Of a DNA stretch of 64,000 nucleotides, positions 1-64,000 are shown piece after piece. This DNA is from Candidatus Izimoplasma sp. HR2 (lineage in GTDB: Bacteria > Bacillota_I > Bacilli_A > Izemoplasmatales > Izemoplasmataceae): NCBI GenBank assembly GCA_000753575.1, contig JRFF01000026.1, forward strand, positions 64,238 through 128,237, in the 5' to 3' direction. Every line of letters starts with the position of its first letter. Position 1 is the first letter of the stretch. A model generated the notes under the pieces. The model was not told where the DNA came from. It saw only the letters and a list, made by a program, of their open reading frames with translations, and searched no databases. The position numbers were made by a program, and so were the translations under genes.

Positions 1-2
1 TT

Positions 3-1292
3 GAAGCTAAAATTGATATTGAAATGGCATCTAGTTGTTATATGAAAAATATTGAAAAATTAATTGAAACATCAATAATTAATGAAAATGATATTAATGC
101 TGCTGTAGGGCGTATTTTATCTTTTAAAAATGAACTTGGACTTTTCGATAATCCTTATGGACATGCAAATATAGATGATGAAAAGAGATTAATTAAATCT
201 AAAGAACATTTAGCTAAAGCGAAAGAAATTGCACAAGAGTGTGCAGTTTTACTGAAAAATGAAAGTAATATACTTCCATTGTCAAATAATTCTAAAGTTG
301 CAGTAGTTGGACCTTATGCTACATCAAAATCAACTAATGGTGTTTGGTCTTGGAAGGGTAGCATAAATGATAACATATCACTATCAGAAGCTCTTATTAA
401 TCAAGGTGTAGATGTAGTTTACATTAATGGAGAAAATCCTCTTCCAACTGATATAGATATGTTAAGAGAAATAGATATTGTTATTTGTGCTCTTGGAGAA
501 GATATCGAAAAAACAGGAGAAGCTAAATCAATAGTTAATTTAGAGTTGCCTTTATTTCAAGTTGAGTGGATTAAACTTGCAAAGATTTTGAAGAAAAAAG
601 TTGTAACTGTTCTTTATAATGGTAGACCATTAGTTCTTAACAATATCGATCAATCAGATGCAATATTAGAAGCATGGTATTTAGGATCGAAATCAAATGA
701 AGCCTTAACTGATTTATTAATAGGAAAAATTAATCCTTCAGGAAAATTAACAATGAGTTTCCCACGTCATGAAGGTCAAATTCCAATATATTATAATCAC
801 TTAACTACGGGTAGGCCTTTTAATAAAGACGTACATAATATTTATACTTCTTTTTACTTAGATTGTGAAAGAACTCCAAAGTATCCATTTGGATATGGAT
901 TATCTTATTCCAAATTTGAATATGAAAACATGATTATGAGTGATAAGGAAATCTATTTAGATGAATCTATAACCGCATCAATTACAATTACGAATAAATC
1001 CAATGTAGCAGGATATGAAATTGTTCAATTATATATTCAGGATGAAGTTTCTAAAATTGCACGACCTGAGAAAGAACTAAAAGGATTTAAAAAAATCTTG
1101 ATACAACCATATGAAACAAAAACTGTTAAATTCAATATATGTATTAAAGATTTATCTTATATTAATTCTTTGGGTGAAACGAAGTATGAATATGGACGAT
1201 TTATTATTATGATTGGCTCAAATTCAAACAACGTTCAAAAAAAATACATATTTTTTAAGGAGAACAATAATGAGGATAAAAAATATACCTGA
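3..1292 (+). CDS. Glycoside hydrolase family 3 beta-glucosidase, C-terminal part (5' end lies outside window)
   Basis: The frame is open from the window edge. The translation shows a BglX-type GH3 C-terminal domain plus a Fn3-like tail (VAVVGPYA, YPFGYGLSY). Confidence 0.85.
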   Translation, partial: EAKIDIEMASSCYMKNIEKLIETSIINENDINAAVGRILSFKNELGLFDNPYGHANIDDEKRLIKSKEHLAKAKEIAQECAVLLKNESNILPLSNNSKVAVVGPYATSKSTNGVWSWKGSINDNISLSEALINQGVDVVYINGENPLPTDIDMLREIDIVICALGEDIEKTGEAKSIVNLELPLFQVEWIKLAKILKKKVVTVLYNGRPLVLNNIDQSDAILEAWYLGSKSNEALTDLLIGKINPSGKLTMSFPRHEGQIPIYYNHLTTGRPFNKDVHNIYTSFYLDCERTPKYPFGYGLSYSKFEYENMIMSDKEIYLDESITASITITNKSNVAGYEIVQLYIQDEVSKIARPEKELKGFKKILIQPYETKTVKFNICIKDLSYINSLGETKYEYGRFIIMIGSNSNNVQKKYIFFKENNNEDKKYT

Positions 1293-4200
1293 TAAGAAAC
1301 AAATAAGAAGTAATTCATTATTAATTAATTTTTTGTTATCTGGTGATATATATGATATAACATCAAAAAACAATATAATTAATTTATTTCGAGGGAACTT
1401 GTTAGATGGTTCAGTTGCGAATATATATCTAAAAGTTTTTAGTGAAGAAAATTCTTATACCACACCCTTGATAGGTGTGAAAAGTTTATCGTCATTTAAA
1501 ATTCTTGATAATAAGGCCGTATATAGTGGAGAATTTAAAGGTGTTAATTATCAAGTAACACTTATTTTAAATGAATCTACGTGGTATTATCAGATTTCAT
1601 ATAAATCTGATAAAGATTTAGCTGTCCAATTTTACTACGGTCAAGACGTTGGTATTAATCAAATATCTTCTGTACTTTCAAGTGAACCATATACGGTTCA
1701 GTATATTGATTATAAAGTATTCGAAGATGAATCCGGATATACACTTTGCGCACGTCAAAACCAAGGTGAAACTCAATTTTTACAAATTGGTTCTTCAATA
1801 AATACAATTGGATATACAACTGATGGATTTCAGTTTTTTGGAAAGGAATACAAATATTCAAATATTCCAATAGCGTATTCTCAAGAACGTTTAAGTTCTG
1901 AAATTTACCAATATGAATTTTCTTATTTAGCTTTACAAACAGAAACCTTATATTCAAAACAAGAAAATCAACATTTTGCCTTTTATGGTCATTATGATGG
2001 GTTATATAAAGATATAATTAAGAAACCAAAAGACATCGCAATACCTAATTATTATTATCTTCATCAAATTGAAAACATCGAAAAAAGAAAAGGTTTAATT
2101 CAAACAAACATTATTTTAAATGGTAAAAGTGTTGATGGAGACTATATAAAAGATAAATTTATTGATATAAGACATAAAGAATTTGAAGGAAATCAATTAA
2201 TTTCATTTTTCTGTGAAAATCATCATCATGTAGTAATGCAACGAAAAGAATTAATAGTAGAGCGTCCTCATGGACACTTGATGATACATGGAGATATTGA
2301 GAGAGCATCTGAAAATGTAATGGCTACAACTAATTTCATGTTTGGAGTTTTTAATTCTCATATAGTGCTAGGAAATACAACTTTTAATAAATTTTTAGGC
2401 GATGTAAGAAATCCACTAAATATTCAAAAAATTAGTGGGCAAAGGATATACATTTATATAGATGGAGAATATAAAATATTAGGATTGCCGTCATATTATG
2501 ATATGGGTGCAACTTCAACAACTTGGACATATGTTTTAGATGATGATATTTTAAAAATCTCATCTTTTGTAGATATAAAAGAAACAACTGAAAGATTGAT
2601 ATTTTCATCAAATAAATCTTACGACATAATTATTTCCCAACAAGTAGTAATGGGAAGTGAAGAGAATCTTTACGATATTGAATATACAATAGAAGAGGGT
2701 TGGTATACATTTATATCATCTCCAAATTCTATGATGAATAATGAATATCCAGAATTAAAATACAAGTTAAAAACTACACCACTTGCTCAAGTTTTATCTG
2801 AAGAAGATGGATTGGGATTTGAAGCTAAATCAGGGCTACTTTTACTTTCATTTAAAGAAACAAATGAAATTATAATTGATATTAAAGCTAGTTTAAATGG
2901 AAAAACAAGTACGAAGGGCAATATGGATTTTGCAGATCTTGATCAAAAAGGAACAAACTTTTTTGAATCATATTTAGGGAATTTAGTTATTGATTCAGAA
3001 GATCAGAAAATATCGAAAATCATTGATATAAGTTTCTGGTATACTCACAATGCACTAGTTCATTATTCTTCTCCACACGGATTGGAACAATATAATGGTG
3101 CTGCATGGGGAACAAGAGATGTTTGTCAAGGGCCAGCAGAGTTATTCATAGCAGCACAAAGATTTGATTTGGTTCGAAACATTATATTAAAAGTATATAA
3201 ACGTCAATTTTTAGAAAATGGTGATTTTCCACAATGGTTTATGTCAGATAAGTATTTTAAGATTCAAGCTCATGAAGCACATGGTGACATAATTATTTGG
3301 CCATTACGTTTACTAGCTTATTATCTTAGTCATACTGATGATTTTTCCATTTTAAATGAAAAAATTCCTTACATGTCTTTAGAGAATAACAATTATAGTA
3401 ATAATGAAACTCTTATGTCCCATGTGCATAAACAATTACAAGCTATTAACTCTACATTTATAATAGATACTCATCTACCAAAATATGGTGGTGGAGACTG
3501 GGATGATACATTACAACCTGCAAACCATAAGTTAAAAGAAAATATGGTATCTGGATGGACCGTAGCGCTTCTATATGAAACGATAAATGTTTTCTCAGAC
3601 CAAATAATAGATTATGATCTTGACCTGCACAAGGAATTAACTAGTATGAAGAATAATATTAAATTAGATTATGAGAAACATATAATTAAGGACAACCTTC
3701 CTGCTGGTTTTGTTGTTTTCGGAGAGACACCTAAAGTATTAATTCATCCACGAGACAAACAAACAGGAATTAAATATAGATTACTTCCATATTTAAGAAG
3801 CATTATATCTTCAATAGCAACACCAGAACAAAGTGAGATATATAAAAATATAATTCAAAACAAATTAAAACATCCAGATGGTGTTAGACTTATGGACAAG
3901 ACAGTAACTTATAATGGTGGGGAAAGAACATTTTTTCAAAGAGCTGAAACTGCAGCTAATTTTGGACGAGAAGTAGGATTACAATATGTTCATGCTCACA
4001 TAAGATATATTGAGGCTATGTATAACATAGGTTGTTCTGACGAGGCATATAAAGGATTTTATGAAGTGAATCCAATAACAATTCAAAATGTAGTTAAAAA
4101 CGCTTTTCATAGACAAGGTAATATGTATTTTTCAAGTTCTGATGCTAATGTAAAAACACGTTATGAAGCACAAGAAAATTTTGAAAAAATAAAAACTGGA

Positions 4201-4542
4201 CAAATTAATGTAAAGGGAGGATGGAGATTATACTCCTCTGGACCTGGAATTTATATCAAACAAGTAATTTCAAATTTACTGGGTATTGAACAATTACACA
4301 ATAAATTATTGATTGACCCAGAAGGATATAATGTTGCTAAACTGAAAAAAATAAATTATCATTTTCAAGGACAAAAAGTAGTTATAAATATCCATAAGGG
4401 AAAACCGAAAATTCTAGTGAACGATAATGTTGTTGAAGTTGATAAGATTTATAATCGTTATCGTTTTAAAGGATATTTGATTGATCCAATTTATTTTTTA
4501 GATAATGATGTAATAAAAATTGACTTGTGGATTAATACATAG
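1270..4542 (+). CDS. GH94-type glycoside phosphorylase, likely 1,2-beta-oligoglucan (sophorose-series) phosphorylase
   Basis: About 1090 aa. AAGGAG lies 7 nt upstream of the ATG at 1270. GAAWGTRDVCQGP and GGGDWDD motifs resemble GH94 catalytic domains. Size and pairing with GH3 recall the Listeria-type SOGP/BGL operon (from memory). Confidence 0.6.
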   Translation: MRIKNIPDKKQIRSNSLLINFLLSGDIYDITSKNNIINLFRGNLLDGSVANIYLKVFSEENSYTTPLIGVKSLSSFKILDNKAVYSGEFKGVNYQVTLILNESTWYYQISYKSDKDLAVQFYYGQDVGINQISSVLSSEPYTVQYIDYKVFEDESGYTLCARQNQGETQFLQIGSSINTIGYTTDGFQFFGKEYKYSNIPIAYSQERLSSEIYQYEFSYLALQTETLYSKQENQHFAFYGHYDGLYKDIIKKPKDIAIPNYYYLHQIENIEKRKGLIQTNIILNGKSVDGDYIKDKFIDIRHKEFEGNQLISFFCENHHHVVMQRKELIVERPHGHLMIHGDIERASENVMATTNFMFGVFNSHIVLGNTTFNKFLGDVRNPLNIQKISGQRIYIYIDGEYKILGLPSYYDMGATSTTWTYVLDDDILKISSFVDIKETTERLIFSSNKSYDIIISQQVVMGSEENLYDIEYTIEEGWYTFISSPNSMMNNEYPELKYKLKTTPLAQVLSEEDGLGFEAKSGLLLLSFKETNEIIIDIKASLNGKTSTKGNMDFADLDQKGTNFFESYLGNLVIDSEDQKISKIIDISFWYTHNALVHYSSPHGLEQYNGAAWGTRDVCQGPAELFIAAQRFDLVRNIILKVYKRQFLENGDFPQWFMSDKYFKIQAHEAHGDIIIWPLRLLAYYLSHTDDFSILNEKIPYMSLENNNYSNNETLMSHVHKQLQAINSTFIIDTHLPKYGGGDWDDTLQPANHKLKENMVSGWTVALLYETINVFSDQIIDYDLDLHKELTSMKNNIKLDYEKHIIKDNLPAGFVVFGETPKVLIHPRDKQTGIKYRLLPYLRSIISSIATPEQSEIYKNIIQNKLKHPDGVRLMDKTVTYNGGERTFFQRAETAANFGREVGLQYVHAHIRYIEAMYNIGCSDEAYKGFYEVNPITIQNVVKNAFHRQGNMYFSSSDANVKTRYEAQENFEKIKTGQINVKGGWRLYSSGPGIYIKQVISNLLGIEQLHNKLLIDPEGYNVAKLKKINYHFQGQKVVINIHKGKPKILVNDNVVEVDKIYNRYRFKGYLIDPIYFLDNDVIKIDLWINT

Positions 4543-4695
4543 TATAAGTCAATTTGATATTATAGATTAATAACTCTAAGTTCATGTTATAATCTGCCTT
4601 TACCTATGTATCTTAATTCTAATAAATCAACTAAAAAACCTCAAGAATATAGATACATTGCTATTATACGTGTTATAATAGAATTGGTGATAATT

Positions 4696-5364
4696 ATGAT
4701 TAATAATGATTGGAATAAAATACTAGAATCACAGTTTAATAAGTCTTACTTTAAAAACTTAATGGATTTTATTAATAATGAATATAATACTAAAATCATT
4801 TTTCCTAAAAAAGAGGATATTTTTAATGCGTTTAATTATTGTGATTTTAATGATGTTAAAGTTGTTGTTATTGGACAAGATCCATATCATAATTTTAATC
4901 AAGCACATGGACTCGCTTTCAGTGTCTTAAAAGGCAATAGGATTCCGCCTTCATTAAGAAATATATATAAAGAATTGAATAGTGATTTAGGAATTGATAT
5001 TCCAAATCACGGAGAACTAACAAACTGGGCTAATCAAGGGATATTATTAATGAATACTATACTAACAGTAGAAGCACATAAACCACTTAGTCATAAGTCT
5101 AGAGGGTGGGAACAGTTTACTGATGAAGTTATTCACATATTAAATAAAGATAACAGACCTAAAGTATTTGTTTTATGGGGTAATAATGCAATTAGTAAAA
5201 GTAACTTAATAACTAATAATAATCACCTTATAATAAGTTCAAGTCATCCTTCTCCACTATCAGCTAGACACTCTTTTTTTGGTAGTAAGTTATTCTCGAA
5301 AATCAATGATTTCTTAAAGGAAACTAATCAATTAGAAATTGATTTTAAAATTAAAGAAACATAA
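4696..5364 (+). CDS. ung: Uracil-DNA glycosylase
   Basis: GQDPYH and HPSPLS motifs are present. The internal ATG at 4696 gives the canonical length (about 222 aa). Confidence 0.92.
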   Translation: MINNDWNKILESQFNKSYFKNLMDFINNEYNTKIIFPKKEDIFNAFNYCDFNDVKVVVIGQDPYHNFNQAHGLAFSVLKGNRIPPSLRNIYKELNSDLGIDIPNHGELTNWANQGILLMNTILTVEAHKPLSHKSRGWEQFTDEVIHILNKDNRPKVFVLWGNNAISKSNLITNNNHLIISSSHPSPLSARHSFFGSKLFSKINDFLKETNQLEIDFKIKET

Positions 5365-5394
5365 AGGTTGAAAAATATAGTTCGTAGGAGTATC

Positions 5395-5495
5395 ATTAAT
5401 ATTAAGAGTAGCTATTCTGCGTTAAGTGTTATACCATGGGATGTCGGGTATAAACGAACACAAAACGTGGCGGTAGAATAGCGCGTCCGCTAATA
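5395..5495 (+). promoter_or_regulatory. THF (folT-motif) riboswitch
   Basis: AGAGTAG...CTGCGTTAAGTG...ATGGGATGTCG...AACGAA...GCGCGTCCGCT closely matches the remembered THF-I aptamer consensus. It lies directly upstream of a folate ECF S-component gene. Confidence 0.8.
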
Positions 5496-5553
5496 TATCG
5501 GAAGATATTTTTTTAAGTGGACCTCTCATAATACATTATGGAGGTTTTTTATT

Positions 5554-6081
5554 ATGGAAAATGGAAGTAGTTTTTTCACTACACGAACACTCAATAGAGC
5601 AGCAATGTTAATTGCTATGAGTGTTGTATTAAAGGCGTTTTTAAGTATCGAAGGTGGATTCTTTAGATTTACATTGTTTAGTATTCCACTAATTTTGTTA
5701 GGTATCCTACTTGGACCTTACATTGGAATTATAGCTGGGTTTATAGTTGACTGGATTTATGTTCTTATTTCACCATTCGCATTTACATTCAACTTAATGA
5801 CTTTGTCTACAATTGCATGGGCATTAATTCCTGCGTTATTCTTCTTTAAGAAAAGAGATTTATCATTAGTACAAATCTCAGCAGTAGTTGTTGTTACTAG
5901 CTTAATTGCATTCTCACTAAATACTTACCAACTATATATATGGGCTGGTAGTGGAGCACTTGCGAATGTTCCTCTAAGATTAGGAATAATGATGTTAACT
6001 TGGGGTATTCAAATTCCAGTTGTACATGTTATTTACCAAAGAGTTATTGTACACGAATTCAAATTAATAAAAATAAGATGA
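5554..6081 (+). CDS. folT: Folate-family ECF transporter S component
   Basis: 175-aa protein with about 6 TM segments, preceded by the THF riboswitch. GGAGG RBS. Confidence 0.75.
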   Translation: MENGSSFFTTRTLNRAAMLIAMSVVLKAFLSIEGGFFRFTLFSIPLILLGILLGPYIGIIAGFIVDWIYVLISPFAFTFNLMTLSTIAWALIPALFFFKKRDLSLVQISAVVVVTSLIAFSLNTYQLYIWAGSGALANVPLRLGIMMLTWGIQIPVVHVIYQRVIVHEFKLIKIR

Positions 6082-6107
6082 TTACTGAAAAGTAATCATC
6101 TTTTTTT
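6075..6107. terminator. Bidirectional intrinsic terminator shared by convergent genes
   Basis: Perfect 12-bp stem AAGATGATTACT/AGTAATCATCTT with a GAAA loop, an A-run 5' and a T-run 3'. It overlaps both stop codons. Confidence 0.7.
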
Positions 6108-6636
6108 GTATTTTTTGTATTTGTTTTTTCACTTTGACATTATCAAGAGGATGCTCCAAATCAGTCGAAGGGATTGTTATTATTTCGCTATAGTCAGGGT
6201 TAAACAGTAAATTAAGTATTTTATATGTTTGTTTAACTCCATCAAACATAGCTGTATTTATTCCACCTTGAGTAGAAACAATTATTAAGTTATTAAATCT
6301 TGGAATATTTGTATTTTTCAGTGAGAATTTTTGTTCAAAGAAACGTTGAAATCTATTGATTATTTTCATTGTTTGATCACTCATTGCTCCAAAATAAACA
6401 GGTGAAGATATTACTAAGGAATGAGCTTTGTATAGTAGGTCATAAATACCATCCATATCATCTCTTTTTACACAACCAATTTTACTATGGCAATACTTGC
6501 AATCATCACAACTATCTACATTTAGTTTATAGGTATCAATATATTTTATCTCTTCATTAGAATACTTTAAAATTTCTTTAGCTACACTAAGTGTTTTTGA
6601 ATCTTTATTTGGAGATCCATTAATTACTAATATCAT
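6082..6636 (-). CDS. Flavodoxin-like NAD(P)H-dependent FMN reductase / iron-sulfur flavoprotein
   Basis: MILVINGSPNK N-terminus of the FMN-reductase fold. CDDCKYCHSKIGC cysteine cluster as in Isf-type proteins. Confidence 0.65.
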   Translation of the reverse strand: MILVINGSPNKDSKTLSVAKEILKYSNEEIKYIDTYKLNVDSCDDCKYCHSKIGCVKRDDMDGIYDLLYKAHSLVISSPVYFGAMSDQTMKIINRFQRFFEQKFSLKNTNIPRFNNLIIVSTQGGINTAMFDGVKQTYKILNLLFNPDYSEIITIPSTDLEHPLDNVKVKKQIQKIQKKMITFQ

Positions 6637-6708
6637 AAAATCACCTCAAATTTATTATATCATTTTTTTAATTATTGTTAAGAAAAAAAGGTGGCAAAAT
6701 ATACCACC

Positions 6709-8793
6709 TTACATATTGATTATTTTTACTTCTCCTGGTCCTAAGTGAATATCTAATGTATTAATATCTAAAAACTGATTAAAAGAACGTGGTCCTTCAT
6801 GAGTTGAGAATAATAATTTCCCAGTTTTTGCGTTATTTTTAGATAAAGCTCTCAGTATTTTAATACTTGGTTTTGAATATACTTCATGATATGGATTACC
6901 ATTAGCTAAAACTAGTAATACATTATTCTTTGTATTTTTTGTATTTTTGTAAAAAGCCAATCCAATAAATGTTTTTGAACCATCGTCTGAATAAATTGGT
7001 TCATATGATTTGTTATTAGTAATTGTTTTAAGCCATTTCTTTCTAATACCTTTAACTATACCTAAAATATCTGGTAATTCCCATCTACGTTCGTTTGTAT
7101 AATGTAATTGGTATTTATCGAATAAAGCCAGTTTACCATTATAAGGATCATTTTCAGGTAAATTGTATTCCTCATTTTCACGACAATCAAGTCCTGTATT
7201 CATTGGTTGACGTTCAAAAATTTCTTGTCCACTATTAATGAAAGGGACACCGTTTGGCATAAACATATTAAGAACAGTTAACATTTTAGCTAGTTGTTCA
7301 TTACCATCTCTAGCAGCTAGTCTAGGTGTATCATGTGTTTCTCCACAAGCAAACAGTGGAAGAGGGAATGTATTAGAATTCATTACGAATTTTTGAAGTT
7401 TACCTTCAAATACTCTAGGTTCCATTGTAAATCCATTTCCAATAATCATATTATATCCAGCATCATATGCAAATTGAGCATTTGATACTTGAAGTTCTTC
7501 AGCTATAAAACTAAAATCTTTATCAGTTTCTCTTGCTTTTGAGATAATCATTTCTAGTAATTTAGAAGGAAGTGCATGTCCCATATCAATTCTAGCACCA
7601 TCAATACCAAATCTTCTTTGGTAACTAGGAACGATATCAGCTAATTTATCCCATAGTTTTAAATTAGGTATTTCACCATGATACATATTTGATTTGATTG
7701 TATCAAATAGAATATAAGGAGCTCTATCTTTTGTATCCAAGAAGTTAACTGTTTCTTTAGGGAAATCTTCATACATTCTAAAGAAAGTTACATCAGTCCA
7801 TGGTGGTTGTGGATCATTAATATGATCACTAAACGCTGGAGCTATTCTTAAGTTAAAGTTTTTTTCTATTGCAAGACTTAAATTCTTTTCATCTTTAATT
7901 TTATTCCATAAAACTTCATCTTGTTGTTTAGGGTTATATTCAAACATATTTATATGTCTATAAGTATCTTCACAGTTATAAACTTTTCCCATATTTTTAA
8001 CAGTAGGCTGTGCTGTATTCTTAATTCCATCAACTCTAGGGACTTTATAGTTATTGTATTCACTAGCTTTAATCCAATAGAACCAATCTGGATGATCTTT
8101 AATTAAATCATTCTCAACTGCGTTTGTACGAGGAATAATATCAATCATTACACGCATATCTAAGATATGGCAAGCTTCAACAAAAGCTTTAAATTCTTCT
8201 TCAAGAGTCATTAAATCTTTAGTTAATGCATCTTTTAAATTAGGGTCAAGTTCATTAAAATTAGAAACTCCATAAGGACTTCCTAATTCCCCTTTTTTAT
8301 CTTTTAAACTAAATTTAGATATTGGTAACATATAAACTGTATCAACACCTATTTTCTTTAGTAAAGGAAGCATTGCAAGCATTTTAACAAATGACCCAGT
8401 CTCAGGCATTTGATAAATATTACTTGATTCTAGACTACCAGAACGATCATTATCCCATGCTGCACTAGTACGGATCATTGTAGAATAAACAACACTTTGT
8501 TTAATCCAGTCTCCACCACGATAATTAGTTTTAGGAATCTTTTTGTTTGTACCTGATGATAGTGATATTTTATAATCAATATTATCTTTTTTATTTGGTA
8601 AAATATAATCTTTTATTACCGAAATATAAAAATCATATGGATTTACCATTAATTCATTAGTCTTTGTTCTTTTATATTTAGATTCGGCGTAACCAAAACA
8701 ATTCCATAAATCTGGAACCGTATAGTTGTACGTTTGATTGTCTTTATTAATTTGTAATGTTTGTAGTAACTTTTCTATTTTTAAGGTATTCAT
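6709..8793 (-). CDS. Alpha-amylase superfamily (GH13-like) glucan-active enzyme
   Basis: GARIDMGHALP (region II-like), FIAEEL and GETHDTPR motifs. Start taken at an internal ATG with an AGAGGCG RBS. Confidence 0.6.
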   Translation of the reverse strand: MNTLKIEKLLQTLQINKDNQTYNYTVPDLWNCFGYAESKYKRTKTNELMVNPYDFYISVIKDYILPNKKDNIDYKISLSSGTNKKIPKTNYRGGDWIKQSVVYSTMIRTSAAWDNDRSGSLESSNIYQMPETGSFVKMLAMLPLLKKIGVDTVYMLPISKFSLKDKKGELGSPYGVSNFNELDPNLKDALTKDLMTLEEEFKAFVEACHILDMRVMIDIIPRTNAVENDLIKDHPDWFYWIKASEYNNYKVPRVDGIKNTAQPTVKNMGKVYNCEDTYRHINMFEYNPKQQDEVLWNKIKDEKNLSLAIEKNFNLRIAPAFSDHINDPQPPWTDVTFFRMYEDFPKETVNFLDTKDRAPYILFDTIKSNMYHGEIPNLKLWDKLADIVPSYQRRFGIDGARIDMGHALPSKLLEMIISKARETDKDFSFIAEELQVSNAQFAYDAGYNMIIGNGFTMEPRVFEGKLQKFVMNSNTFPLPLFACGETHDTPRLAARDGNEQLAKMLTVLNMFMPNGVPFINSGQEIFERQPMNTGLDCRENEEYNLPENDPYNGKLALFDKYQLHYTNERRWELPDILGIVKGIRKKWLKTITNNKSYEPIYSDDGSKTFIGLAFYKNTKNTKNNVLLVLANGNPYHEVYSKPSIKILRALSKNNAKTGKLLFSTHEGPRSFNQFLDINTLDIHLGPGEVKIINM

Positions 8794-8937
8794 AGTAATC
8801 GCCTCTTGTCTATTATTATATAATAACATGTTTTAAAAAGATATTAAAAATGAAAACATGAAAACGCTACCGCACATTGTATTTCTCTATGAATAATAGG
8901 GTAAAAGGAGTATAATATTTCAAGTAGAGGTGATTAT

Positions 8938-10452
8938 ATGAAGAAACCAGTAATATTAATTATAATGGATGGATTTGGAATTAGTGATAATGAAGTTGGG
9001 AATGCTGTAAAATTGGCTAATACTCCTAATTTAGATATCTTAATGAAAGAATATCCATTAAACTATTTAAACGCAAGTGGACTTAGTGTAGGGCTTCCTG
9101 ATGGACAAATGGGTAATAGTGAAGTAGGACATTTGAACTTAGGTGCAGGAAGAGTAGTATTCCAATCATTAAGTAGAATTAATAAAAGTATTAAAGATGG
9201 AAGTTTTTATGATAATAAAGCTTATTTAAATGCAATTGATAATGTACTTAAAAATGATTCTAAGTTACATTTCTTTGGATTATTAAGTGATGGTGGAGTT
9301 CATTCACATATAAAACATATTAAAGCATTATTTGATTTAGCTAAAAGTAAAGGTGTTAAAGAAACATATTTTCATGCATTCTTAGATGGAAGAGATGTTC
9401 CACCAACTTCTGCTGTATCTTATATAGAAGATCTAGAAAATCACATGGCTAGTATTAATTATGGTAAAATCGCAAGTATTCATGGTAGATATTATGGAAT
9501 GGACCGTGATAAAAACTGGGATAGAGTTCAACTTTCTTATGATGTAATTGTTGAAGCTAAAGGTAAAAAAGCTAAAACTGCAAGTGCTGGAGTACTTGCT
9601 TCATATGAAGATGGTGTAGTAGATGAATTTGTTATTCCGTTTATTGTAGTTCCTGAAGGTATTGTTGAAAATAAAGATAGTGTAATTTTTGCTAACTTTA
9701 GACCAGATAGAGCGATTGAAATAGGAACAGCTATTTCTAACCCTGAAGCTTCAGGATTAGATTATAGTAATGGTCCAACTGATGTTACTTTTGTTTCAAC
9801 TATGTCTTATAGTCCAACAGTAAAAGGTGAAATTGCATTTAGTCTTCAAAAACTAAATAATATGTTTGGTGATGTTGTTAGTAATGCAGGAATGAATCAA
9901 TTAAGAATTGCTGAAACTGAAAAATATGCTCATGTTACATTCTTCTTTGATGGTGGAATGGATAAAGAGATATTAAATAGTGATAGAGCATTAATTAATA
10001 GTCCTAAGGTTGCAACATACGATTTACAACCTGAGATGAGTGCTTATTTAGTAACTGATAGAATTTTAGATGAAATAGCTAGTAATAAACATGACGTTAT
10101 TATTTTAAACTTTGCAAATTGCGATATGGTAGGACACACAGGTGTTATTCCAGCCGCAATTAAAGCAGTTGAAACTGTAGATGAATGTGTTGGTAAAGTA
10201 GTAGATGCTATTCTTGATAAAGAAGGTGTAGCTATTATTACCGCAGATCACGGTAATGCTGAAAAAATGTTAGATGAAAATGGTAATGTATTTACAGCTC
10301 ATACAATTAGTAAAGTACCTGTAATTATTACTAAAAAAGGTATTGAAATTAGAGATGGTGGAGTATTAGCTGACGTTGCTCCAACAATGCTTGAATTCTT
10401 AAATATTGAAAAACCTGTTGAAATGACAGGAGTTAGTTTAATTAAAAAATAA
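8938..10452 (+). CDS. gpmI: 2,3-bisphosphoglycerate-independent phosphoglycerate mutase
   Basis: Full-length 504 aa with MDGFG...GNSEVGH...ADHGNAE motifs. Confidence 0.95.
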   Translation: MKKPVILIIMDGFGISDNEVGNAVKLANTPNLDILMKEYPLNYLNASGLSVGLPDGQMGNSEVGHLNLGAGRVVFQSLSRINKSIKDGSFYDNKAYLNAIDNVLKNDSKLHFFGLLSDGGVHSHIKHIKALFDLAKSKGVKETYFHAFLDGRDVPPTSAVSYIEDLENHMASINYGKIASIHGRYYGMDRDKNWDRVQLSYDVIVEAKGKKAKTASAGVLASYEDGVVDEFVIPFIVVPEGIVENKDSVIFANFRPDRAIEIGTAISNPEASGLDYSNGPTDVTFVSTMSYSPTVKGEIAFSLQKLNNMFGDVVSNAGMNQLRIAETEKYAHVTFFFDGGMDKEILNSDRALINSPKVATYDLQPEMSAYLVTDRILDEIASNKHDVIILNFANCDMVGHTGVIPAAIKAVETVDECVGKVVDAILDKEGVAIITADHGNAEKMLDENGNVFTAHTISKVPVIITKKGIEIRDGGVLADVAPTMLEFLNIEKPVEMTGVSLIKK

Positions 10453-10455
10453 ATG

Positions 10456-10492
10456 TAAGTTAGTAAGTACGAGTTACTTACTAACTTTTTTT
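10456..10492 (+). terminator. Intrinsic terminator after gpmI
   Basis: AGTTAGTAAGTA...TACTTACTAACT stem followed by T7. Confidence 0.7.
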
Positions 10493-10527
10493 AATAGTTT
10501 TGTGGTATAATTTAAGAGGTGATAAAA

Positions 10528-10965
10528 ATGAATAATGTAAATATTAAAGATTTAATATATGTAGTATTAATTGGATTAGTTGTTTCAACTATTACAGGTA
10601 TCGCAGTAGGTACTGTGGATTATCTGTTATATAACTCAATTGGAATAACAATGAAGATATTTTATTTTATTGGAACATATTTTATAGCTAGTTATATTAG
10701 AAGACAATATGTTGAAAGTACTAAGTTATATCAAATTGTTGCGGTTATTGTAACGTTACACGGGTATTTCTTTAGTATAGTTGTATTCCTAGTATTTATT
10801 AATGGATTAGATACGTTTGAATATTTATTTAAAGCTATTTATTCGATTGAATATATGGTTGATTATTTCAATCCAATTAATTTAATTGAAAATGGATTTG
10901 GAGCATTTATAGAGTATTTATTTGTATTTATATTTGGGTATATAGCTTATAGTAAAACAAAATAA
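10528..10965 (+). CDS. Small integral membrane protein, function unknown
   Basis: Four hydrophobic segments. ATG follows GAGGTG. Confidence 0.5.
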   Translation: MNNVNIKDLIYVVLIGLVVSTITGIAVGTVDYLLYNSIGITMKIFYFIGTYFIASYIRRQYVESTKLYQIVAVIVTLHGYFFSIVVFLVFINGLDTFEYLFKAIYSIEYMVDYFNPINLIENGFGAFIEYLFVFIFGYIAYSKTK

Positions 10966-11071
10966 TTGAAAGTGTTTTCATTTCGATGAAATTAATTGTA
11001 AAACAAAACTAATTATCTTATAATATCATTGTAAGATAAATTAGATTTTATTATAAAAGGAGATGTTATAA

Positions 11072-12367
<1,296 letters not shown>

Positions 12368-12377
12368 GTTTAACTAA

Positions 12378-12405
12378 AGGACTAATAAATTAGTCCTTTT
12401 TTTTA
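12378..12405 (+). terminator. Intrinsic terminator after eno
   Basis: AGGACTA/TAGTCCT hairpin followed by T8. Confidence 0.75.
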
Positions 12406-12515
12406 TTGTTTTCTTGAATAAAAAATGTTATTACTATAAATTTTATGGTATTATATTAGTAAATTAAAATAGATTATATTTATAGAAAAAATACAGTTAA
12501 TAAGGGGTTTTTATT

Positions 12516-13664
12516 ATGGATGTACAAATATTTAATGCTTTTTATGTTAATATGTATTCTGCTTTACTCTTGGGAGTGTTATTGATAATCTTATATATCA
12601 AAAGAGATATATATGATTTTTCAGGAAGAGTTTTTAAGTACATGATAATTCTAAATATTATATTATTAGTATTTGAAGCTTTTGCACTAATTGTCGAAGG
12701 AGTAGATGATAGTTTTGTGAGATTAATTAATTATATTCTTAATTTTACTGTGTTCTTACTAACACCTCTGATTGGATTTTTATGGGCTATCTATTTAGAT
12801 AATAAAATATTTGAAACTAGAGGTAGAACAAAACAATATATTGCTTATATTTTCCCATTTGGAGTTGGAGTTATATTATCGATTCTTAACTTATTTTTCC
12901 CTGTGTTATTTAGTATAAGTGCTGCTAATGTATATAGTAGAGAACCGATGATTATGGTAAACTTTTTTACATTATTTATGTTGTTGATGTATGTAGCATA
13001 TTTGGCTTTAGCCAATAGAAAAATGGTAGATAGTAAAATATTTAGAGGAGTAGTATTATTTTTATTCTTCCCAGCTATGGGTGGGATACTTCAAATGATG
13101 TTTTATGGTATATCTACAATATTTTCAATGTTTGCTTTAGCGATATTTTCAACATATATTGCTTTAGAAACTATTGGTACTTCTAGAGATAACTTAACAG
13201 GACTATTTACACGTACAAAAGCTAGTGAGTATATGAATGAGTTAATTCATAAACGTAGTGTTTTTGGTGTAATAATGATTGATCTTGATGACTTCAAACA
13301 ATTAAATGATACACTTGGGCATAATGAGGGTGATAAACTTTTAAAAGTATTTGGTGAAGTACTAATGAGAGTATTCCACAAAGATGCGATTGTATCTAGA
13401 TTTGGTGGAGATGAATTTATAATTGTTAGAAATAATTTTGACTCAGATGATTTAGATTTTTATAAAAGAAGTATCTATCGTGAATTTAGAAATAAAGCTA
13501 CTTCAAATGTATTTTCCGAAGATTTTAAATTTAGTATCGGTTGTAGTGTTTATTCTGAAGGTTGTTTAAAATCAGGGGAAGAATTAGTTGTTGAAGCTGA
13601 TAATAGTATGTATATAAATAAAGCTGAAAACAAGAACTTTAAACGTAGAAAAACTGATAATTAA
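12516..13664 (+). CDS. Membrane-anchored diguanylate cyclase (multi-TM N-terminus + GGDEF)
   Basis: About 6 TM helices followed by RFGGDEF and NEGD motifs. Confidence 0.85.
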   Translation: MDVQIFNAFYVNMYSALLLGVLLIILYIKRDIYDFSGRVFKYMIILNIILLVFEAFALIVEGVDDSFVRLINYILNFTVFLLTPLIGFLWAIYLDNKIFETRGRTKQYIAYIFPFGVGVILSILNLFFPVLFSISAANVYSREPMIMVNFFTLFMLLMYVAYLALANRKMVDSKIFRGVVLFLFFPAMGGILQMMFYGISTIFSMFALAIFSTYIALETIGTSRDNLTGLFTRTKASEYMNELIHKRSVFGVIMIDLDDFKQLNDTLGHNEGDKLLKVFGEVLMRVFHKDAIVSRFGGDEFIIVRNNFDSDDLDFYKRSIYREFRNKATSNVFSEDFKFSIGCSVYSEGCLKSGEELVVEADNSMYINKAENKNFKRRKTDN

Positions 13665-13688
13665 GAACAATAGTAAGGTGGTGAGTTT

Positions 13689-14270
13689 ATGACATATGAT
13701 AAAATGATTCATGTTAGAAATACTGTAATGTCAATTTTTACAATATATTTATTATTGTTGATAATGGATAAGTTTATTTATTCTACATTTTATTTGTCAT
13801 TATTCATTAACTTTTCTAATAGATATTTACTATTTGCGCTTGCTTATTTTCTAATATGTAGAAATCTATATAAACATAAGAAAGAAAAAAGAGTATTTCT
13901 ATATTTGTTTATAACTATTCTGATTCTTACTTTAGCACCAATTTATTTTTACGTATTTGATGTAAAGGAATTTGATTTGAATGATCCATTAAGTAGTCTA
14001 ACTTATATTAATATATCACTTCATATGATAAGTATATATACAATACTATTTTCTGCGAAGATTATTAAAACATTAAACTCAACTAGAATGAAAAAGAAAA
14101 AATTCTTTTATCTTCCACATATAATTTATATGACTTTAATTGTTTTATATGTGGCTGTAGATTTTGAAGTACTAGCGATTAATCCTTATTATTTAGACGG
14201 AATTGGATTAATCGGAGCAATAGTGTTAATGAGGAGTATTACAAGATTTCAGTATGTTATTACAGAGTAA
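13689..14270 (+). CDS. Integral membrane protein, function unknown
   Basis: GGTGGTG RBS. Multiple hydrophobic helices. No recognisable motif. Confidence 0.45.
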   Translation: MTYDKMIHVRNTVMSIFTIYLLLLIMDKFIYSTFYLSLFINFSNRYLLFALAYFLICRNLYKHKKEKRVFLYLFITILILTLAPIYFYVFDVKEFDLNDPLSSLTYINISLHMISIYTILFSAKIIKTLNSTRMKKKKFFYLPHIIYMTLIVLYVAVDFEVLAINPYYLDGIGLIGAIVLMRSITRFQYVITE

Positions 14271-14371
14271 AAAAGAGTTCTAAAAAGAATTCTTTTTTTG
14301 TTTGACATACCAATATTTGTATAATACAATATACCTTGTAATACAAAGTATAAAATACTGGAGGAATATTT

Positions 14372-15691
14372 ATGAAAGAATTATTTAAGAATAATAATTT
14401 TAATTTATTATTTGCAGGAAACTTAGTATCAGAAATAGGAAATAGTTTATTTAATGTTGCAATGTCATTTTACATATTAGAGTTAACAGAATCGACTGTA
14501 TCAATGGGATTATTCTTATTTGTTGTTACCTTTGCAAGAATAGTCGCTAGTCCACTTGCTGGTGTACTAGTTGATAGATGGAATAGAGTTAGAGTTATTT
14601 ATATGACGGATTATGTGAGAGCTATTTTATTTGTTCTTCTAGGGTTATACATTATTGGTAGTCCTAGTGACAACAATATTATTCTCGCTTTATATATAAG
14701 TGGTATTTTATCAAGTTTATCAGCTGCATTATTTGGACCCGCAATGTCGAGGGCTTTACCTGAAATAGTTGGAGAAGATATGTTGCAGGCAGCTAACGGA
14801 GCACAAAGTATAGTTGCTAGTATTCAAAGTATTATTGGTGTTTTAGCAGGAGCTGCAATATATTATTTTGTTGGTATTGAGTGGATCATTGCATTAAATG
14901 CAATATCATTTGGGGTATCAGGATTTAGTGAAATGTTTATAAAAGCAAAATTTGTTAAAGAGATGACTTTTGAGGAATTAGAAGAACAAAAGCTTAAAAC
15001 ACATTTAGAAGATTTTGTAGATTCAATTGGATATATAAAAAGAAAAACAGGGTTATTTAATTTAGTTGGATTTAGTTTATTATTAAACTTTGCATTCACT
15101 CCTTTATTTGCTATTGGAATTCCTTATTTATTTAGAATAGATTTAGCAAGAGTAAATTATGCAATGGAATATGCATATACTAATGTTGCATTTAGTATTG
15201 CGATGTTAGTTGCTGGAATTTCAGTTGGTAGTATGGTTATAAAAAGTATTAATAAGATTATTAAGATAGGATTAATATTACTTTCAAGTTCATTTGCCTT
15301 TTTAGCATTTACTATGTTTTTAGCATCTAATAGATATATTGAGTTTACTTCTTTCTATATTATGTTTACATTCGGAATGGTAATGATTGCAACATTCATG
15401 ATGCTTACAAATATTCCACTTAATACAGGAATGGTAAAAATAGTAGACCCAGCTTATAGAGGAAGAGTGTTCTCTACAATTGGTGCAATATCAGCAGGAG
15501 CTATTCCATTTTCATTCTTAGTTGGTGGATTTATTGTTGAGTATTATAGTATTTCAGCTTTAGGATTGTTTTGTGTATTAGTAATGATGGTTCCTACATT
15601 TGGGTTCCTTACAGATAAGAAAGTTAAAGTGCTTATAGACACTATTGATAAGCATAATGAGGAAAATGCAAGACTTCAAGAAGCAGTTTAA
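14372..15691 (+). CDS. MFS transporter
   Basis: About 12 TM segments with a DRWNR-type loop motif after TM2. GGAGG RBS. Confidence 0.8.
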   Translation: MKELFKNNNFNLLFAGNLVSEIGNSLFNVAMSFYILELTESTVSMGLFLFVVTFARIVASPLAGVLVDRWNRVRVIYMTDYVRAILFVLLGLYIIGSPSDNNIILALYISGILSSLSAALFGPAMSRALPEIVGEDMLQAANGAQSIVASIQSIIGVLAGAAIYYFVGIEWIIALNAISFGVSGFSEMFIKAKFVKEMTFEELEEQKLKTHLEDFVDSIGYIKRKTGLFNLVGFSLLLNFAFTPLFAIGIPYLFRIDLARVNYAMEYAYTNVAFSIAMLVAGISVGSMVIKSINKIIKIGLILLSSSFAFLAFTMFLASNRYIEFTSFYIMFTFGMVMIATFMMLTNIPLNTGMVKIVDPAYRGRVFSTIGAISAGAIPFSFLVGGFIVEYYSISALGLFCVLVMMVPTFGFLTDKKVKVLIDTIDKHNEENARLQEAV

Positions 15692-16001
15692 AAAAGGCGT
15701 TATAGAACTAACAATCCTAAGATTATTATATGAACAAGACCAATATGGGTATTCAATAATCCAACAAATATCAAAAAGAAGTGATAATTATATTGAGATT
15801 AAAGATGGTACTTTATACCCTATCCTTTATCGATTAGAAGACAATAAGTTTATTGAAAATTATTGGAAGACTGATATAGGAAGTAGAAGTAAACCTAGAA
15901 AATATTATAAAATCACAATTGCTGGAAGATTACGTTATGAAGAAATGCTTAAAGATTATTTAGAAATTAATGAAGGAATTAAAAAAATATTAAAATCATA
16001 A
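15666..16001 (+). CDS. PadR-family transcriptional regulator
   Basis: ILRLL...YGY...GTLYPILYRLE winged-helix signature. GAGG lies 4 nt upstream of the ATG at 15666. It overlaps the end of the MFS gene. Confidence 0.8.
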   Translation: MQDFKKQFKKGVIELTILRLLYEQDQYGYSIIQQISKRSDNYIEIKDGTLYPILYRLEDNKFIENYWKTDIGSRSKPRKYYKITIAGRLRYEEMLKDYLEINEGIKKILKS

Positions 16002-16087
16002 AAAAGTGCTTATGCACTTTTTTTAATAAATACTATCATTTTTATATCAATTAAGCTATAATATATAGAGCTTGAAGGAGTGGTTAT

Positions 16088-17092
16088 ATGTTAGTTATTT
16101 TTGCACAGTATTTCTTACTTGCGTTCATTGTAATATATGCTACTAGTAAAGCTAGTTACTATATAGATGAACTAGATAAAAAATCGAATATTAGTGGAGC
16201 TTTAATAGGTGGATTATTACTAGCTACTATTACTTCTATGCCAGAGTTTATTACAAGTATTACATCAACTGTAATTCTAAATAAACCAGGACTCGCATTT
16301 GGTAATGTATTTGGTAGTAATATTTTTAATATTGTTATTTTAGCTGTTGCTGACTTAATTTTCATTAAACACTTATTCTTTAATCAAAATAAATCAGGAA
16401 TTAAAACTAACGGATTAGTTATTATAATGTATATGGTATTTATCCTACCATTATTATTAAATAGTCTAGGTTGGCTTGATTATGATACATTAGGAATAAG
16501 TATTGGTGTTACTTTTAATATTATATCTTTAATAATAATCGTAATTTACTTCTTTAGCATAAAGAGTATGAATGAAGAAGAAAGTACGACTGATGGACAG
16601 ACTAGTAAATTATCTTATAAGAAGATTGGTATTATGTTTGCCTTGTGGAGTACTGTAATAATATCTTCAAGTTATTTTGTGACAATAGTTACTGACAATA
16701 TTGCAATGGAATTAAACTTAAGTACAAGTTTTGCAGGTGCAATATTCTTAGGTGTAGCAACAAGTCTACCTGAATTAACAGCAGTTATAACTTTAATGAA
16801 ACTTAAAAATTATGATGCAGCTTTAGGTAATATTATTGGATCTAACATCTTTAACATGACTATTATTAGTGTTGTAGATATAATCAATTATAAAGAAAAT
16901 ATTTTTAATATTTTAGTAACAGATTTGGCGTTAAGAGAAAATATTTCTTTCCTCTTGATTTTAGGACTGTTTAACTCTATAATATTAATGATAGCTTTAG
17001 TAAGAAAGAAATCTATAAATATAATTACATACATTATTCCAAGTGTTCTGATACTGGTTGCATACCTTGTCTACATTGGATTAAGTATATAG
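16088..17092 (+). CDS. CaCA-family cation/Ca2+ exchanger (YrbG-like)
   Basis: Duplicated alpha-repeats GNVFGSNIFNI / GNIIGSNIFNM, plus TSMPEF / TSLPEL. Confidence 0.8.
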   Translation: MLVIFAQYFLLAFIVIYATSKASYYIDELDKKSNISGALIGGLLLATITSMPEFITSITSTVILNKPGLAFGNVFGSNIFNIVILAVADLIFIKHLFFNQNKSGIKTNGLVIIMYMVFILPLLLNSLGWLDYDTLGISIGVTFNIISLIIIVIYFFSIKSMNEEESTTDGQTSKLSYKKIGIMFALWSTVIISSSYFVTIVTDNIAMELNLSTSFAGAIFLGVATSLPELTAVITLMKLKNYDAALGNIIGSNIFNMTIISVVDIINYKENIFNILVTDLALRENISFLLILGLFNSIILMIALVRKKSINIITYIIPSVLILVAYLVYIGLSI

Positions 17093-17104
17093 GAGGACTA
17101 AATT

Positions 17105-17326
17105 ATGAGACCAATCGATATCGTTTTATTAGTAGTATCATTATTTCTAATCACATTAGTGATATTACAAAGTTCAAAAGATGATGGTGCCAATGCATTT
17201 AGTGGTGAAAAAAGTGAACTATTCAACAATCAAAAGCAAAGAGGATTTGAATTATTGTTGAGTCGTGTTACTATGGGGACTAGCGCCTTGTTCATCGCCA
17301 TTTCAATTTGGGCAATAATATCTTAA
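17105..17326 (+). CDS. secG: Preprotein translocase subunit SecG
   Basis: 73 aa, two TM segments, LQSSK..G motif, conserved position before rnr-smpB. Confidence 0.8.
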   Translation: MRPIDIVLLVVSLFLITLVILQSSKDDGANAFSGEKSELFNNQKQRGFELLLSRVTMGTSALFIAISIWAIIS

Positions 17327-17382
17327 GAACACAATATGTGTTCTTTTTTTTCCAAAAAAATTAAACAAAGGAGGTTATAATT

Positions 17383-19482
17383 ATGAGAGAGAAAATTATA
17401 GAAATACTTGATAAGGATGCAACAATTAAATCTAGTATTGAAACATTGAAAACACTACTTGGTATTGAAAGTAGTGAGGATTTTAAATTATTATTTAAAA
17501 CATTAAACGAACTAGTTGATCAGGCATTTATTATTGAGAGTAAATCTCACGAATATAGCCTTATTAAGAATACCAATTTTATAGTTGGTCAACTAGATTT
17601 AAAAGAAAGAGGATTTGGGTTTGTTATCGACAGAGATAAAAACATAGATGATGTTTTTATTAGACGTGATGATATAAACGGTGCAATGAATCTTGACCTT
17701 GTACTTGTGTATATTTCTAAGTATAGAAGAGGCGCAAGAGCTGAGGGTGAAATTAGAAAAGTAATTGAGAGAAGATATTCACATATAATAGGTACACTAG
17801 GTTATAGAAATGGCATGGGTATTTTATTTAGTGATGATAAAACAATTAAACAAGAGATTATTATTAAGAAAGGTAACTATAATGGTGCCTATAAAAATGA
17901 TAAAGTAAAAGCAAAGATTATTAACTATAACTTTAAAGGTAAAATTGAATGTGAAGTTTCAGAAGTTATTGGTAATATGAATGATGCTGGAGTAGATATT
18001 TTAAGTAAAATACTTAAATATAATATTGACCCAATATTTAGTGATATTGTATTAGAAGAAGCAAATAAATATCAATCAGTCAGTAAAGCTGATTTAGAAG
18101 GTAGAACTGATTTAAGAGATGAAATGATTATCACAATTGATGGTGATGATTCTAAAGATTTTGATGACGCAGTTATTGTTAAACAATTAGAAAATGGTAA
18201 TTATAAATTAGGAGTTTCTATCGCAGATGTTAGTCATTATGTTACTAAGGATTCTATTCTTGATGATGAAGCATATAGAAGAGGAACTAGTATTTATTTA
18301 CCAGGTAGAGTTATACCGATGTTACCTGTTAACTTAAGTAATAATATATGTTCACTAGTACCTGGTGAAGATAGACTTACAATTACTTGTGATATGGAAA
18401 TTGATAAATCTGGTAAAGTAGTTAATTACGAAATATATCCTAGTGTTATAAATTCTTTTAGAAGAATGACTTATTCAAAGATAAATAAGATCTTTGATGG
18501 TGATGTTGATCTCGCAGAAGAATATGTTGAATTAGTTGGTATGTTTTATGATATGAGAAATCTAGCTAAAGTATTAAGAAAGAAAAGACAAACTTACGGT
18601 AGTATAAACTTTGAAACAGATGAAGCTTATATTACGTTAGATGAAAATGGACGCGCAGTAGATATTAAATTAAGAGACAGAGGAATCAGTGAGAAACTAA
18701 TTGAAGAGTTTATGTTAAAAGCTAATCAAGTAGTTGCTGAACATGTTTTCTGGCTTAATCTACCGTTTATATATCGAGTTCATGATAAACCTAAAGAAGA
18801 GAAAATAGAACGTTTGCTTAGAATGAGCGCAGCTCTTGGGTTTAAAGTAAAAGGTAAGAAGGAAATTACTAATTTAGAACTTCAAAAGTTACTTGATAAT
18901 GTTAAAGGTAGTCCTGCAGAAAAAGGTATTAATTTACTAATGCTTAGAAGTATGCAAAAAGCGATATATAGTGAAAATAATATTGGACATTATGGGCTAG
19001 CATTTACTCATTATACTCATTTTACTAGTCCTATTAGAAGATATCCTGATTTAATAGTTCATAGATTACTAAGAGAGTATTTATTTATGGATAATCAATC
19101 ACTTGATGTGATTAATTACTACACAGATGAAATGCCTGATATTGCTACATCAACTTCAAAGAGTGAAAGACAAGCTGTTTTACTTGAAAGAGAAGTTGTA
19201 GATATGAAGAAAGCTGAGTATATCTCTAAGTATATTAATAAAGAGTTTGATGGTATAATAAGCAGTGTTACTGGGTTTGGGATATATGTTACTCTTCCTA
19301 ATACAGTTGAAGGCTTAGTACATATAACAGAGTTAGATGATGATTATTATGTATATGATGAAAATCTAATGATGTTAATTGGAGAAAGAAAAAAGAAAAT
19401 GTATAGAATTGGAGACAAAGTAACTGTAAGAGTTATGAAAGCACATATCTCTGAAGGTGACGTTGACTTTAAAATAGTTTAA
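17383..19482 (+). CDS. rnr: Ribonuclease R
   Basis: RNB-domain motifs (DGDDSKDFDDA, HYGLA..YTHFTSPIRRYPD) and a C-terminal S1 domain. Confidence 0.95.
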   Translation: MREKIIEILDKDATIKSSIETLKTLLGIESSEDFKLLFKTLNELVDQAFIIESKSHEYSLIKNTNFIVGQLDLKERGFGFVIDRDKNIDDVFIRRDDINGAMNLDLVLVYISKYRRGARAEGEIRKVIERRYSHIIGTLGYRNGMGILFSDDKTIKQEIIIKKGNYNGAYKNDKVKAKIINYNFKGKIECEVSEVIGNMNDAGVDILSKILKYNIDPIFSDIVLEEANKYQSVSKADLEGRTDLRDEMIITIDGDDSKDFDDAVIVKQLENGNYKLGVSIADVSHYVTKDSILDDEAYRRGTSIYLPGRVIPMLPVNLSNNICSLVPGEDRLTITCDMEIDKSGKVVNYEIYPSVINSFRRMTYSKINKIFDGDVDLAEEYVELVGMFYDMRNLAKVLRKKRQTYGSINFETDEAYITLDENGRAVDIKLRDRGISEKLIEEFMLKANQVVAEHVFWLNLPFIYRVHDKPKEEKIERLLRMSAALGFKVKGKKEITNLELQKLLDNVKGSPAEKGINLLMLRSMQKAIYSENNIGHYGLAFTHYTHFTSPIRRYPDLIVHRLLREYLFMDNQSLDVINYYTDEMPDIATSTSKSERQAVLLEREVVDMKKAEYISKYINKEFDGIISSVTGFGIYVTLPNTVEGLVHITELDDDYYVYDENLMMLIGERKKKMYRIGDKVTVRVMKAHISEGDVDFKIV

Positions 19483-19498
19483 AGATGGAGGTGATTAT

Positions 19499-19945
19499 AT
19501 GAAGATAATTTCAAAAAATAAAAAAGCAGCTCATGATTATTATTTAACTGATAAATATGAATGTGGGATTGTTTTAAAAGGAACTGAAATTAAAAGTGTA
19601 AGAGCTGGTAAAGTGTCAATTAAAGATTCATACGCTAGAATTAAAGGAACAGAAATATTTATTGTGAATATGCATATATCTAAATATAATCACGGAAATA
19701 GATTTAATCATGAAGAAACAAGAAGTAGAAAATTGTTATTACATAAAAAAGAAATTATTAAGATTAGTAATAAAGTGAATCAAGATTCACTTACTTTAGT
19801 ACCGACTCTAGTATATTTAGATCATGGATTATGTAAAGTTGAAATTGCTTTAGGAAAAGGTAAAAAGAATTACGATAAGAGACATGTATTAAAAGAAAAA
19901 GATGCGAACAGAAGAATGGAAAAAGCGCTTAAGGAGAACTACTAA
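19499..19945 (+). CDS. smpB: SsrA-binding protein SmpB
   Basis: KNKKA.HDY...GTEIKS...RKLLLHK signature. Confidence 0.95.
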   Translation: MKIISKNKKAAHDYYLTDKYECGIVLKGTEIKSVRAGKVSIKDSYARIKGTEIFIVNMHISKYNHGNRFNHEETRSRKLLLHKKEIIKISNKVNQDSLTLVPTLVYLDHGLCKVEIALGKGKKNYDKRHVLKEKDANRRMEKALKENY

Positions 19946-20799
19946 TGACACTTACTATCGGAATAATCGTTGTTTTAGTTGTAATATTTTCTGCATTTTT
20001 AAAAGGATGGAGTGGGTTTGGAACAAACCTCATATCTATTCCTATTTTAGTACTACTTAACTATGAGTTTAAGGAAGCAGTAATTATTGTTATTACTTTG
20101 AATTTATTCTTAAATACTGCGATATTAATTGAAAATAAGAAATTCAATTTAAGAAGTTTAGAACATATTAAAGTACTTGTTATTTTTGGAGTTATCTTTA
20201 ATTTTGTAGGGATTTATTTCTTGAAGAATTTTGATCCTAATATTTTAAAAATTATTACTGGTAGTTTGATATTACTTACTGCGATTAATAAAGCTATAAG
20301 TCTTAAATTCAAAGTAGTTAATAAAGAGAAGTACTATATTCCTGTTGGAATATTATCAGGTATATTTAATGGTATAGCTGGTCTTGGTGGATTACCTGTA
20401 TTACTATTGTTAAGTAATTCAGATATGAAAAAAGATGAGTTTAGAACGACACTTGTATCATATTTCTTAGTTATGAATGTTATGGCTATTATTGGATATG
20501 TAACTCATAATCTTTACACAGAAGTTATCTTAATTAATATTGGTGTAATATTGTTATTTGGACTTGGAGCTGCGATGTATGGTGTATATATGAGTAGAAG
20601 AGTAAGTGACAGTGTATTCCAAAGATGGTTCGTATTTGTAATGATGTTTATGGGTGCTGGATTAACATTTAATGGATTATATGAAAAAACAGGTACTTAT
20701 ATTGATATGGTATTATATATTGTTGTTTCTTTAAGTGTTACATTAGTGATTGAAGGAACGTTATTACTAAGAACAAAATTGATTAAAAGTAGTATATAA
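19945..20799 (+). CDS. TSUP (TauE/SafE) family anion exporter
   Basis: 284-aa multi-TM protein with the G.GG.L..P repeat pattern. Its ATG overlaps the smpB stop. Confidence 0.6.
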   Translation: MTLTIGIIVVLVVIFSAFLKGWSGFGTNLISIPILVLLNYEFKEAVIIVITLNLFLNTAILIENKKFNLRSLEHIKVLVIFGVIFNFVGIYFLKNFDPNILKIITGSLILLTAINKAISLKFKVVNKEKYYIPVGILSGIFNGIAGLGGLPVLLLLSNSDMKKDEFRTTLVSYFLVMNVMAIIGYVTHNLYTEVILINIGVILLFGLGAAMYGVYMSRRVSDSVFQRWFVFVMMFMGAGLTFNGLYEKTGTYIDMVLYIVVSLSVTLVIEGTLLLRTKLIKSSI

Positions 20800-20830
20800 G
20801 ATATAATAAAGATGTATCTGAGGTGATTTT

Positions 20831-21013
20831 ATGAATGTATCTGGTATTATATTTATTGTACTGGGATTAATATCTATAAGTTTAGGTATCACAGGTCTTT
20901 CTAATAAGTCCAGAAAAGGACAAAGAATGGTTAGACTTTTAGGAGAAACTGGAACTAGAATGTTTTATATTATAATTGGTATAGGATTAATAGTTGGAGC
21001 ATTCTTCATATAA
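20831..21013 (+). CDS. Small two-TM membrane protein
   Basis: GAGGTG RBS, two hydrophobic helices, 60 aa. Confidence 0.4.
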   Translation: MNVSGIIFIVLGLISISLGITGLSNKSRKGQRMVRLLGETGTRMFYIIIGIGLIVGAFFI

Positions 21014-21021
21014 AACAACGT

Positions 21022-21367
21022 GGGGTTGTTTATGGATTCGACAGGGTAGTTAGAGCTTGATAAGCATGTCAGGGTGGTGCCTGTAATACACTAGGTTAAA
21101 TATAACCGGAAACCAAAATTACGCTTACGCTGCTTAATATATAAGCGCGATCTCCCCTTCTGTAGTCTAGGACAGGAGACAGGAGAACAGTAACTAGAAT
21201 ATATTTAGAATGTGCCGTCTTAACAAACTAAATGAACTTAATAAGACTCGTCAGTATCTTGGCCGTGTATCACTTGGGTGCTGATTAAAACAATTGATAT
21301 ACTAAGCATGTAGAAAATTAAGTTTCGTCTATTTTGGACAGGGGTTCAAATCCCCTCAACTCCACCA
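21022..21367 (+). ncRNA. ssrA: tmRNA (transfer-messenger RNA)
   Basis: 5' GGGGTTGTTTATGGATTCGACAGGG. 3' GGACAGGGGTTCAAATCCCCTCAACTCCACCA. Internal tag frame GGA AAC CAA AAT TAC GCT TAC GCT GCT TAA. Sits directly after smpB. Confidence 0.93.
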
Positions 21368-21369
21368 AT

Positions 21370-21382
21370 GGTACCCGCGTCC
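21370..21382 (+). repeat. GGTACCCGCGTCC 13-mer immediately 3' of the tmRNA CCA (inverted copy of the GGACGCGGGTACC motif in downstream remnants)
   Basis: Direct reading. Its reverse complement matches 40361-40373 (12/13) and 25950-25962 (11/13). Confidence 0.6.
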
Positions 21383-21432
21383 GAGAATTTCAGATGGCTT
21401 TAATTAGCCGTTAATGGAATCCTCGGTTTTTA
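21381..21432 (+). terminator. Intrinsic terminator of ssrA
   Basis: Long hairpin CCGAGAATTTC...GGAATCCTCGG with an inner GGCT/AGCC stem, followed by T5. Confidence 0.7.
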
Positions 21433-21540
21433 TTTACCCAAATTTGAATGAAAATTTGATGAAAATTTGATGAAAAAAATCGGTATTTTTTCGTTCCAGC
21501 CCTGTTGCAATAGGGAAAATGAGAATTTTAGCGAGTCGAA

Positions 21541-21562
21541 CCCGCGTCCAGAAACATTCTAA
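21541..21562 (+). repeat. Second ACCCGCGTCC copy embedded in a T-loop-like fragment (GCGAGTCGAACCCGCGTCCAGA)
   Basis: The 10-mer ACCCGCGTCC is identical to 21373-21382. GTCGAACC is the reverse of a tRNA T-loop. Confidence 0.5.
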
Positions 21563-21735
21563 TAAATTGATGACAACGGCTTTAACTTTACATAGATAAA
21601 GCTATAGGTTTATATTCAAAAACTCATTAGATTTTAGGTGCTTCTATTAATGATATTGATATGCTATAATTAAATTAGAATAAAACTGCAAATAGGACAT
21701 CTATGTCCTATTTTTGCTTTTTGGGGGAGAAAGTT

Positions 21736-22689
21736 ATGAAGAAAAGTTATATGGAGTATATAGAACTTATAGATAAAATGTTCTCTGAAAAAAATTACAC
21801 AAAAGTACTGAAGTTTTTTACCACTGATTATAAGGAATATGATATTACTGAATTTGAGGTGCTTTGGGTTAGAATATGGGCGTTATCTGGGTTGAACAGA
21901 GTAGAAGAGGCAATTGAAAAATTACATGATTTAATTGTAGAAAAAAGATACTGGGTTCTGGAAATGATTACAGAAGAAATAGAAATTGATGCAATCAAAA
22001 GAGATGATAGATATCAAAAATTAATGGAAATATCTGAACAGAACGCAAAGAACTTCAGCTACAAAAAAGAAGGAAAATATGAGATCTTTACTCCAAAAAA
22101 TACAGATGAGAATACTAAATTACTTGTATTTCTCCATGGAAATTACTTAGCAACTGAAGAATTTTCTCAAATTCAAAAAGATACTGTAAATAGTATCGGG
22201 AGTAGATTAAAAGGGGAATTCATAGTTACAATTCCATATTCGTCAAGAATCGCACCTTCTGGACAATCCCTTTGGTATGACTATGGTGAAAGTTCAAAAG
22301 AAATAGAGAAACATTTGAGGATTATACAAGACGAGTATAAAATTATGCCGAGTAATATCATAATTACAGGAGGTTCAGCAGGAGCTGGTGTTGCTACAGA
22401 AGTAGCCTTGAATAATAATATAGAAGTAAATAAGTTCGCACTACTGATTCCACACATTCCAAAGTTAAAGAATAATGACGAAAGAATATCTAATTTGAGA
22501 AAATCTGAATTCTTCATATATAGTTCAACAAACGATTTTTGTATGAAATACGCAAATAAGTTTAGTGAAATCCTCACTCAGAACAACTTTAAACATGTGT
22601 TTCATTGTCCAGATGGATACGGTCATTTCATACCACCTGAAGAAAACTTGCTAGATAGAACCATTAAATACTTCAAATTTAGTGTTTAG
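21736..22689 (+). CDS. Alpha/beta-hydrolase (carboxylesterase/phospholipase-type) with N-terminal helical domain
   Basis: GGSAGAG nucleophile elbow. LVFLHGN oxyanion region. C-terminal GYGH. GGGGGAG RBS before the ATG at 21736. Confidence 0.65.
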   Translation: MKKSYMEYIELIDKMFSEKNYTKVLKFFTTDYKEYDITEFEVLWVRIWALSGLNRVEEAIEKLHDLIVEKRYWVLEMITEEIEIDAIKRDDRYQKLMEISEQNAKNFSYKKEGKYEIFTPKNTDENTKLLVFLHGNYLATEEFSQIQKDTVNSIGSRLKGEFIVTIPYSSRIAPSGQSLWYDYGESSKEIEKHLRIIQDEYKIMPSNIIITGGSAGAGVATEVALNNNIEVNKFALLIPHIPKLKNNDERISNLRKSEFFIYSSTNDFCMKYANKFSEILTQNNFKHVFHCPDGYGHFIPPEENLLDRTIKYFKFSV

Positions 22690-22712
22690 TATTGCTCTTC
22701 ATTATTGGGAAA

Positions 22713-22778
22713 GGGGTTCAAACTTAACACCTTAAATAATAAGGTTTGGACGAAATTTTGTCGAATACAATCCACGCC
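22713..22778 (+). repeat. Two degenerate tmRNA-3'-end-like remnants
   Basis: GGGGTTCAAA is identical to the ssrA T-arm at 21341-21350. It is followed by TTTGGACGAAATTTTGTCGAATACAATCCACGCC, which resembles TTTTGGAC...CTCCACC. Confidence 0.45.
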
Positions 22779-23043
22779 TAAAGAATATAAAAAATGATTT
22801 GAATTTAGAACTATTTTATTGAATATAACAGTGTAGTATATTATAATTTAATTGATAATCAAGAAAATATTGAGGGCTAGATTTTTTATAATTTTTGGCA
22901 ATTTATTAACATGAATACTAGAAGAGTTTCTCTGAGAAATATCCATAAGCTATAACCAATGCATTCCTAAAAAAGGAATAGAGTAATAATTTGAACCATA
23001 ATGAATCTGATAATAAATTTATTTTAGAAGGAGAAGTGAAACT

Positions 23044-23733
23044 ATGAATCATATTTCAGAAATAACTAAATCCACAGCAGCACTTATTGCAGGGATTGGA
23101 TTATTATTAATGACTGTACTTGCGATATTTGCTAACTTTTTTGTTTTAGAGAGTCTTATCGTAGATGGGGATGCAATATTAACATCTAGTAATATTATCG
23201 CTTCAAATGGTTTGTTTCGTTTGGGCATTAGTTGTTTGTTAATTGTAGCAATTCTTGATATAGTTGTAGCTTGGGCATTATATATCATGCTTAAGCCAAT
23301 TAATAGGAGTCTTTCACTATTGACAGCTATATTTAGGATAGTATATGCTGCCATATTAGGAGTAGCTATAGCCAGTCTTCTTAATGTCTTAAACCTTTTA
23401 AGTGGTGCTGATTATTTGACAGTATTTGACACTAATCAATTGTATTCTGAAGTGATGTTATCAATTAATACATTTAACAATATCTGGAATATTGGAATTG
23501 TATTTTTCGGATTACATCTATTTCTTCTTGGATATTTAGTATATAAATCTGGAAATATTCATAAGATTTTTGGAGTTTTATTGATAGTTGCATCTGCTGG
23601 GTATCTTATTGATGCATTTGGAGAATTTCTAATAGTTAATTATAATTTGACTGTTGGTATGTTCACTTTTATTGGTGAATTACTATTTATGTTTTGGCTT
23701 TTAATCAAGGGGAGAAAACATGAGCAAATTTAA
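23044..23733 (+). CDS. DUF4386-like integral membrane protein
   Basis: 229 aa, about 6 TM segments, N-terminal pattern typical of DUF4386 (from memory). GGAG RBS. Confidence 0.5.
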   Translation: MNHISEITKSTAALIAGIGLLLMTVLAIFANFFVLESLIVDGDAILTSSNIIASNGLFRLGISCLLIVAILDIVVAWALYIMLKPINRSLSLLTAIFRIVYAAILGVAIASLLNVLNLLSGADYLTVFDTNQLYSEVMLSINTFNNIWNIGIVFFGLHLFLLGYLVYKSGNIHKIFGVLLIVASAGYLIDAFGEFLIVNYNLTVGMFTFIGELLFMFWLLIKGRKHEQI

Positions 23734-23794
23734 ATTAAATAAAAAAGTGAAGAAAAATAGAAATATCTAATATTTGATAATACGGAGGTGTAAT

Positions 23795-24766
23795 ATGAAA
23801 GCAGTAGTTTATAAGAAATACGGTCCACCTGATACTCTTCAACTCGAAGAAGTTGATAAACCTATTCCTAAAGATAACGAGGTTTTAATAGAAGTTGTAG
23901 CTTCATCAGTTAATGTAGCTGATTTAGGTATGCTTACTGGTAAACCATTTGTTGTTAGATTTTTTTCAGGTCTTTTTAAGCCAAAAAATCCGATACTAGG
24001 ATCAGATGTTTCTGGGATAGTTAAATCAATCGGAAAGAATGTATCATCGTTAAAGATAGGTGATGAAGTATTTGGTGATATCTATGATAGTGGAGCAGGT
24101 GGCTACGCAGAATATGTGTGTGCTGCCGAAAATCTTTTAGTATTAAAGCCATCTAGTATAACATTTGAAGAAGCAGCTGCAGTGCCTGTAGCAGCAGTTA
24201 CTGCTTTACAAGCGCTACAAACAAAAGGAAAAATAATGGCAAAACAACAAGTTTTAATCAATGGAGCATCTGGTGGTGTTGGTTCTTTTCTAGTACAAAT
24301 TGCTAAATCATTTGGGGCAGAAGTAACAGCTGTTTGTAGTTCTAGGAATATTGATATGGCAATAAAGCTAGGCGCAGATTATGTTATTGATTATACAAAA
24401 GAAGATTTTACAAAAAATAAAATGAAGTATGATTTAATTATTGGTGCTAATGGATTTCATTCGATTTGGGATTATAAGCGTTCTTTAACATCTCGTGGGA
24501 AATATGTTATGACTGGGGGAACTGGTGTTCAAATGTTTCAAGCAATAGTTCTTGCCCCGTTTTTATCAATTATTGGAAAAAAGAAGCTAGGTAGTCTAGC
24601 AGCAAAAGCAAATAAAAATGATTTAACATTTTTAGCACAACTTATGGAAACTAGAAAACTAGTACCATATATTGAAAAAGCATACAAATTGAGTGAAATA
24701 ATTAATGCCTTTAAGTATATCTCAGAAGGTCACGCTAAAGGGAAAATAGTTATAAATATAAAATAA
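23795..24766 (+). CDS. Medium-chain dehydrogenase/reductase (NAD(P)H quinone oxidoreductase / Zn-independent ADH-like)
   Basis: MKAVVYKKYG...GASGGVGSFLVQIAK Rossmann motif. GGAGG RBS before 23795. Confidence 0.8.
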   Translation: MKAVVYKKYGPPDTLQLEEVDKPIPKDNEVLIEVVASSVNVADLGMLTGKPFVVRFFSGLFKPKNPILGSDVSGIVKSIGKNVSSLKIGDEVFGDIYDSGAGGYAEYVCAAENLLVLKPSSITFEEAAAVPVAAVTALQALQTKGKIMAKQQVLINGASGGVGSFLVQIAKSFGAEVTAVCSSRNIDMAIKLGADYVIDYTKEDFTKNKMKYDLIIGANGFHSIWDYKRSLTSRGKYVMTGGTGVQMFQAIVLAPFLSIIGKKKLGSLAAKANKNDLTFLAQLMETRKLVPYIEKAYKLSEIINAFKYISEGHAKGKIVINIK

Positions 24767-24839
24767 AACTACTGGATTGAATCAGTAGTTTTTAACTTTT
24801 AGTTGGATATTTGATAGGTTGCTGTGAAGTTTTATTCTT

Positions 24840-24879
24840 GGAAACGGATACCCTTCATGGAGCTTCAACTCCACAAAAG
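24840..24879 (+). repeat. tmRNA-3'-end-like att remnant
   Basis: GGAAACGGATACCCTTCATGGAGCTTCAACTCCACAAAAG. TCAACTCCAC is identical to the ssrA 3' end, and 12/14 match the full core. Confidence 0.55.
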
Positions 24880-24972
24880 ACAGAGGTCCAACCTGGCATA
24901 AATTTAATTATTTCAAGGATATTAATAAATAGAATTTCTAATTATTCCAGTTATTCTAACTACAAGTAATTG

Positions 24973-25006
24973 TTGACATTATACCGATAGCGGGTTAATA
25001 TATAAT
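24973..25006 (+). promoter_or_regulatory. Sigma-A-type promoter for fic
   Basis: TTGACA, 17-nt spacer, TAATAT. Confidence 0.45.
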
Positions 25007-25020
25007 TGAGAGGTGATATC

Positions 25021-25941
25021 ATGAAATTTATTGGAACTAAAGAAATATCAAAAAAATGGGGTATCAATGATCGTAGAGTAAGAATACTATGTGAAGAAGG
25101 TCGTATTGAGAGTGCGATGAAAGTTGGCAAAAGTTGGTTAATTAGAGAAGATGAGGGAAAGCCTTATGATGCAAGAAGAAAAAGTAATAAAGAGTATATT
25201 GAGTTAGAGTTTGATTTTTCAAATATTGATTTATTAAAAAATGAAATAGATTCATATAGACCTTTACCAAATAGATTATCAAAAAGTTTACATAAAAAGC
25301 TAATAGTTGAATGGACATATAATAGTAATGCTATTGAGGGGAATACCTTAACTATGTCTGAAACTAAAGTAGTGCTTGAAGGTATTACGATTGGTGGTAA
25401 AAGTGTTATAGAACATCTGGAAACAATCAATCACAAAGATGCTATATTATTTTTAGAGGAATTAATTGCTGGGGATGAAAACATATCTGAATGGAATATA
25501 AAAAATCTTCACTCTTTAATACTAAAGGATATAGATAATAAAAATGCAGGGAAATATAGAAATGAGAATGTAATTATCAGTGGAGCAAGTCACATTCCAC
25601 CTAATCACGATATTTTACACGAACTTATGCAGAAACTAATAATTGAATATAATAAAGAATGGAATGAGTTTCATCCAGTTATAAAAGCATGCTTGTTGCA
25701 CGGAGAATTTGTTAAGATACATCCATTTATTGATGGGAATGGAAGAACAGCACGACTATTATTGAATTTTGAATTAATGAAATATGGATATACTCCAATA
25801 ATAATTACAAAAACTAGAAGAGCTGAATATTATGATGCATTAGATTTTGCACATACTACGATGGACTATTCTAAGTTTATTCAATTAATTTCAGAATTTG
25901 TGATGGAATCTGAATTGTTATGGCTTAAAGTAATTAGATAA
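25021..25941 (+). CDS. Fic-family protein (class II, autoinhibited) with N-terminal HTH
   Basis: HPFIDGNGRTAR Fic motif. SNAIEG matches the (S/T)xxxE(G/N) inhibitory helix upstream of it. The N-terminal 45 aa look like an excisionase/MerR-type HTH. Confidence 0.85.
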   Translation: MKFIGTKEISKKWGINDRRVRILCEEGRIESAMKVGKSWLIREDEGKPYDARRKSNKEYIELEFDFSNIDLLKNEIDSYRPLPNRLSKSLHKKLIVEWTYNSNAIEGNTLTMSETKVVLEGITIGGKSVIEHLETINHKDAILFLEELIAGDENISEWNIKNLHSLILKDIDNKNAGKYRNENVIISGASHIPPNHDILHELMQKLIIEYNKEWNEFHPVIKACLLHGEFVKIHPFIDGNGRTARLLLNFELMKYGYTPIIITKTRRAEYYDALDFAHTTMDYSKFIQLISEFVMESELLWLKVIR

Positions 25942-25948
25942 TTATACC

Positions 25949-25985
25949 TGGACACGGGTACTCTTCAGGGACCCTAATCGTACCT
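25949..25985 (+). repeat. tmRNA-3'-end-like att remnant (more decayed)
   Basis: TGGACACGGGTACTCTTCAGGGACCCTAATCGTACC aligns with the remnants at 40361 and 24840. Confidence 0.45.
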
Positions 25986-26201
25986 ATTATTACCTGTTAC
26001 CAATTGATAAGAAATACAAAATAAGTTGCAATTAACTGCGATACAACGAACAATATCAAAAACAACCTAAAAGATAAGGAATTTAGCATATACACTACAA
26101 TATTAATTAATTTATATTTCTTTGAAAACGATTAAGTATTTTCTCATAAGGGAAGTCTATTTTCACATATAAAAAAAAGTATATTTTGTATCTTTTTCAT
26201 A

Positions 26202-26233
26202 TTGACAAGTATAGGTAATAGTGTTAGTATAAT
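26202..26233 (+). promoter_or_regulatory. Promoter of the B12 operon
   Basis: TTGACA, 17-nt spacer, TAGTAT (overlapping TATAAT), just upstream of the riboswitch P1. Confidence 0.45.
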
Positions 26234-26243
26234 TGCATGAATA

Positions 26244-26395
26244 AAAGGTAATGGTGTCCTTTGGACATAACAGGGAATTGAGTTAATACTCAAGCTGTCC
26301 CAGCAACCGTGATACTGACGAAATGCAAATACCACTGAGAAATCGGGAAGGTGCAAAGTAGGATGAAGTTTAGCCGGTAGACCTACCATTACCAA
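26244..26395 (+). promoter_or_regulatory. Cobalamin riboswitch
   Basis: P1 is GGTAATGG...CCATTACC. Core elements AGGGAA, GCTGTCCCAGCAACCGT, ACCACTG, GGGAAGG, and B12 box AGCCGGTAGACCTACC. Confidence 0.88.
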
Positions 26396-26466
26396 AAGTT
26401 TTCTCCTGGGTAATGAGATATAGAACTGGCTATTTTAGTTTTTTTAATAGAATCTGGTTTTTTATA

Positions 26467-26497
26467 GTCATATCCCTAGGATATGGCTTTTTTTGTT
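26467..26497 (+). terminator. Riboswitch expression-platform terminator
   Basis: GTCATATCC/GGATATGGC hairpin followed by T7, about 25 nt before the btuF RBS. Confidence 0.6.
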
Positions 26498-26520
26498 CAA
26501 AAAAACTAAGGAGAAGAAAC

Positions 26521-27438
26521 ATGAGAAAATTATTTATTGCATTATTGGTTTTAACATTCGTTATTACTCTTTCTGGATGTAAAGGGGAAATCGAAGTAAC
26601 TGAATTTACAGTTACAGACAGAGAAGGTACTGAAGTAGTAATTCCAACAAACATTACTAAAATTGTATCTACAGCACCATCTAATACAGAAGTAATTATA
26701 GGTTTAGGACTAGGAGATATGTTAGTAGCTGTTGATAAATACTCTCCAACTGAAGGGTTAAGTGAAGACATAGCTATCATTAATTTTAGAGAGCCTGATA
26801 TTGAGTTATTAATATCATTAGAACCAGATATTGTTGTTGCTTCAGGGCACAATAAAGTAGGGGATGATGATCCTTTCAAATTATTAAAAGAAGCAGGAAT
26901 AGCAGTTGTTTATATACCTTCAGCTGATTCACTACAAGGAATATTAGATGATATTACTTTTATTGGATTAGTACTTGGAAAAGTAGAAGAGGCTAATACA
27001 ATAACAACTGATCTCCAAACAGAGTTTGATGAGATAGCAGCTATCGCGGCTACTATTACTACTAAAGTAAATGTTTATTTTGAAATAGGAGACTATAGTG
27101 GAACTCTTTATTCATTTGGAACTGAAACATTCTTAAATGAAGTAGTAACTCTTGTTGGTGGAAATAATATATATAGTAGTGAATCTGGATGGTTAAATGT
27201 ATCTGTAGAAGATATTATTAGTAAAAATCCAGATGTAATTGTAACTAACCAAAGTAACGTTGAAGGTATAGTTGCTAGTATTATGAGTAGAACTGGATTT
27301 GATACTATTGATGCAGTAATTAATAACCAAGTATTTGTTGTGAATGGAAACTCAACATCACGTGGTTCTCAAAATATCATTGAGGGTATTAGAGAAGTTG
27401 CAGAAGCTTTGTATCCAAATTATTACGACTTTGATTAA
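26521..27438 (+). CDS. btuF: Cobalamin/siderophore-type ABC substrate-binding lipoprotein
   Basis: AAGGAG RBS. Lipoprotein signal LTLSGC. Class III (FecB/BtuF) binding-protein fold features. Confidence 0.8.
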   Translation: MRKLFIALLVLTFVITLSGCKGEIEVTEFTVTDREGTEVVIPTNITKIVSTAPSNTEVIIGLGLGDMLVAVDKYSPTEGLSEDIAIINFREPDIELLISLEPDIVVASGHNKVGDDDPFKLLKEAGIAVVYIPSADSLQGILDDITFIGLVLGKVEEANTITTDLQTEFDEIAAIAATITTKVNVYFEIGDYSGTLYSFGTETFLNEVVTLVGGNNIYSSESGWLNVSVEDIISKNPDVIVTNQSNVEGIVASIMSRTGFDTIDAVINNQVFVVNGNSTSRGSQNIIEGIREVAEALYPNYYDFD

Positions 27439-28447
27439 AAGCAAGTACCTACTATTATTAGCGCTATTAACAATAGCGCTAATACTTGGTACTGGAATAG
27501 GTAGTGTTTATATATCTCCCATCAAAATATTTAGTATACTATTACACAAAGTATTTAATATATCACTAATAGATAGTGTAAAGAACACAGATGTTGCAAT
27601 TATTTATCATATCAGACTCCCTCGAGTTTTAATTGCTGCACTTATCGGTGGAAGTTTAGCAATGAGTGGTGCTGCTATCCAAAGTTTACTTCGTAATCCA
27701 TTGGCGTCGCCATATACTTTAGGAGTATCTAGTGGGGCTAGTTTAGGAGTTGCAATAGCAATATCTTTTCATTTAACATCACCATTTTTATCAAATATGT
27801 TTTTACCTGTAGTAGGGTTTTTATCAAGTCTTGTAACAGTAATTTTAATTTTATATCTTGCTCGTAAGATTGATAGAAACTACAGTACAAATACAATAAT
27901 CTTAGTAGGGATTGTTTCAAGTTTATTTATAAATGGACTTCTTACTTTAGTAATTGCTCTTTCAGGAGATGAATTAAAGAATATAATATTCTGGCAGATG
28001 GGATCACTTAGTTTAAGAGGTTATGATCATTTATTAGGGATCCTACCATTTGTTATAATAGGATCACTTGGTTTGCTTGTTTTACATAAAGAATTAGATG
28101 CATTAGCTTTTGGTGAAGAAAGCGCAAAAAATATCGGAGTTAACACTCAAAAAGTAAAAATATTAGTTATATTATTTTCAGCTACATTAACAGGGAGTGC
28201 TATTGCAATTAGCGGTATAATTGGTTTTGTAGGACTTGTATCCCCACATATTGTAAAAAGGATATATGGACAAAAACATCTTACATTATTACCAATAAGT
28301 TTTCTCTTTGGAGGCATATTCTTAATCCTTACAGATTTAATAGCTAGAACAATTGTTTCCCCAAGTGAACTACCTGTTGGATCAATAACGGCATTAATTG
28401 GAGCCCCATTTTTTGCTTTTATATTCTTTTATAAGCGAGGTAAATAA
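27431..28447 (+). CDS. btuC: FecCD-family ABC permease
   Basis: FecCD signature (LPRVL.A...GGSLA.SGA..Q...RNPLASP). No in-frame ATG is near the N-terminus, so a TTG at 27431 overlapping the btuF stop is assumed. Confidence 0.8.
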   Translation: MIKSKYLLLLALLTIALILGTGIGSVYISPIKIFSILLHKVFNISLIDSVKNTDVAIIYHIRLPRVLIAALIGGSLAMSGAAIQSLLRNPLASPYTLGVSSGASLGVAIAISFHLTSPFLSNMFLPVVGFLSSLVTVILILYLARKIDRNYSTNTIILVGIVSSLFINGLLTLVIALSGDELKNIIFWQMGSLSLRGYDHLLGILPFVIIGSLGLLVLHKELDALAFGEESAKNIGVNTQKVKILVILFSATLTGSAIAISGIIGFVGLVSPHIVKRIYGQKHLTLLPISFLFGGIFLILTDLIARTIVSPSELPVGSITALIGAPFFAFIFFYKRGK

Positions 28448-29206
28448 ATGTTTAAAGTAGAAAATTTAGATTATTCATATACAGGAGACAAATTAGTTTT
28501 AAAAGATATTAATTTTGAGTTGTTTGAAAGAGATTTCTTGTCAATAATTGGTCCAAATGGATCTGGGAAAACAACGTTACTAAAAACAGTTTCAAAAATT
28601 CTTAATTCAAATGCGACTATAACAATAAATAATGAAGATATAGCACAGATGAGTCGAAAAAAAATATCGGAAAATATATCATATTTCGCACAATTAAAAG
28701 GAAATATCGCAGATTTGTCAGTTTATGATACAGTGATGCTTGGGAGATATCCCTATATAACTGGATTTTTAGGTAAACCATCGAAAAAGGATAAAGATAT
28801 CGTTAATTCGGCATTAGAAAAGACACAATTAGAAGATCTTAGAGATACATACACATCAAGATTATCAGGAGGGCAATTGCAACGTGTTTTTTTGGCTCAA
28901 ATAATTGCTCAAGATACTAAGATAATTTTACTAGATGAACCAACTAATCATTTAGATCTTAAACATCAAAAAGAGTTACTAGAATATATAAAAACTTACG
29001 CCTACAAACATAACAAAATTGTTATAGGTGTATTCCATGATTTAAGCATTGCTAGAAAATATTCAAACAAGATACTTTTATTAGGTAATGGTGAAATTAG
29101 TAGTTATGATGTAACAAATAGAGTATTTGATACAGACATGATTAATGAGTTATACGGGTTAGATATAAAAAAATACATGATTGAACACTATAAGGAGTGG
29201 ACATAA
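28448..29206 (+). CDS. btuD: ABC transporter ATP-binding protein
   Basis: Walker A GPNGSGKTT, signature LSGGQLQR, Walker B ILLDEP. Confidence 0.9.
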   Translation: MFKVENLDYSYTGDKLVLKDINFELFERDFLSIIGPNGSGKTTLLKTVSKILNSNATITINNEDIAQMSRKKISENISYFAQLKGNIADLSVYDTVMLGRYPYITGFLGKPSKKDKDIVNSALEKTQLEDLRDTYTSRLSGGQLQRVFLAQIIAQDTKIILLDEPTNHLDLKHQKELLEYIKTYAYKHNKIVIGVFHDLSIARKYSNKILLLGNGEISSYDVTNRVFDTDMINELYGLDIKKYMIEHYKEWT

Positions 29207-30669
29207 TGAAAGGTATTATGATTCAAGGAACTGCTAGTGATGTTGGTAAGAGTTATATTGTAACAGCAATATGTAGAGTGCTTTCTAATATGGGACTTAA
29301 CGTCGCTCCTTTTAAAAGTCAAAATATGTCAAATAATAGTTATGTTACAATTAACTCTCTTGAAATGGGAAGAGCTCAAGGTGCACAAGCAGAGGCTGCT
29401 AGAGTAATACCTAATGTCTATATGAATCCAATCTTACTTAAACCAAAAATGGATACAGAAAGTGAAATAATTTTAAATGGTCTCGTTTATAAAAGTTTAA
29501 ATGGATTTAAATATACTAAAGAGTTTACTTTAACAAAAGGAATTGAAGAAGTGAAAAAAGCATTAAAAAAACATGAATCATTTCATGAATATATTGTAAT
29601 TGAAGGTGCAGGAAGTCCAGCTGAAGTTAATTTAAATGATCGTGAAATTGTTAATATGAGAATCGCAGAGCATGCTGATGTAGATGTTGTTCTTGTTGTT
29701 GATATTGATCGAGGAGGAAGTTTTGCTTCAATCGTTGGGACTTTAGAATTAGTATTTGAACATAGACATAGAATTAAAGGAATAATTTTTAATAAGTTTA
29801 GAGGAGATATAAACTTATTAAATGATGGTCTTGTATGGATTGAAGAATACACAGGAGTAAAAGTACTTGGTGTTATTCCATATTTAAAAGATATTCATAT
29901 TGAAACAGAAGATGCACAAAGTGAGATTTTATTTACAAAAACAAAAGGGAATTTAGATATTGGTGTAATCAAAATGGAACGTATATCTAATAATACTGAT
30001 ATTGAACCATTTATTTATGAGGATGATGTGAATATTAGAGTAATTGATAATATTGAAAAATTTAATAAACCAGATGCAATTATTATTCCGGGGACTAAGT
30101 CTACTATTAAAGACTTTCTCCAATTGAAAGAAAAAGGTTTAGATAAAAAAATAATTAAATATATAAATCAAGGTGGAATAGTTATAGGAATTTGCGGTGG
30201 TTATCAAATATTAGGGAAATCAATTATTGATGTTAATAGTGTTGATAATAATGAATTTGATTATACTGATGCTCTAGGAATATTTGATATTAAAACAGAA
30301 TTTTATGAATCAAAAAATGTTAGACAAGTTACAGCTACGGAATTGAAAACAAACAACAAGCTAAATGGTTACGAAATTCATCTAGGAAAAACAAATTATC
30401 TTACAGATAATTATTTTTCAATTTTAGAAACTGGGGAGCTTGATGGATCCACATATAATCATAATCAAGTTATTGGGACGTATCTACATGGAATATTCCA
30501 TAATGATAAATTCAGAAATGACTGGTTAAATAATATTAGAACTAAAAATAATAGAGGTATTAAAGATATTGTAAATACAACTACAAAAAAAGAGGAGTCT
30601 TTTGAAAAACTAGCAAAAGTATTTGAAGAGAATATTGATATGAAGTTTTTCTTAAACTTAATAAAATGA
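29206..30669 (+). CDS. cobQ: Cobyric acid synthase
   Basis: MIQGTASDVGKS N-terminus and a C-terminal GATase-1 domain (CGGYQ). TAATG start/stop overlap. Confidence 0.9.
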   Translation: MKGIMIQGTASDVGKSYIVTAICRVLSNMGLNVAPFKSQNMSNNSYVTINSLEMGRAQGAQAEAARVIPNVYMNPILLKPKMDTESEIILNGLVYKSLNGFKYTKEFTLTKGIEEVKKALKKHESFHEYIVIEGAGSPAEVNLNDREIVNMRIAEHADVDVVLVVDIDRGGSFASIVGTLELVFEHRHRIKGIIFNKFRGDINLLNDGLVWIEEYTGVKVLGVIPYLKDIHIETEDAQSEILFTKTKGNLDIGVIKMERISNNTDIEPFIYEDDVNIRVIDNIEKFNKPDAIIIPGTKSTIKDFLQLKEKGLDKKIIKYINQGGIVIGICGGYQILGKSIIDVNSVDNNEFDYTDALGIFDIKTEFYESKNVRQVTATELKTNNKLNGYEIHLGKTNYLTDNYFSILETGELDGSTYNHNQVIGTYLHGIFHNDKFRNDWLNNIRTKNNRGIKDIVNTTTKKEESFEKLAKVFEENIDMKFFLNLIK

Positions 30670-31589
30670 TCATTGTAATAGCTTACGGGTTAGATTTAAT
30701 ATTAGGAGATCCTTTTCCTTTTCATCCTGTTATTTTGATTGGTAGATTAATAACCTATATTGAAAAGAAAATATATCGTGATTCAGTACTAAGTGGGCTT
30801 ATTTTATTCATTTTAGTACAAACAATTATAATACTTTTTATTTATATGTTAAGACAAGTATTATTTGAATACTTAGTGATTGTGCTAGATATATATATTA
30901 TCTATAGTTTGTTCGCAACAAAGTCTCTCTATATAGAAACAAAAAAAGTAACAAACGAAATAAAAAAACAAAATATTGAGGGTGCTAGAAAAAGCCTTTC
31001 ATATCTTGTTTCTCGTGATATAAGTGAATTAGAGTACGAAGAAATAAACAAAGCACTTATTGAAACAATTAGTGAAAATACTATTGATGGTGTTTTAGCA
31101 CCAATCATGTTTGCGTTCATTGGGTTATATTTTGATTTAGCAGTAGAATTCCTTTTATTTTATAAAATCACATCTACATTAGATTCAATGGTTGGATATA
31201 AAAATGATAAATATAGTAAATTTGGATATACATCAGCAAAAACAGATGATATATTGAATTTTATTCCTAGTCGAATTGGAAGTATAATAATGCTTTTATC
31301 AGGTATATTTGTTGGAAATATAAAGACAGGAATATTTTACTTTTTTAAAGATCGTAAAAACAATAATAGTCCTAATGCAGGGCATCCTGAAAGTGTAATT
31401 GCTGGTTTATTTGAAATAGAGTTACAAGGTGATGGACATTACTTTGGGCAAATTGTTCATAAAGCGAAAATTGGTATTAATAAAAATAAGATTACAGTAA
31501 GAGTAGTAAATAAAACATATTTTGTAATGTTTTTATCATCACTCATTACAATGATTATATTAGGAGGGTTATATTATGAAATATTCTAA
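30666..31589 (+). CDS. cbiB: Adenosylcobinamide-phosphate synthase
   Basis: GDP...HPV..IG N-terminus, SPNAG.PE motif, multi-TM. ATGA overlap. Confidence 0.85.
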   Translation: MIIVIAYGLDLILGDPFPFHPVILIGRLITYIEKKIYRDSVLSGLILFILVQTIIILFIYMLRQVLFEYLVIVLDIYIIYSLFATKSLYIETKKVTNEIKKQNIEGARKSLSYLVSRDISELEYEEINKALIETISENTIDGVLAPIMFAFIGLYFDLAVEFLLFYKITSTLDSMVGYKNDKYSKFGYTSAKTDDILNFIPSRIGSIIMLLSGIFVGNIKTGIFYFFKDRKNNNSPNAGHPESVIAGLFEIELQGDGHYFGQIVHKAKIGINKNKITVRVVNKTYFVMFLSSLITMIILGGLYYEIF

Positions 31590-32568
31590 TCACGGAGCTA
31601 ATCCTGATTTGTTTTATAGAAGTGCTAATATAAAAAAACCGAAAGAAGCAATTGATTTTTCGACAAATACAAATATTATAACTAAGAAGATAATATTAAA
31701 TATTAATAAACTAGCTCAAGAATATCCTGACTATACTCATCAAAGTATTAAGGATATATTATCGGTTAAACATAGCATTAAACATGAAGAAATTATTGTA
31801 ACTAATGGGATTAATGAAGTTATATATTTACTTTCAAATATATATAAAGATAAGAAAGTAGCTTTATTAAAAGATGATTACACAGAATACAAAAGAGCAT
31901 TTAAAGACACTGAAATTATATACTTTAATAATATATATGAAGTAAATGATGTAGACATATTATTATTTAGTAACCCTAATAATCCTTCAGGGCTTTATGA
32001 AGACTTATCTTTACAAATATCGAAATTATCAAAAACTATGACAGTGATAGTTGATGAATCATATATTGAATTTATTGAAGATAAAAAACATCATATAGAT
32101 AGTAATATCTTATATTTAAGAAGTCTTACAAAAATATATCATTTATCAGGATTAAGAATTGGTTACGCATTTGGGGATGAATACCTAATAAAAAAACTAT
32201 CTTCAATACAGCCAACGTGGAGTGTAAATAGTGTCGCACTTAAAGCGAGTGAAATCTATTTGAATGATTCAAAGTTTTTAATTAAAACAAGGGAATTTTA
32301 TAAAAAAGAAACTGTATTTTTAAAATCTAGAATTATTAAACTAGGATATAATATTTTACCTTCTAGTGTGAATTTCTTTTTAATAGAAGTTGAAAATGAT
32401 GATGATATAATAATCTACCTATTAAAAAGAGGGTTAGTTGTTAGACATACAAGAAGTTACCCGAATCTAAATGGTAATTATATTCGGGTAAGTGTAAAGA
32501 CTAGAAAACAAAATTTAAAACTTATTAAAGCTTTAAAGGAGTATAAAGATGAAAGTATATCTAGTTAG
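31576..32568 (+). CDS. cobD: Threonine-phosphate decarboxylase (class I/II aminotransferase fold)
   Basis: NHGAN N-terminus, NPNNPSG, SLTK PLP-lysine motif. Position after cbiB. Confidence 0.8.
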   Translation: MKYSNHGANPDLFYRSANIKKPKEAIDFSTNTNIITKKIILNINKLAQEYPDYTHQSIKDILSVKHSIKHEEIIVTNGINEVIYLLSNIYKDKKVALLKDDYTEYKRAFKDTEIIYFNNIYEVNDVDILLFSNPNNPSGLYEDLSLQISKLSKTMTVIVDESYIEFIEDKKHHIDSNILYLRSLTKIYHLSGLRIGYAFGDEYLIKKLSSIQPTWSVNSVALKASEIYLNDSKFLIKTREFYKKETVFLKSRIIKLGYNILPSSVNFFLIEVENDDDIIIYLLKRGLVVRHTRSYPNLNGNYIRVSVKTRKQNLKLIKALKEYKDESISS

Positions 32569-33118
32569 ACATGGTAAAACAGTTGGTAATGAAGAAAGAA
32601 GATACACAGGACAATCGAATGTTTCTGTATCAAAGAATGGGTTAGATGAGCTAATAAGTCTTAAATACATATATAAAGATATTAAGAACTTACCTGTTTA
32701 TACAAGTAGTTTAAATAGAACCGAAGAAACTGCGAGGATACTGTTTGGGGACTATAAGCATATTGATAGTTTACCTTTTATGAATGAAACAGATTTTGGT
32801 GACTTTGAAGGATTAAGATATACTGACCTGAAACAAGATGCTAACTATTTGATGTGGATTAATGATATCTATAATGAGATACCAAAAAACGGAGAGAGTT
32901 ATATTGCTTTTAAAGAAAGAGTTATTACTCCATTTCTGAATCATATTAATAAACTAACAGAAGATTCTATTTATGTTACTCATGGTGGAGTGATTAGAAT
33001 TATTATGTCTTCTCTTGTAGATTCTAATGTTGCTTTTTTTGATTGGGAAATTCCTAATGGGAAAGGATATATTCTTTGTTTAGTAGAGGGAAGAATTACG
33101 TATGAGGTTATAAAATGA
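32549..33118 (+). CDS. cobC: Alpha-ribazole phosphatase (histidine phosphatase family)
   Basis: VYLVRHGKT RHG motif and VTHGGVIR second His. Confidence 0.8.
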   Translation: MKVYLVRHGKTVGNEERRYTGQSNVSVSKNGLDELISLKYIYKDIKNLPVYTSSLNRTEETARILFGDYKHIDSLPFMNETDFGDFEGLRYTDLKQDANYLMWINDIYNEIPKNGESYIAFKERVITPFLNHINKLTEDSIYVTHGGVIRIIMSSLVDSNVAFFDWEIPNGKGYILCLVEGRITYEVIK

Positions 33119-34413
33119 AAACGATAATAATTGCTGGAACAAATAGTGGAGTTGGAAAAACAACAATAACAAAAGCACTTTTAACGCTTATAGATAATGC
33201 TCAAGCTTTTAAAATGGGACCAGATTTTATTGATCCATCATTTTATCGATATATTACGAAAAGAAATGTATATAATCTCGATTTATTTTGTTATCAAGAG
33301 GATAAACTAAAATATGTCTTTAATCGGTATAAAAAAAGTATAAATATTATCGAAGGTGTAATGGGATTATATGGAGGTCTAGGATTTACTTTAGATAATC
33401 ATTCAACAGCTCATACAGCAAGAACACTTGATGCACCAATTTTACTTGTTGTTGATGGTAAACATAAAGATTCATCAATTCAAGCAGAAGTACTAGGATA
33501 TATTAAAAGAGATGAAAGATTAAACATTAAGGGTGTAATTATTAATAATGTTTCTAAAAAAATGTATCAGTATTTATCAAATGCTTTGCAAGAAATAAAC
33601 ATTAAAACTTATGGATATCTCCCTAAAGTACAAGATATTACAATACCTGAAAGACATCTTGGGTTACTACAAGCTCAAGATATTGATAATCTTGATTTAA
33701 ACTTAAATAGATTAAAAGAAGTTGCTAATGAAACAATTGACGTTGGAGAGATAGTAAAAGATTTTGATCATACATTTAATTATCAGGGTATTGAATACTT
33801 TGATATCATCAAAGATATCTTTTTAAACAAGACAATTGCAATTACTAAAGATGAATCATTTAGTTTCTTTTATGATTTGCATCTTGAAATGTTAAAGTGT
33901 AGTGGTGCAAATATTGTATATTTTAGTCCTTTACACGATACTTCACTACCTACAGCAGACTTATATTATTTTAGTGGTGGCTATCCTGAAATATATGTTG
34001 AAGAATTAAGCAAAAATACGAGTATATTTAAAGAAATAAAAGAAACAAGTAAAGCAATTTACGCGGAATGCGGAGGGTATATTTATTTATCAAAAAGTAT
34101 CCTGATTAATAATAAAAAAACATCACTAGTAAATCTCTTTTTCAGTGATATTGTAATGACAAAAATGTTGGATTTTAAACACTTTGGATATTTAGATATT
34201 ATTACAAAAGATGGTTATAAAATAAAAGGTCATGAATTTCATTATTCAAAATTAATTGATTCAAAAGAAAAAGATAATTACTATAATGTTGTTAATAAAG
34301 AGTATATAACAGGGGTTATTAAAGAAAATATAAAAGGAGGATACCCACATATTTTATGGCTATCCAATTTAGAGTATTATAAAAAAATATTTAATGGAGG
34401 AAAAGATGAATAA
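33115..34413 (+). CDS. cbiA: Cobyrinic acid a,c-diamide synthase
   Basis: IIAGTNSGVGKTT P-loop, C-terminal GATase with ECGG. 432 aa. Confidence 0.85.
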   Translation: MKTIIIAGTNSGVGKTTITKALLTLIDNAQAFKMGPDFIDPSFYRYITKRNVYNLDLFCYQEDKLKYVFNRYKKSINIIEGVMGLYGGLGFTLDNHSTAHTARTLDAPILLVVDGKHKDSSIQAEVLGYIKRDERLNIKGVIINNVSKKMYQYLSNALQEINIKTYGYLPKVQDITIPERHLGLLQAQDIDNLDLNLNRLKEVANETIDVGEIVKDFDHTFNYQGIEYFDIIKDIFLNKTIAITKDESFSFFYDLHLEMLKCSGANIVYFSPLHDTSLPTADLYYFSGGYPEIYVEELSKNTSIFKEIKETSKAIYAECGGYIYLSKSILINNKKTSLVNLFFSDIVMTKMLDFKHFGYLDIITKDGYKIKGHEFHYSKLIDSKEKDNYYNVVNKEYITGVIKENIKGGYPHILWLSNLEYYKKIFNGGKDE

Positions 34414-34897
34414 AGGAGTTAGACGCATTACATTTACGGGATTAATGATTGCACTTAGTGCTATATTTGCAAACATTCCAATACCTGGATTCCCAACATT
34501 AGCTTTTGATGCTATACCAGGATATTTAGTCGCAATTTTAATAAATCCAGTTTCAGGAGGAATTATCGCCCTTTTTGGACATTTAGTAACAGCCCTTATC
34601 CATGGTGCCCCTCTAGGAATACCTAGTCATATAATTATTGCATTATCTATGTTTATTTCAGCATATGCACTTGGTCTAATATTTAAAAAAGATAAAATCT
34701 ATAGAATAGTAATAGCTGTAATAATTGCTACATTATTAAATACATATTTGTCTTTTCCGTTTTTAATATTTTTACTAAGAGTACCAGCAGCATATATTCT
34801 TCCATTACAAATTCCTCTTATAATTGCTAGTTTAGTTAATATTTGCGTAGCTATCTTTATATATTTTCCACTTCATAGTATTAGGATAGATTTATAA
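34406..34897 (+). CDS. ECF S-component-like membrane protein, candidate lower-ligand (alpha-ribazole/DMB) transporter CblT
   Basis: About 5 TM segments, 163 aa, GGAGG RBS, embedded in the B12 operon. The CblT assignment is by context only. Confidence 0.4.
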   Translation: MNKGVRRITFTGLMIALSAIFANIPIPGFPTLAFDAIPGYLVAILINPVSGGIIALFGHLVTALIHGAPLGIPSHIIIALSMFISAYALGLIFKKDKIYRIVIAVIIATLLNTYLSFPFLIFLLRVPAAYILPLQIPLIIASLVNICVAIFIYFPLHSIRIDL

Positions 34898-35403
34898 TGC
34901 TAATTCTAGTATCAGGGGGAGTTCGTAGTAATAAGTCATTATTTGCAGAATCACTTATAAATAATAATAAAGTATATATTGCAACAATGAAGTTCTCTGA
35001 TAAAGAAACAAAAAAAAGAATTATAGCTCATCAAAAAAGAAGAGATAAATCGTGGAATAATTATGAAGTGTATAATAATTTTAGTTATAATATTGAATAT
35101 AATAATAAGGAAATACTATTAGATTGTTTAACCAATTTAGTAACTAATGAATTGATTGAGGGCAAAGATAAAAGTTATATTATTGAATCAATTTATAATG
35201 CTATTGTTGAAATTAGTAAAAATACTGATAAGCTTGTTATAGTAACAAATAATGTTTTTGAAGAAGTAGATGATTATTCAGAATTAACTAAAGATTTTTT
35301 AGAAGTATTAGGAAAACTTTCAGTTAGTATTTCACAAATAGCAGATTATGTTTATATATGCGAAGCGGGAATTTGTGTAAATATTTTGGAGGGACAAAAA
35401 TGA
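34897..35403 (+). CDS. cobU: Adenosylcobinamide kinase/guanylyltransferase homolog with atypical P-loop
   Basis: Aligns by eye to CobU (ILVSGGVRSNKS vs ILVTGGARSGKS; IAHQ His region; VTNNV...). The glycine before the Walker lysine is replaced by Asn. Confidence 0.75.
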   Translation: MLILVSGGVRSNKSLFAESLINNNKVYIATMKFSDKETKKRIIAHQKRRDKSWNNYEVYNNFSYNIEYNNKEILLDCLTNLVTNELIEGKDKSYIIESIYNAIVEISKNTDKLVIVTNNVFEEVDDYSELTKDFLEVLGKLSVSISQIADYVYICEAGICVNILEGQK

Positions 35404-36173
35404 AAAAGATATTTAAGATATTTATAATATCATTAGGGTATTTTACAACAATACCTGTTCCTTATTTAAAATGGGAAGATAAATTAAATAAATATATTCC
35501 TTTATTTATTCCTCTTATTGGAATAATAATAGGAACAATATTTTTTGGATTAATAAAATTTATGGAGATTGCACCTATTTCATCACTATTACAAAGTTCG
35601 ATTATTGTAGTGTTTTTTATTTTTATAACTGGAGGACTTCATTTAGATGGATTTATGGATACTTGTGATGCGCATTTTAGTCGTAGAGAGATTCCAAAAA
35701 AACTCATAATAATGAAGGATTCAAATGTAGGAGCTTTTGCTGTCGTTTTTTTACTTGTTCTTTTTCTTATAAAACTTACAGTTATTAATGAAGTAGTATT
35801 AAATAATGATTTAGTTTACATTGTAATTTTGATTCCTATAATTTCAAGAATATATGAATCTTTATTACTTTTAAATACTAGAAAAGCAAAAGATAGTTCT
35901 CTGCAAGCAATGTATGGATCGTTATCAAAAAAATATCAATTAGTATATGTTTTATATATAATAGTTACTATCATAATTGGGTCATTATTAAATGAGTTAT
36001 TATTTGTTTTAACATTGCATACAATTGCAATATTATATTTACTTTACTATAAAAGATTTGCTATTAAACAGTTTGGTGGAATAACTGGAGATGTAGTAGG
36101 TGCTTATGTAGAAATAGTAGAAGTAATTTTATGGACGGGGGTATTACTTTATGGAATTCTATATTGGGGGTAA
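35400..36173 (+). CDS. cobS: Adenosylcobinamide-GDP ribazoletransferase (cobalamin synthase)
   Basis: FTTIPV, GG.HLDGFMDT and GG.TGD motifs. GGAGGG RBS before 35400. Confidence 0.88.
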   Translation: MKKIFKIFIISLGYFTTIPVPYLKWEDKLNKYIPLFIPLIGIIIGTIFFGLIKFMEIAPISSLLQSSIIVVFFIFITGGLHLDGFMDTCDAHFSRREIPKKLIIMKDSNVGAFAVVFLLVLFLIKLTVINEVVLNNDLVYIVILIPIISRIYESLLLLNTRKAKDSSLQAMYGSLSKKYQLVYVLYIIVTIIIGSLLNELLFVLTLHTIAILYLLYYKRFAIKQFGGITGDVVGAYVEIVEVILWTGVLLYGILYWG

Positions 36174-36519
36174 ATATAACGGTAAATTAGAATACGTATT
36201 GAATAAGTATAAAAAAAATGAGTATTTTGATATATCCAAGGACTCCGTTGATGCTATTCTTGATTATGATATTATTAACAATATTGATGATGTTGTACTA
36301 TTTCTCTTACAGAAAGATGAAGACCCTATAAAGTATTTAAAAAAACTTTCATTTGACAATAAAATCATTATTGGGAATATTATTACAAATGGAGTTGTCC
36401 CTATTAATAAACTTCACAGAGAGTTAAGAGATGATGTTGGCTCTTTATATAAATATCTTGTGTCTGTATCAGATTCTACATACAACATTATATATGGAAT
36501 TGAAGTGAAGTTAAAATGA
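36151..36519 (+). CDS. Truncated CobU-like paralog (P-loop + C-terminal segment, central His region missing)
   Basis: FYIGGKYNGK resembles the CobU P-loop. C-terminal TNGVVPINKLHRELRDDVG...YGIEVKLK parallels CobU [23 protein letters not shown]...SGIGVKIK. Confidence 0.5.
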   Translation: MEFYIGGKYNGKLEYVLNKYKKNEYFDISKDSVDAILDYDIINNIDDVVLFLLQKDEDPIKYLKKLSFDNKIIIGNIITNGVVPINKLHRELRDDVGSLYKYLVSVSDSTYNIIYGIEVKLK

Positions 36520-37187
36520 ATGAAATAATAATAGACTCTAAAAATAAGCTTATAGTTACTACAGATAATGCAGGAAGTATTGGTGAAAAAGTTAATGATA
36601 CAATTCAAGTTTCATATGATGTTGTATCATATTTCACTTTGCGTAATGCAATAATTGACAATTTAGCTCAAAACACTAAATTGTTATCGTTCACATTTGC
36701 AAATTTTAATGGTAACGACGCATATAATAAAATTATCAAAGGTATAAATAGAGTATTTGATGAAATAGGATATAAGATACCATATACAAGTAGTACTGAA
36801 AGCAATTATATAATGAAAGAATCAGCTTTTAGTGTGACAGTAATAGGTGAAAAACAGCAATATATAAACACTAGATATAAAAAATATGCTGTAGTAGGAA
36901 AACCATTAATTGGTATTGAAATAATAAATCAAAAAGACGATATTGTTACATTAAAAGAATTTGAGTATCTTTTAAATCACAAAGATATTTCATTAATTAT
37001 CCCTGTAGGATCTAAAGGTATTAATCATAGAACTAAGATGTTACTAGATAAAAAGTTTGTATCTGATAAAATAGATCTAAATAAAAGTGCAGGTCCATCA
37101 ACGTGTATTCTAATCGAGTATAAAAAACTTAATGATATTGATAAAGAAATAATAAAAAAAGTTACTGCGTTAGAACTACTAAGGTAA
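36516..37187 (+). CDS. Uncharacterised B12-operon protein, candidate alpha-ribazole kinase (CblS-like, PurM/ThiL-like N-terminal motif)
   Basis: VTTDNAGSIGEK and IIPVGSKG motifs. Position in an operon that lacks cobT. The assignment is inference. Confidence 0.35.
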   Translation: MNEIIIDSKNKLIVTTDNAGSIGEKVNDTIQVSYDVVSYFTLRNAIIDNLAQNTKLLSFTFANFNGNDAYNKIIKGINRVFDEIGYKIPYTSSTESNYIMKESAFSVTVIGEKQQYINTRYKKYAVVGKPLIGIEIINQKDDIVTLKEFEYLLNHKDISLIIPVGSKGINHRTKMLLDKKFVSDKIDLNKSAGPSTCILIEYKKLNDIDKEIIKKVTALELLR

Positions 37188-37209
37188 AAATGCTTTTAAG
37201 GAGGAAACT

Positions 37210-37467
37210 GTGAAAGAAAAAAATAGTTATAAATATTTTTGTAATAAAGAATGTGAATATTTTCCATGTCATGATCTCCCAGTTGATAACTTTAATTGTT
37301 TGTTTTGTTTTTGCCCGTTATATGAGTTTAGTGATTGTGGAGGAACATATAAGATGATTAAGTTGAAAAATGGTAAAGAAATTAAAAGTTGTATTGATTG
37401 TACTGTTCCTCATAGGAAAGAAAATTATGATTACATTATGAAAATACTCACAGAACACAGGTTTTGA
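37210..37467 (+). CDS. Cysteine-rich small domain protein (B12-operon-associated, function unknown)
   Basis: GTG start after AAGGAGG. 85 aa with 11 Cys (C..C...C; C..C.C; C; C..C). Confidence 0.6.
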   Translation: MKEKNSYKYFCNKECEYFPCHDLPVDNFNCLFCFCPLYEFSDCGGTYKMIKLKNGKEIKSCIDCTVPHRKENYDYIMKILTEHRF

Positions 37468-37520
37468 AAAAATCTTAATATGGGCTCCAACATATGTACC
37501 TGTGTTGTACCAAATAAACT

Positions 37521-37595
37521 TTGAGGAGTTTATTCTCCACCGAACAAACCTGCACCGGACGCGAATAAGTCACAGGGACCATCAACTCCACCAAT
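37521..37595 (+). repeat. attR-like tmRNA-3'-end remnants, including an exact 14-nt copy of the ssrA 3' core
   Basis: 37582-37595 TCAACTCCACCAAT is identical to 21356-21369. It is preceded by GGACGCGAATAAGTCACAGGGACCA. A second weaker copy, TCTCCACCGAA, lies at 37535-37545. Confidence 0.65.
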
Positions 37596-37613
37596 ATTAT
37601 TATTAAAACGAAA

Positions 37614-37640
37614 GACCATCAGTTATTGATGGCCTTTTTA
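37614..37640 (+). terminator. Intrinsic terminator after the B12 operon
   Basis: GACCATCA/TGATGGCC hairpin followed by T5. Confidence 0.6.
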
Positions 37641-37775
37641 TATCTTTATTTAGCAGAATTTTCAAATACATTTAGAGTCATATAATTTAAAGATACATGT
37701 GGATGACTGAAATTGGAATAAAACGGATTATTAAGGCCGTTTTTTTTATAACATTTGGTGCAAAAAAATTATATA

Positions 37776-37803
37776 TTGAGAATTTCATTGTTAGTGTTAT
37801 AAT
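37776..37803 (+). promoter_or_regulatory. Promoter of the PAS-GGDEF-HD-GYP gene
   Basis: TTGAGA, 16-nt spacer, TGtTATAAT (extended -10). Confidence 0.45.
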
Positions 37804-37904
37804 TAAGTCGTAGAGAGAGTTGTGAGTCGTTTTTTTGTTGAATTTTAGTACTTTATATATGTGTTCTTTTTTGCACGTCTCACCTCCTCTAATAGGGGGT
37901 CCAT

Positions 37905-40340
37905 ATGGGAAACGAAATGTTAATGGGAATTATTAATAATGCTATTCTGCTTTTAGGACTTGGAATTTTATATTCTATAATACCAATTGAAAAATCAATA
38001 AATAAAACAATTCAATCATTAATAATTGGATTGTTCTTATCAATGATTGTTATCTTTGTAATGTTAAATCCTTTTGAGGTTGCCCAAGGAGTTGTTCTAG
38101 ACACTAGATCAATTCTTATTAGTGTGGCAGCATTTTTCTTTGGATTTATTCCTGTTTTAATTGTTGTAATATCCGCATCGATATTAAGAATTTCAGACGG
38201 GGGATCTGGAGTTGTTACTGGTGTCTTAGTTATAGTTTCTTCTGGCATAATTGGTCTTTTGTTTAGGAAATTTCGTTATAGTAAAATAATGGATAAGAAG
38301 ATTCGCAGATTAATTGAATTCTATATATTTGCTTTTGTAGTTCATGTAGTTATGTTGATTATGTTTTTAGCGTTGCCAGAAGACATAAGATTTGATTTAA
38401 TTATTAAAGTATCACCTTCAGTTTTAATAGTATATCCAATAGTTACTGTTGCTTACGGTTTATTGATGTTTTTTAGATATGATAATGTAACCGAAAGAGA
38501 AAAATTGGTATCTGAACTTATTAAAGAAAAACAACAATCAGAAATCACTTTGTTATCTGTAGGTGATGGTGTAATTGCAACAGACAAAAGTGGAATAATA
38601 ACTTTGATAAATGTAGTGGCAGAAAATTTAACAGGATGGAAACAAGAAGAAGCAATTGGAAAGAATATTGAAGAAGTATTTAATATTTTTAATGAATACA
38701 CAAAAATCAAAAGCAGTAATATTGTTAACGAAGTTATAAAAAGTGGGAGTGCACAAGAGCTCGCCAACCACACTATTCTATTATCAAAAATAGGAGAAGA
38801 AAGTCCTATCGAAGATAGTGCTGCTCCAATAATAGATCCTAATGGAGAAATAACGGGTGTTGTTTTAGTATTTAGAGATTTATCAGAAAAACAACAAAAA
38901 AGATACGAGATGGAATTACTATTAAATTCGACTCTAGAAGGAATCTATGGTGTTGATAAAAATGAAAACTGTACTTTTGTTAATAAAAGTTTTCTAGAAA
39001 TTCTAGGATTTGATAGTAAAGAAGAAATACTTGGTAAAAATATGCATGATTTAATCCATCATTCATTTGAAGATGGAACTCCGTATCCTTCTAATAAATG
39101 CCGTTTTTCTAATGCTTTAGCTAAAGGAGAACATATCATAATAGATGGGGTATTATGGAGAAAAGATGGTACAACCATTTCGGTAGCGTTTTCACAGACG
39201 CCCCAAATTAAAAACGGTGAAATTAGTGGTGCTGTTTGCACTTTTAAAGATATAACAGAAAGAAAACAAGCAACGAAGTTGTTAGAATTCACTGCGAATA
39301 ACGACTTTTTAACTGGATTACATAATAGACGATATTTTGAGAAAAATCTTTTATACTATGATAAATCAGAAAATTTACCACTAACAATTGTTATGGCTGA
39401 TATAAATGGACTAAAATTAATAAACGATGCATTTGGTCATGAATCTGGTGATAAACTGTTAATTTATGCATCAAATATAATTACTGAATCATGTAAAGAA
39501 CAGGATTTAATTGCTAGAATTGGTGGAGATGAATTTGTAATTGTAATGCCTAACACTAATGAAAAAGATGCTGAAAAGATAATAAACACCATAAATAAGA
39601 AAAGCGCATTAATAAAAATTGAATCATTAGAATTATCAATATCTTTTGGATACAAGAGTAAAACAATGGAATACGAAGTTATTCAGGATGTATATAGAAG
39701 TGCTGAAGATCTTATGTATCGAGAAAAACTTCTTAAAATACCTTCAATGAGAAGTAACGCAATAGAGACAATTCTAAACACTCTATATGAAAAAGATAAG
39801 AATTCAGAGATACATTCTAGAAGTGTATCATTAATAAGTGAGAAAATAGCAATTGCTATTGGAATGAGTAGACAAGATATTGCTGAAGTTAAGACAGCAG
39901 GATTACTACATGATATAGGGAAAATTATTACTCCTTTATCAATTATCAATAAAGTGGGAAAATTATCTTCGGATGAATACTCAATAATGAAAAACCATTC
40001 TGAGATAGGATTTAGAATTTTGAACTCAACTCAACCTATGAGAGGAATATCCAATATTGTTTTAAATCATCATGAAAGATGGGATGGGATGGGCTATCCG
40101 AGAGGGATAAAACAAGAAGAAATACCTATAAAGTCTAGGATTATCTCTATAGCTGACGCATTTGATGCAATGACTAGCGAGAGAACTTACCGCGATAAGA
40201 TTTCAGATGAGGAAGCTTTAAAAGAAATTATTGATAATGGTGGAACTCAATTTGATCCTAAATTAGTCAAAATACTTAAAGAAAAATTCAAAGAGATTAT
40301 CTCAAGTTCAGATAATATAATGCCAAAAGATAATATATAA
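37905..40340 (+). CDS. Membrane sensor with 2 PAS domains, GGDEF and HD-GYP domains (c-di-GMP turnover)
   Basis: About 6 TM segments, PAS regions, IGGDEF with NGLKLINDAFGH, LLHDIGK and HHERWDGMGYPRG. Confidence 0.9.
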   Translation: MGNEMLMGIINNAILLLGLGILYSIIPIEKSINKTIQSLIIGLFLSMIVIFVMLNPFEVAQGVVLDTRSILISVAAFFFGFIPVLIVVISASILRISDGGSGVVTGVLVIVSSGIIGLLFRKFRYSKIMDKKIRRLIEFYIFAFVVHVVMLIMFLALPEDIRFDLIIKVSPSVLIVYPIVTVAYGLLMFFRYDNVTEREKLVSELIKEKQQSEITLLSVGDGVIATDKSGIITLINVVAENLTGWKQEEAIGKNIEEVFNIFNEYTKIKSSNIVNEVIKSGSAQELANHTILLSKIGEESPIEDSAAPIIDPNGEITGVVLVFRDLSEKQQKRYEMELLLNSTLEGIYGVDKNENCTFVNKSFLEILGFDSKEEILGKNMHDLIHHSFEDGTPYPSNKCRFSNALAKGEHIIIDGVLWRKDGTTISVAFSQTPQIKNGEISGAVCTFKDITERKQATKLLEFTANNDFLTGLHNRRYFEKNLLYYDKSENLPLTIVMADINGLKLINDAFGHESGDKLLIYASNIITESCKEQDLIARIGGDEFVIVMPNTNEKDAEKIINTINKKSALIKIESLELSISFGYKSKTMEYEVIQDVYRSAEDLMYREKLLKIPSMRSNAIETILNTLYEKDKNSEIHSRSVSLISEKIAIAIGMSRQDIAEVKTAGLLHDIGKIITPLSIINKVGKLSSDEYSIMKNHSEIGFRILNSTQPMRGISNIVLNHHERWDGMGYPRGIKQEEIPIKSRIISIADAFDAMTSERTYRDKISDEEALKEIIDNGGTQFDPKLVKILKEKFKEIISSSDNIMPKDNI

Positions 40341-40360
40341 TAAACAAAGTAACTAATTGT

Positions 40361-40402
40361 GGATGCGGGTACCCTTTTGGGAACCCCCAGCTCCACTAGA
40401 TG
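40361..40402 (+). repeat. Distal-most tmRNA-3'-end-like att remnant
   Basis: GGATGCGGGTACCCTTTTGGGAACCCCCAGCTCCACTAGATG. It has an 8-bp hairpin GGGTACCC/GGGAACCC in place of the T-arm, then CAGCTCCAC. Confidence 0.5.
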
Positions 40403-40409
40403 TAAGTAA

Positions 40410-40436
40410 AGTTTATTCTAGGGAATAGACTTTTTT
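40410..40436 (+). terminator. Intrinsic terminator
   Basis: AGTTTATTC/GAATAGACT hairpin followed by T6. Confidence 0.6.
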
Positions 40437-40541
40437 ATTAGAATAATAGTTATGTGATATACTAATTATTAAGAAAGACACATTAATTTTTTAAAAATAT
40501 TAGTAATAAATATATCATATAAAAAACTTTTGGAGGATATT

Positions 40542-41522
40542 ATGAAGAAAATATTGTTAGTTACTATCACAATTATAATATTTGTGTTAAGTGGCTGTGG
40601 TTTATATCAGGAAACTCCTGATGATATAAATTATAGACAAAGTATGAGAGATTTTGTTCAAGGTATAAGTGCATATGCTAAAGATAAAAATTCTGATTTT
40701 ATAATTATACCTCAAAACGGACATGAATTAATGACAGAAAATGGGGAAGAAACAGGAAAACCTGTAATGGAATATCTTAACGCCATTGATGGTGTTGGGA
40801 GAGAAGATTTATTTTATGGTTACAATAATGATAATATAAAAACAACAGTTTCTGAAAGAGAATATATGGAAACATTTATGGATATAGCTTTAAGTAATGG
40901 AATTAAAGTACTTGTAACTGATTATTGTTCTACAGAGTCATATATGAATGACTCATATAGTCAAAATGCAGTTAGAAATCATATATCATTTGCTGCAGAT
41001 CACCGTGAACTAGACAATATACCTGGATATCCAATAACTCCATTTAATATGAATAGTTTAAATATTACTTCATTAATTGAAGCAAAGAACTTTCTTTATT
41101 TACTTAACACAGCTTCTTTTAATTCAAAAGAAGCTTATTTAAGTGCAATTCATAATACAAATTATGACGTTATTATTATTGATTTATTCTTTTTTGATGA
41201 ATATGAGCTAACCGCTAGTGATGTAGAATCACTTAAAGTTAAACAAAATGGTGGAACACGGTTAGTAATAGCTTACATGAGTATTGGAGAAGCAGAAGAC
41301 TATAGATATTACTGGGAAAGTGACTGGGAAAATCATAGCCCAACATGGCTTTCTGAGGAAAATCCTAACTGGCCAGGCAACTATAAAGTTAAGTACTGGG
41401 ATGAAGCATGGCAAAGTTTAATATATGGAAACAACAATTCTTATCTTAAAAAGATTCTAGATGCAGAGTTTGATGGTGTGTATTTAGATATCATTGATGC
41501 ATACGAATATTTTGAAGATTAA
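40542..41522 (+). CDS. GH114/TM1410-family putative endo-alpha-1,4-polygalactosaminidase-like lipoprotein
   Basis: Lipobox VLSGC. IAYMSIGEAEDYRYYW...NPNWPGNYKVKYWD...FDGVYLDIID motifs typical of the family. Confidence 0.7.
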   Translation: MKKILLVTITIIIFVLSGCGLYQETPDDINYRQSMRDFVQGISAYAKDKNSDFIIIPQNGHELMTENGEETGKPVMEYLNAIDGVGREDLFYGYNNDNIKTTVSEREYMETFMDIALSNGIKVLVTDYCSTESYMNDSYSQNAVRNHISFAADHRELDNIPGYPITPFNMNSLNITSLIEAKNFLYLLNTASFNSKEAYLSAIHNTNYDVIIIDLFFFDEYELTASDVESLKVKQNGGTRLVIAYMSIGEAEDYRYYWESDWENHSPTWLSEENPNWPGNYKVKYWDEAWQSLIYGNNNSYLKKILDAEFDGVYLDIIDAYEYFED

Positions 41523-41587
41523 AAGCAAACTAAATAAGATCTGAATAAAAAAATAAGCTGATTTTTATTAATCAGCCTATTTTTTTA

Positions 41588-42235
41588 TTAGTTTTTAAAT
41601 CCTATGTAGATAATTATGAAGTATGCAATAGTTTTAGGTATCATGAATGCACCCAGTACAGGAATGAATCCACTACCCACAACAACTATTGTGTAGCACA
41701 CAAAGGATACAATAATCCATACACCCATTTTTTTAAATAATCTATATTCTTTTTCTTTACCTATTTTTAAGAATAAAACAACAATAAGTGAACCTAAAAT
41801 AGCGAATGGAATATTTCTTAGTATGCCATAGAATAAACTATTTCCATTGTTAATCCAATCATTTCCTGGTAATGCTAACAAGATAAATCGAATTATCATT
41901 AAAGTAATAATTGTTGTATGAATAGTTTGGCTATCTTTTTCTGTTAATAGTACATAGTAACGATAAATTAAATAGTAAAATATTGTCATTGTAATACCAG
42001 TAATTAGTTTTCCGATTCCTAGAGCCATTTGATAATCTTCTAGTCCTGTTGTTAAGTGAGCAATAATTCTAGGTATAAGATGAAATGAATCACCAAATCC
42101 TAATAAGAATCCCATAATACCAAATAACATAGTAGCTTTGTGGTGTTTCTTAATTCCTCTAGTAAAAATAATAATTGATAAGCTAATGACACTTACTAAA
42201 TATAATATATCAAAAGCGACTTCGAAATAGTTCAT
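41588..42235 (-). CDS. Seven-TM membrane protein, function unknown
   Basis: Hydrophobicity pattern. Translationally coupled to the upstream TetR gene. Confidence 0.5.
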   Translation of the reverse strand: MNYFEVAFDILYLVSVISLSIIIFTRGIKKHHKATMLFGIMGFLLGFGDSFHLIPRIIAHLTTGLEDYQMALGIGKLITGITMTIFYYLIYRYYVLLTEKDSQTIHTTIITLMIIRFILLALPGNDWINNGNSLFYGILRNIPFAILGSLIVVLFLKIGKEKEYRLFKKMGVWIIVSFVCYTIVVVGSGFIPVLGAFMIPKTIAYFIIIYIGFKN

Positions 42236-42789
42236 AATGTTTTCTCCTTGAGTGGTTTAATAATTTTCTCTAAAATAATTCTGAATGTATCATAAGAATA
42301 CCCAGTCATAGTTATTAATGAAATTAAATTGTTGCATATAAAATCTGAAATAACTTTAGCTTCTTCAGTATTAATTGAAAAATACAAATTTAGATCATTA
42401 ATTATAACTTTAACAAAGTGTTTTTGGGCTTTTTGATGGTGAGACTTTCCAGCTATTTTAAATGATGTAGATAGCTTTTTTGATAATATGGTATAGTTAA
42501 AAGTTTTACTGTATTTTTTCAGCATAAAGAAGTAAAAATCTATACGTTCAATAAAAGTTTTTCCCTTGAATTCCTTATTTGTGATTTCTTTTAGGAAAGA
42601 CATCCATAATTCCTGTGTGATATCTATTAAAATATCATCTTTATTTCCATAGTATTTATAGATTGTTCCCATCCCAATATTACACTCTCGTGAAATCATT
42701 CTAATACTAAACTTATCAACATTTTCAGATAGTAGAATTTCTTTAGCTGTATTATAAATTAATTCTTTTTGATTCTCTAGTTTTTTCAA
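42232..42789 (-). CDS. TetR/AcrR-family transcriptional regulator
   Basis: N-terminal HTH FSIRMISRECNIGMGTIYKYY. Confidence 0.85.
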   Translation of the reverse strand: MKKLENQKELIYNTAKEILLSENVDKFSIRMISRECNIGMGTIYKYYGNKDDILIDITQELWMSFLKEITNKEFKGKTFIERIDFYFFMLKKYSKTFNYTILSKKLSTSFKIAGKSHHQKAQKHFVKVIINDLNLYFSINTEEAKVISDFICNNLISLITMTGYSYDTFRIILEKIIKPLKEKTL

Positions 42790-42970
42790 TACATCACCTC
42801 ATTTGAACACCGTTCAAATATAGTCTACATTACTTGATTATCTTTGTCAATTCTTTTCTAAAATTTTAAGTTCTAAATTAATTTTTAGATTATATTTGAT
42901 CTTGTATTATTCACAAAAGTGTTAGAAAATGATATACTATGAAAAAGATATTAAAGGCGGAGATTAAATA

Positions 42971-44023
42971 ATGGATGATAATCAAGAAAAAGTACATAAG
43001 AGACGTGTTAGATATAAAGGAAAATATCCTAAATCTTATAAAGATAAATATAAAGAATTAAATCCAGAGAAATATGGAGATACTATAACACACGTTATTC
43101 AAAAGGGTAGTACACCTGCGGGTATGCATATTTCAATTTGTGTTAATGAAATACTAGATTTCTTACAAATTAAACCAGGACAAATTGGATTAGACGCAAC
43201 TTTAGGTTATGGAGGACATACTTTAGAAATGCTTAAATGTTTAGATTTTAAAGGTCATTTGTATGCACTTGATATAGACCCGGTTGAATTACCTAAAACA
43301 AGAGAGCGTTTAGAAAAGTTGGGATATGATGAGAAAATATTAACAATTAAGCAATTAAACTTTTCTAATATAGATTTAGTAATGGATGAGACAGAACAAT
43401 TTAATTTTGTATTAGCTGATCTTGGAGTATCATCAATGCAAATAGATAATCCTGAAAGAGGATTTTCATATAAAAAAGAAGGTCCACTTGATTTAAGAAT
43501 GAATCCAGAAGTTGGAGTATCAGCCGCAACTAGACTTAGAAGAATTTCACAACCTGCTTTAGAAGGTATGTTGATAGAAAACGCAGATGAACCTCATGCT
43601 GAAGTAATATCTAAGGCAATAATTTCTGAGATAAAAAAAGGAACTCATATTAATACAACGACTAAGCTGCAACAAATAATAAATGACGCTTTACAATTTA
43701 TTCCAAAAGGTAATAGAGATAAGGAAATTAAAAAGTCTTGTCAAAGATCTTTTCAAGCGTTACGAATTGATGTGAATAGAGAATTTGAAGCTATATATAA
43801 CTTCTTAGAAAAATTACCAGATATTTTAGCTCCTGGTGGACGAGTTGCAATACTTTCTTTCCACTCTGGTGAAGATCGTCTTGTAAAAAAATCTTTTAAG
43901 CGTTTATTAAGAGAAGGAGTATATAAAGAAATTGCTTCTGATATTATTAGACCATCAGCAGAAGAATGTAGTATTAATAGACGTGCCCGTTCTACTAAAA
44001 TGAGATGGGCTATAAAAGCTTGA
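42971..44023 (+). CDS. RsmH (MraW)-like SAM-dependent N4-cytosine rRNA methyltransferase paralog with basic N-terminal extension
   Basis: DATLGYGGHT, ADLGVSSMQID and SFHSGEDRLVK motifs. It is not in a dcw/mraZ context. Confidence 0.7.
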   Translation: MDDNQEKVHKRRVRYKGKYPKSYKDKYKELNPEKYGDTITHVIQKGSTPAGMHISICVNEILDFLQIKPGQIGLDATLGYGGHTLEMLKCLDFKGHLYALDIDPVELPKTRERLEKLGYDEKILTIKQLNFSNIDLVMDETEQFNFVLADLGVSSMQIDNPERGFSYKKEGPLDLRMNPEVGVSAATRLRRISQPALEGMLIENADEPHAEVISKAIISEIKKGTHINTTTKLQQIINDALQFIPKGNRDKEIKKSCQRSFQALRIDVNREFEAIYNFLEKLPDILAPGGRVAILSFHSGEDRLVKKSFKRLLREGVYKEIASDIIRPSAEECSINRRARSTKMRWAIKA

Positions 44024-44208
44024 TAATATTTTAATGAAATAAAACTTATTTTTAAAGAGACACTATAATGAAAATTATAGGTGTCTTTTTTTATTTGCTT
44101 CTTTGTTAATATACTTCATCTAAGAATTCTAAGAAAATATTGTGAAAAAGTATGTAATAAATGTGGAAGAAAATTTCATATGTGTAATAATATTTCATAT
44201 ATATATCA

Positions 44209-44256
44209 ATGTAACCGTTTTTATTATTTGACAAATTTAGAGTAAACGGTTATAAT
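44209..44256 (+). promoter_or_regulatory. Promoter of the BMC operon with two LacI-type operator half-palindromes
   Basis: TTGACA (44228-44233), 17-nt spacer, TATAAT (44251-44256). TGTAACCGTTT (44210-44220) and GTAAACGGTTA (44242-44252) are inverted copies centred on CG. Confidence 0.6.
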
Positions 44257-44322
44257 ATAAGATAATAAGCATATATAGAATATGAAAGAAAATTACATTC
44301 ATTGTAAAAGGGGGTGTAGCTT

Positions 44323-45348
44323 ATGATAAAGAATAAAGATGTCGCAATAAAAGCTGGAGTATCTGTAGCTACAGTTTCTAGGGTGATGAATGATAGTGGT
44401 TATGTTAAAGACGAGACCAAAAGGATTGTATTCAAAGCGTTTGATGAACTAGCTAATCAAGATAGAATATTAGTTCATTCAATAAAGAATACTAAGACGA
44501 ATATCATCGGTGTTGTTATACCTGATATATCAAATCCATTCTTTGGAGAAGTAATTAAAGGAATATCAAAAGTAGCTGACAAGATGAATGTCAGTTTATT
44601 AGTATGTAATACAGAAGAAGAAATTGAAAAAGAATTAAAATATCTAGATTTATTTAAAACGAATAACATTATGGGATTGATAATTACTCCTAAAACAGAT
44701 CAAGTTGGATACAATTCTAAATACTTATACCAACTAGAAGATATTGGAGTACCTGTTGTACTACTAGACCGTGGTATTAACATCTCTCATTTTAATTCAG
44801 TATTCGTAAATAATATATCTGGATCTTTTGATGCAGTAAATACATTTATTAAAGAAGGTCATAAAGATATTGCTATAATCTCAGGACCTATGTCAAGTAA
44901 ACCTGGTAGAGAGAGATTTTATGGATATGAGAATGCTTTGAAAAGTAATGATATGGAAGTAAATAATGATTATGTATTTTATGGAGATTTCAAACTTGAA
45001 AGCGGATATAAAATGACAAAGCAAATACTAAAACTTAAGAAAAGACCTACTGCTATATTCTCAGCAAACAATATGATGACTCAAGGATGTGTTAAGGCAC
45101 TTGTTGAAAGTGGATTATCTATCCCTAAAGATATGGCATTAATCGGATTTGATGATGTTGATATGTTTGAAATAATGAATATGGGTATTTCAACAGTATC
45201 AAGACCAACTGAATTAATGGGAGAAGTAGCCGCAGAGATGTTATTTGATTTAATAGAAGATGAGCAAGTAAAACCTACATCAATTAATGAAGTTTTACTT
45301 GAAACAAAATTAATTTTAAGAGGATCTGAAAAACTAATTACAAGATAA
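44323..45348 (+). CDS. LacI-family transcriptional regulator
   Basis: IKDVA..AGVS.ATVSRV HTH and a periplasmic-binding-protein-like effector domain. Confidence 0.9.
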   Translation: MIKNKDVAIKAGVSVATVSRVMNDSGYVKDETKRIVFKAFDELANQDRILVHSIKNTKTNIIGVVIPDISNPFFGEVIKGISKVADKMNVSLLVCNTEEEIEKELKYLDLFKTNNIMGLIITPKTDQVGYNSKYLYQLEDIGVPVVLLDRGINISHFNSVFVNNISGSFDAVNTFIKEGHKDIAIISGPMSSKPGRERFYGYENALKSNDMEVNNDYVFYGDFKLESGYKMTKQILKLKKRPTAIFSANNMMTQGCVKALVESGLSIPKDMALIGFDDVDMFEIMNMGISTVSRPTELMGEVAAEMLFDLIEDEQVKPTSINEVLLETKLILRGSEKLITR

Positions 45349-45361
45349 GGAGTTAATAATT

Positions 45362-46180
45362 ATGGATAAAAGAGATATTGAAGAGATTGTAAGAAACGAG
45401 ATTGTTAAAAGTGTTTTAGACAGTCAAGAATTCATTATTGCAGGAAACTGGAAAATGAATAAATCAAAACAAGAGGTTATATCATTTTTAGATGACGTAG
45501 CTAATCATGACTTTGGAGATAAGAACAAAATCATTATTGCTCCACCTAATCCTTATCTATATTTATTTGAGGAAAAATTAAGATACAGCAAAGTTCTTTA
45601 TGGTGTTCAAAACTTATTCCCTAAAGAAAGTGGTGCTTTCACAGGAGAGTTATCATATGCAGTAGCAAAAGAGTTTGGTGCTAAATATGCAATTATAGGA
45701 CATTCAGAAAGAAGAACGTTATTTGATGAATGTGATATATTAGTTTCTAAGAAAGTAAGAATTTGTGTCCAAAATCAAATTATCCCAATTCTTTGTATCG
45801 GTGAAAACCTAGATCAAAGAAGAAGTGGAGACTATAGACAACACTTATCTAATCAAATTAGAGAAGGGTTAATTAGAATTAGTGGAAACGAATTACAGGA
45901 TGTAATTATTGCTTATGAACCAATATGGGCAATAGGAACAGGTGAAACAGCTTCACCTGCTCAAGTAGAAGAAACTCATATGTTTATAAGAGAATTTCTA
46001 GTAAATGAATATGGAAATGATTTAGGAAAAGATATTCCGTTGTTATACGGAGGTAGTGTGAAACCATCAAACGTAAAAGAATTAGCACTTGCTCAAAGTG
46101 TTTCTGGATTCTTGATTGGTGGCGCAAGCTTAGAAGCTAGCACAATTATAGAAATAAACGACATATTAAGTAATAAATAA
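45362..46180 (+). CDS. tpiA: Triosephosphate isomerase paralog with about 24-aa N-terminal amphipathic extension
   Basis: AGNWKMN, IGHSERR and AYEPIWAIGTG motifs. The extension is MDKRDIEEIVRNEIVKSVLDSQEF. Confidence 0.9.
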   Translation: MDKRDIEEIVRNEIVKSVLDSQEFIIAGNWKMNKSKQEVISFLDDVANHDFGDKNKIIIAPPNPYLYLFEEKLRYSKVLYGVQNLFPKESGAFTGELSYAVAKEFGAKYAIIGHSERRTLFDECDILVSKKVRICVQNQIIPILCIGENLDQRRSGDYRQHLSNQIREGLIRISGNELQDVIIAYEPIWAIGTGETASPAQVEETHMFIREFLVNEYGNDLGKDIPLLYGGSVKPSNVKELALAQSVSGFLIGGASLEASTIIEINDILSNK

Positions 46181-46220
46181 GTCGTATCTATATAAATAAA
46201 CTATAGAAAGGTCGTGGAAT

Positions 46221-46913
46221 ATGGAAGTAAAAAATCTTGATAAACTTGCTAAGGTAGTTACCGACAACATATTTGAGAAATTAGATTTTAAAACTGATTT
46301 TAAAATCAGTGACAAATCATGTTTGATTTTAGTTCCTAACATTGGATTAGGATTTAAAGAATATCTTAATTTCATTATTAAGAATTATCCAAACAATGAT
46401 TTATATTTAGGATCAAGTGAAGAGTTCTCAAAAACATATCATATTGAAAACAACAGGAATTTAAAATTCATAAATTTTGATATTAAAAATAGTGAATTTA
46501 TAAATATTCTTGATGCAGTCGAAACTATCATAATTCTTGGACTTAAAATAAATCAGTTAAAAGCTTTATCAGAAACTGACGACCTTGATGATATTAATCA
46601 TATTATATTAGAAAGTTTAATGTCTAATAAATCAATAAATATCATGATAAATACAAATGGATTAATGTTCAATAAAATAGCAAATATAGTTTATGAAATC
46701 AGAAATATTGGAATTAACGTAACAAATATTCAACAAAGTAATGTATCGGCATTAAATGATATTGATTTAATCACAGAAAGCTATGTATTAAATTTAAGAG
46801 AAAACGGATTAAAGTCATTAATAATGAGTAGAAAACAATTAATTACTCCACTCGCAAAAGATAAACTACGCGAATTTAAAATTGGAATTGAATATAATGA
46901 GGAGGCTAAATAA
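46221..46913 (+). CDS. Hypothetical BMC-locus protein with encapsulation-peptide-like N-terminus
   Basis: 230 aa, no motif recognised. N-terminal NLDKLAKVVTDNIFEKL helix. C-terminal LITPLAKDKLREF resembles a short motif I recall in EutQ-type proteins. Confidence 0.5.
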   Translation: MEVKNLDKLAKVVTDNIFEKLDFKTDFKISDKSCLILVPNIGLGFKEYLNFIIKNYPNNDLYLGSSEEFSKTYHIENNRNLKFINFDIKNSEFINILDAVETIIILGLKINQLKALSETDDLDDINHIILESLMSNKSINIMINTNGLMFNKIANIVYEIRNIGINVTNIQQSNVSALNDIDLITESYVLNLRENGLKSLIMSRKQLITPLAKDKLREFKIGIEYNEEAK

Positions 46914-48340
46914 TGAGTACAAATGATTTAATAAAACAACTAACTGAAGAGATGGAAAGAAAATACGGGAATGATGTAGTTACTAAACCTAACACACCTA
47001 CTAATAGTTATAATACAGGGTATGTAGGTATCTTTGAAAATGTAGAAGATGCAATACTCGCAGCAAAAGAATCACAAAAACAACTAATGGAATTAAGCAT
47101 GAAGAAACGTAAAGAAATTATTGAAGCTATGCGTAAAGCAAGTTTAGAAAACGCTGAGAAGTTAGCTATAATGGCTCATGAAGAAACAGGATTTGGTAGA
47201 GTAGCAGATAAGATCATTAAAAATGTACTCGCAGCTGAAAAAACTCCTGGTACTGAAGATTTAAGCTCAAGTACTTTTACTGGAGATGACGGGATGACTT
47301 TGGTTGAACTAGCACCTTATGGAGTAATTGGTTCAATAACTCCATCAACTAATCCTAGTTCAACAATAATTAATAATAGTATTAGTATGGTTGCTGCTGG
47401 GAATGGTGTTGTTTATAACCCACATCCAAGCGCAAAAAAAGTTACATCTGAAACTATATCAATATTAAATAAAGCAATTAGTTCTGTAGGAGGACCAAGA
47501 GAATTACTTACAGCACCACTTACACCAACAATGGATACTAGTAAAGTAATAATGACACATAAAGATGTTAGAATCTTAGTAGTAACTGGTGGAGAAGCAG
47601 TTGTTGGAGTAGCTATGAAAAGTGGTAAAAAAGTAATCGCAGCTGGACCTGGTAACCCTCCTGTAATAGTAGATGAAACTGCTAATATTAAAAAAGCAGC
47701 TAATGATGTTTTTAGAGGAGCAAGCTTTGATAACAATATTTTATGTATTGCTGAAAAAGAAGCATTTGTAATTAATAGTGTAATTAATGAATTTAAACAA
47801 GAAATGGTAAGTAATGGAGCTTACGAACTTAAGCGTCATGAAATAGATTTAGTAACTGAAGAAGTATTTACTAAAAATAAAAATGGAGATACTGTTGTTA
47901 ATAGAAAACATGTAGGAAAATCTGCAGTTGAAATATTAAAAGCATGTAACATTATGGTTCATCAAGATATTAGATTAATAACTGCTGAAGTATCTGAAAA
48001 TCATCCATTTATTACAGTTGAAATGTTAATGCCAGTTCTTGGAATAGTAAGAGTTTACTCAATAGACGAAGCTATAGAAAAAGCAGTAATAGCTGAAGAC
48101 GGTTGTCTTCATACAGCTATTATGCATAGTGAATCTGTATCTAATTTAACTAAAGCAGCACGCGCTTTAAATACATCAATCTTTGTAAAAAATGCTCCAT
48201 CATTTGCAGGATTAGGAATTGAAGGAGAAGGATTTACTACTCTTACAATTGCAACACCTACAGGAGAAGGATTAACTTCTGCTAGAAGTTTTACAAGAAT
48301 AAGAAGATGTACATTATCTGGTGGATTTAGAATTGTATAA
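46913..48340 (+). CDS. CoA-acylating aldehyde dehydrogenase (PduP/EutE family) with N-terminal encapsulation peptide
   Basis: NDLIKQLTEEMERKY helix plus a linker, then an EutE-like core with catalytic CIAEKE. Confidence 0.88.
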   Translation: MSTNDLIKQLTEEMERKYGNDVVTKPNTPTNSYNTGYVGIFENVEDAILAAKESQKQLMELSMKKRKEIIEAMRKASLENAEKLAIMAHEETGFGRVADKIIKNVLAAEKTPGTEDLSSSTFTGDDGMTLVELAPYGVIGSITPSTNPSSTIINNSISMVAAGNGVVYNPHPSAKKVTSETISILNKAISSVGGPRELLTAPLTPTMDTSKVIMTHKDVRILVVTGGEAVVGVAMKSGKKVIAAGPGNPPVIVDETANIKKAANDVFRGASFDNNILCIAEKEAFVINSVINEFKQEMVSNGAYELKRHEIDLVTEEVFTKNKNGDTVVNRKHVGKSAVEILKACNIMVHQDIRLITAEVSENHPFITVEMLMPVLGIVRVYSIDEAIEKAVIAEDGCLHTAIMHSESVSNLTKAARALNTSIFVKNAPSFAGLGIEGEGFTTLTIATPTGEGLTSARSFTRIRRCTLSGGFRIV

Positions 48341-48353
48341 TAGGAGTGAATAA

Positions 48354-49667
48354 ATGATGGAAAATTATATAAAGAGAATTAAAGATGCCGGAATTGTAGG
48401 TGCTGGTGGGGCAGGATTCCCTACACATGTTAAATTAAATGCTAAAGCAGAATTAGTAATAATTAATGGAGCTGAATGTGAACCATTACTCCGAGTAGAT
48501 CAACAATTAATGGAGTTTTCAAGTCAAGATGTTGTTGATGGGTTAAAAATTGCTATAGCTCAAACAGGAGCTAAAGAAGGTGTTATTTGTTTAAAAGCTA
48601 AATACGCAAACGCAATAGTTAATCTTGAAGATATTGTTAAAGATATACCTAATATGAGATTACAAATAATAAAAGATTACTACCCAGCAGGAGATGAAGT
48701 ACAACTTGTTTATGAAGTAACAAAAAAAGTTGTTCCTCTTATGGGGATTCCACTTGATGTTGGAGTTGTAGTAATTAATGTATTAACAACAATAAATATA
48801 GCAAGAAACGTTCCAGTTACAGAAAGAGTAATTACTGTTACAGGAGAAGTAGATAATCCAACTACATTTATTGCACCAGTTGGTACACCGTATAGTGAAC
48901 TAATTAATGCATGTGGTGGACCAAAAGATATTGAAAACTATAGTATCATAGTTGGTGGTCCAATGATGGGTGATGTTGAAGACGATTGGGATGCACCAGT
49001 TACAAAGTTAACTGGAGGAATTATTATCCTACCTAAATTACATAGTTTAGTAATTAAGAAAACAAGACCAACTGAAACAGATCTTAACTTAACAAAAGCA
49101 ATTTGTTGTCAATGTAGTATGTGTACTGATATGTGCCCTAAAAATATTTTAGGATTAAATACTGAACCACATAAAGTAATGAGAGGACTTGCTAATGAAG
49201 ATCCAGGAGCTTTAGGAACTATCTCTTCAGTAGTATCTTGTAATAACTGTAACTTATGTAGTTTATATGCTTGTCCAATGGATTTAGATCCAGGAAAGAT
49301 AACTACAATGGTTAAATCAAGTTTACTTAGCAAAGGAGCTAAAACAGAAAAAGTTGTTCCTTACGAAACTGATGATTTAAGAGAAAGTAAAAAAGTACCA
49401 ACTAAAAGATTGATAGCAAGACTTGAATTACCTGATTATGATTTACCTGCACCACTAGATAATAATATTTTCAAAACTAATCAAGTTAAAATATTATTAA
49501 AACAACACATTGGAGTTGTAGCAACTTCACTAGTAAGTATTGGTGACAGAGTAAGTAAAGGAACATTAATTGCATCATGTAATGATAAACTTGGAGCAAA
49601 TATTCACGCAAGTATTAATGGAAGTGTAATAAAAATAACTAATGAATATATAGAAGTTAAGGCTTAG
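48354..49667 (+). CDS. PduS/RnfC-like Fe-S flavoprotein (two 4Fe-4S motifs)
   Basis: GAGGAGFPTHVK nucleotide/FMN motif, SLBB-like region, CCQCSMCTDMCP and CNNCNLCSLYACP. Confidence 0.8.
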   Translation: MMENYIKRIKDAGIVGAGGAGFPTHVKLNAKAELVIINGAECEPLLRVDQQLMEFSSQDVVDGLKIAIAQTGAKEGVICLKAKYANAIVNLEDIVKDIPNMRLQIIKDYYPAGDEVQLVYEVTKKVVPLMGIPLDVGVVVINVLTTINIARNVPVTERVITVTGEVDNPTTFIAPVGTPYSELINACGGPKDIENYSIIVGGPMMGDVEDDWDAPVTKLTGGIIILPKLHSLVIKKTRPTETDLNLTKAICCQCSMCTDMCPKNILGLNTEPHKVMRGLANEDPGALGTISSVVSCNNCNLCSLYACPMDLDPGKITTMVKSSLLSKGAKTEKVVPYETDDLRESKKVPTKRLIARLELPDYDLPAPLDNNIFKTNQVKILLKQHIGVVATSLVSIGDRVSKGTLIASCNDKLGANIHASINGSVIKITNEYIEVKA

Positions 49668-49678
49668 GAGGTGTGTAT

Positions 49679-50224
49679 ATGGAAGCATTAGGAATGATTG
49701 AACTTAATAGTATAGCTAGAGGAATTGAAGCAGGAGATGCAATAATTAAAACTGCTAATGTAAAATTAGTAGGAGCATATGCATCATGTCCTGGGAAATA
49801 TGTAGTAATGGTAAGAGGCCAAGTATCAGCTGTAAAAAGCGCAATAGAAGTAGGAGCAAAAACATCAGGTAAATCGTTAATTAACGATATCCTGATTGCA
49901 AATATTCATCCGCAAGTATTCAGTGCACTTAGTCAAACAACAGACTTTGAACCTAGAGGATCTGCAGGAATTATTGAAACTTATAGTTTAGCAACTGCAG
50001 TCTTAGTATCAGATGCAGCTGTAAAAGCTGCAGATGTAGATCTTATTGAAATAAGATTAGGAAGAGGTCTAGGAGGAAAAGCATTTATAGTGTTAACTGG
50101 AGATGTTAGTAGTGTTAAAGCAGCTGTAGAAGCTGCAGTAGTAGCAAATAAGGAAGACGGAATGATTGCTCACACAGCAGTAATTCCAAGAATTAGTAAA
50201 GAAATATTAAATACACTTTTATAA
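49679..50224 (+). CDS. BMC-T shell protein (tandem BMC domains, PduT-like)
   Basis: Two Pfam00936-like repeats in about 181 aa. A Cys (ASCPGKY) sits at the position of the PduT Fe-S ligand. Confidence 0.85.
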   Translation: MEALGMIELNSIARGIEAGDAIIKTANVKLVGAYASCPGKYVVMVRGQVSAVKSAIEVGAKTSGKSLINDILIANIHPQVFSALSQTTDFEPRGSAGIIETYSLATAVLVSDAAVKAADVDLIEIRLGRGLGGKAFIVLTGDVSSVKAAVEAAVVANKEDGMIAHTAVIPRISKEILNTLL

Positions 50225-50253
50225 AAAAAATAGAAAGAAAGGAGAACTGAAAA

Positions 50254-50520
50254 ATGAAAGAAGCATTAGGATTAATAGAAACAAGAGGATTTGTAGGAGC
50301 TATCGAAGCTGCTGACGCAATGGTTAAAGCTGCTAATGTAAGATTAGTAGGAAAAGAGAAAACTGGTAGCGGACTTGTTACAGTAATGGTACGTGGAGAT
50401 GTAGGAGCTGTTAAAGCTGCTGTTGAAGCGGGAAGTGAAGCAGCACGCCGTGTTGGTGAGTTAGTTTCAGTTCATGTAATACCAAGACCACACGCAGATG
50501 TTGAAGAATTATTAAAGTAA
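50254..50520 (+). CDS. BMC-H shell protein (PduA/EutM-like)
   Basis: [29 protein letters not shown]... canonical hexamer sequence. Confidence 0.95.
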
Positions 50521-50560
50521 TTTAGACTTTCAAAAAATAAGTAAAATGGAGGAAACGAAG

Positions 50561-50875
50561 ATGAAAGAAGCATTAGGATTAATAGAAACAAGAGGATTTG
50601 TAGGAGCTATCGAAGCTGCTGATGCAATGGTTAAAGCTGCAAATGTTAAAATTGTTGGTAAAGAAAAAACTGGTTCAGGACTTGTTACTATCATGGTACG
50701 TGGAGATGTAGGAGCTGTTAAAGCTGCAGTTGAAGCAGGAAGTGAAGCAGTAAGACGTGTTGGAGAATTAGTATCTGTTCATGTAATTCCAAGACCTCAC
50801 GCAGATGTTGAATTAATGTTAGAAAAACCTAAAGCTAAAGCAAAAGCTAAAGCTGCACCAAAAGCGACAAAATAA
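50561..50875 (+). CDS. BMC-H shell protein with Lys/Ala-rich C-terminal tail
   Basis: Same core as its neighbours, plus the [17 protein letters not shown] tail. GGAGG RBS before 50561. Confidence 0.93.
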
Positions 50876-50914
50876 TTATCAATATAAAAAACTAAAAAAA
50901 CGGAGGAAACAAAG

Positions 50915-51181
50915 ATGAAAGAAGCATTAGGATTAGTAGAAACAAGAGGATTTATAGGAGCTATAGAAGCAGCTGATGCAATGGTTAAAGCTGCAAATGT
51001 AAGATTAGTAGGAAAAGAAAAAACTGGTAGTGGACTGGTTACTGTAATGGTACGTGGAGATGTAGGAGCTGTTAAAGCAGCAATCGAAGCAGGATCTGAA
51101 GCAGCAAGACGTGTTGGAGAATTAGTGTCAGTACACATTATTCCTAGACCTCATGCAGATGTTGAAGAATTACTTAAATAG
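50915..51181 (+). CDS. BMC-H shell protein (PduA/EutM-like)
   Basis: Near-identical paralog of 50254-50520. Confidence 0.95.
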
Positions 51182-51215
51182 TAATAAAAATTAAAAGTGA
51201 AAAGAGTTGAAAAAT

Positions 51216-51983
51216 ATGGAATTAGATAAATTAATAGACAGAATTGCTGAGGAAGTATATCGTAAGATAGCAAGTGAGAATAACGGAGCAAACAAAATTG
51301 ATGCAACTAATAATAATGATATCGCATCAATTATCGATCACACGTTATTAAAGCCAGAAGCAACTGAAGCAGATATCAAAAAAGTATGTGCAGAAGCGAT
51401 TGAATATAACTTTAAGTCAGTATGTATTAATACACACTATGTGACTTTAGTTTCTCGTCTTTTAGCTGGTACTAAAGTTGATACTTGTTGTGTTGTAGGG
51501 TTCCCTTTAGGGGCATCTTCTACAAGAGCTAAAATTGATGAAACATATGATGCACTTAAAAATGGTGCAAATGAAATAGATATGGTTATCAATATTGGTG
51601 CACTTAAATCAGGTGACTGGAATACTGTTAAAAGAGATATTGAAGGTGTAACAAATGCAGCTAAAGGTAGAGCATTAGTTAAAGTTATTTTAGAAACTTC
51701 TTTATTAAATGATGAAGAAAAAATTAAAGCTTGTACTATTGCGAAAATGGCAAAAGCTGATTTTGTTAAAACATCAACTGGATTTAATACAGGTGGAGCA
51801 ACAATAGAAGATATTAGACTTATGCGTAAAGTTGTAGGACCTAATATGGGAGTTAAAGCTTCAGGTGGAGTTAGAGATACACAAAAAGCTAGAGCAATGA
51901 TGGCTGCAGGTGCAAGTAGAATAGGAACAAGTTCAGGAATCGCTATTGTTAAAGGTACAAAACCTTCAACAGGTACTTATTAG
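51216..51983 (+). CDS. deoC: Deoxyribose-phosphate aldolase with about 40-aa N-terminal extension (alternative TTG start at 51207)
   Basis: IDHTLLKP, the catalytic-Lys region FVKTSTGF and GVKASGGVR. The extension is [21 protein letters not shown] plus an Asn-rich linker. Confidence 0.9.
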
Positions 51984-52004
51984 TACCAGGAAAGAGGAGA
52001 TTAT

Positions 52005-52310
52005 ATGTATGCTGCTAGAATAATCGGAACTGTTGTGGCAACACAAAAAGATCCGAGAATGAATAGTTTAAAGATGCAAGTTGTACAACCTGTAAACTTA
52101 GTTACTTTTGAAAATGAAGGTAAACCAGCTGTTGCAATTGACGCTGTTGGTGCTGGAAATTCAGAAATAGTTTTAGTTGTTGCAGGAAGTTCTGCTAGAT
52201 TAACAGAACTTACTCAAAACAAACCTGTTGATGCTACAATTATGGCAATTGTTGATTATATCGATATTGAAGGTAAAAACGTCTTTAGTAAAAACAAGAA
52301 GGAGACGTAA
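52005..52310 (+). CDS. BMC-P vertex protein (EutN/CcmL family)
   Basis: MYAARIIGTVVATQK...VDA.GAG..E.VLV pattern. Confidence 0.9.
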   Translation: MYAARIIGTVVATQKDPRMNSLKMQVVQPVNLVTFENEGKPAVAIDAVGAGNSEIVLVVAGSSARLTELTQNKPVDATIMAIVDYIDIEGKNVFSKNKKET

Positions 52311-52312
52311 AT

Positions 52313-52771
52313 ATGAAAATAGCAGTTGGTTGTGATCATGGTGGATTTGAGTTAAAAGAAGTAATTAAAGAATATTTAAGTGAAGAATTACATATTCAAT
52401 ATGAGGATTTTGGAACTTATAATAAAGTTAGATGTGATTATCCAGATTATGCCTTTTTAGTTTCACATGCAGTTTCGACAAAAAAATGCGACTTAGGTAT
52501 AATGATTGATGGTGCAGGAATAGGATCTGCGATGATGGCTAATAAAGTACCTGGTGTACTTGCCGCATGTGCTAACGAAATATATACTGCAGAAAATAGT
52601 CGTCATCATAACGGAGCAAATGTTTTAACACTGGGTAGTATGGTAATTGGACCAGGTGTAGCTAAAGAAATAGTTAAAACTTTCTTAACTACTAAATTTG
52701 AAGGTGAAAGAAACATGCAAAGAATTAATAGTGTTTTAGAAATTGAAAAAAGATTAAATAATAGGGGGTGA
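52313..52771 (+). CDS. rpiB: RpiB/LacA/LacB-family sugar-phosphate isomerase
   Basis: MKIAVGCDHGG...G.GIGSAMMANK...HHN.NVL.LG motifs. Confidence 0.9.
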   Translation: MKIAVGCDHGGFELKEVIKEYLSEELHIQYEDFGTYNKVRCDYPDYAFLVSHAVSTKKCDLGIMIDGAGIGSAMMANKVPGVLAACANEIYTAENSRHHNGANVLTLGSMVIGPGVAKEIVKTFLTTKFEGERNMQRINSVLEIEKRLNNRG

Positions 52772-52775
52772 TTCC

Positions 52776-53042
52776 ATGCAAATGGCTAAAGTTATTGGTA
52801 TGGTTACATCAACAGTAAAAGTAAAAGATATAAAGGGTGTTACACTTCTAGTGATTCAACCCGTTAATTCAAAACATGAATCACTAGGTACACCTATCGT
52901 TGCAGCAGATGTTTTTGGTGCAGGCGTAGGTGAATATGTATTTTATGCAAAAAGTAAAGAAGGGGCGATGAACCTCCCTATTCCAACGTCATGTGTTGAC
53001 GCAGGAATAGTTGGAATAATTGATAGTGTTCATACGCTTTAG
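52776..53042 (+). CDS. BMC-P vertex protein (EutN/CcmL family)
   Basis: MAKVIGMVTSTVK...AADVFGAGVGE pattern. Confidence 0.88.
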   Translation: MQMAKVIGMVTSTVKVKDIKGVTLLVIQPVNSKHESLGTPIVAADVFGAGVGEYVFYAKSKEGAMNLPIPTSCVDAGIVGIIDSVHTL

Positions 53043-53068
53043 AATAACCAAAGAACGAGGTGAGAATA

Positions 53069-53365
53069 ATGCAACTTGCAAAAGTAGTAGGAAATTTAGT
53101 ATCAACACACAAAAATGAAAAACTAAGAGGAAAAAAACTCTTATTTGTTCAGCCACTAGATGAAGAATTAGTTCCTTTTGGGAATGAATTGCTTGCAGTT
53201 GATGGAGTTGGGGCAGGAATAGGTGATACAGTAGTAATTTTAAATGAAGGCGGATCAGCTAGAATGATTACTAATGCTACTAGCCCTTATTCTCCAATTG
53301 AGTTATGTATAGCTGGAATTGTTGATTCAGTTCAAACAGAAAATGACTACAAAATAATTAAATAG
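53069..53365 (+). CDS. BMC-P vertex protein (EutN/CcmL family)
   Basis: MQLAKVVGNLVSTHK...AVDGVGAGIGD pattern. GAGGTG RBS before 53069. Confidence 0.88.
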   Translation: MQLAKVVGNLVSTHKNEKLRGKKLLFVQPLDEELVPFGNELLAVDGVGAGIGDTVVILNEGGSARMITNATSPYSPIELCIAGIVDSVQTENDYKIIK

Positions 53366-53380
53366 TAAAGAGATGATGAT

Positions 53381-54382
53381 ATGAAACTTTTGGAAAAGAT
53401 AATTAGTCAAGCAAAACAAAATATTCAAACTATAGTACTACCTGAAGGTAAGGATCAAAGAATTATCGATGCTGCTAGAGAACTTAAAAGTCAAAACGTC
53501 GCAAATGTTATAGTTTTAATTAATATGGCTGATGTAAATGAAGAGACTAATAAGTTACAAAGTGAAGGTATAGAAGTTATTGTAGTTGAAAATTCAGATA
53601 AATTGAATGCTTATAGTTCGATGTTAGTTGATTTACGTAAAGCTAAAGGAATGACAAAAGAAGAAGCAGATAAACTTATTTTAAACACTGTATATTATGG
53701 TGTAATGATGGTTAAAAATAACGATGCTGATGGAATGGTTGCAGGAGCAATTACTTCAACAGGAGACGTTCTTAGACCTGCACTTCAAATACTTAGAACG
53801 GCAAAAAATGTTAAAATTGTGTCGTCGTTTTTCCTTATGGATGTACCAAATTCAATTAGTGTTAAAAATAATGTATTTGCATTTTCTGATTGTGGACTAG
53901 TTGTTAATCCAAACGCAGAGGAATTATCTGAAATTGCTATTCAAACAGCAAGATCATTTGATTATTTAACTCAGAGTGAACCACGTATTGCAATGCTTTC
54001 TTATTCAACATTTGGAAGTGCAAGTGGTGAGGTAGTTAGTAAGGTAGTAAAAGCAACAAAAAATGTACAAGCACGATATCCTAATTTAAAAATAGATGGT
54101 GAATTACAACTTGATGCTGCAATAGTCCCTTCTGTTGCTAAACAAAAGGCACCTAATAGTAATGTAGCTGGAAATGCTAATGTATTAATATTCCCTGATT
54201 TACAATCAGGTAATATTGGTTATAAATTGGTTGAAAGATTAGCAAATGCTGCTGCTTATGGTCCAATAACACAAGGGCTTAGTAGACCTGTAAACGATCT
54301 ATCAAGAGGTTGTTCTTATGAAGACATTATTGCTGTAGTAGCAATAACTGCTTTACAATCGCAATCATACAAAAATTTGTAA
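53381..54382 (+). CDS. pta: Phosphate acetyltransferase (Pta/EutD type)
   Basis: 333 aa. IVLPEG.D.R, ADGMVAG, SDCG, FPDLQSGNIGYK motifs. Confidence 0.92.
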   Translation: MKLLEKIISQAKQNIQTIVLPEGKDQRIIDAARELKSQNVANVIVLINMADVNEETNKLQSEGIEVIVVENSDKLNAYSSMLVDLRKAKGMTKEEADKLILNTVYYGVMMVKNNDADGMVAGAITSTGDVLRPALQILRTAKNVKIVSSFFLMDVPNSISVKNNVFAFSDCGLVVNPNAEELSEIAIQTARSFDYLTQSEPRIAMLSYSTFGSASGEVVSKVVKATKNVQARYPNLKIDGELQLDAAIVPSVAKQKAPNSNVAGNANVLIFPDLQSGNIGYKLVERLANAAAYGPITQGLSRPVNDLSRGCSYEDIIAVVAITALQSQSYKNL

Positions 54383-54405
54383 TTATCATATAATAATAGA
54401 TGATG

Positions 54406-54512
54406 ATTCAACAAGAAAATTAATAGTAATTATTGTAAAATAATTATTAGTTTTCTTGTTGAATTACTTTAATATGAACATAATAAAATAGGTGAATTTT
54501 CACCTTTTTTTA
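54406..54512 (+). terminator. Tandem terminators closing the BMC operon
   Basis: Long hairpin ATTCAACAAGAAAA...TTTTCTTGTTGAAT (54406-54465), then GGTGAATTTTCACC followed by T7 (54491-54512). Confidence 0.65.
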
Positions 54513-54622
54513 ATATATTTAATTTCTATTATAAACTAAATAAAAAAACTTGAATTTAGCTTTGACTTAGATATGAATATTATATATAATTATTTTATAG
54601 TTTTAATACAAAGGAGATCAAT

Positions 54623-55243
54623 ATGAGAATAGGTATAATTGGACCGATAGGTTCTGGAAAATCAACATTATCAAAATTATTAGCAGAACATTACGAAGTT
54701 CCTATGGTAGCAGAACCGGTTGAAAAAAATGAGTTTTTACCTTTGTTTTATGAAGACAAAAAAACTTTTGCATTATTAAGTCAAAACGCTTTTTATTCAT
54801 CGTTATTTTTATTAATGTGGAATTCAAGAACATATAAGTCTTGTGTATTTGATTCAACATTATTTTCAAATCTTGTTTTTACGGAATTACTTCGCTTAGA
54901 TGGAACAATGTCAGCTTACGAAGTTGCGTTAACTTATGCAATCGCAGATGAACATTTAAAAAGATTACCTGATGTAGATATTCATGTTGTTTTAAGACAA
55001 AGTGAAGATCAACTATTTAAGAATGTTAAAAAACGTGGTAGAGACATGGAAAAAGATCAATACGATTATTTAAAATTCCATTATAAAAATTACTATGAAG
55101 TACTAGATCGTATTTTTAAAAACTATCAAGTTCCTGAAGAAAAAATTCTTTATCTTGATTTAGGAGATATTTTTGATAAAAAAGAATTTACTAGAATTTG
55201 TGGTGTTATTGAGAATCACTATGACAAGTTATATAGTAAATAA
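54623..55243 (+). CDS. Deoxynucleoside kinase family protein
   Basis: IGIIGPIGSGKSTL P-loop, EPV..N..L..FY motif, about 206 aa as in dAK/dGK-type kinases. Confidence 0.75.
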   Translation: MRIGIIGPIGSGKSTLSKLLAEHYEVPMVAEPVEKNEFLPLFYEDKKTFALLSQNAFYSSLFLLMWNSRTYKSCVFDSTLFSNLVFTELLRLDGTMSAYEVALTYAIADEHLKRLPDVDIHVVLRQSEDQLFKNVKKRGRDMEKDQYDYLKFHYKNYYEVLDRIFKNYQVPEEKILYLDLGDIFDKKEFTRICGVIENHYDKLYSK

Positions 55244-55376
55244 AACAATCTAATGTAATAAAGTTTATTCTAATTGAATAAACTTTTTATTTACAGTTTT
55301 GTGTTATAATTATAAAAGAATGATTAGTTTAACTTCGGAGAGGAATGTATAGTAATTAACTGTACTAGGGAATAAT

Positions 55377-56057
55377 ATGAGAAAAAAGAAAATCATAAGA
55401 CTTAAAGTATTATACGGAGTATTCCTATTTATATTATTTTTAGAGTTGTTAGGTTCATTGGGAGCTTTAATATTTGGAGATACAAGTGCGATTAGGGATG
55501 CAGGGTTATCAAACTTATTCTTGGTTGTTTTAACAACAGCTGCAATTTTATCACCATGGATTGTAGAATCACGTTATAAAATAGATATACCAGATTTCTT
55601 AGAAGTATTACTATTATTTATGGTGTTTATCGCTGTAGTGCTAGGATTTATGAACGATTATTATGAAAACGTAAAAGGATTTGATAAGTTTACTCATGCA
55701 TTAAGTGGAGTAACAATTTCAATTGTTGCCTTTCAAACTTTATATATTTTAAATCAATCAAAAGATATTGCATTTAAAATGGGAGCATTTGTAATGAGTG
55801 TATTTGCCTATACATTTGCAATCACATTACTAGTTGTTTGGGAGTTTTATGAGTTCTTTGCTGATACTATTTCATATAATATAGATGCGAGCTCAGCTAG
55901 AAATATGCAAAGATGGCAATGGATTAATGAATCACTTATCTTCCCTCAAGATTATGGGTTATATGATACTATGACTGATTTATGGGTGGGAACTGTAGGA
56001 GCATTTGTAGTTGTGGTTGTAGGATATTTATTAATAAAAAATAAACAGTCGGTATAA
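55377..56057 (+). CDS. Integral membrane protein (possibly DUF2238/YjdF-like)
   Basis: About 6 TM segments. FDKFTHALSG motif. The family call is tentative. Confidence 0.4.
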   Translation: MRKKKIIRLKVLYGVFLFILFLELLGSLGALIFGDTSAIRDAGLSNLFLVVLTTAAILSPWIVESRYKIDIPDFLEVLLLFMVFIAVVLGFMNDYYENVKGFDKFTHALSGVTISIVAFQTLYILNQSKDIAFKMGAFVMSVFAYTFAITLLVVWEFYEFFADTISYNIDASSARNMQRWQWINESLIFPQDYGLYDTMTDLWVGTVGAFVVVVVGYLLIKNKQSV

Positions 56058-56205
56058 ATCGACTGTTTTTATATGGATTTTTATAAATAATAAAGAGTAT
56101 AATGATAAATTTTTTTAAATAGCGAGTTGGATGTGAGAGCCGTGTGAAGAATTGAGACAAGACTATCTCTTATATGGTATAAATATAAATAAAGGAGTGG
56201 TTCAT

Positions 56206-57201
56206 ATGGCATTATTATCAATTCCAGTTGGATTTTTTGGATACTATTTTAATAAGTTTATTATAAAACATGAGAAAGGAATGTATATTGTTGCATTAGC
56301 ATTTACAATTCTCTCATTATTTTATTTAGATAGTGAACACTTATGGGTGATCAAAGATGGATTTATTGGATTATCTATGTTCATTGTAGTTATGTATACT
56401 GGTGGATTTAAAAGAAACTCAATAATTAATAAGAGACTAAGAACAGTAAGAAAGATTTTTTCTATTATGGGATTTATCTTAATTATTCCTCATGGAGTAA
56501 TATATTTAGTGGATATTTTAAGTGGTGAACTTGAACCAAGTAAAGTAGTTTTATTAGGTTTAATTACTATCGTAGTAATGTTTCCGATATTTGTTATATC
56601 ATTCAAATTTATTAAGAAGAAAATAAATTTAAAAAAATGGACTTATTACCAAAAGTATTCATATATAGCTTACTTCACATTATTCTTACATCTAGTATTA
56701 ATTAATAATGCAAATGCATTATTATATATTGGGATATTTGGCCTTTACTTTGCTTTAAAACTTAAATACTATTTGTTCTTAAATACAAATCTATTTATGA
56801 AATTTGCAGGACTAGTAATTATACTTGGAGGACTATTTGTTGTAAGTGGTGGAATTGAAAGTAATGCTAGTGTTTCAAACATTGGGACTGATTATAGTGA
56901 ATTGTTATTAGTTGATGGAATATACAATGTTTATGAATCTTCTTATTTAGATCATACTGTTATATTACAAGTTACAGTAGAAAATAACACTATATCAAAG
57001 ATAGTAATATTAGATCATGGATCAACCGATCCAAGTAGAAAGCCACAGTATTATGCAGCTGCTGAAGATATGGTAGAATTGATTTTAGAAGCCAATTCAA
57101 CAGATATAGATTCTATTGCAGGATCTACTGAAACAACTGAAGCAATAATCAAAGCAGTTGAACAAGTTATATTATTAGCAACACCAATTGTAACAGAGTA
57201 A
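56206..57201 (+). CDS. Membrane protein with ferric-reductase/MsrQ-like TM domain and C-terminal extracytoplasmic FMN-binding domain
   Basis: AAAGGAG RBS before 56206. About 6 TM segments with conserved His residues. C-terminal DSIAGSTETTEAI resembles the FMN_bind flavinylation motif. Confidence 0.55.
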   Translation: MALLSIPVGFFGYYFNKFIIKHEKGMYIVALAFTILSLFYLDSEHLWVIKDGFIGLSMFIVVMYTGGFKRNSIINKRLRTVRKIFSIMGFILIIPHGVIYLVDILSGELEPSKVVLLGLITIVVMFPIFVISFKFIKKKINLKKWTYYQKYSYIAYFTLFLHLVLINNANALLYIGIFGLYFALKLKYYLFLNTNLFMKFAGLVIILGGLFVVSGGIESNASVSNIGTDYSELLLVDGIYNVYESSYLDHTVILQVTVENNTISKIVILDHGSTDPSRKPQYYAAAEDMVELILEANSTDIDSIAGSTETTEAIIKAVEQVILLATPIVTE

Positions 57202-57229
57202 TTAAAAACACCTCTAATGAGGTGTTTTT

Positions 57230-58222
57230 TTATGCTAATTTTTTATATGATTTTCTACTAATTAATATTTTACTTTTTTCATCATATAGGAACAACGTTG
57301 ATAATTTAAAGCTTTTAAATAGTGTTACAATTCTACCTTTTTTAAATTCTTCAGATGAATGAAATACTTTTTTTAAGTTATAATTAGGAATCTTTGCGTT
57401 TAAGTGATGGATATTGTGGTATCCAATATAACCAGTAAACCAATCAAGTAAGAATGGTAATTTGTATACTGAACTTCCTTGCATAGCAGCATCAGTTACA
57501 CTCCACTTTTCATTGTTTTCCCAATACACTTCCTCGTATTGATGTTGTACATAAAAGAGCCATACTCCCATTGAAGAAGCGAAAAAGATAATAGGTAGTT
57601 GAATCATTAAGTAGTACTTAAATCCAATAGTAAAAGAAACCGTAAGAATAATAGCTAGGATACTAAGGTTAGTAACAATTAAACTAAACCATTCTTTCTT
57701 ACTTGCTTTCCCTGAAGGGAATCTTTGATTAATTAAGAAAATATATAATGGTCCAATAACAAATAGTACTAATGGATTTCTATAAAGTCTATAACCAAAT
57801 CTTTTTAAATGAGATGCATTAGTATATTCATCGACAGTCATTGTCCATACATCTCCAATACCTCTTTTTTCAATATTTCCTACTGTTTTATGATGAGTAA
57901 GATGTTCTCTTTGCCATCTATAAAAAGATGTAAATGTAAGAACTCCAAAGATGTGTCCCCATATACTCATTGCTTTTCTAGAAGTTAAGAATGAATTATG
58001 TGTACAGTCATGAAATAAGATAAATACTCTAACTAAAAATAGTGAAGCTGCTAATGCGGTAAGTAATGTAACTATATAAGGAACATTATATCTAATTAAG
58101 AAATACATTCCTATTACTAGTAATAAATAAGGTATTACTGTATTTATAATTTGTAATGTTGATTTACCTTTTGAAGGCTTTGAATAAGGTTTTATAAACT
58201 TATTTACGTATGCTCTATTCAT
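57230..58222 (-). CDS. Membrane fatty-acid desaturase
   Basis: Three histidine boxes: HDCTH, HLTHH, HNIHH. Confidence 0.9.
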   Translation of the reverse strand: MNRAYVNKFIKPYSKPSKGKSTLQIINTVIPYLLLVIGMYFLIRYNVPYIVTLLTALAASLFLVRVFILFHDCTHNSFLTSRKAMSIWGHIFGVLTFTSFYRWQREHLTHHKTVGNIEKRGIGDVWTMTVDEYTNASHLKRFGYRLYRNPLVLFVIGPLYIFLINQRFPSGKASKKEWFSLIVTNLSILAIILTVSFTIGFKYYLMIQLPIIFFASSMGVWLFYVQHQYEEVYWENNEKWSVTDAAMQGSSVYKLPFLLDWFTGYIGYHNIHHLNAKIPNYNLKKVFHSSEEFKKGRIVTLFKSFKLSTLFLYDEKSKILISRKSYKKLA

Positions 58223-58239
58223 ATGTGACTCCTTTCATA

Positions 58240-58298
58240 TTACTCTATCTGATAAAGTAATGTTAAATCTATTATATTTACTCTGTCTGATAAAGTAA
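58240..58298. repeat. Two direct copies of a 21-nt element with inverted termini in the desaturase leader / divergent promoter region
   Basis: TTACTCTATCTGATAAAGTAA (58240-58260) and TTACTCTGTCTGATAAAGTAA (58278-58298) match at 20/21. The termini TTACT/AGTAA are inverted. Confidence 0.7.
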
Positions 58299-58391
58299 AG
58301 ATTAACACTCATAAATATATTTACCATTTACACATTCAATTCTTAATATATACACAAGTATTAGATATAATGTATATATCGAGGTGATATT

Positions 58392-59345
58392 ATGGAAAAA
58401 TTAACTATATTAATAATTGAAGATGAACCTACAATAAACCGTATAATATCTAACTACTTTGAAAAAGAAAAATACAATGTCTTAAATGCTTATGATGGAC
58501 TAGAAGGTCTTAAAATATTTAAAGATAATAAGGTGGATTTAGTATGTTTAGATATTATGATGCCTAACATTGATGGATGGGAAGTTGCAAAAGAGATTAG
58601 AACCTTTTCAGAAACTCCTATAATTATGATGAGTGCATTATCGACAGAAGAAGATTTACTTAGAGGTTATGAACTGAAAGTAGACGATTATATAACTAAA
58701 CCGTTTAATCCAAAAGTCCTAGTAGCTAAATCAATTAACTTACTTGAAAGAATAAATAAACTAGAACTTAACAAAGAACTTACTGAGATATTAGATATGG
58801 ATGGAATAAAGATTAATATGGCGTCTTACGGCGATAAGAGAAAATTGAATGATTTACTAATTCGAGATGAGTTAACAAAAGTGTATAATAGAAAGTATTT
58901 AGATTTTCAAATCAAAAATATAATGAAAGAATCTATTGAATTCAATTCTATATTTGGAATCCTATTTTTTGATATTGATCACTTTAAAAATGTAAATGAT
59001 ACATATGGACATAATATTGGGGATGAAGTATTAAAAATGGTTTCAAGCACAATTAATAGCAACGTAAGAAATATTGACATTTTAGGTAGATGGGGTGGAG
59101 AAGAGTTTATCGCAATAGTTAGAGTAGATAAAATAAATGAATTAAAAATGATAGCGGAAAAGTTAAGAATTAAAGTTTCTGAATCTACTTATTTAATTGA
59201 TAGTAAAAGAAAAATTTCAGTTACTATTTCAATTGGTGGGACATTATTTGATAAAAATGATGATATTTCAAAACTAATTTCTAGAGCGGATAGTAATATG
59301 TATAATTCAAAGAAAAATGGACGAAATAATGTGACAATTAATTAA
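58392..59345 (+). CDS. Response regulator with REC and GGDEF domains (PleD/WspR-like diguanylate cyclase)
   Basis: REC motifs (EDE...DIMMP..DG...KP), GGEEF with an RNID I-site. Confidence 0.9.
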   Translation: MEKLTILIIEDEPTINRIISNYFEKEKYNVLNAYDGLEGLKIFKDNKVDLVCLDIMMPNIDGWEVAKEIRTFSETPIIMMSALSTEEDLLRGYELKVDDYITKPFNPKVLVAKSINLLERINKLELNKELTEILDMDGIKINMASYGDKRKLNDLLIRDELTKVYNRKYLDFQIKNIMKESIEFNSIFGILFFDIDHFKNVNDTYGHNIGDEVLKMVSSTINSNVRNIDILGRWGGEEFIAIVRVDKINELKMIAEKLRIKVSESTYLIDSKRKISVTISIGGTLFDKNDDISKLISRADSNMYNSKKNGRNNVTIN

Positions 59346-59481
59346 AAAATGTTGTATCTAATTAAAAAGCCTCTTAGATAGAGGTTTTTTATTAGTGAAT
59401 TATGATATAATACAATAAGAAGAGATATGAATATATATATTCAACGTATTTATGTCAAATACTACAAAGGAGGAATAATTA

Positions 59482-62376
59482 ATGAACTTTACTGCTCAAA
59501 ATGCACTACTAGTCAACGCATTATTGTTTATGACAGGTTTTATCATAATGCTTTTTATTATTTTTAGACATAAAAAAAGATTGTCTGGATTAAACAGTTT
59601 TGGATATTATTTCCTCTTAAACTCAATTGGGGCTTTATTAATGTGTTATAGAGATATTGTTCCTTATATATTATCAATAGTTATGGCTAATTATTTTGTT
59701 ATATTAGCAACTATGTTTATGATTACAGGTGTTTCACATTTTTATAATAAAAAAATTCTTTATAAACAATTCTTATTTATATCAATAGTAACAATAGTAG
59801 GTATATACTATTTTACATTTATTGATTTTAATTATGAAATAAGAATGGTTATTTTTGGGGTTATTAATTTCTTACTACATGTCTATTTGTTAAGAATGCT
59901 TTATATAAATCATAAAGAAAAAAATGAAAGATTTGAATTATTAGGTATAATTGTATCTATGTTTATTCTTACTGGTATTTTAAGGGCAATATTATTAGTT
60001 ATTTCACCTACACCAGAAACAATGTTTGAAATAGATAGTTTATCTTCACTGAGTGTTGTTTTACTGGGTATTACTGGCTCACTAATTGTTATAGGAGTAT
60101 TATCTTTAATAAGCAACAAATTAATTAGAGAAGTAAAAGAAGCAAATAATATTATTTCCAACTATATTAATAATTCTCCTGTACCATCTATGGTTCATGC
60201 TGAAGATGGTGAAATGCTTTATATAAGTGAAGTATTTACTGAAATTACAGGTTATAACATAGAAGATATAAGCACAATTGATAAATGGATTAATGTAGCT
60301 TATAAAGAAAAAAGAGCAACAGTTAGAAAAATTATTGACGATCTTTATGAGTTTAAAGATAAGAAGAACAATAATATAATTAATATATATACAAAAGATG
60401 GAAAAATTAGGTTATGGTCTTTTCATTCAACTTATATTGGTAAATTACCAGATGGAAGAAATTGTGCAATGAGTATCGCTGTAGATATTACAGAAAGTAA
60501 AGAAAAAGAGCTTGAAGTACTCAGTCTTCAAGAAGCTAATAAAAAGTTGGTTGAAGCCAATAATGACGCAGTTGATTTAGCAAAACTGTTAGTTTGGAGA
60601 ATGAATGTAGAAGATAAAACTGATGAAAATCAGATTTTTGTAAATGATAAGTACAAAGAGGTTATGGGCTGGGAAACAAGTGAATCTGGAATGCTACCTG
60701 ATAAAGTATTTATTAATAGTATATATAGGGATGAAGAGGGACAACAATCATATGATGAATTTTCTATTCTTAATTCAAAAGTATTTAGTAATGAAATAGA
60801 TGAATATATATTGTATGACTTTAAACATATTCACTCTATTTCTGGAAAAGCTGTATATTTAGAACATCATACTAAAGTTGAAGAACGTTATCCTGATGGA
60901 TCTGTAAGAATTATTGGTGGATATGTAATAGATGTAACTGAAACAAAGAAAGTTAAGGATGCATTACAATTTGAAAGGGAAAAAGCCCAAAAATACCTTG
61001 ATATTATTGGAACAATATTAATTGCTCTAGACAAAGAAGGTAATATTACACTGATCAACAAGAAAGGCTGCGAGATATTAGAAGTAGAAGAAAATGAAAC
61101 ATTAGGTAAAAACTGGTTTGATAATTTTATTCCAGGAGAAATAAATCAAGAAATCAAACAAGTATTTAAAGATGTTTTCACATCTGATAGTGAGTTCCCA
61201 ACTCATTATGAAAATAATGTAGTTACTTCAAGTGGAAAGAAAATTGCCATTAGTTGGTATAACTCTGTATATCTTGATATGAAAGGAAATATTGCTGGAA
61301 TTATAAGTTCTGGTGAAGATATAACTGAAAAACTAAAATACGAGGAAAACTTAAGACAAATGGGGTATCATGATGCTTTAACTGGATTGTATAATAGAAG
61401 ATATTATGAAGAGAAACTAATAGAATTAGATATTGAAGATAATTTCCCTATTACTATCGCAATGGGTGATATTAATGGACTTAAACTAATTAATGATGCT
61501 TTTGGTCATGATGCTGGTGATGACTTACTAGTTTCTGCTGCGAAAATTGTTTCTGAAACATGTAGAGAAACAGATTTAGTCGCTAGAATTGGTGGAGATG
61601 AATTTGTTGTAATTATGCCAAGAACAGGTGAAGAAGAAGCTGAAAAAATTATAGGTTTAATTCATGAAAAATCAAAATCAATAAATATTGAATCTATTCA
61701 ATTATCGATATCTTTTGGTATCAAAACAAAAGTTGAAAGTAGTGAGGATATTCAAGAAATTTATAGAAGTGCTGAAGATTTAATGTATCGAGAAAAATTA
61801 TTAGAGATTCCTTCAATGAGAAGTGGAGCAATAGAAACTATTCTTAATACATTATATGAAAAAGATAAGAATTCAGAAATACATTCAAGAACAGTGTCGT
61901 TACTTAGTGAAAAAATCGCTAAGGCTTATGGAATGAGTAGACAAGATATTGCGGAAGTTAAAACTGCTGGATTGCTTCATGATATAGGTAAAATAATTAT
62001 ATCCTTAGAAATTATTAATAAAGAAGGTAAACTATCAGCTTCTGAATTTACAACTATAAAAACACATTCTGAGATTGGATTTAGAATATTAAATTCAACA
62101 TCTGATATGAGAAGTATTTCAAATATCGTCTTATGTCACCATGAAAGGTGGGATGGTGGAGGCTATCCAAGAGGTATTAGTGGTGATGATATACCAGTAA
62201 AATCTAGAATTATTGCAATCGCTGACGCATATGATGCTATGACAAGTGAAAGAACTTATCGAGATATAGTTACTAACGAAGAAGCTTTAAAAGAAATTAT
62301 TGCTAATGCAGGGACTCAGTTTGATCCAGATTTAGCTAAAGTATTTGAAAAACATTTTAAAGACATAACTATGTAA
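59482..62376 (+). CDS. Membrane sensor with PAS domains, GGDEF and HD-GYP domains (paralog of 37905-40340)
   Basis: Multi-TM N-terminus, PAS regions, IGGDEF with an RETD I-site, LLHDIGK, HHERWDGGGYPRG. Confidence 0.9.
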   Translation: MNFTAQNALLVNALLFMTGFIIMLFIIFRHKKRLSGLNSFGYYFLLNSIGALLMCYRDIVPYILSIVMANYFVILATMFMITGVSHFYNKKILYKQFLFISIVTIVGIYYFTFIDFNYEIRMVIFGVINFLLHVYLLRMLYINHKEKNERFELLGIIVSMFILTGILRAILLVISPTPETMFEIDSLSSLSVVLLGITGSLIVIGVLSLISNKLIREVKEANNIISNYINNSPVPSMVHAEDGEMLYISEVFTEITGYNIEDISTIDKWINVAYKEKRATVRKIIDDLYEFKDKKNNNIINIYTKDGKIRLWSFHSTYIGKLPDGRNCAMSIAVDITESKEKELEVLSLQEANKKLVEANNDAVDLAKLLVWRMNVEDKTDENQIFVNDKYKEVMGWETSESGMLPDKVFINSIYRDEEGQQSYDEFSILNSKVFSNEIDEYILYDFKHIHSISGKAVYLEHHTKVEERYPDGSVRIIGGYVIDVTETKKVKDALQFEREKAQKYLDIIGTILIALDKEGNITLINKKGCEILEVEENETLGKNWFDNFIPGEINQEIKQVFKDVFTSDSEFPTHYENNVVTSSGKKIAISWYNSVYLDMKGNIAGIISSGEDITEKLKYEENLRQMGYHDALTGLYNRRYYEEKLIELDIEDNFPITIAMGDINGLKLINDAFGHDAGDDLLVSAAKIVSETCRETDLVARIGGDEFVVIMPRTGEEEAEKIIGLIHEKSKSINIESIQLSISFGIKTKVESSEDIQEIYRSAEDLMYREKLLEIPSMRSGAIETILNTLYEKDKNSEIHSRTVSLLSEKIAKAYGMSRQDIAEVKTAGLLHDIGKIIISLEIINKEGKLSASEFTTIKTHSEIGFRILNSTSDMRSISNIVLCHHERWDGGGYPRGISGDDIPVKSRIIAIADAYDAMTSERTYRDIVTNEEALKEIIANAGTQFDPDLAKVFEKHFKDITM

Positions 62377-62485
62377 TAAATTAATGAAGATTGATAAATT
62401 CAATCTTCTTTTAATACTATTGATATACATGATATAATAGATACAGAGAATTTGTATAAAACATTTTAAAAGAGAGGAACTACTT

Positions 62486-63838
62486 ATGAAAATATTAATT
62501 AAAAACGCGAAAGCAATTATTACTATGAATGATAATAATGATGTATTATTTAATCATAATTTGTTAATTCAAGATAACAAAATTGAATATATAGGAAAAG
62601 AGTTAAAAGAAGCTGATAAAATAATTGATGCAAAGGATATGTATATATATCCAGGATTAATTAATACACATCATCATTTATATCAAACATTTACTAGAAA
62701 CTTACCTGAAGTTCAAAATATGGAATTATTCCCATGGCTTAAATATTTATATGAAATTTGGAAACACTTAGATGATGAAGTTATCTATTTAAGTTCACTA
62801 GTAGGAATGGGAGAATTAGTTAAGTATGGTTGTACAACTGTATTTGATCATCATTATGTGTTTAGAAGTGATACTGAATGTGATTTTATTAGTGTTCAAA
62901 TGAAAGCCGCAAAAGATCTAGGAGTAAGATTCCACGCATCACGTGGAAGTATGTCTTTAGGTGTTGATGACGGTGGATTACCTCCGATGAGTGTTGTTGA
63001 AAGTTTAGAAGAAATTATTAAAGATAGTGAAAGATTAATTAAGATATTTCATGATACTTCTAAGTATTCTATGAATCAAATAGTTTTAGCTCCTTGTTCA
63101 CCATTTAGTGTAAGTGATGAACTAATGGTTGAGAGTGCTAAATTAGCTCGTAAATATGGAGTTAAATTACATACCCATTTAGGTGAAACATTAGATGAAG
63201 AAGATTACTGTTTAGAAACTTCAAAAGAAAGACCACTTGCTTATATGGAAAGATTAGGATGGATAGGAGAAGATGTCTTCTTTGCTCATGGTATTCATTT
63301 TAATGATGAAGAATTAAAAAGACTAAGTGATACAAAAACAGGTGTGGCACATTGCCCAGTTTCAAATCAAAAGTTATCAAGTGGAATTGCTAGAATTAGT
63401 GAAATGGTTAAATTAAATATTCCTGTAGGACTCGCGGTTGACGGTAGTGCTTCAAATGACGGATCTAATTTACTTGCTGAATTACGTGCAGGTTACTTAC
63501 TTCAAAGACTAAGATATAGTAATGATGCGATAACTCCTGAAGGTATGTTAAGAATAGCAACACGTGGTGGTGCTAAAATACTAGGCAGAAAAGATATAGG
63601 ATATTTAGAAAAAGGTATGGCTGCTGATATGTTTGTGTTAGATACTACTAGATTACAGTATGTAGGCACAAATAAAGACCCTATAGCGCTTTTAGCGACT
63701 GTAGGGGTAAATCATCCAGTAGACTATACAATCATTAATGGTAAAATTATAGTGCAAGATGGAGAAATTAAAACAATTGATGAAAATAAGATTGTTAAAG
63801 AAGCAAATATTAAATTTGAAGAATTTATCAATATGTGA
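62486..63838 (+). CDS. Amidohydrolase-superfamily deaminase (8-oxoguanine deaminase / SsnA-like)
   Basis: INTHHHLYQT metal-binding motif, HTHLGE, AHG.H and VDGSASND motifs. Confidence 0.7.
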   Translation: MKILIKNAKAIITMNDNNDVLFNHNLLIQDNKIEYIGKELKEADKIIDAKDMYIYPGLINTHHHLYQTFTRNLPEVQNMELFPWLKYLYEIWKHLDDEVIYLSSLVGMGELVKYGCTTVFDHHYVFRSDTECDFISVQMKAAKDLGVRFHASRGSMSLGVDDGGLPPMSVVESLEEIIKDSERLIKIFHDTSKYSMNQIVLAPCSPFSVSDELMVESAKLARKYGVKLHTHLGETLDEEDYCLETSKERPLAYMERLGWIGEDVFFAHGIHFNDEELKRLSDTKTGVAHCPVSNQKLSSGIARISEMVKLNIPVGLAVDGSASNDGSNLLAELRAGYLLQRLRYSNDAITPEGMLRIATRGGAKILGRKDIGYLEKGMAADMFVLDTTRLQYVGTNKDPIALLATVGVNHPVDYTIINGKIIVQDGEIKTIDENKIVKEANIKFEEFINM

Positions 63839-63889
63839 TAATGTATTAAAGGATTAGAAGATATTAATTAATAAGAGGAGAAGTATATT

Positions 63890-64000
63890 ATGAGATTCAT
63901 AACTGATAAATTAAGTGTTCCAAACGCATTATCAATGTATGTAGTTTTATTACTTACTACATTTTTAGTTCCTGATCAAGTTATTGATTATAGTTACTTT
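63890..64000 (+). CDS. Start of a putative membrane/permease gene (3' end outside window)
   Basis: AAGAGGAG RBS, ATG at 63890, open to the window end. A hydrophobic segment YVVLLLTTFLV follows. Confidence 0.35.
   Translation, partial: MRFITDKLSVPNALSMYVVLLLTTFLVPDQVIDYSYF

Follow-up and report, generated by a model that had tools for sequence, protein, structure and literature searches.

A likely composite island behind ssrA of an Izemoplasma-like bacterium, built from SCC-like elements and recombinase-less derivatives

The tract at positions 21368-40399 of the window (the whole 64-kb stretch of DNA that was analyzed) is very likely a degenerate composite island in which SCC-like elements, and derivatives of them without recombinases, have repeatedly entered the 3' end of ssrA, the tmRNA gene, by site-specific integration. 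The family of attachment sites and its arrays were observed directly, as were the association with recombinases in relatives and polymorphism between strains; the recombinase-less modules may have been mobilized in trans. The original prediction had proposed repeated integration at the tmRNA 3' end, with older right-end sites pushed distally, and this was borne out in relatives by preserved arrays, complete elements and strain polymorphism. The phenomenon is real, but it is already known from other bacteria.

Target gene and right-end sites in the window

Feature coordinates are collected in Table 1. The window ssrA encodes the tag peptide GNQNYAYAA. The B arm is provided by the 5' strand of its T arm, GGACAGGGGT (21336-21345), and the crossover dinucleotide is predicted to be TC at 21356-21357, at the junction of T stem and acceptor stem; in every junction compared (about 20), identity with ssrA begins exactly at this TC. 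The exact 14-mer TCAACTCCACCAAT occurs twice in the window (21356-21369 and 37582-37595) and in 0 of 100 shuffles; its second copy is the one that had been pointed out in the site at 37557-37595. In the P' arm that follows ssrA, compensatory changes were found at 10 of the 17 pairs of the hairpin, with a T-run on its 3' side.

Profiles trained on relatives alone recovered five relic sites in the window, each of them between genes, on the + strand and 3' of ssrA. The class-1 profile, trained on 11 sites that all come from other contigs, matched 25949-25975 (E 2.4e-5), 24839-24874 (E 6.3e-5), 37557-37593 (E 7e-5) and 40359-40396 (E 4.1e-3) in the window search, and the rest of the window gave nothing better than E 0.04. 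Leave-one-out nhmmer searches of the window recovered all four of these GC-rich copies, each as the top match outside the training set. The P arms fall in two classes; the fifth site, at 22688-22728, combines a class-2 P arm (TATTGCTCTTCATTATTGGGAAAGGGGTT..CAAAC) with a decayed core, TTAACACC, and has counterparts in relatives (L117 at +6197 and L096 at +2312). Site A agrees with the consensus at 28 of 38 positions, and the core variant of site D is also present in the ssrA and the right-end site of L128.

Only the right 12-14 nt of a relic (TCAACTCCACCA) are derived from tmRNA. The copies had been read as decayed tmRNA 3' ends; their GC-rich left part, ∼25 nt, is conserved and is the element-borne P arm of an attachment site instead. 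A supposed copy at 37535-37545 was detected by no model, and of another, at 22713-22778, the first half was recovered by the class-2 profile and the second only as a weak P' arm relic (22738-22782).

The contents of the five modules were confirmed as described by Pfam and the cobalamin riboswitch match. No integrase is left, also as described: tblastn with one serine and one tyrosine integrase query found nothing in the window. All five modules lack recombinases, as do most modules of relatives, and some such modules are common to different species. The GC content, whose profile had been suggested as a check, is level across the interval and does not mark the modules.

Table 1. Features of the ssrA-downstream tract, in window coordinates
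Feature	Position	Strand	Basis
ssrA (tmRNA gene), integration target	21022..21367	+	ARAGORN; Rfam RF00023 tmRNA, 173.9 bits
attL (left junction) core TCAACTCCACCAAT	21356..21369	+	ssrA identity starts at TC; dyad centre in relatives
Proximal (P') arm of module 1	21368..21556	+	profile from 20 arms of relatives, E 2.8e-48
P' arm box 1, ACCCGCGTCC	21373-21382	+	alignment with relatives
P' arm terminator hairpin, then T-run	21381-21426	+	compensatory changes
P' arm 11-nt tandem repeat	21450-21471	+	alignment with relatives
P' arm palindrome CCCTGTTGCAATAGGG	21500-21515	+	alignment with relatives
P' arm box 2, ACCCGCGTCC	21540-21549	+	alignment with relatives
Module 1: alpha/beta-hydrolase (esterase-like) gene	21703..22689	+	Pfam BD-FAE / Abhydrolase_3
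Relic right-end site of module 1	22688..22728	+	relatives-only class-2 profile, E 3.1e-5
Possible relic of module 2 P' arm, box-2 region, hairpin deleted	22738..22782	+	P'-arm profile positions 131-174, E 0.23 (weak)
Module 2: DUF4386 protein (23044-23733) and zinc-type oxidoreductase (23774-24766)	23044..24766	+	Pfam
Relic right-end site A, class-1 P arm and core TCAACTCCACAA	24839..24878	+	class-1 profile
Module 3: Fic-domain protein with N-terminal HTH	25021..25941	+	Pfam
Relic right-end site B, class-1 P arm, core mostly deleted (GGGACCCT-AATCGTACC)	25949..25987	+	class-1 profile
Module 4: cobalamin riboswitch (26235-26404) and 11-kb cobalamin transport/biosynthesis operon	26235..37467	+	Rfam RF00174; Pfam on identical contig L081
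Right-end site C, partly decayed class-1 P arm and intact core TCAACTCCACCAAT	37557..37595	+	class-1 profile; exact 14-mer
IS3-family insertion sequence remnant	37596..37720	.	blastn, 87% to L001
Module 5: 5TM-PAS-PAS-GGDEF-HD-GYP signalling protein	37905..40340	+	Pfam
Relic right-end site D, class-1 P arm and core variant CAGCTCCAC	40360..40399	+	class-1 profile; leave-one-out E 0.03

The attachment-site motif is not dispersed but confined to the tract downstream of ssrA. It occurs nowhere else in the window and nowhere in 1.27 Mb of other loci, and in the 43 related contigs we found 0 matches in 173 kb upstream of ssrA versus 10 matches in 93 kb downstream. The genome-wide, REP-like dispersal that the original prediction had named as a counter-explanation was not seen in this DNA. 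It is extremely improbable, in part from this distribution, that the motif is a REP/MITE-like or IS-end repeat that gathers in intergenic DNA and resembles tmRNA only by chance or target mimicry, without module-wise integration. IS3-family elements do lie directly 3' of ssrA in L001, L003 (an intact copy with inverted repeats), L089 and L116, and 3' of ssrA or core in L102, and the IS3 end TGGAtTGCGGATAG..GGAC is similar to the start of the class-1 arm. However, the IS end is only about 40% identical to site C in register (aligned sequences, by eye), the class-1 copies all have one orientation, every preserved copy contains the exact tmRNA acceptor strand, and the copies delimit segments whose presence varies among strains.

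Arrays and complete elements in relatives

The comparison set comprised 43 related metagenome contigs (Izemoplasma-like) and locus L005. In L005 and several of the contigs, ssrA is followed by tandem modules of 0.8-20 kb with well-preserved sites between them. The unit between modules consists of the P arm, TCAACTCCACCA, 5 nt, and ACCCGCGTCC with hairpin and Ts, and ends in a second ACCCGCGTCC. Internal junctions form a 52-bp dyad of 25+2+25 bp, GGACGCGGGTACC-N26-GGTACCCGCGTCC, centred on TC.

Complete elements between ssrA and the arm of these sites, with one or two large serine recombinases, were found in L128 and L102, in keeping with the earlier suggestion to look for recombinases beside the motif. 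The L128 element (20.4 kb) extends from the ssrA 3' end and ACCCGCGTCC to the junction of TGGACGCGGGTAACTTTCAGGGACCC and TCAGCTCCACCA and encodes two large serine recombinases, a DUF927 helicase, DUF960, RadC and a type I RM system. A 519-aa recombinase (Resolvase, Recombinase and Zn_ribbon_recom) and a Fic gene lie in module 1 of L102 (6.9 kb), which ends in the same arm as the L128 element, and in L129 and L130 an L128-type SCC-like backbone lies directly 3' of the core and P' arm. The recombinases behind the sites probably belong to the Ccr-like large serine family. Co-location in four loci suggests the pairing of recombinase and site; class-2 arms are tied to no specific recombinase.

The modules could instead be leftovers of ordinary tyrosine-integrase islands at ssrA, the classical route to islands at tRNA/tmRNA genes, with repeats that are displaced ssrA 3' ends, independently decayed. 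We consider this very unlikely, although the ssrA of this clade does take such elements: module 1 of L117 encodes a Phage_integrase protein, and its right-end repeat is identical over 27 nt; this integrase is also found in L125 and L085 and, as a fragment 3' of the last site, in L094, and the sequence after site D is like the proximal arm of the L117 element (TAAGTAAA ... hairpin ... T-run). Against it, the window copies and the sites of other species have derived, non-tmRNA sequence in common (GGACGmGGGTAyCsTTCAGGGACyC, ..GGGGTTGGTCCAAAC), which is not expected from independent decay of functional T arms. Moreover, ssrA identity of the copies always starts at TC, the arm terminates elements with serine and not tyrosine recombinases, and the 26 bp that separate the inverted boxes exceed the width of a tyrosine-recombinase core.

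Strain polymorphism and module movement

Module presence or absence, proposed earlier as a check, differed in three comparisons. The conspecific strain L001, 95.3% identical to the window over 11.9 kb, lacks exactly 21370-37595 (16.2 kb): it is collinear with the window up to 21369 and resumes at 37596, so that the absent segment is bounded by ssrA and by site C, whose core is intact. The first 40 nt of the IS3 end seen 3' of ssrA in L001 are missing behind site C in the window, and an additional deletion must therefore be assumed. L094 and L110 are 99.4% identical to +1034 and carry different cassettes beyond, and L097 lacks the 6.9-kb recombinase module of L102.

Some cassettes are more similar than their surroundings. 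A GntR-ABC cassette at position 1 in L005 and position 4 in L117 is 93.5% identical, versus 72-80% for host DNA; an HTH cassette in L086 and L093 is 99% identical, versus 85%; and window positions 24970-25945 (Fic) are 90% identical to the Fic gene of the L102 recombinase module, with flanking housekeeping DNA at only 75%. We count these values as support for horizontal movement of the recombinase-less modules.

The homology breaks between close strains sit just past box 2 of the P' arm and not at TC; some of the cassette turnover may therefore reflect second-site use or homologous recombination between the repeated arms of ∼175-350 nt. In a stronger form, these would be former recombinase sites at which turnover is now mainly homologous recombination between long P' arms (e.g. 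by DNA uptake), without trans-mobilization. Between L097 and L102, the informative sites follow the proximal repeat up to +178 and the distal repeat from +220, the signature expected of a crossover inside ∼350-nt direct repeats, and homology of L094 with L110 and of the window with L005 stops at the arm end. Nevertheless, we regard this stronger form as unlikely, since it leaves unexplained both the original installation of arm and core at the distal end of each cassette and the conservation of the P arm (85-97%) in recombinase-less cassettes; it is also compatible with repeated ssrA integration and does not exclude it.

Proposed integration route and comparison with known systems

In the integration route that we propose, a Ccr-like large serine recombinase, usually paired, would act between the tmRNA gene and a ∼52-bp element site (P arm - TC - P' arm), crossing over at TC between T stem and acceptor stem. 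The tmRNA 3' end would be rebuilt with AACTCCACCA from the element's P' arm, and the ssrA terminator would be replaced by the element's own intrinsic terminator, which with box ACCCGCGTCC comes after the P' arm. The P arm of the element would lie at the distal end, where it and the displaced AACTCCACCA form the 'copy' of the tmRNA end, and each fresh insertion at ssrA would shift older modules distally. Since the recombinase genes are all gone and the five right-end sites are all mutated, the window modules are probably fixed cargo now, and the recombinase-free window gives no sign of activity.

The tandem arrays require reuse of a site that is already occupied (B arm - TC - P' arm). This is not expected of a canonical serine integrase, and the only precedent that we know of is the promiscuity of Ccr-type recombinases. 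The motif GGACrsGGGT spans positions 25-16 of the half-site in the P arm and 20-11 in ssrA, 5 bp nearer the centre. This agrees with the 5-bp shift of the zinc-ribbon-domain motif of serine integrases, at bp 16-24 in attP and bp 11-19 in attB (PMC3783163), and the site geometry fits a large-serine-recombinase attP/attB pair.

The elements of the relatives resemble SCC/SCCmec in that a large serine recombinase pair adjoins a DUF927 (Cch-type) helicase and DUF960, that integration takes place in an essential single-copy gene, at its 3' end, and that the cargo is rich in defence systems; like pseudo-SCC composites, they form tandem composites with recombinase-less units among them. Because they target ssrA instead of rlmH, they are not SCC in the strict sense. 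We know of no description, for SCC, of a long conserved P' arm that combines a terminator, a palindrome and a second box. SCC-like elements in ssrA, with ssrA-end repeats, have been reported in C. difficile, C. perfringens and T. sanguinis (PMC10061031); compared with these and with SCC, the host clade is another and the window units are all recombinase-less and decayed.

Dehalococcoides also has tandem islands at ssrA, some with a serine-recombinase module and some lacking it (McMurdie et al. 2011, PMC3146451), and together with the clostridial elements (PMC10061031) they make the earlier description of the system as unusual an overstatement. These islands (ssrA-GIs, with the serine recombinases DsiB/DsiA) likewise lie in tandem directly downstream of a single-copy tmRNA gene, with a Ccr-like large serine recombinase as integrase and a second serine recombinase, and about half of them, without an integration module, were proposed to be cis-mobilizable (PMC3146451). 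The two systems differ in phylum (Mycoplasmatota here, Chloroflexota there), predicted crossover (T-stem/acceptor junction versus T loop), repeat (12-14 nt versus 20 nt), recombinase genes (mid-element and co-oriented with ssrA in our relatives versus left edge overlapping attL) and backbone (DUF927 helicase, DUF960 and RadC in our relatives versus RecF, ParB, Mom and pseudo-tRNA). Many modules here are far smaller (0.8-4 kb), with a common ∼175-nt arm and built-in terminator.

As far as they are cited in PMC3146451, cis-mobilizable elements (CIMEs) and ICESt1/ICESt3-type accretion are similar in their att-flanked modules without recombination genes, in tandem with autonomous elements, and in possible mobilization with or by autonomous elements at one site; they use tyrosine integrases and the fda 3' end, in contrast to a serine recombinase and ssrA here. 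By analogy only, the arrays recall integron gene cassettes: co-oriented small modules of one to three genes, each ended by a conserved structured recombination site, additions beside a fixed platform site, and cargo rich in toxin-antitoxin and acetyltransferase genes. Unlike integrons, they have no IntI tyrosine integrase, attI/attC or common promoter; the cassettes have their own promoters and terminators and a serine-recombinase site geometry.

Layout of the array and detection of relic sites

In the AT-rich window (28.9% G+C), the intact, full-length tmRNA gene ssrA, with genes for RNase R, SmpB and a TauE-like protein upstream, forms one boundary of the island array. Judged by the relatives of SmpB, the window belongs with Izemoplasma-like Mycoplasmatota. 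Behind ssrA follow, in order, the proximal arm of an element (P' arm), an esterase gene, a class-2 relic site, a weak P' relic, a DUF4386 gene with an oxidoreductase gene, relic A, a Fic gene, relic B, a riboswitch with the B12 operon, site C, an IS3 remnant, a GGDEF/HD-GYP gene and relic D. The original prediction had described tandem modules behind ssrA, each ended by a decayed copy of the tmRNA 3' end, and Pfam and Rfam bore out the module contents it listed. Its statement that no integrase is left also held, as neither tblastn with serine and tyrosine integrases nor Pfam found a recombinase in 21368-40399. Across this interval the GC profile showed no visible module boundaries, and a promoter scan did not rise above shuffled background. 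An exact-protein search with Fic (TTG start) gave no match, and one with the GGDEF protein gave matches only in contigs identical to the window.

Coordinates of the features, in the window unless a related locus (L number) is named; E values are from profile searches
Feature	Position	Remarks
ssrA	21022-21367	+ strand
Exact 14-mer TCAACTCCACCAAT	21356; 37582-37595	in 0 of 100 shuffles
P' arm	21368-21556	about 175 nt; E 2.8e-48, profile from relatives
11-nt tandem repeat GAAAATTTGAT	21450-21471	inside P' arm
Palindrome CCCTGTTGCAATAGGG	21500-21515	16 bp
Box 2, second ACCCGCGTCC	21540-21549	about 156 nt from the first
Class-2 relic	22688-22728	E 3e-5; core decayed
Relic A	24839-24878	class 1, E 6.3e-5; core decayed
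Relic B	25949-25987	class 1, E 2.4e-5; core mostly deleted
Site C	37557-37595	class 1, E 7e-5; core intact
Relic D	40360-40399	class 1, match at 40359, E 4e-3; core decayed
Acceptor-strand variant CAGCTCCAC	40388-40396; L128 18-29	in relic D; in L128 ssrA
IS3-family, window	37596-37720	125-nt remnant
IS3-family, L001	11870-12009	
IS3-family, L003	2932-4200	intact copy
IS3-family, L089		
IS3-family, L116		two copies
IS3-family, L102	+8615	
L128 left end	1-44	ssrA 3' end and ACCCGCGTCC
L128 right end	20423-20461	TGGACGCGGGTAACTTTCAGGGACCC followed by TCAGCTCCACCA
L127 recombinase gene	105-1664	85% identical to L102 homologue
L117 tyrosine-integrase element	+73..+1023	minus strand
THF riboswitch	5402-5494	Rfam, 68.7 bits
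GGDEF/HD-GYP paralogue	61377-62366	75% nucleotide identity to about 39308-40297
Repeated microcompartment shell (BMC) genes	about 50.2-51.0 kb	adjoin aldehyde dehydrogenase and RnfC-like gene

The GC-rich look-alikes on which the original prediction rested are present in the sequence, and the direct repeat of the 3' end of ssrA at the distal boundary is the exact 14-mer within site C. In a leave-one-out profile search, each of the copies A to D was the top non-training match; because this test is partly circular, later profiles used as input sites of other contigs alone. Of these, the class-1 profile matched the four sites and nothing else in the window with E better than 0.04, and the class-2 profile matched the site behind the esterase gene. 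A further site claimed at 37535-37545 was recovered by no model. All window copies are intergenic and lie on the + strand.

The window relics match the class-1 consensus at 71-79% identity, and in an alignment the sites of relatives are visibly better conserved. At this divergence the window sites have probably lost their function, and the array is old and probably immobile, save for the segment from ssrA to site C, which varies between strains. Relic D shares its acceptor-strand variant with the ssrA of L128, an element of a relative, and differs from the present acceptor strand of the host, CAACTCCAC; the host acceptor stem may have undergone a compensatory change after the relic was formed, or the relic may have come in together with flanking DNA of foreign origin.

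Arms and geometry of the attachment sites

Metagenome contigs were scanned with the 32-mer of the ssrA 3' end, which yielded 43 loci of the clade, many of them with arrays of short modules behind ssrA. A module boundary in these relatives consists of an arm, TCAACTCCACCA, about 5 nt, and ACCCGCGTCC with a hairpin and a T-run, followed further on by a second ACCCGCGTCC. To the right of the dinucleotide TC, all junctions carry the tmRNA acceptor strand, which is the core of the site; to the left stands one of a few conserved arms and not a tmRNA-like sequence in decay. The class-1 arm, TGGACGmGGGTAyCsTTCAGGGACyC, is the family of window copies A to D, and the class-2 arm, ending in ACAGGGGTTGGTCCAAAC with variants, is that of the site at 22688. 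Thus, only 12-14 nt of each copy come from ssrA, and the description of the copies as decayed tmRNA 3' ends is correct for these nucleotides and incorrect for the rest, which is element DNA. In the window, the related contigs and the other loci searched, copies were confined to DNA downstream of ssrA and to the + strand. A dispersed repeat of the REP or MITE type was rejected, since the copies are neither scattered nor in both orientations in that DNA.

The stretch directly behind ssrA matched the proximal arm of the relatives' elements. In its hairpin, 10 of 17 pairs show compensatory changes, and a T-run comes next; the element is therefore predicted to bring ssrA a terminator of its own. 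A small RNA gene had been considered for the same stretch; a permissive Rfam scan of 21300-21750 returned only noise apart from tmRNA, and the reading was dropped once comparison identified the P' arm with its covarying terminator. The arm also holds a conserved palindrome and box 2, both at the same positions in about 20 arms in relatives; in some relatives box 2 reads as the exact reverse complement of the T-arm strand of ssrA (B arm), GGACAGGGGT. A scan of viral contigs found no P' arm. At the 11-nt tandem repeat inside the arm, a conspecific contig (L112) is interrupted by a gap and N's, which suggests variation in copy number.

At internal junctions the arms make a perfect outer inverted repeat, GGACGCGGGTACC-N26-GGTACCCGCGTCC, in a dyad of 25 + 2 + 25 bp with TC at its center, and identity with ssrA starts exactly at TC. 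In the P arm, the element-borne left arm at the distal site, the motif GGACrsGGGT fills half-site positions 25-16; in the B arm of ssrA it fills positions 20-11. Rutherford et al. showed that the motif of the serine-integrase zinc-ribbon domain, which lies at bp 16-24 in attP, is shifted by 5 bp to 11-19 in attB (PMC3783163). Sites of large serine recombinases are expected to span ~40-50 bp, with an imperfect dyad around a central dinucleotide and the outer motif 5 bp nearer the center in attB than in attP. The sites described here agree with this at the level of sequence, and their geometry supports a putative crossover by a large serine recombinase at TC, the junction of T-stem and acceptor. 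An integron was rejected as an explanation because no tyrosine integrase lies beside the array and the sites have serine-recombinase geometry.

Complete elements and cassette polymorphism in relatives

Complete relatives with the same boundary sites encode a large serine recombinase (Resolvase, Recombinase and zinc ribbon), which is absent from the window. An integrase of one or the other family lies inside the island in L102, L117 and L128-L130. The window therefore holds derivatives and not autonomous large-serine-recombinase elements. A check for integrases beside the same sites, proposed with the original prediction, led to serine-recombinase elements (L102, L128-L130). In L102, module 1 (6.9 kb) ends in a class-1 arm and encodes a 519-aa protein with these three domains, a truncated second copy and a Fic protein. 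Homologues of this recombinase sit in a conserved backbone that is fullest in L128-L130, where a proteasome-like protein, RadC, DUF960, HU, a DUF927 helicase and two large serine recombinases precede defence cargo; L131-L134 have only the DUF927 helicase and the recombinase pair. The neighbourhood of recombinase pair, DUF927 and DUF960 was not found in the window. L128 is a complete element of 20.4 kb, and L129 and L130 start as it does, directly behind core and proximal arm.

Among about 20 complete modules in relatives, 3 encode a recombinase; the recombinase-less ones measure 0.8-4 kb and carry toxin-antitoxin sets, acetyltransferases, regulators and small membrane proteins. In unrelated Bacillota, namely two Eubacteriaceae loci (L074, L034) and a Bacillales MAG (L010), ssrA likewise has large serine recombinase genes no more than about 2.5 kb downstream, with no right-end repeat within the 10 kb searched. 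The recombinase-bearing elements L128-L135 are defence islands, with type I restriction-modification, GmrSD, TIR/SLATT (Thoeris-like), AbiH, AbiTii and an SNF2/methylase/endonuclease set. A homologue of the L102 recombinase lies at the end of a phage-like contig, L127, with genes for an M15 peptidase and glycine-rich tail-like proteins, and phages may use the same integrase family.

Presence/absence polymorphism at the repeats was observed between relatives, and the original prediction of repeated integration at the tmRNA 3' end is supported. L001 and the window share 95.3% identity across 11.9 kb as far as 21369, where L001 breaks off to resume at 37596; it lacks 21370-37595, the 16,226 bp between the two 14-mers. 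L094 and L110 are 99.4% identical across ssrA, cassette 1 and the next arm and carry different cassettes beyond, and L097 is without the 6.9-kb recombinase module of L102. A recombinase-less GntR-ABC cassette is 93.5% identical between L005 (array position 1) and L117 (position 4), compared with 72-80% for host DNA; a recombinase-less HTH cassette common to two species is 99% identical, compared with 85%; and the window Fic gene is 90% identical to that of L102, compared with 75%. That cassettes without a recombinase are more alike across species than host DNA lends indirect support to their putative mobilisation by a recombinase acting in trans.

Homology between close strains stops just after box 2 of the proximal arm and not at TC, and for L097/L102 the switch of informative sites falls between +178 and +220. 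Thus, either homologous recombination between the long repeated arms contributes to cassette turnover or box 2 serves as another site. An integrase of the canonical serine type would be expected to refuse a site that is already occupied; tandem arrays, however, require the use of one. Clade MAG contigs often end <200 nt after ssrA (L001, L004, L006, L083, L092, L104, L107, L113, L118), probably because of repeated arms, IS copies and strain heterogeneity at the hotspot.

Precedents and other elements at ssrA

The closest precedent for the window array is in Dehalococcoides, where tandem islands behind ssrA have direct repeats with a conserved adjacent motif and a Ccr-like recombinase pair, and 15 islands without an integration module were read as cis-mobilisable elements (PMC3146451). 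SCC-like elements with large serine recombinases also occupy ssrA and repeat its end in C. difficile, C. perfringens and T. sanguinis (PMC10061031). Given these Dehalococcoides and clostridial cases, the array should not be called unusual, as it had been. With five modules that each end in a P-arm relic and lack a recombinase, the window fits the cis-mobilisable or pseudo-SCC type. The best-studied analogue is the SCC/pseudo-SCC composites at rlmH; strict SCC integrates at the rlmH (orfX) 3' end, whereas the target here is ssrA. The present case differs from the known systems in host clade, inferred crossover position, very small cassettes and long conserved arm.

It is possible, although on balance doubtful, that serine recombinases run an integron-like cassette system in Izemoplasma-like Mollicutes, with ssrA as its platform. 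Miniature recombinase-less cassettes (0.8-4 kb) would consist of cargo and a ~230-bp attachment module (P arm, tmRNA acceptor strand, box 1, built-in ssrA terminator, palindrome and inverted attB-like box 2); Ccr-like recombinases of larger SCC-like defence islands, acting in trans, would capture and stack them and exchange them from one species to another, with box 2 as a second functional site. If this were true, the window would be a fossil array that delivered the 11-kb B12 operon. 

About 19 kb beside ssrA is acquired, strain-variable cargo and not core genome; it takes in the whole cobalamin operon and genes for a Fic protein and for c-di-GMP signalling. The results extend the stacking of serine-recombinase (SCC/Dsi-like) islands at the tmRNA gene to Izemoplasmatales, point to very small recombinase-less cassettes that still move between species, and raise the question of how serine recombinases use a site already occupied. 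The natural attP, attB, attL and attR sets, whose geometry follows the published serine-integrase rule, may aid integrase prospecting.

A separate tyrosine-integrase element uses the same ssrA in L117, L125 and L085, with a fragment in L094, so that at least two recombinase families compete for the site. In L117 its right end carries an identical repeat of 27 nt, and the element brings a proximal arm of its own, with a terminator. The sequence ATATTATAGGTAAAC...GGGGCTTTTTT, considered as the native ssrA terminator, was rejected as such, being the proximal arm of the tyrosine-integrase element.

In several species an IS3-family element lies behind ssrA, 2 nt from its CCA, or behind a right-end core. 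L001 has, in place of the 16,226 bp, the 40-nt end of such an element, which is intact behind ssrA in L003, and only a remnant follows site C in the window. The apparent copy after ssrA in L001 and L003 was rejected as a diverged homologue of site C, as it is the inverted repeat of the IS3-family element. This terminal repeat, TGGA(A/T)TGCGGATAGTAAATTGGACA, is similar to how the class-1 arm begins, TGGAyGCGGGTA, a likeness that hints at IS3 targeting by mimicry of the ends.
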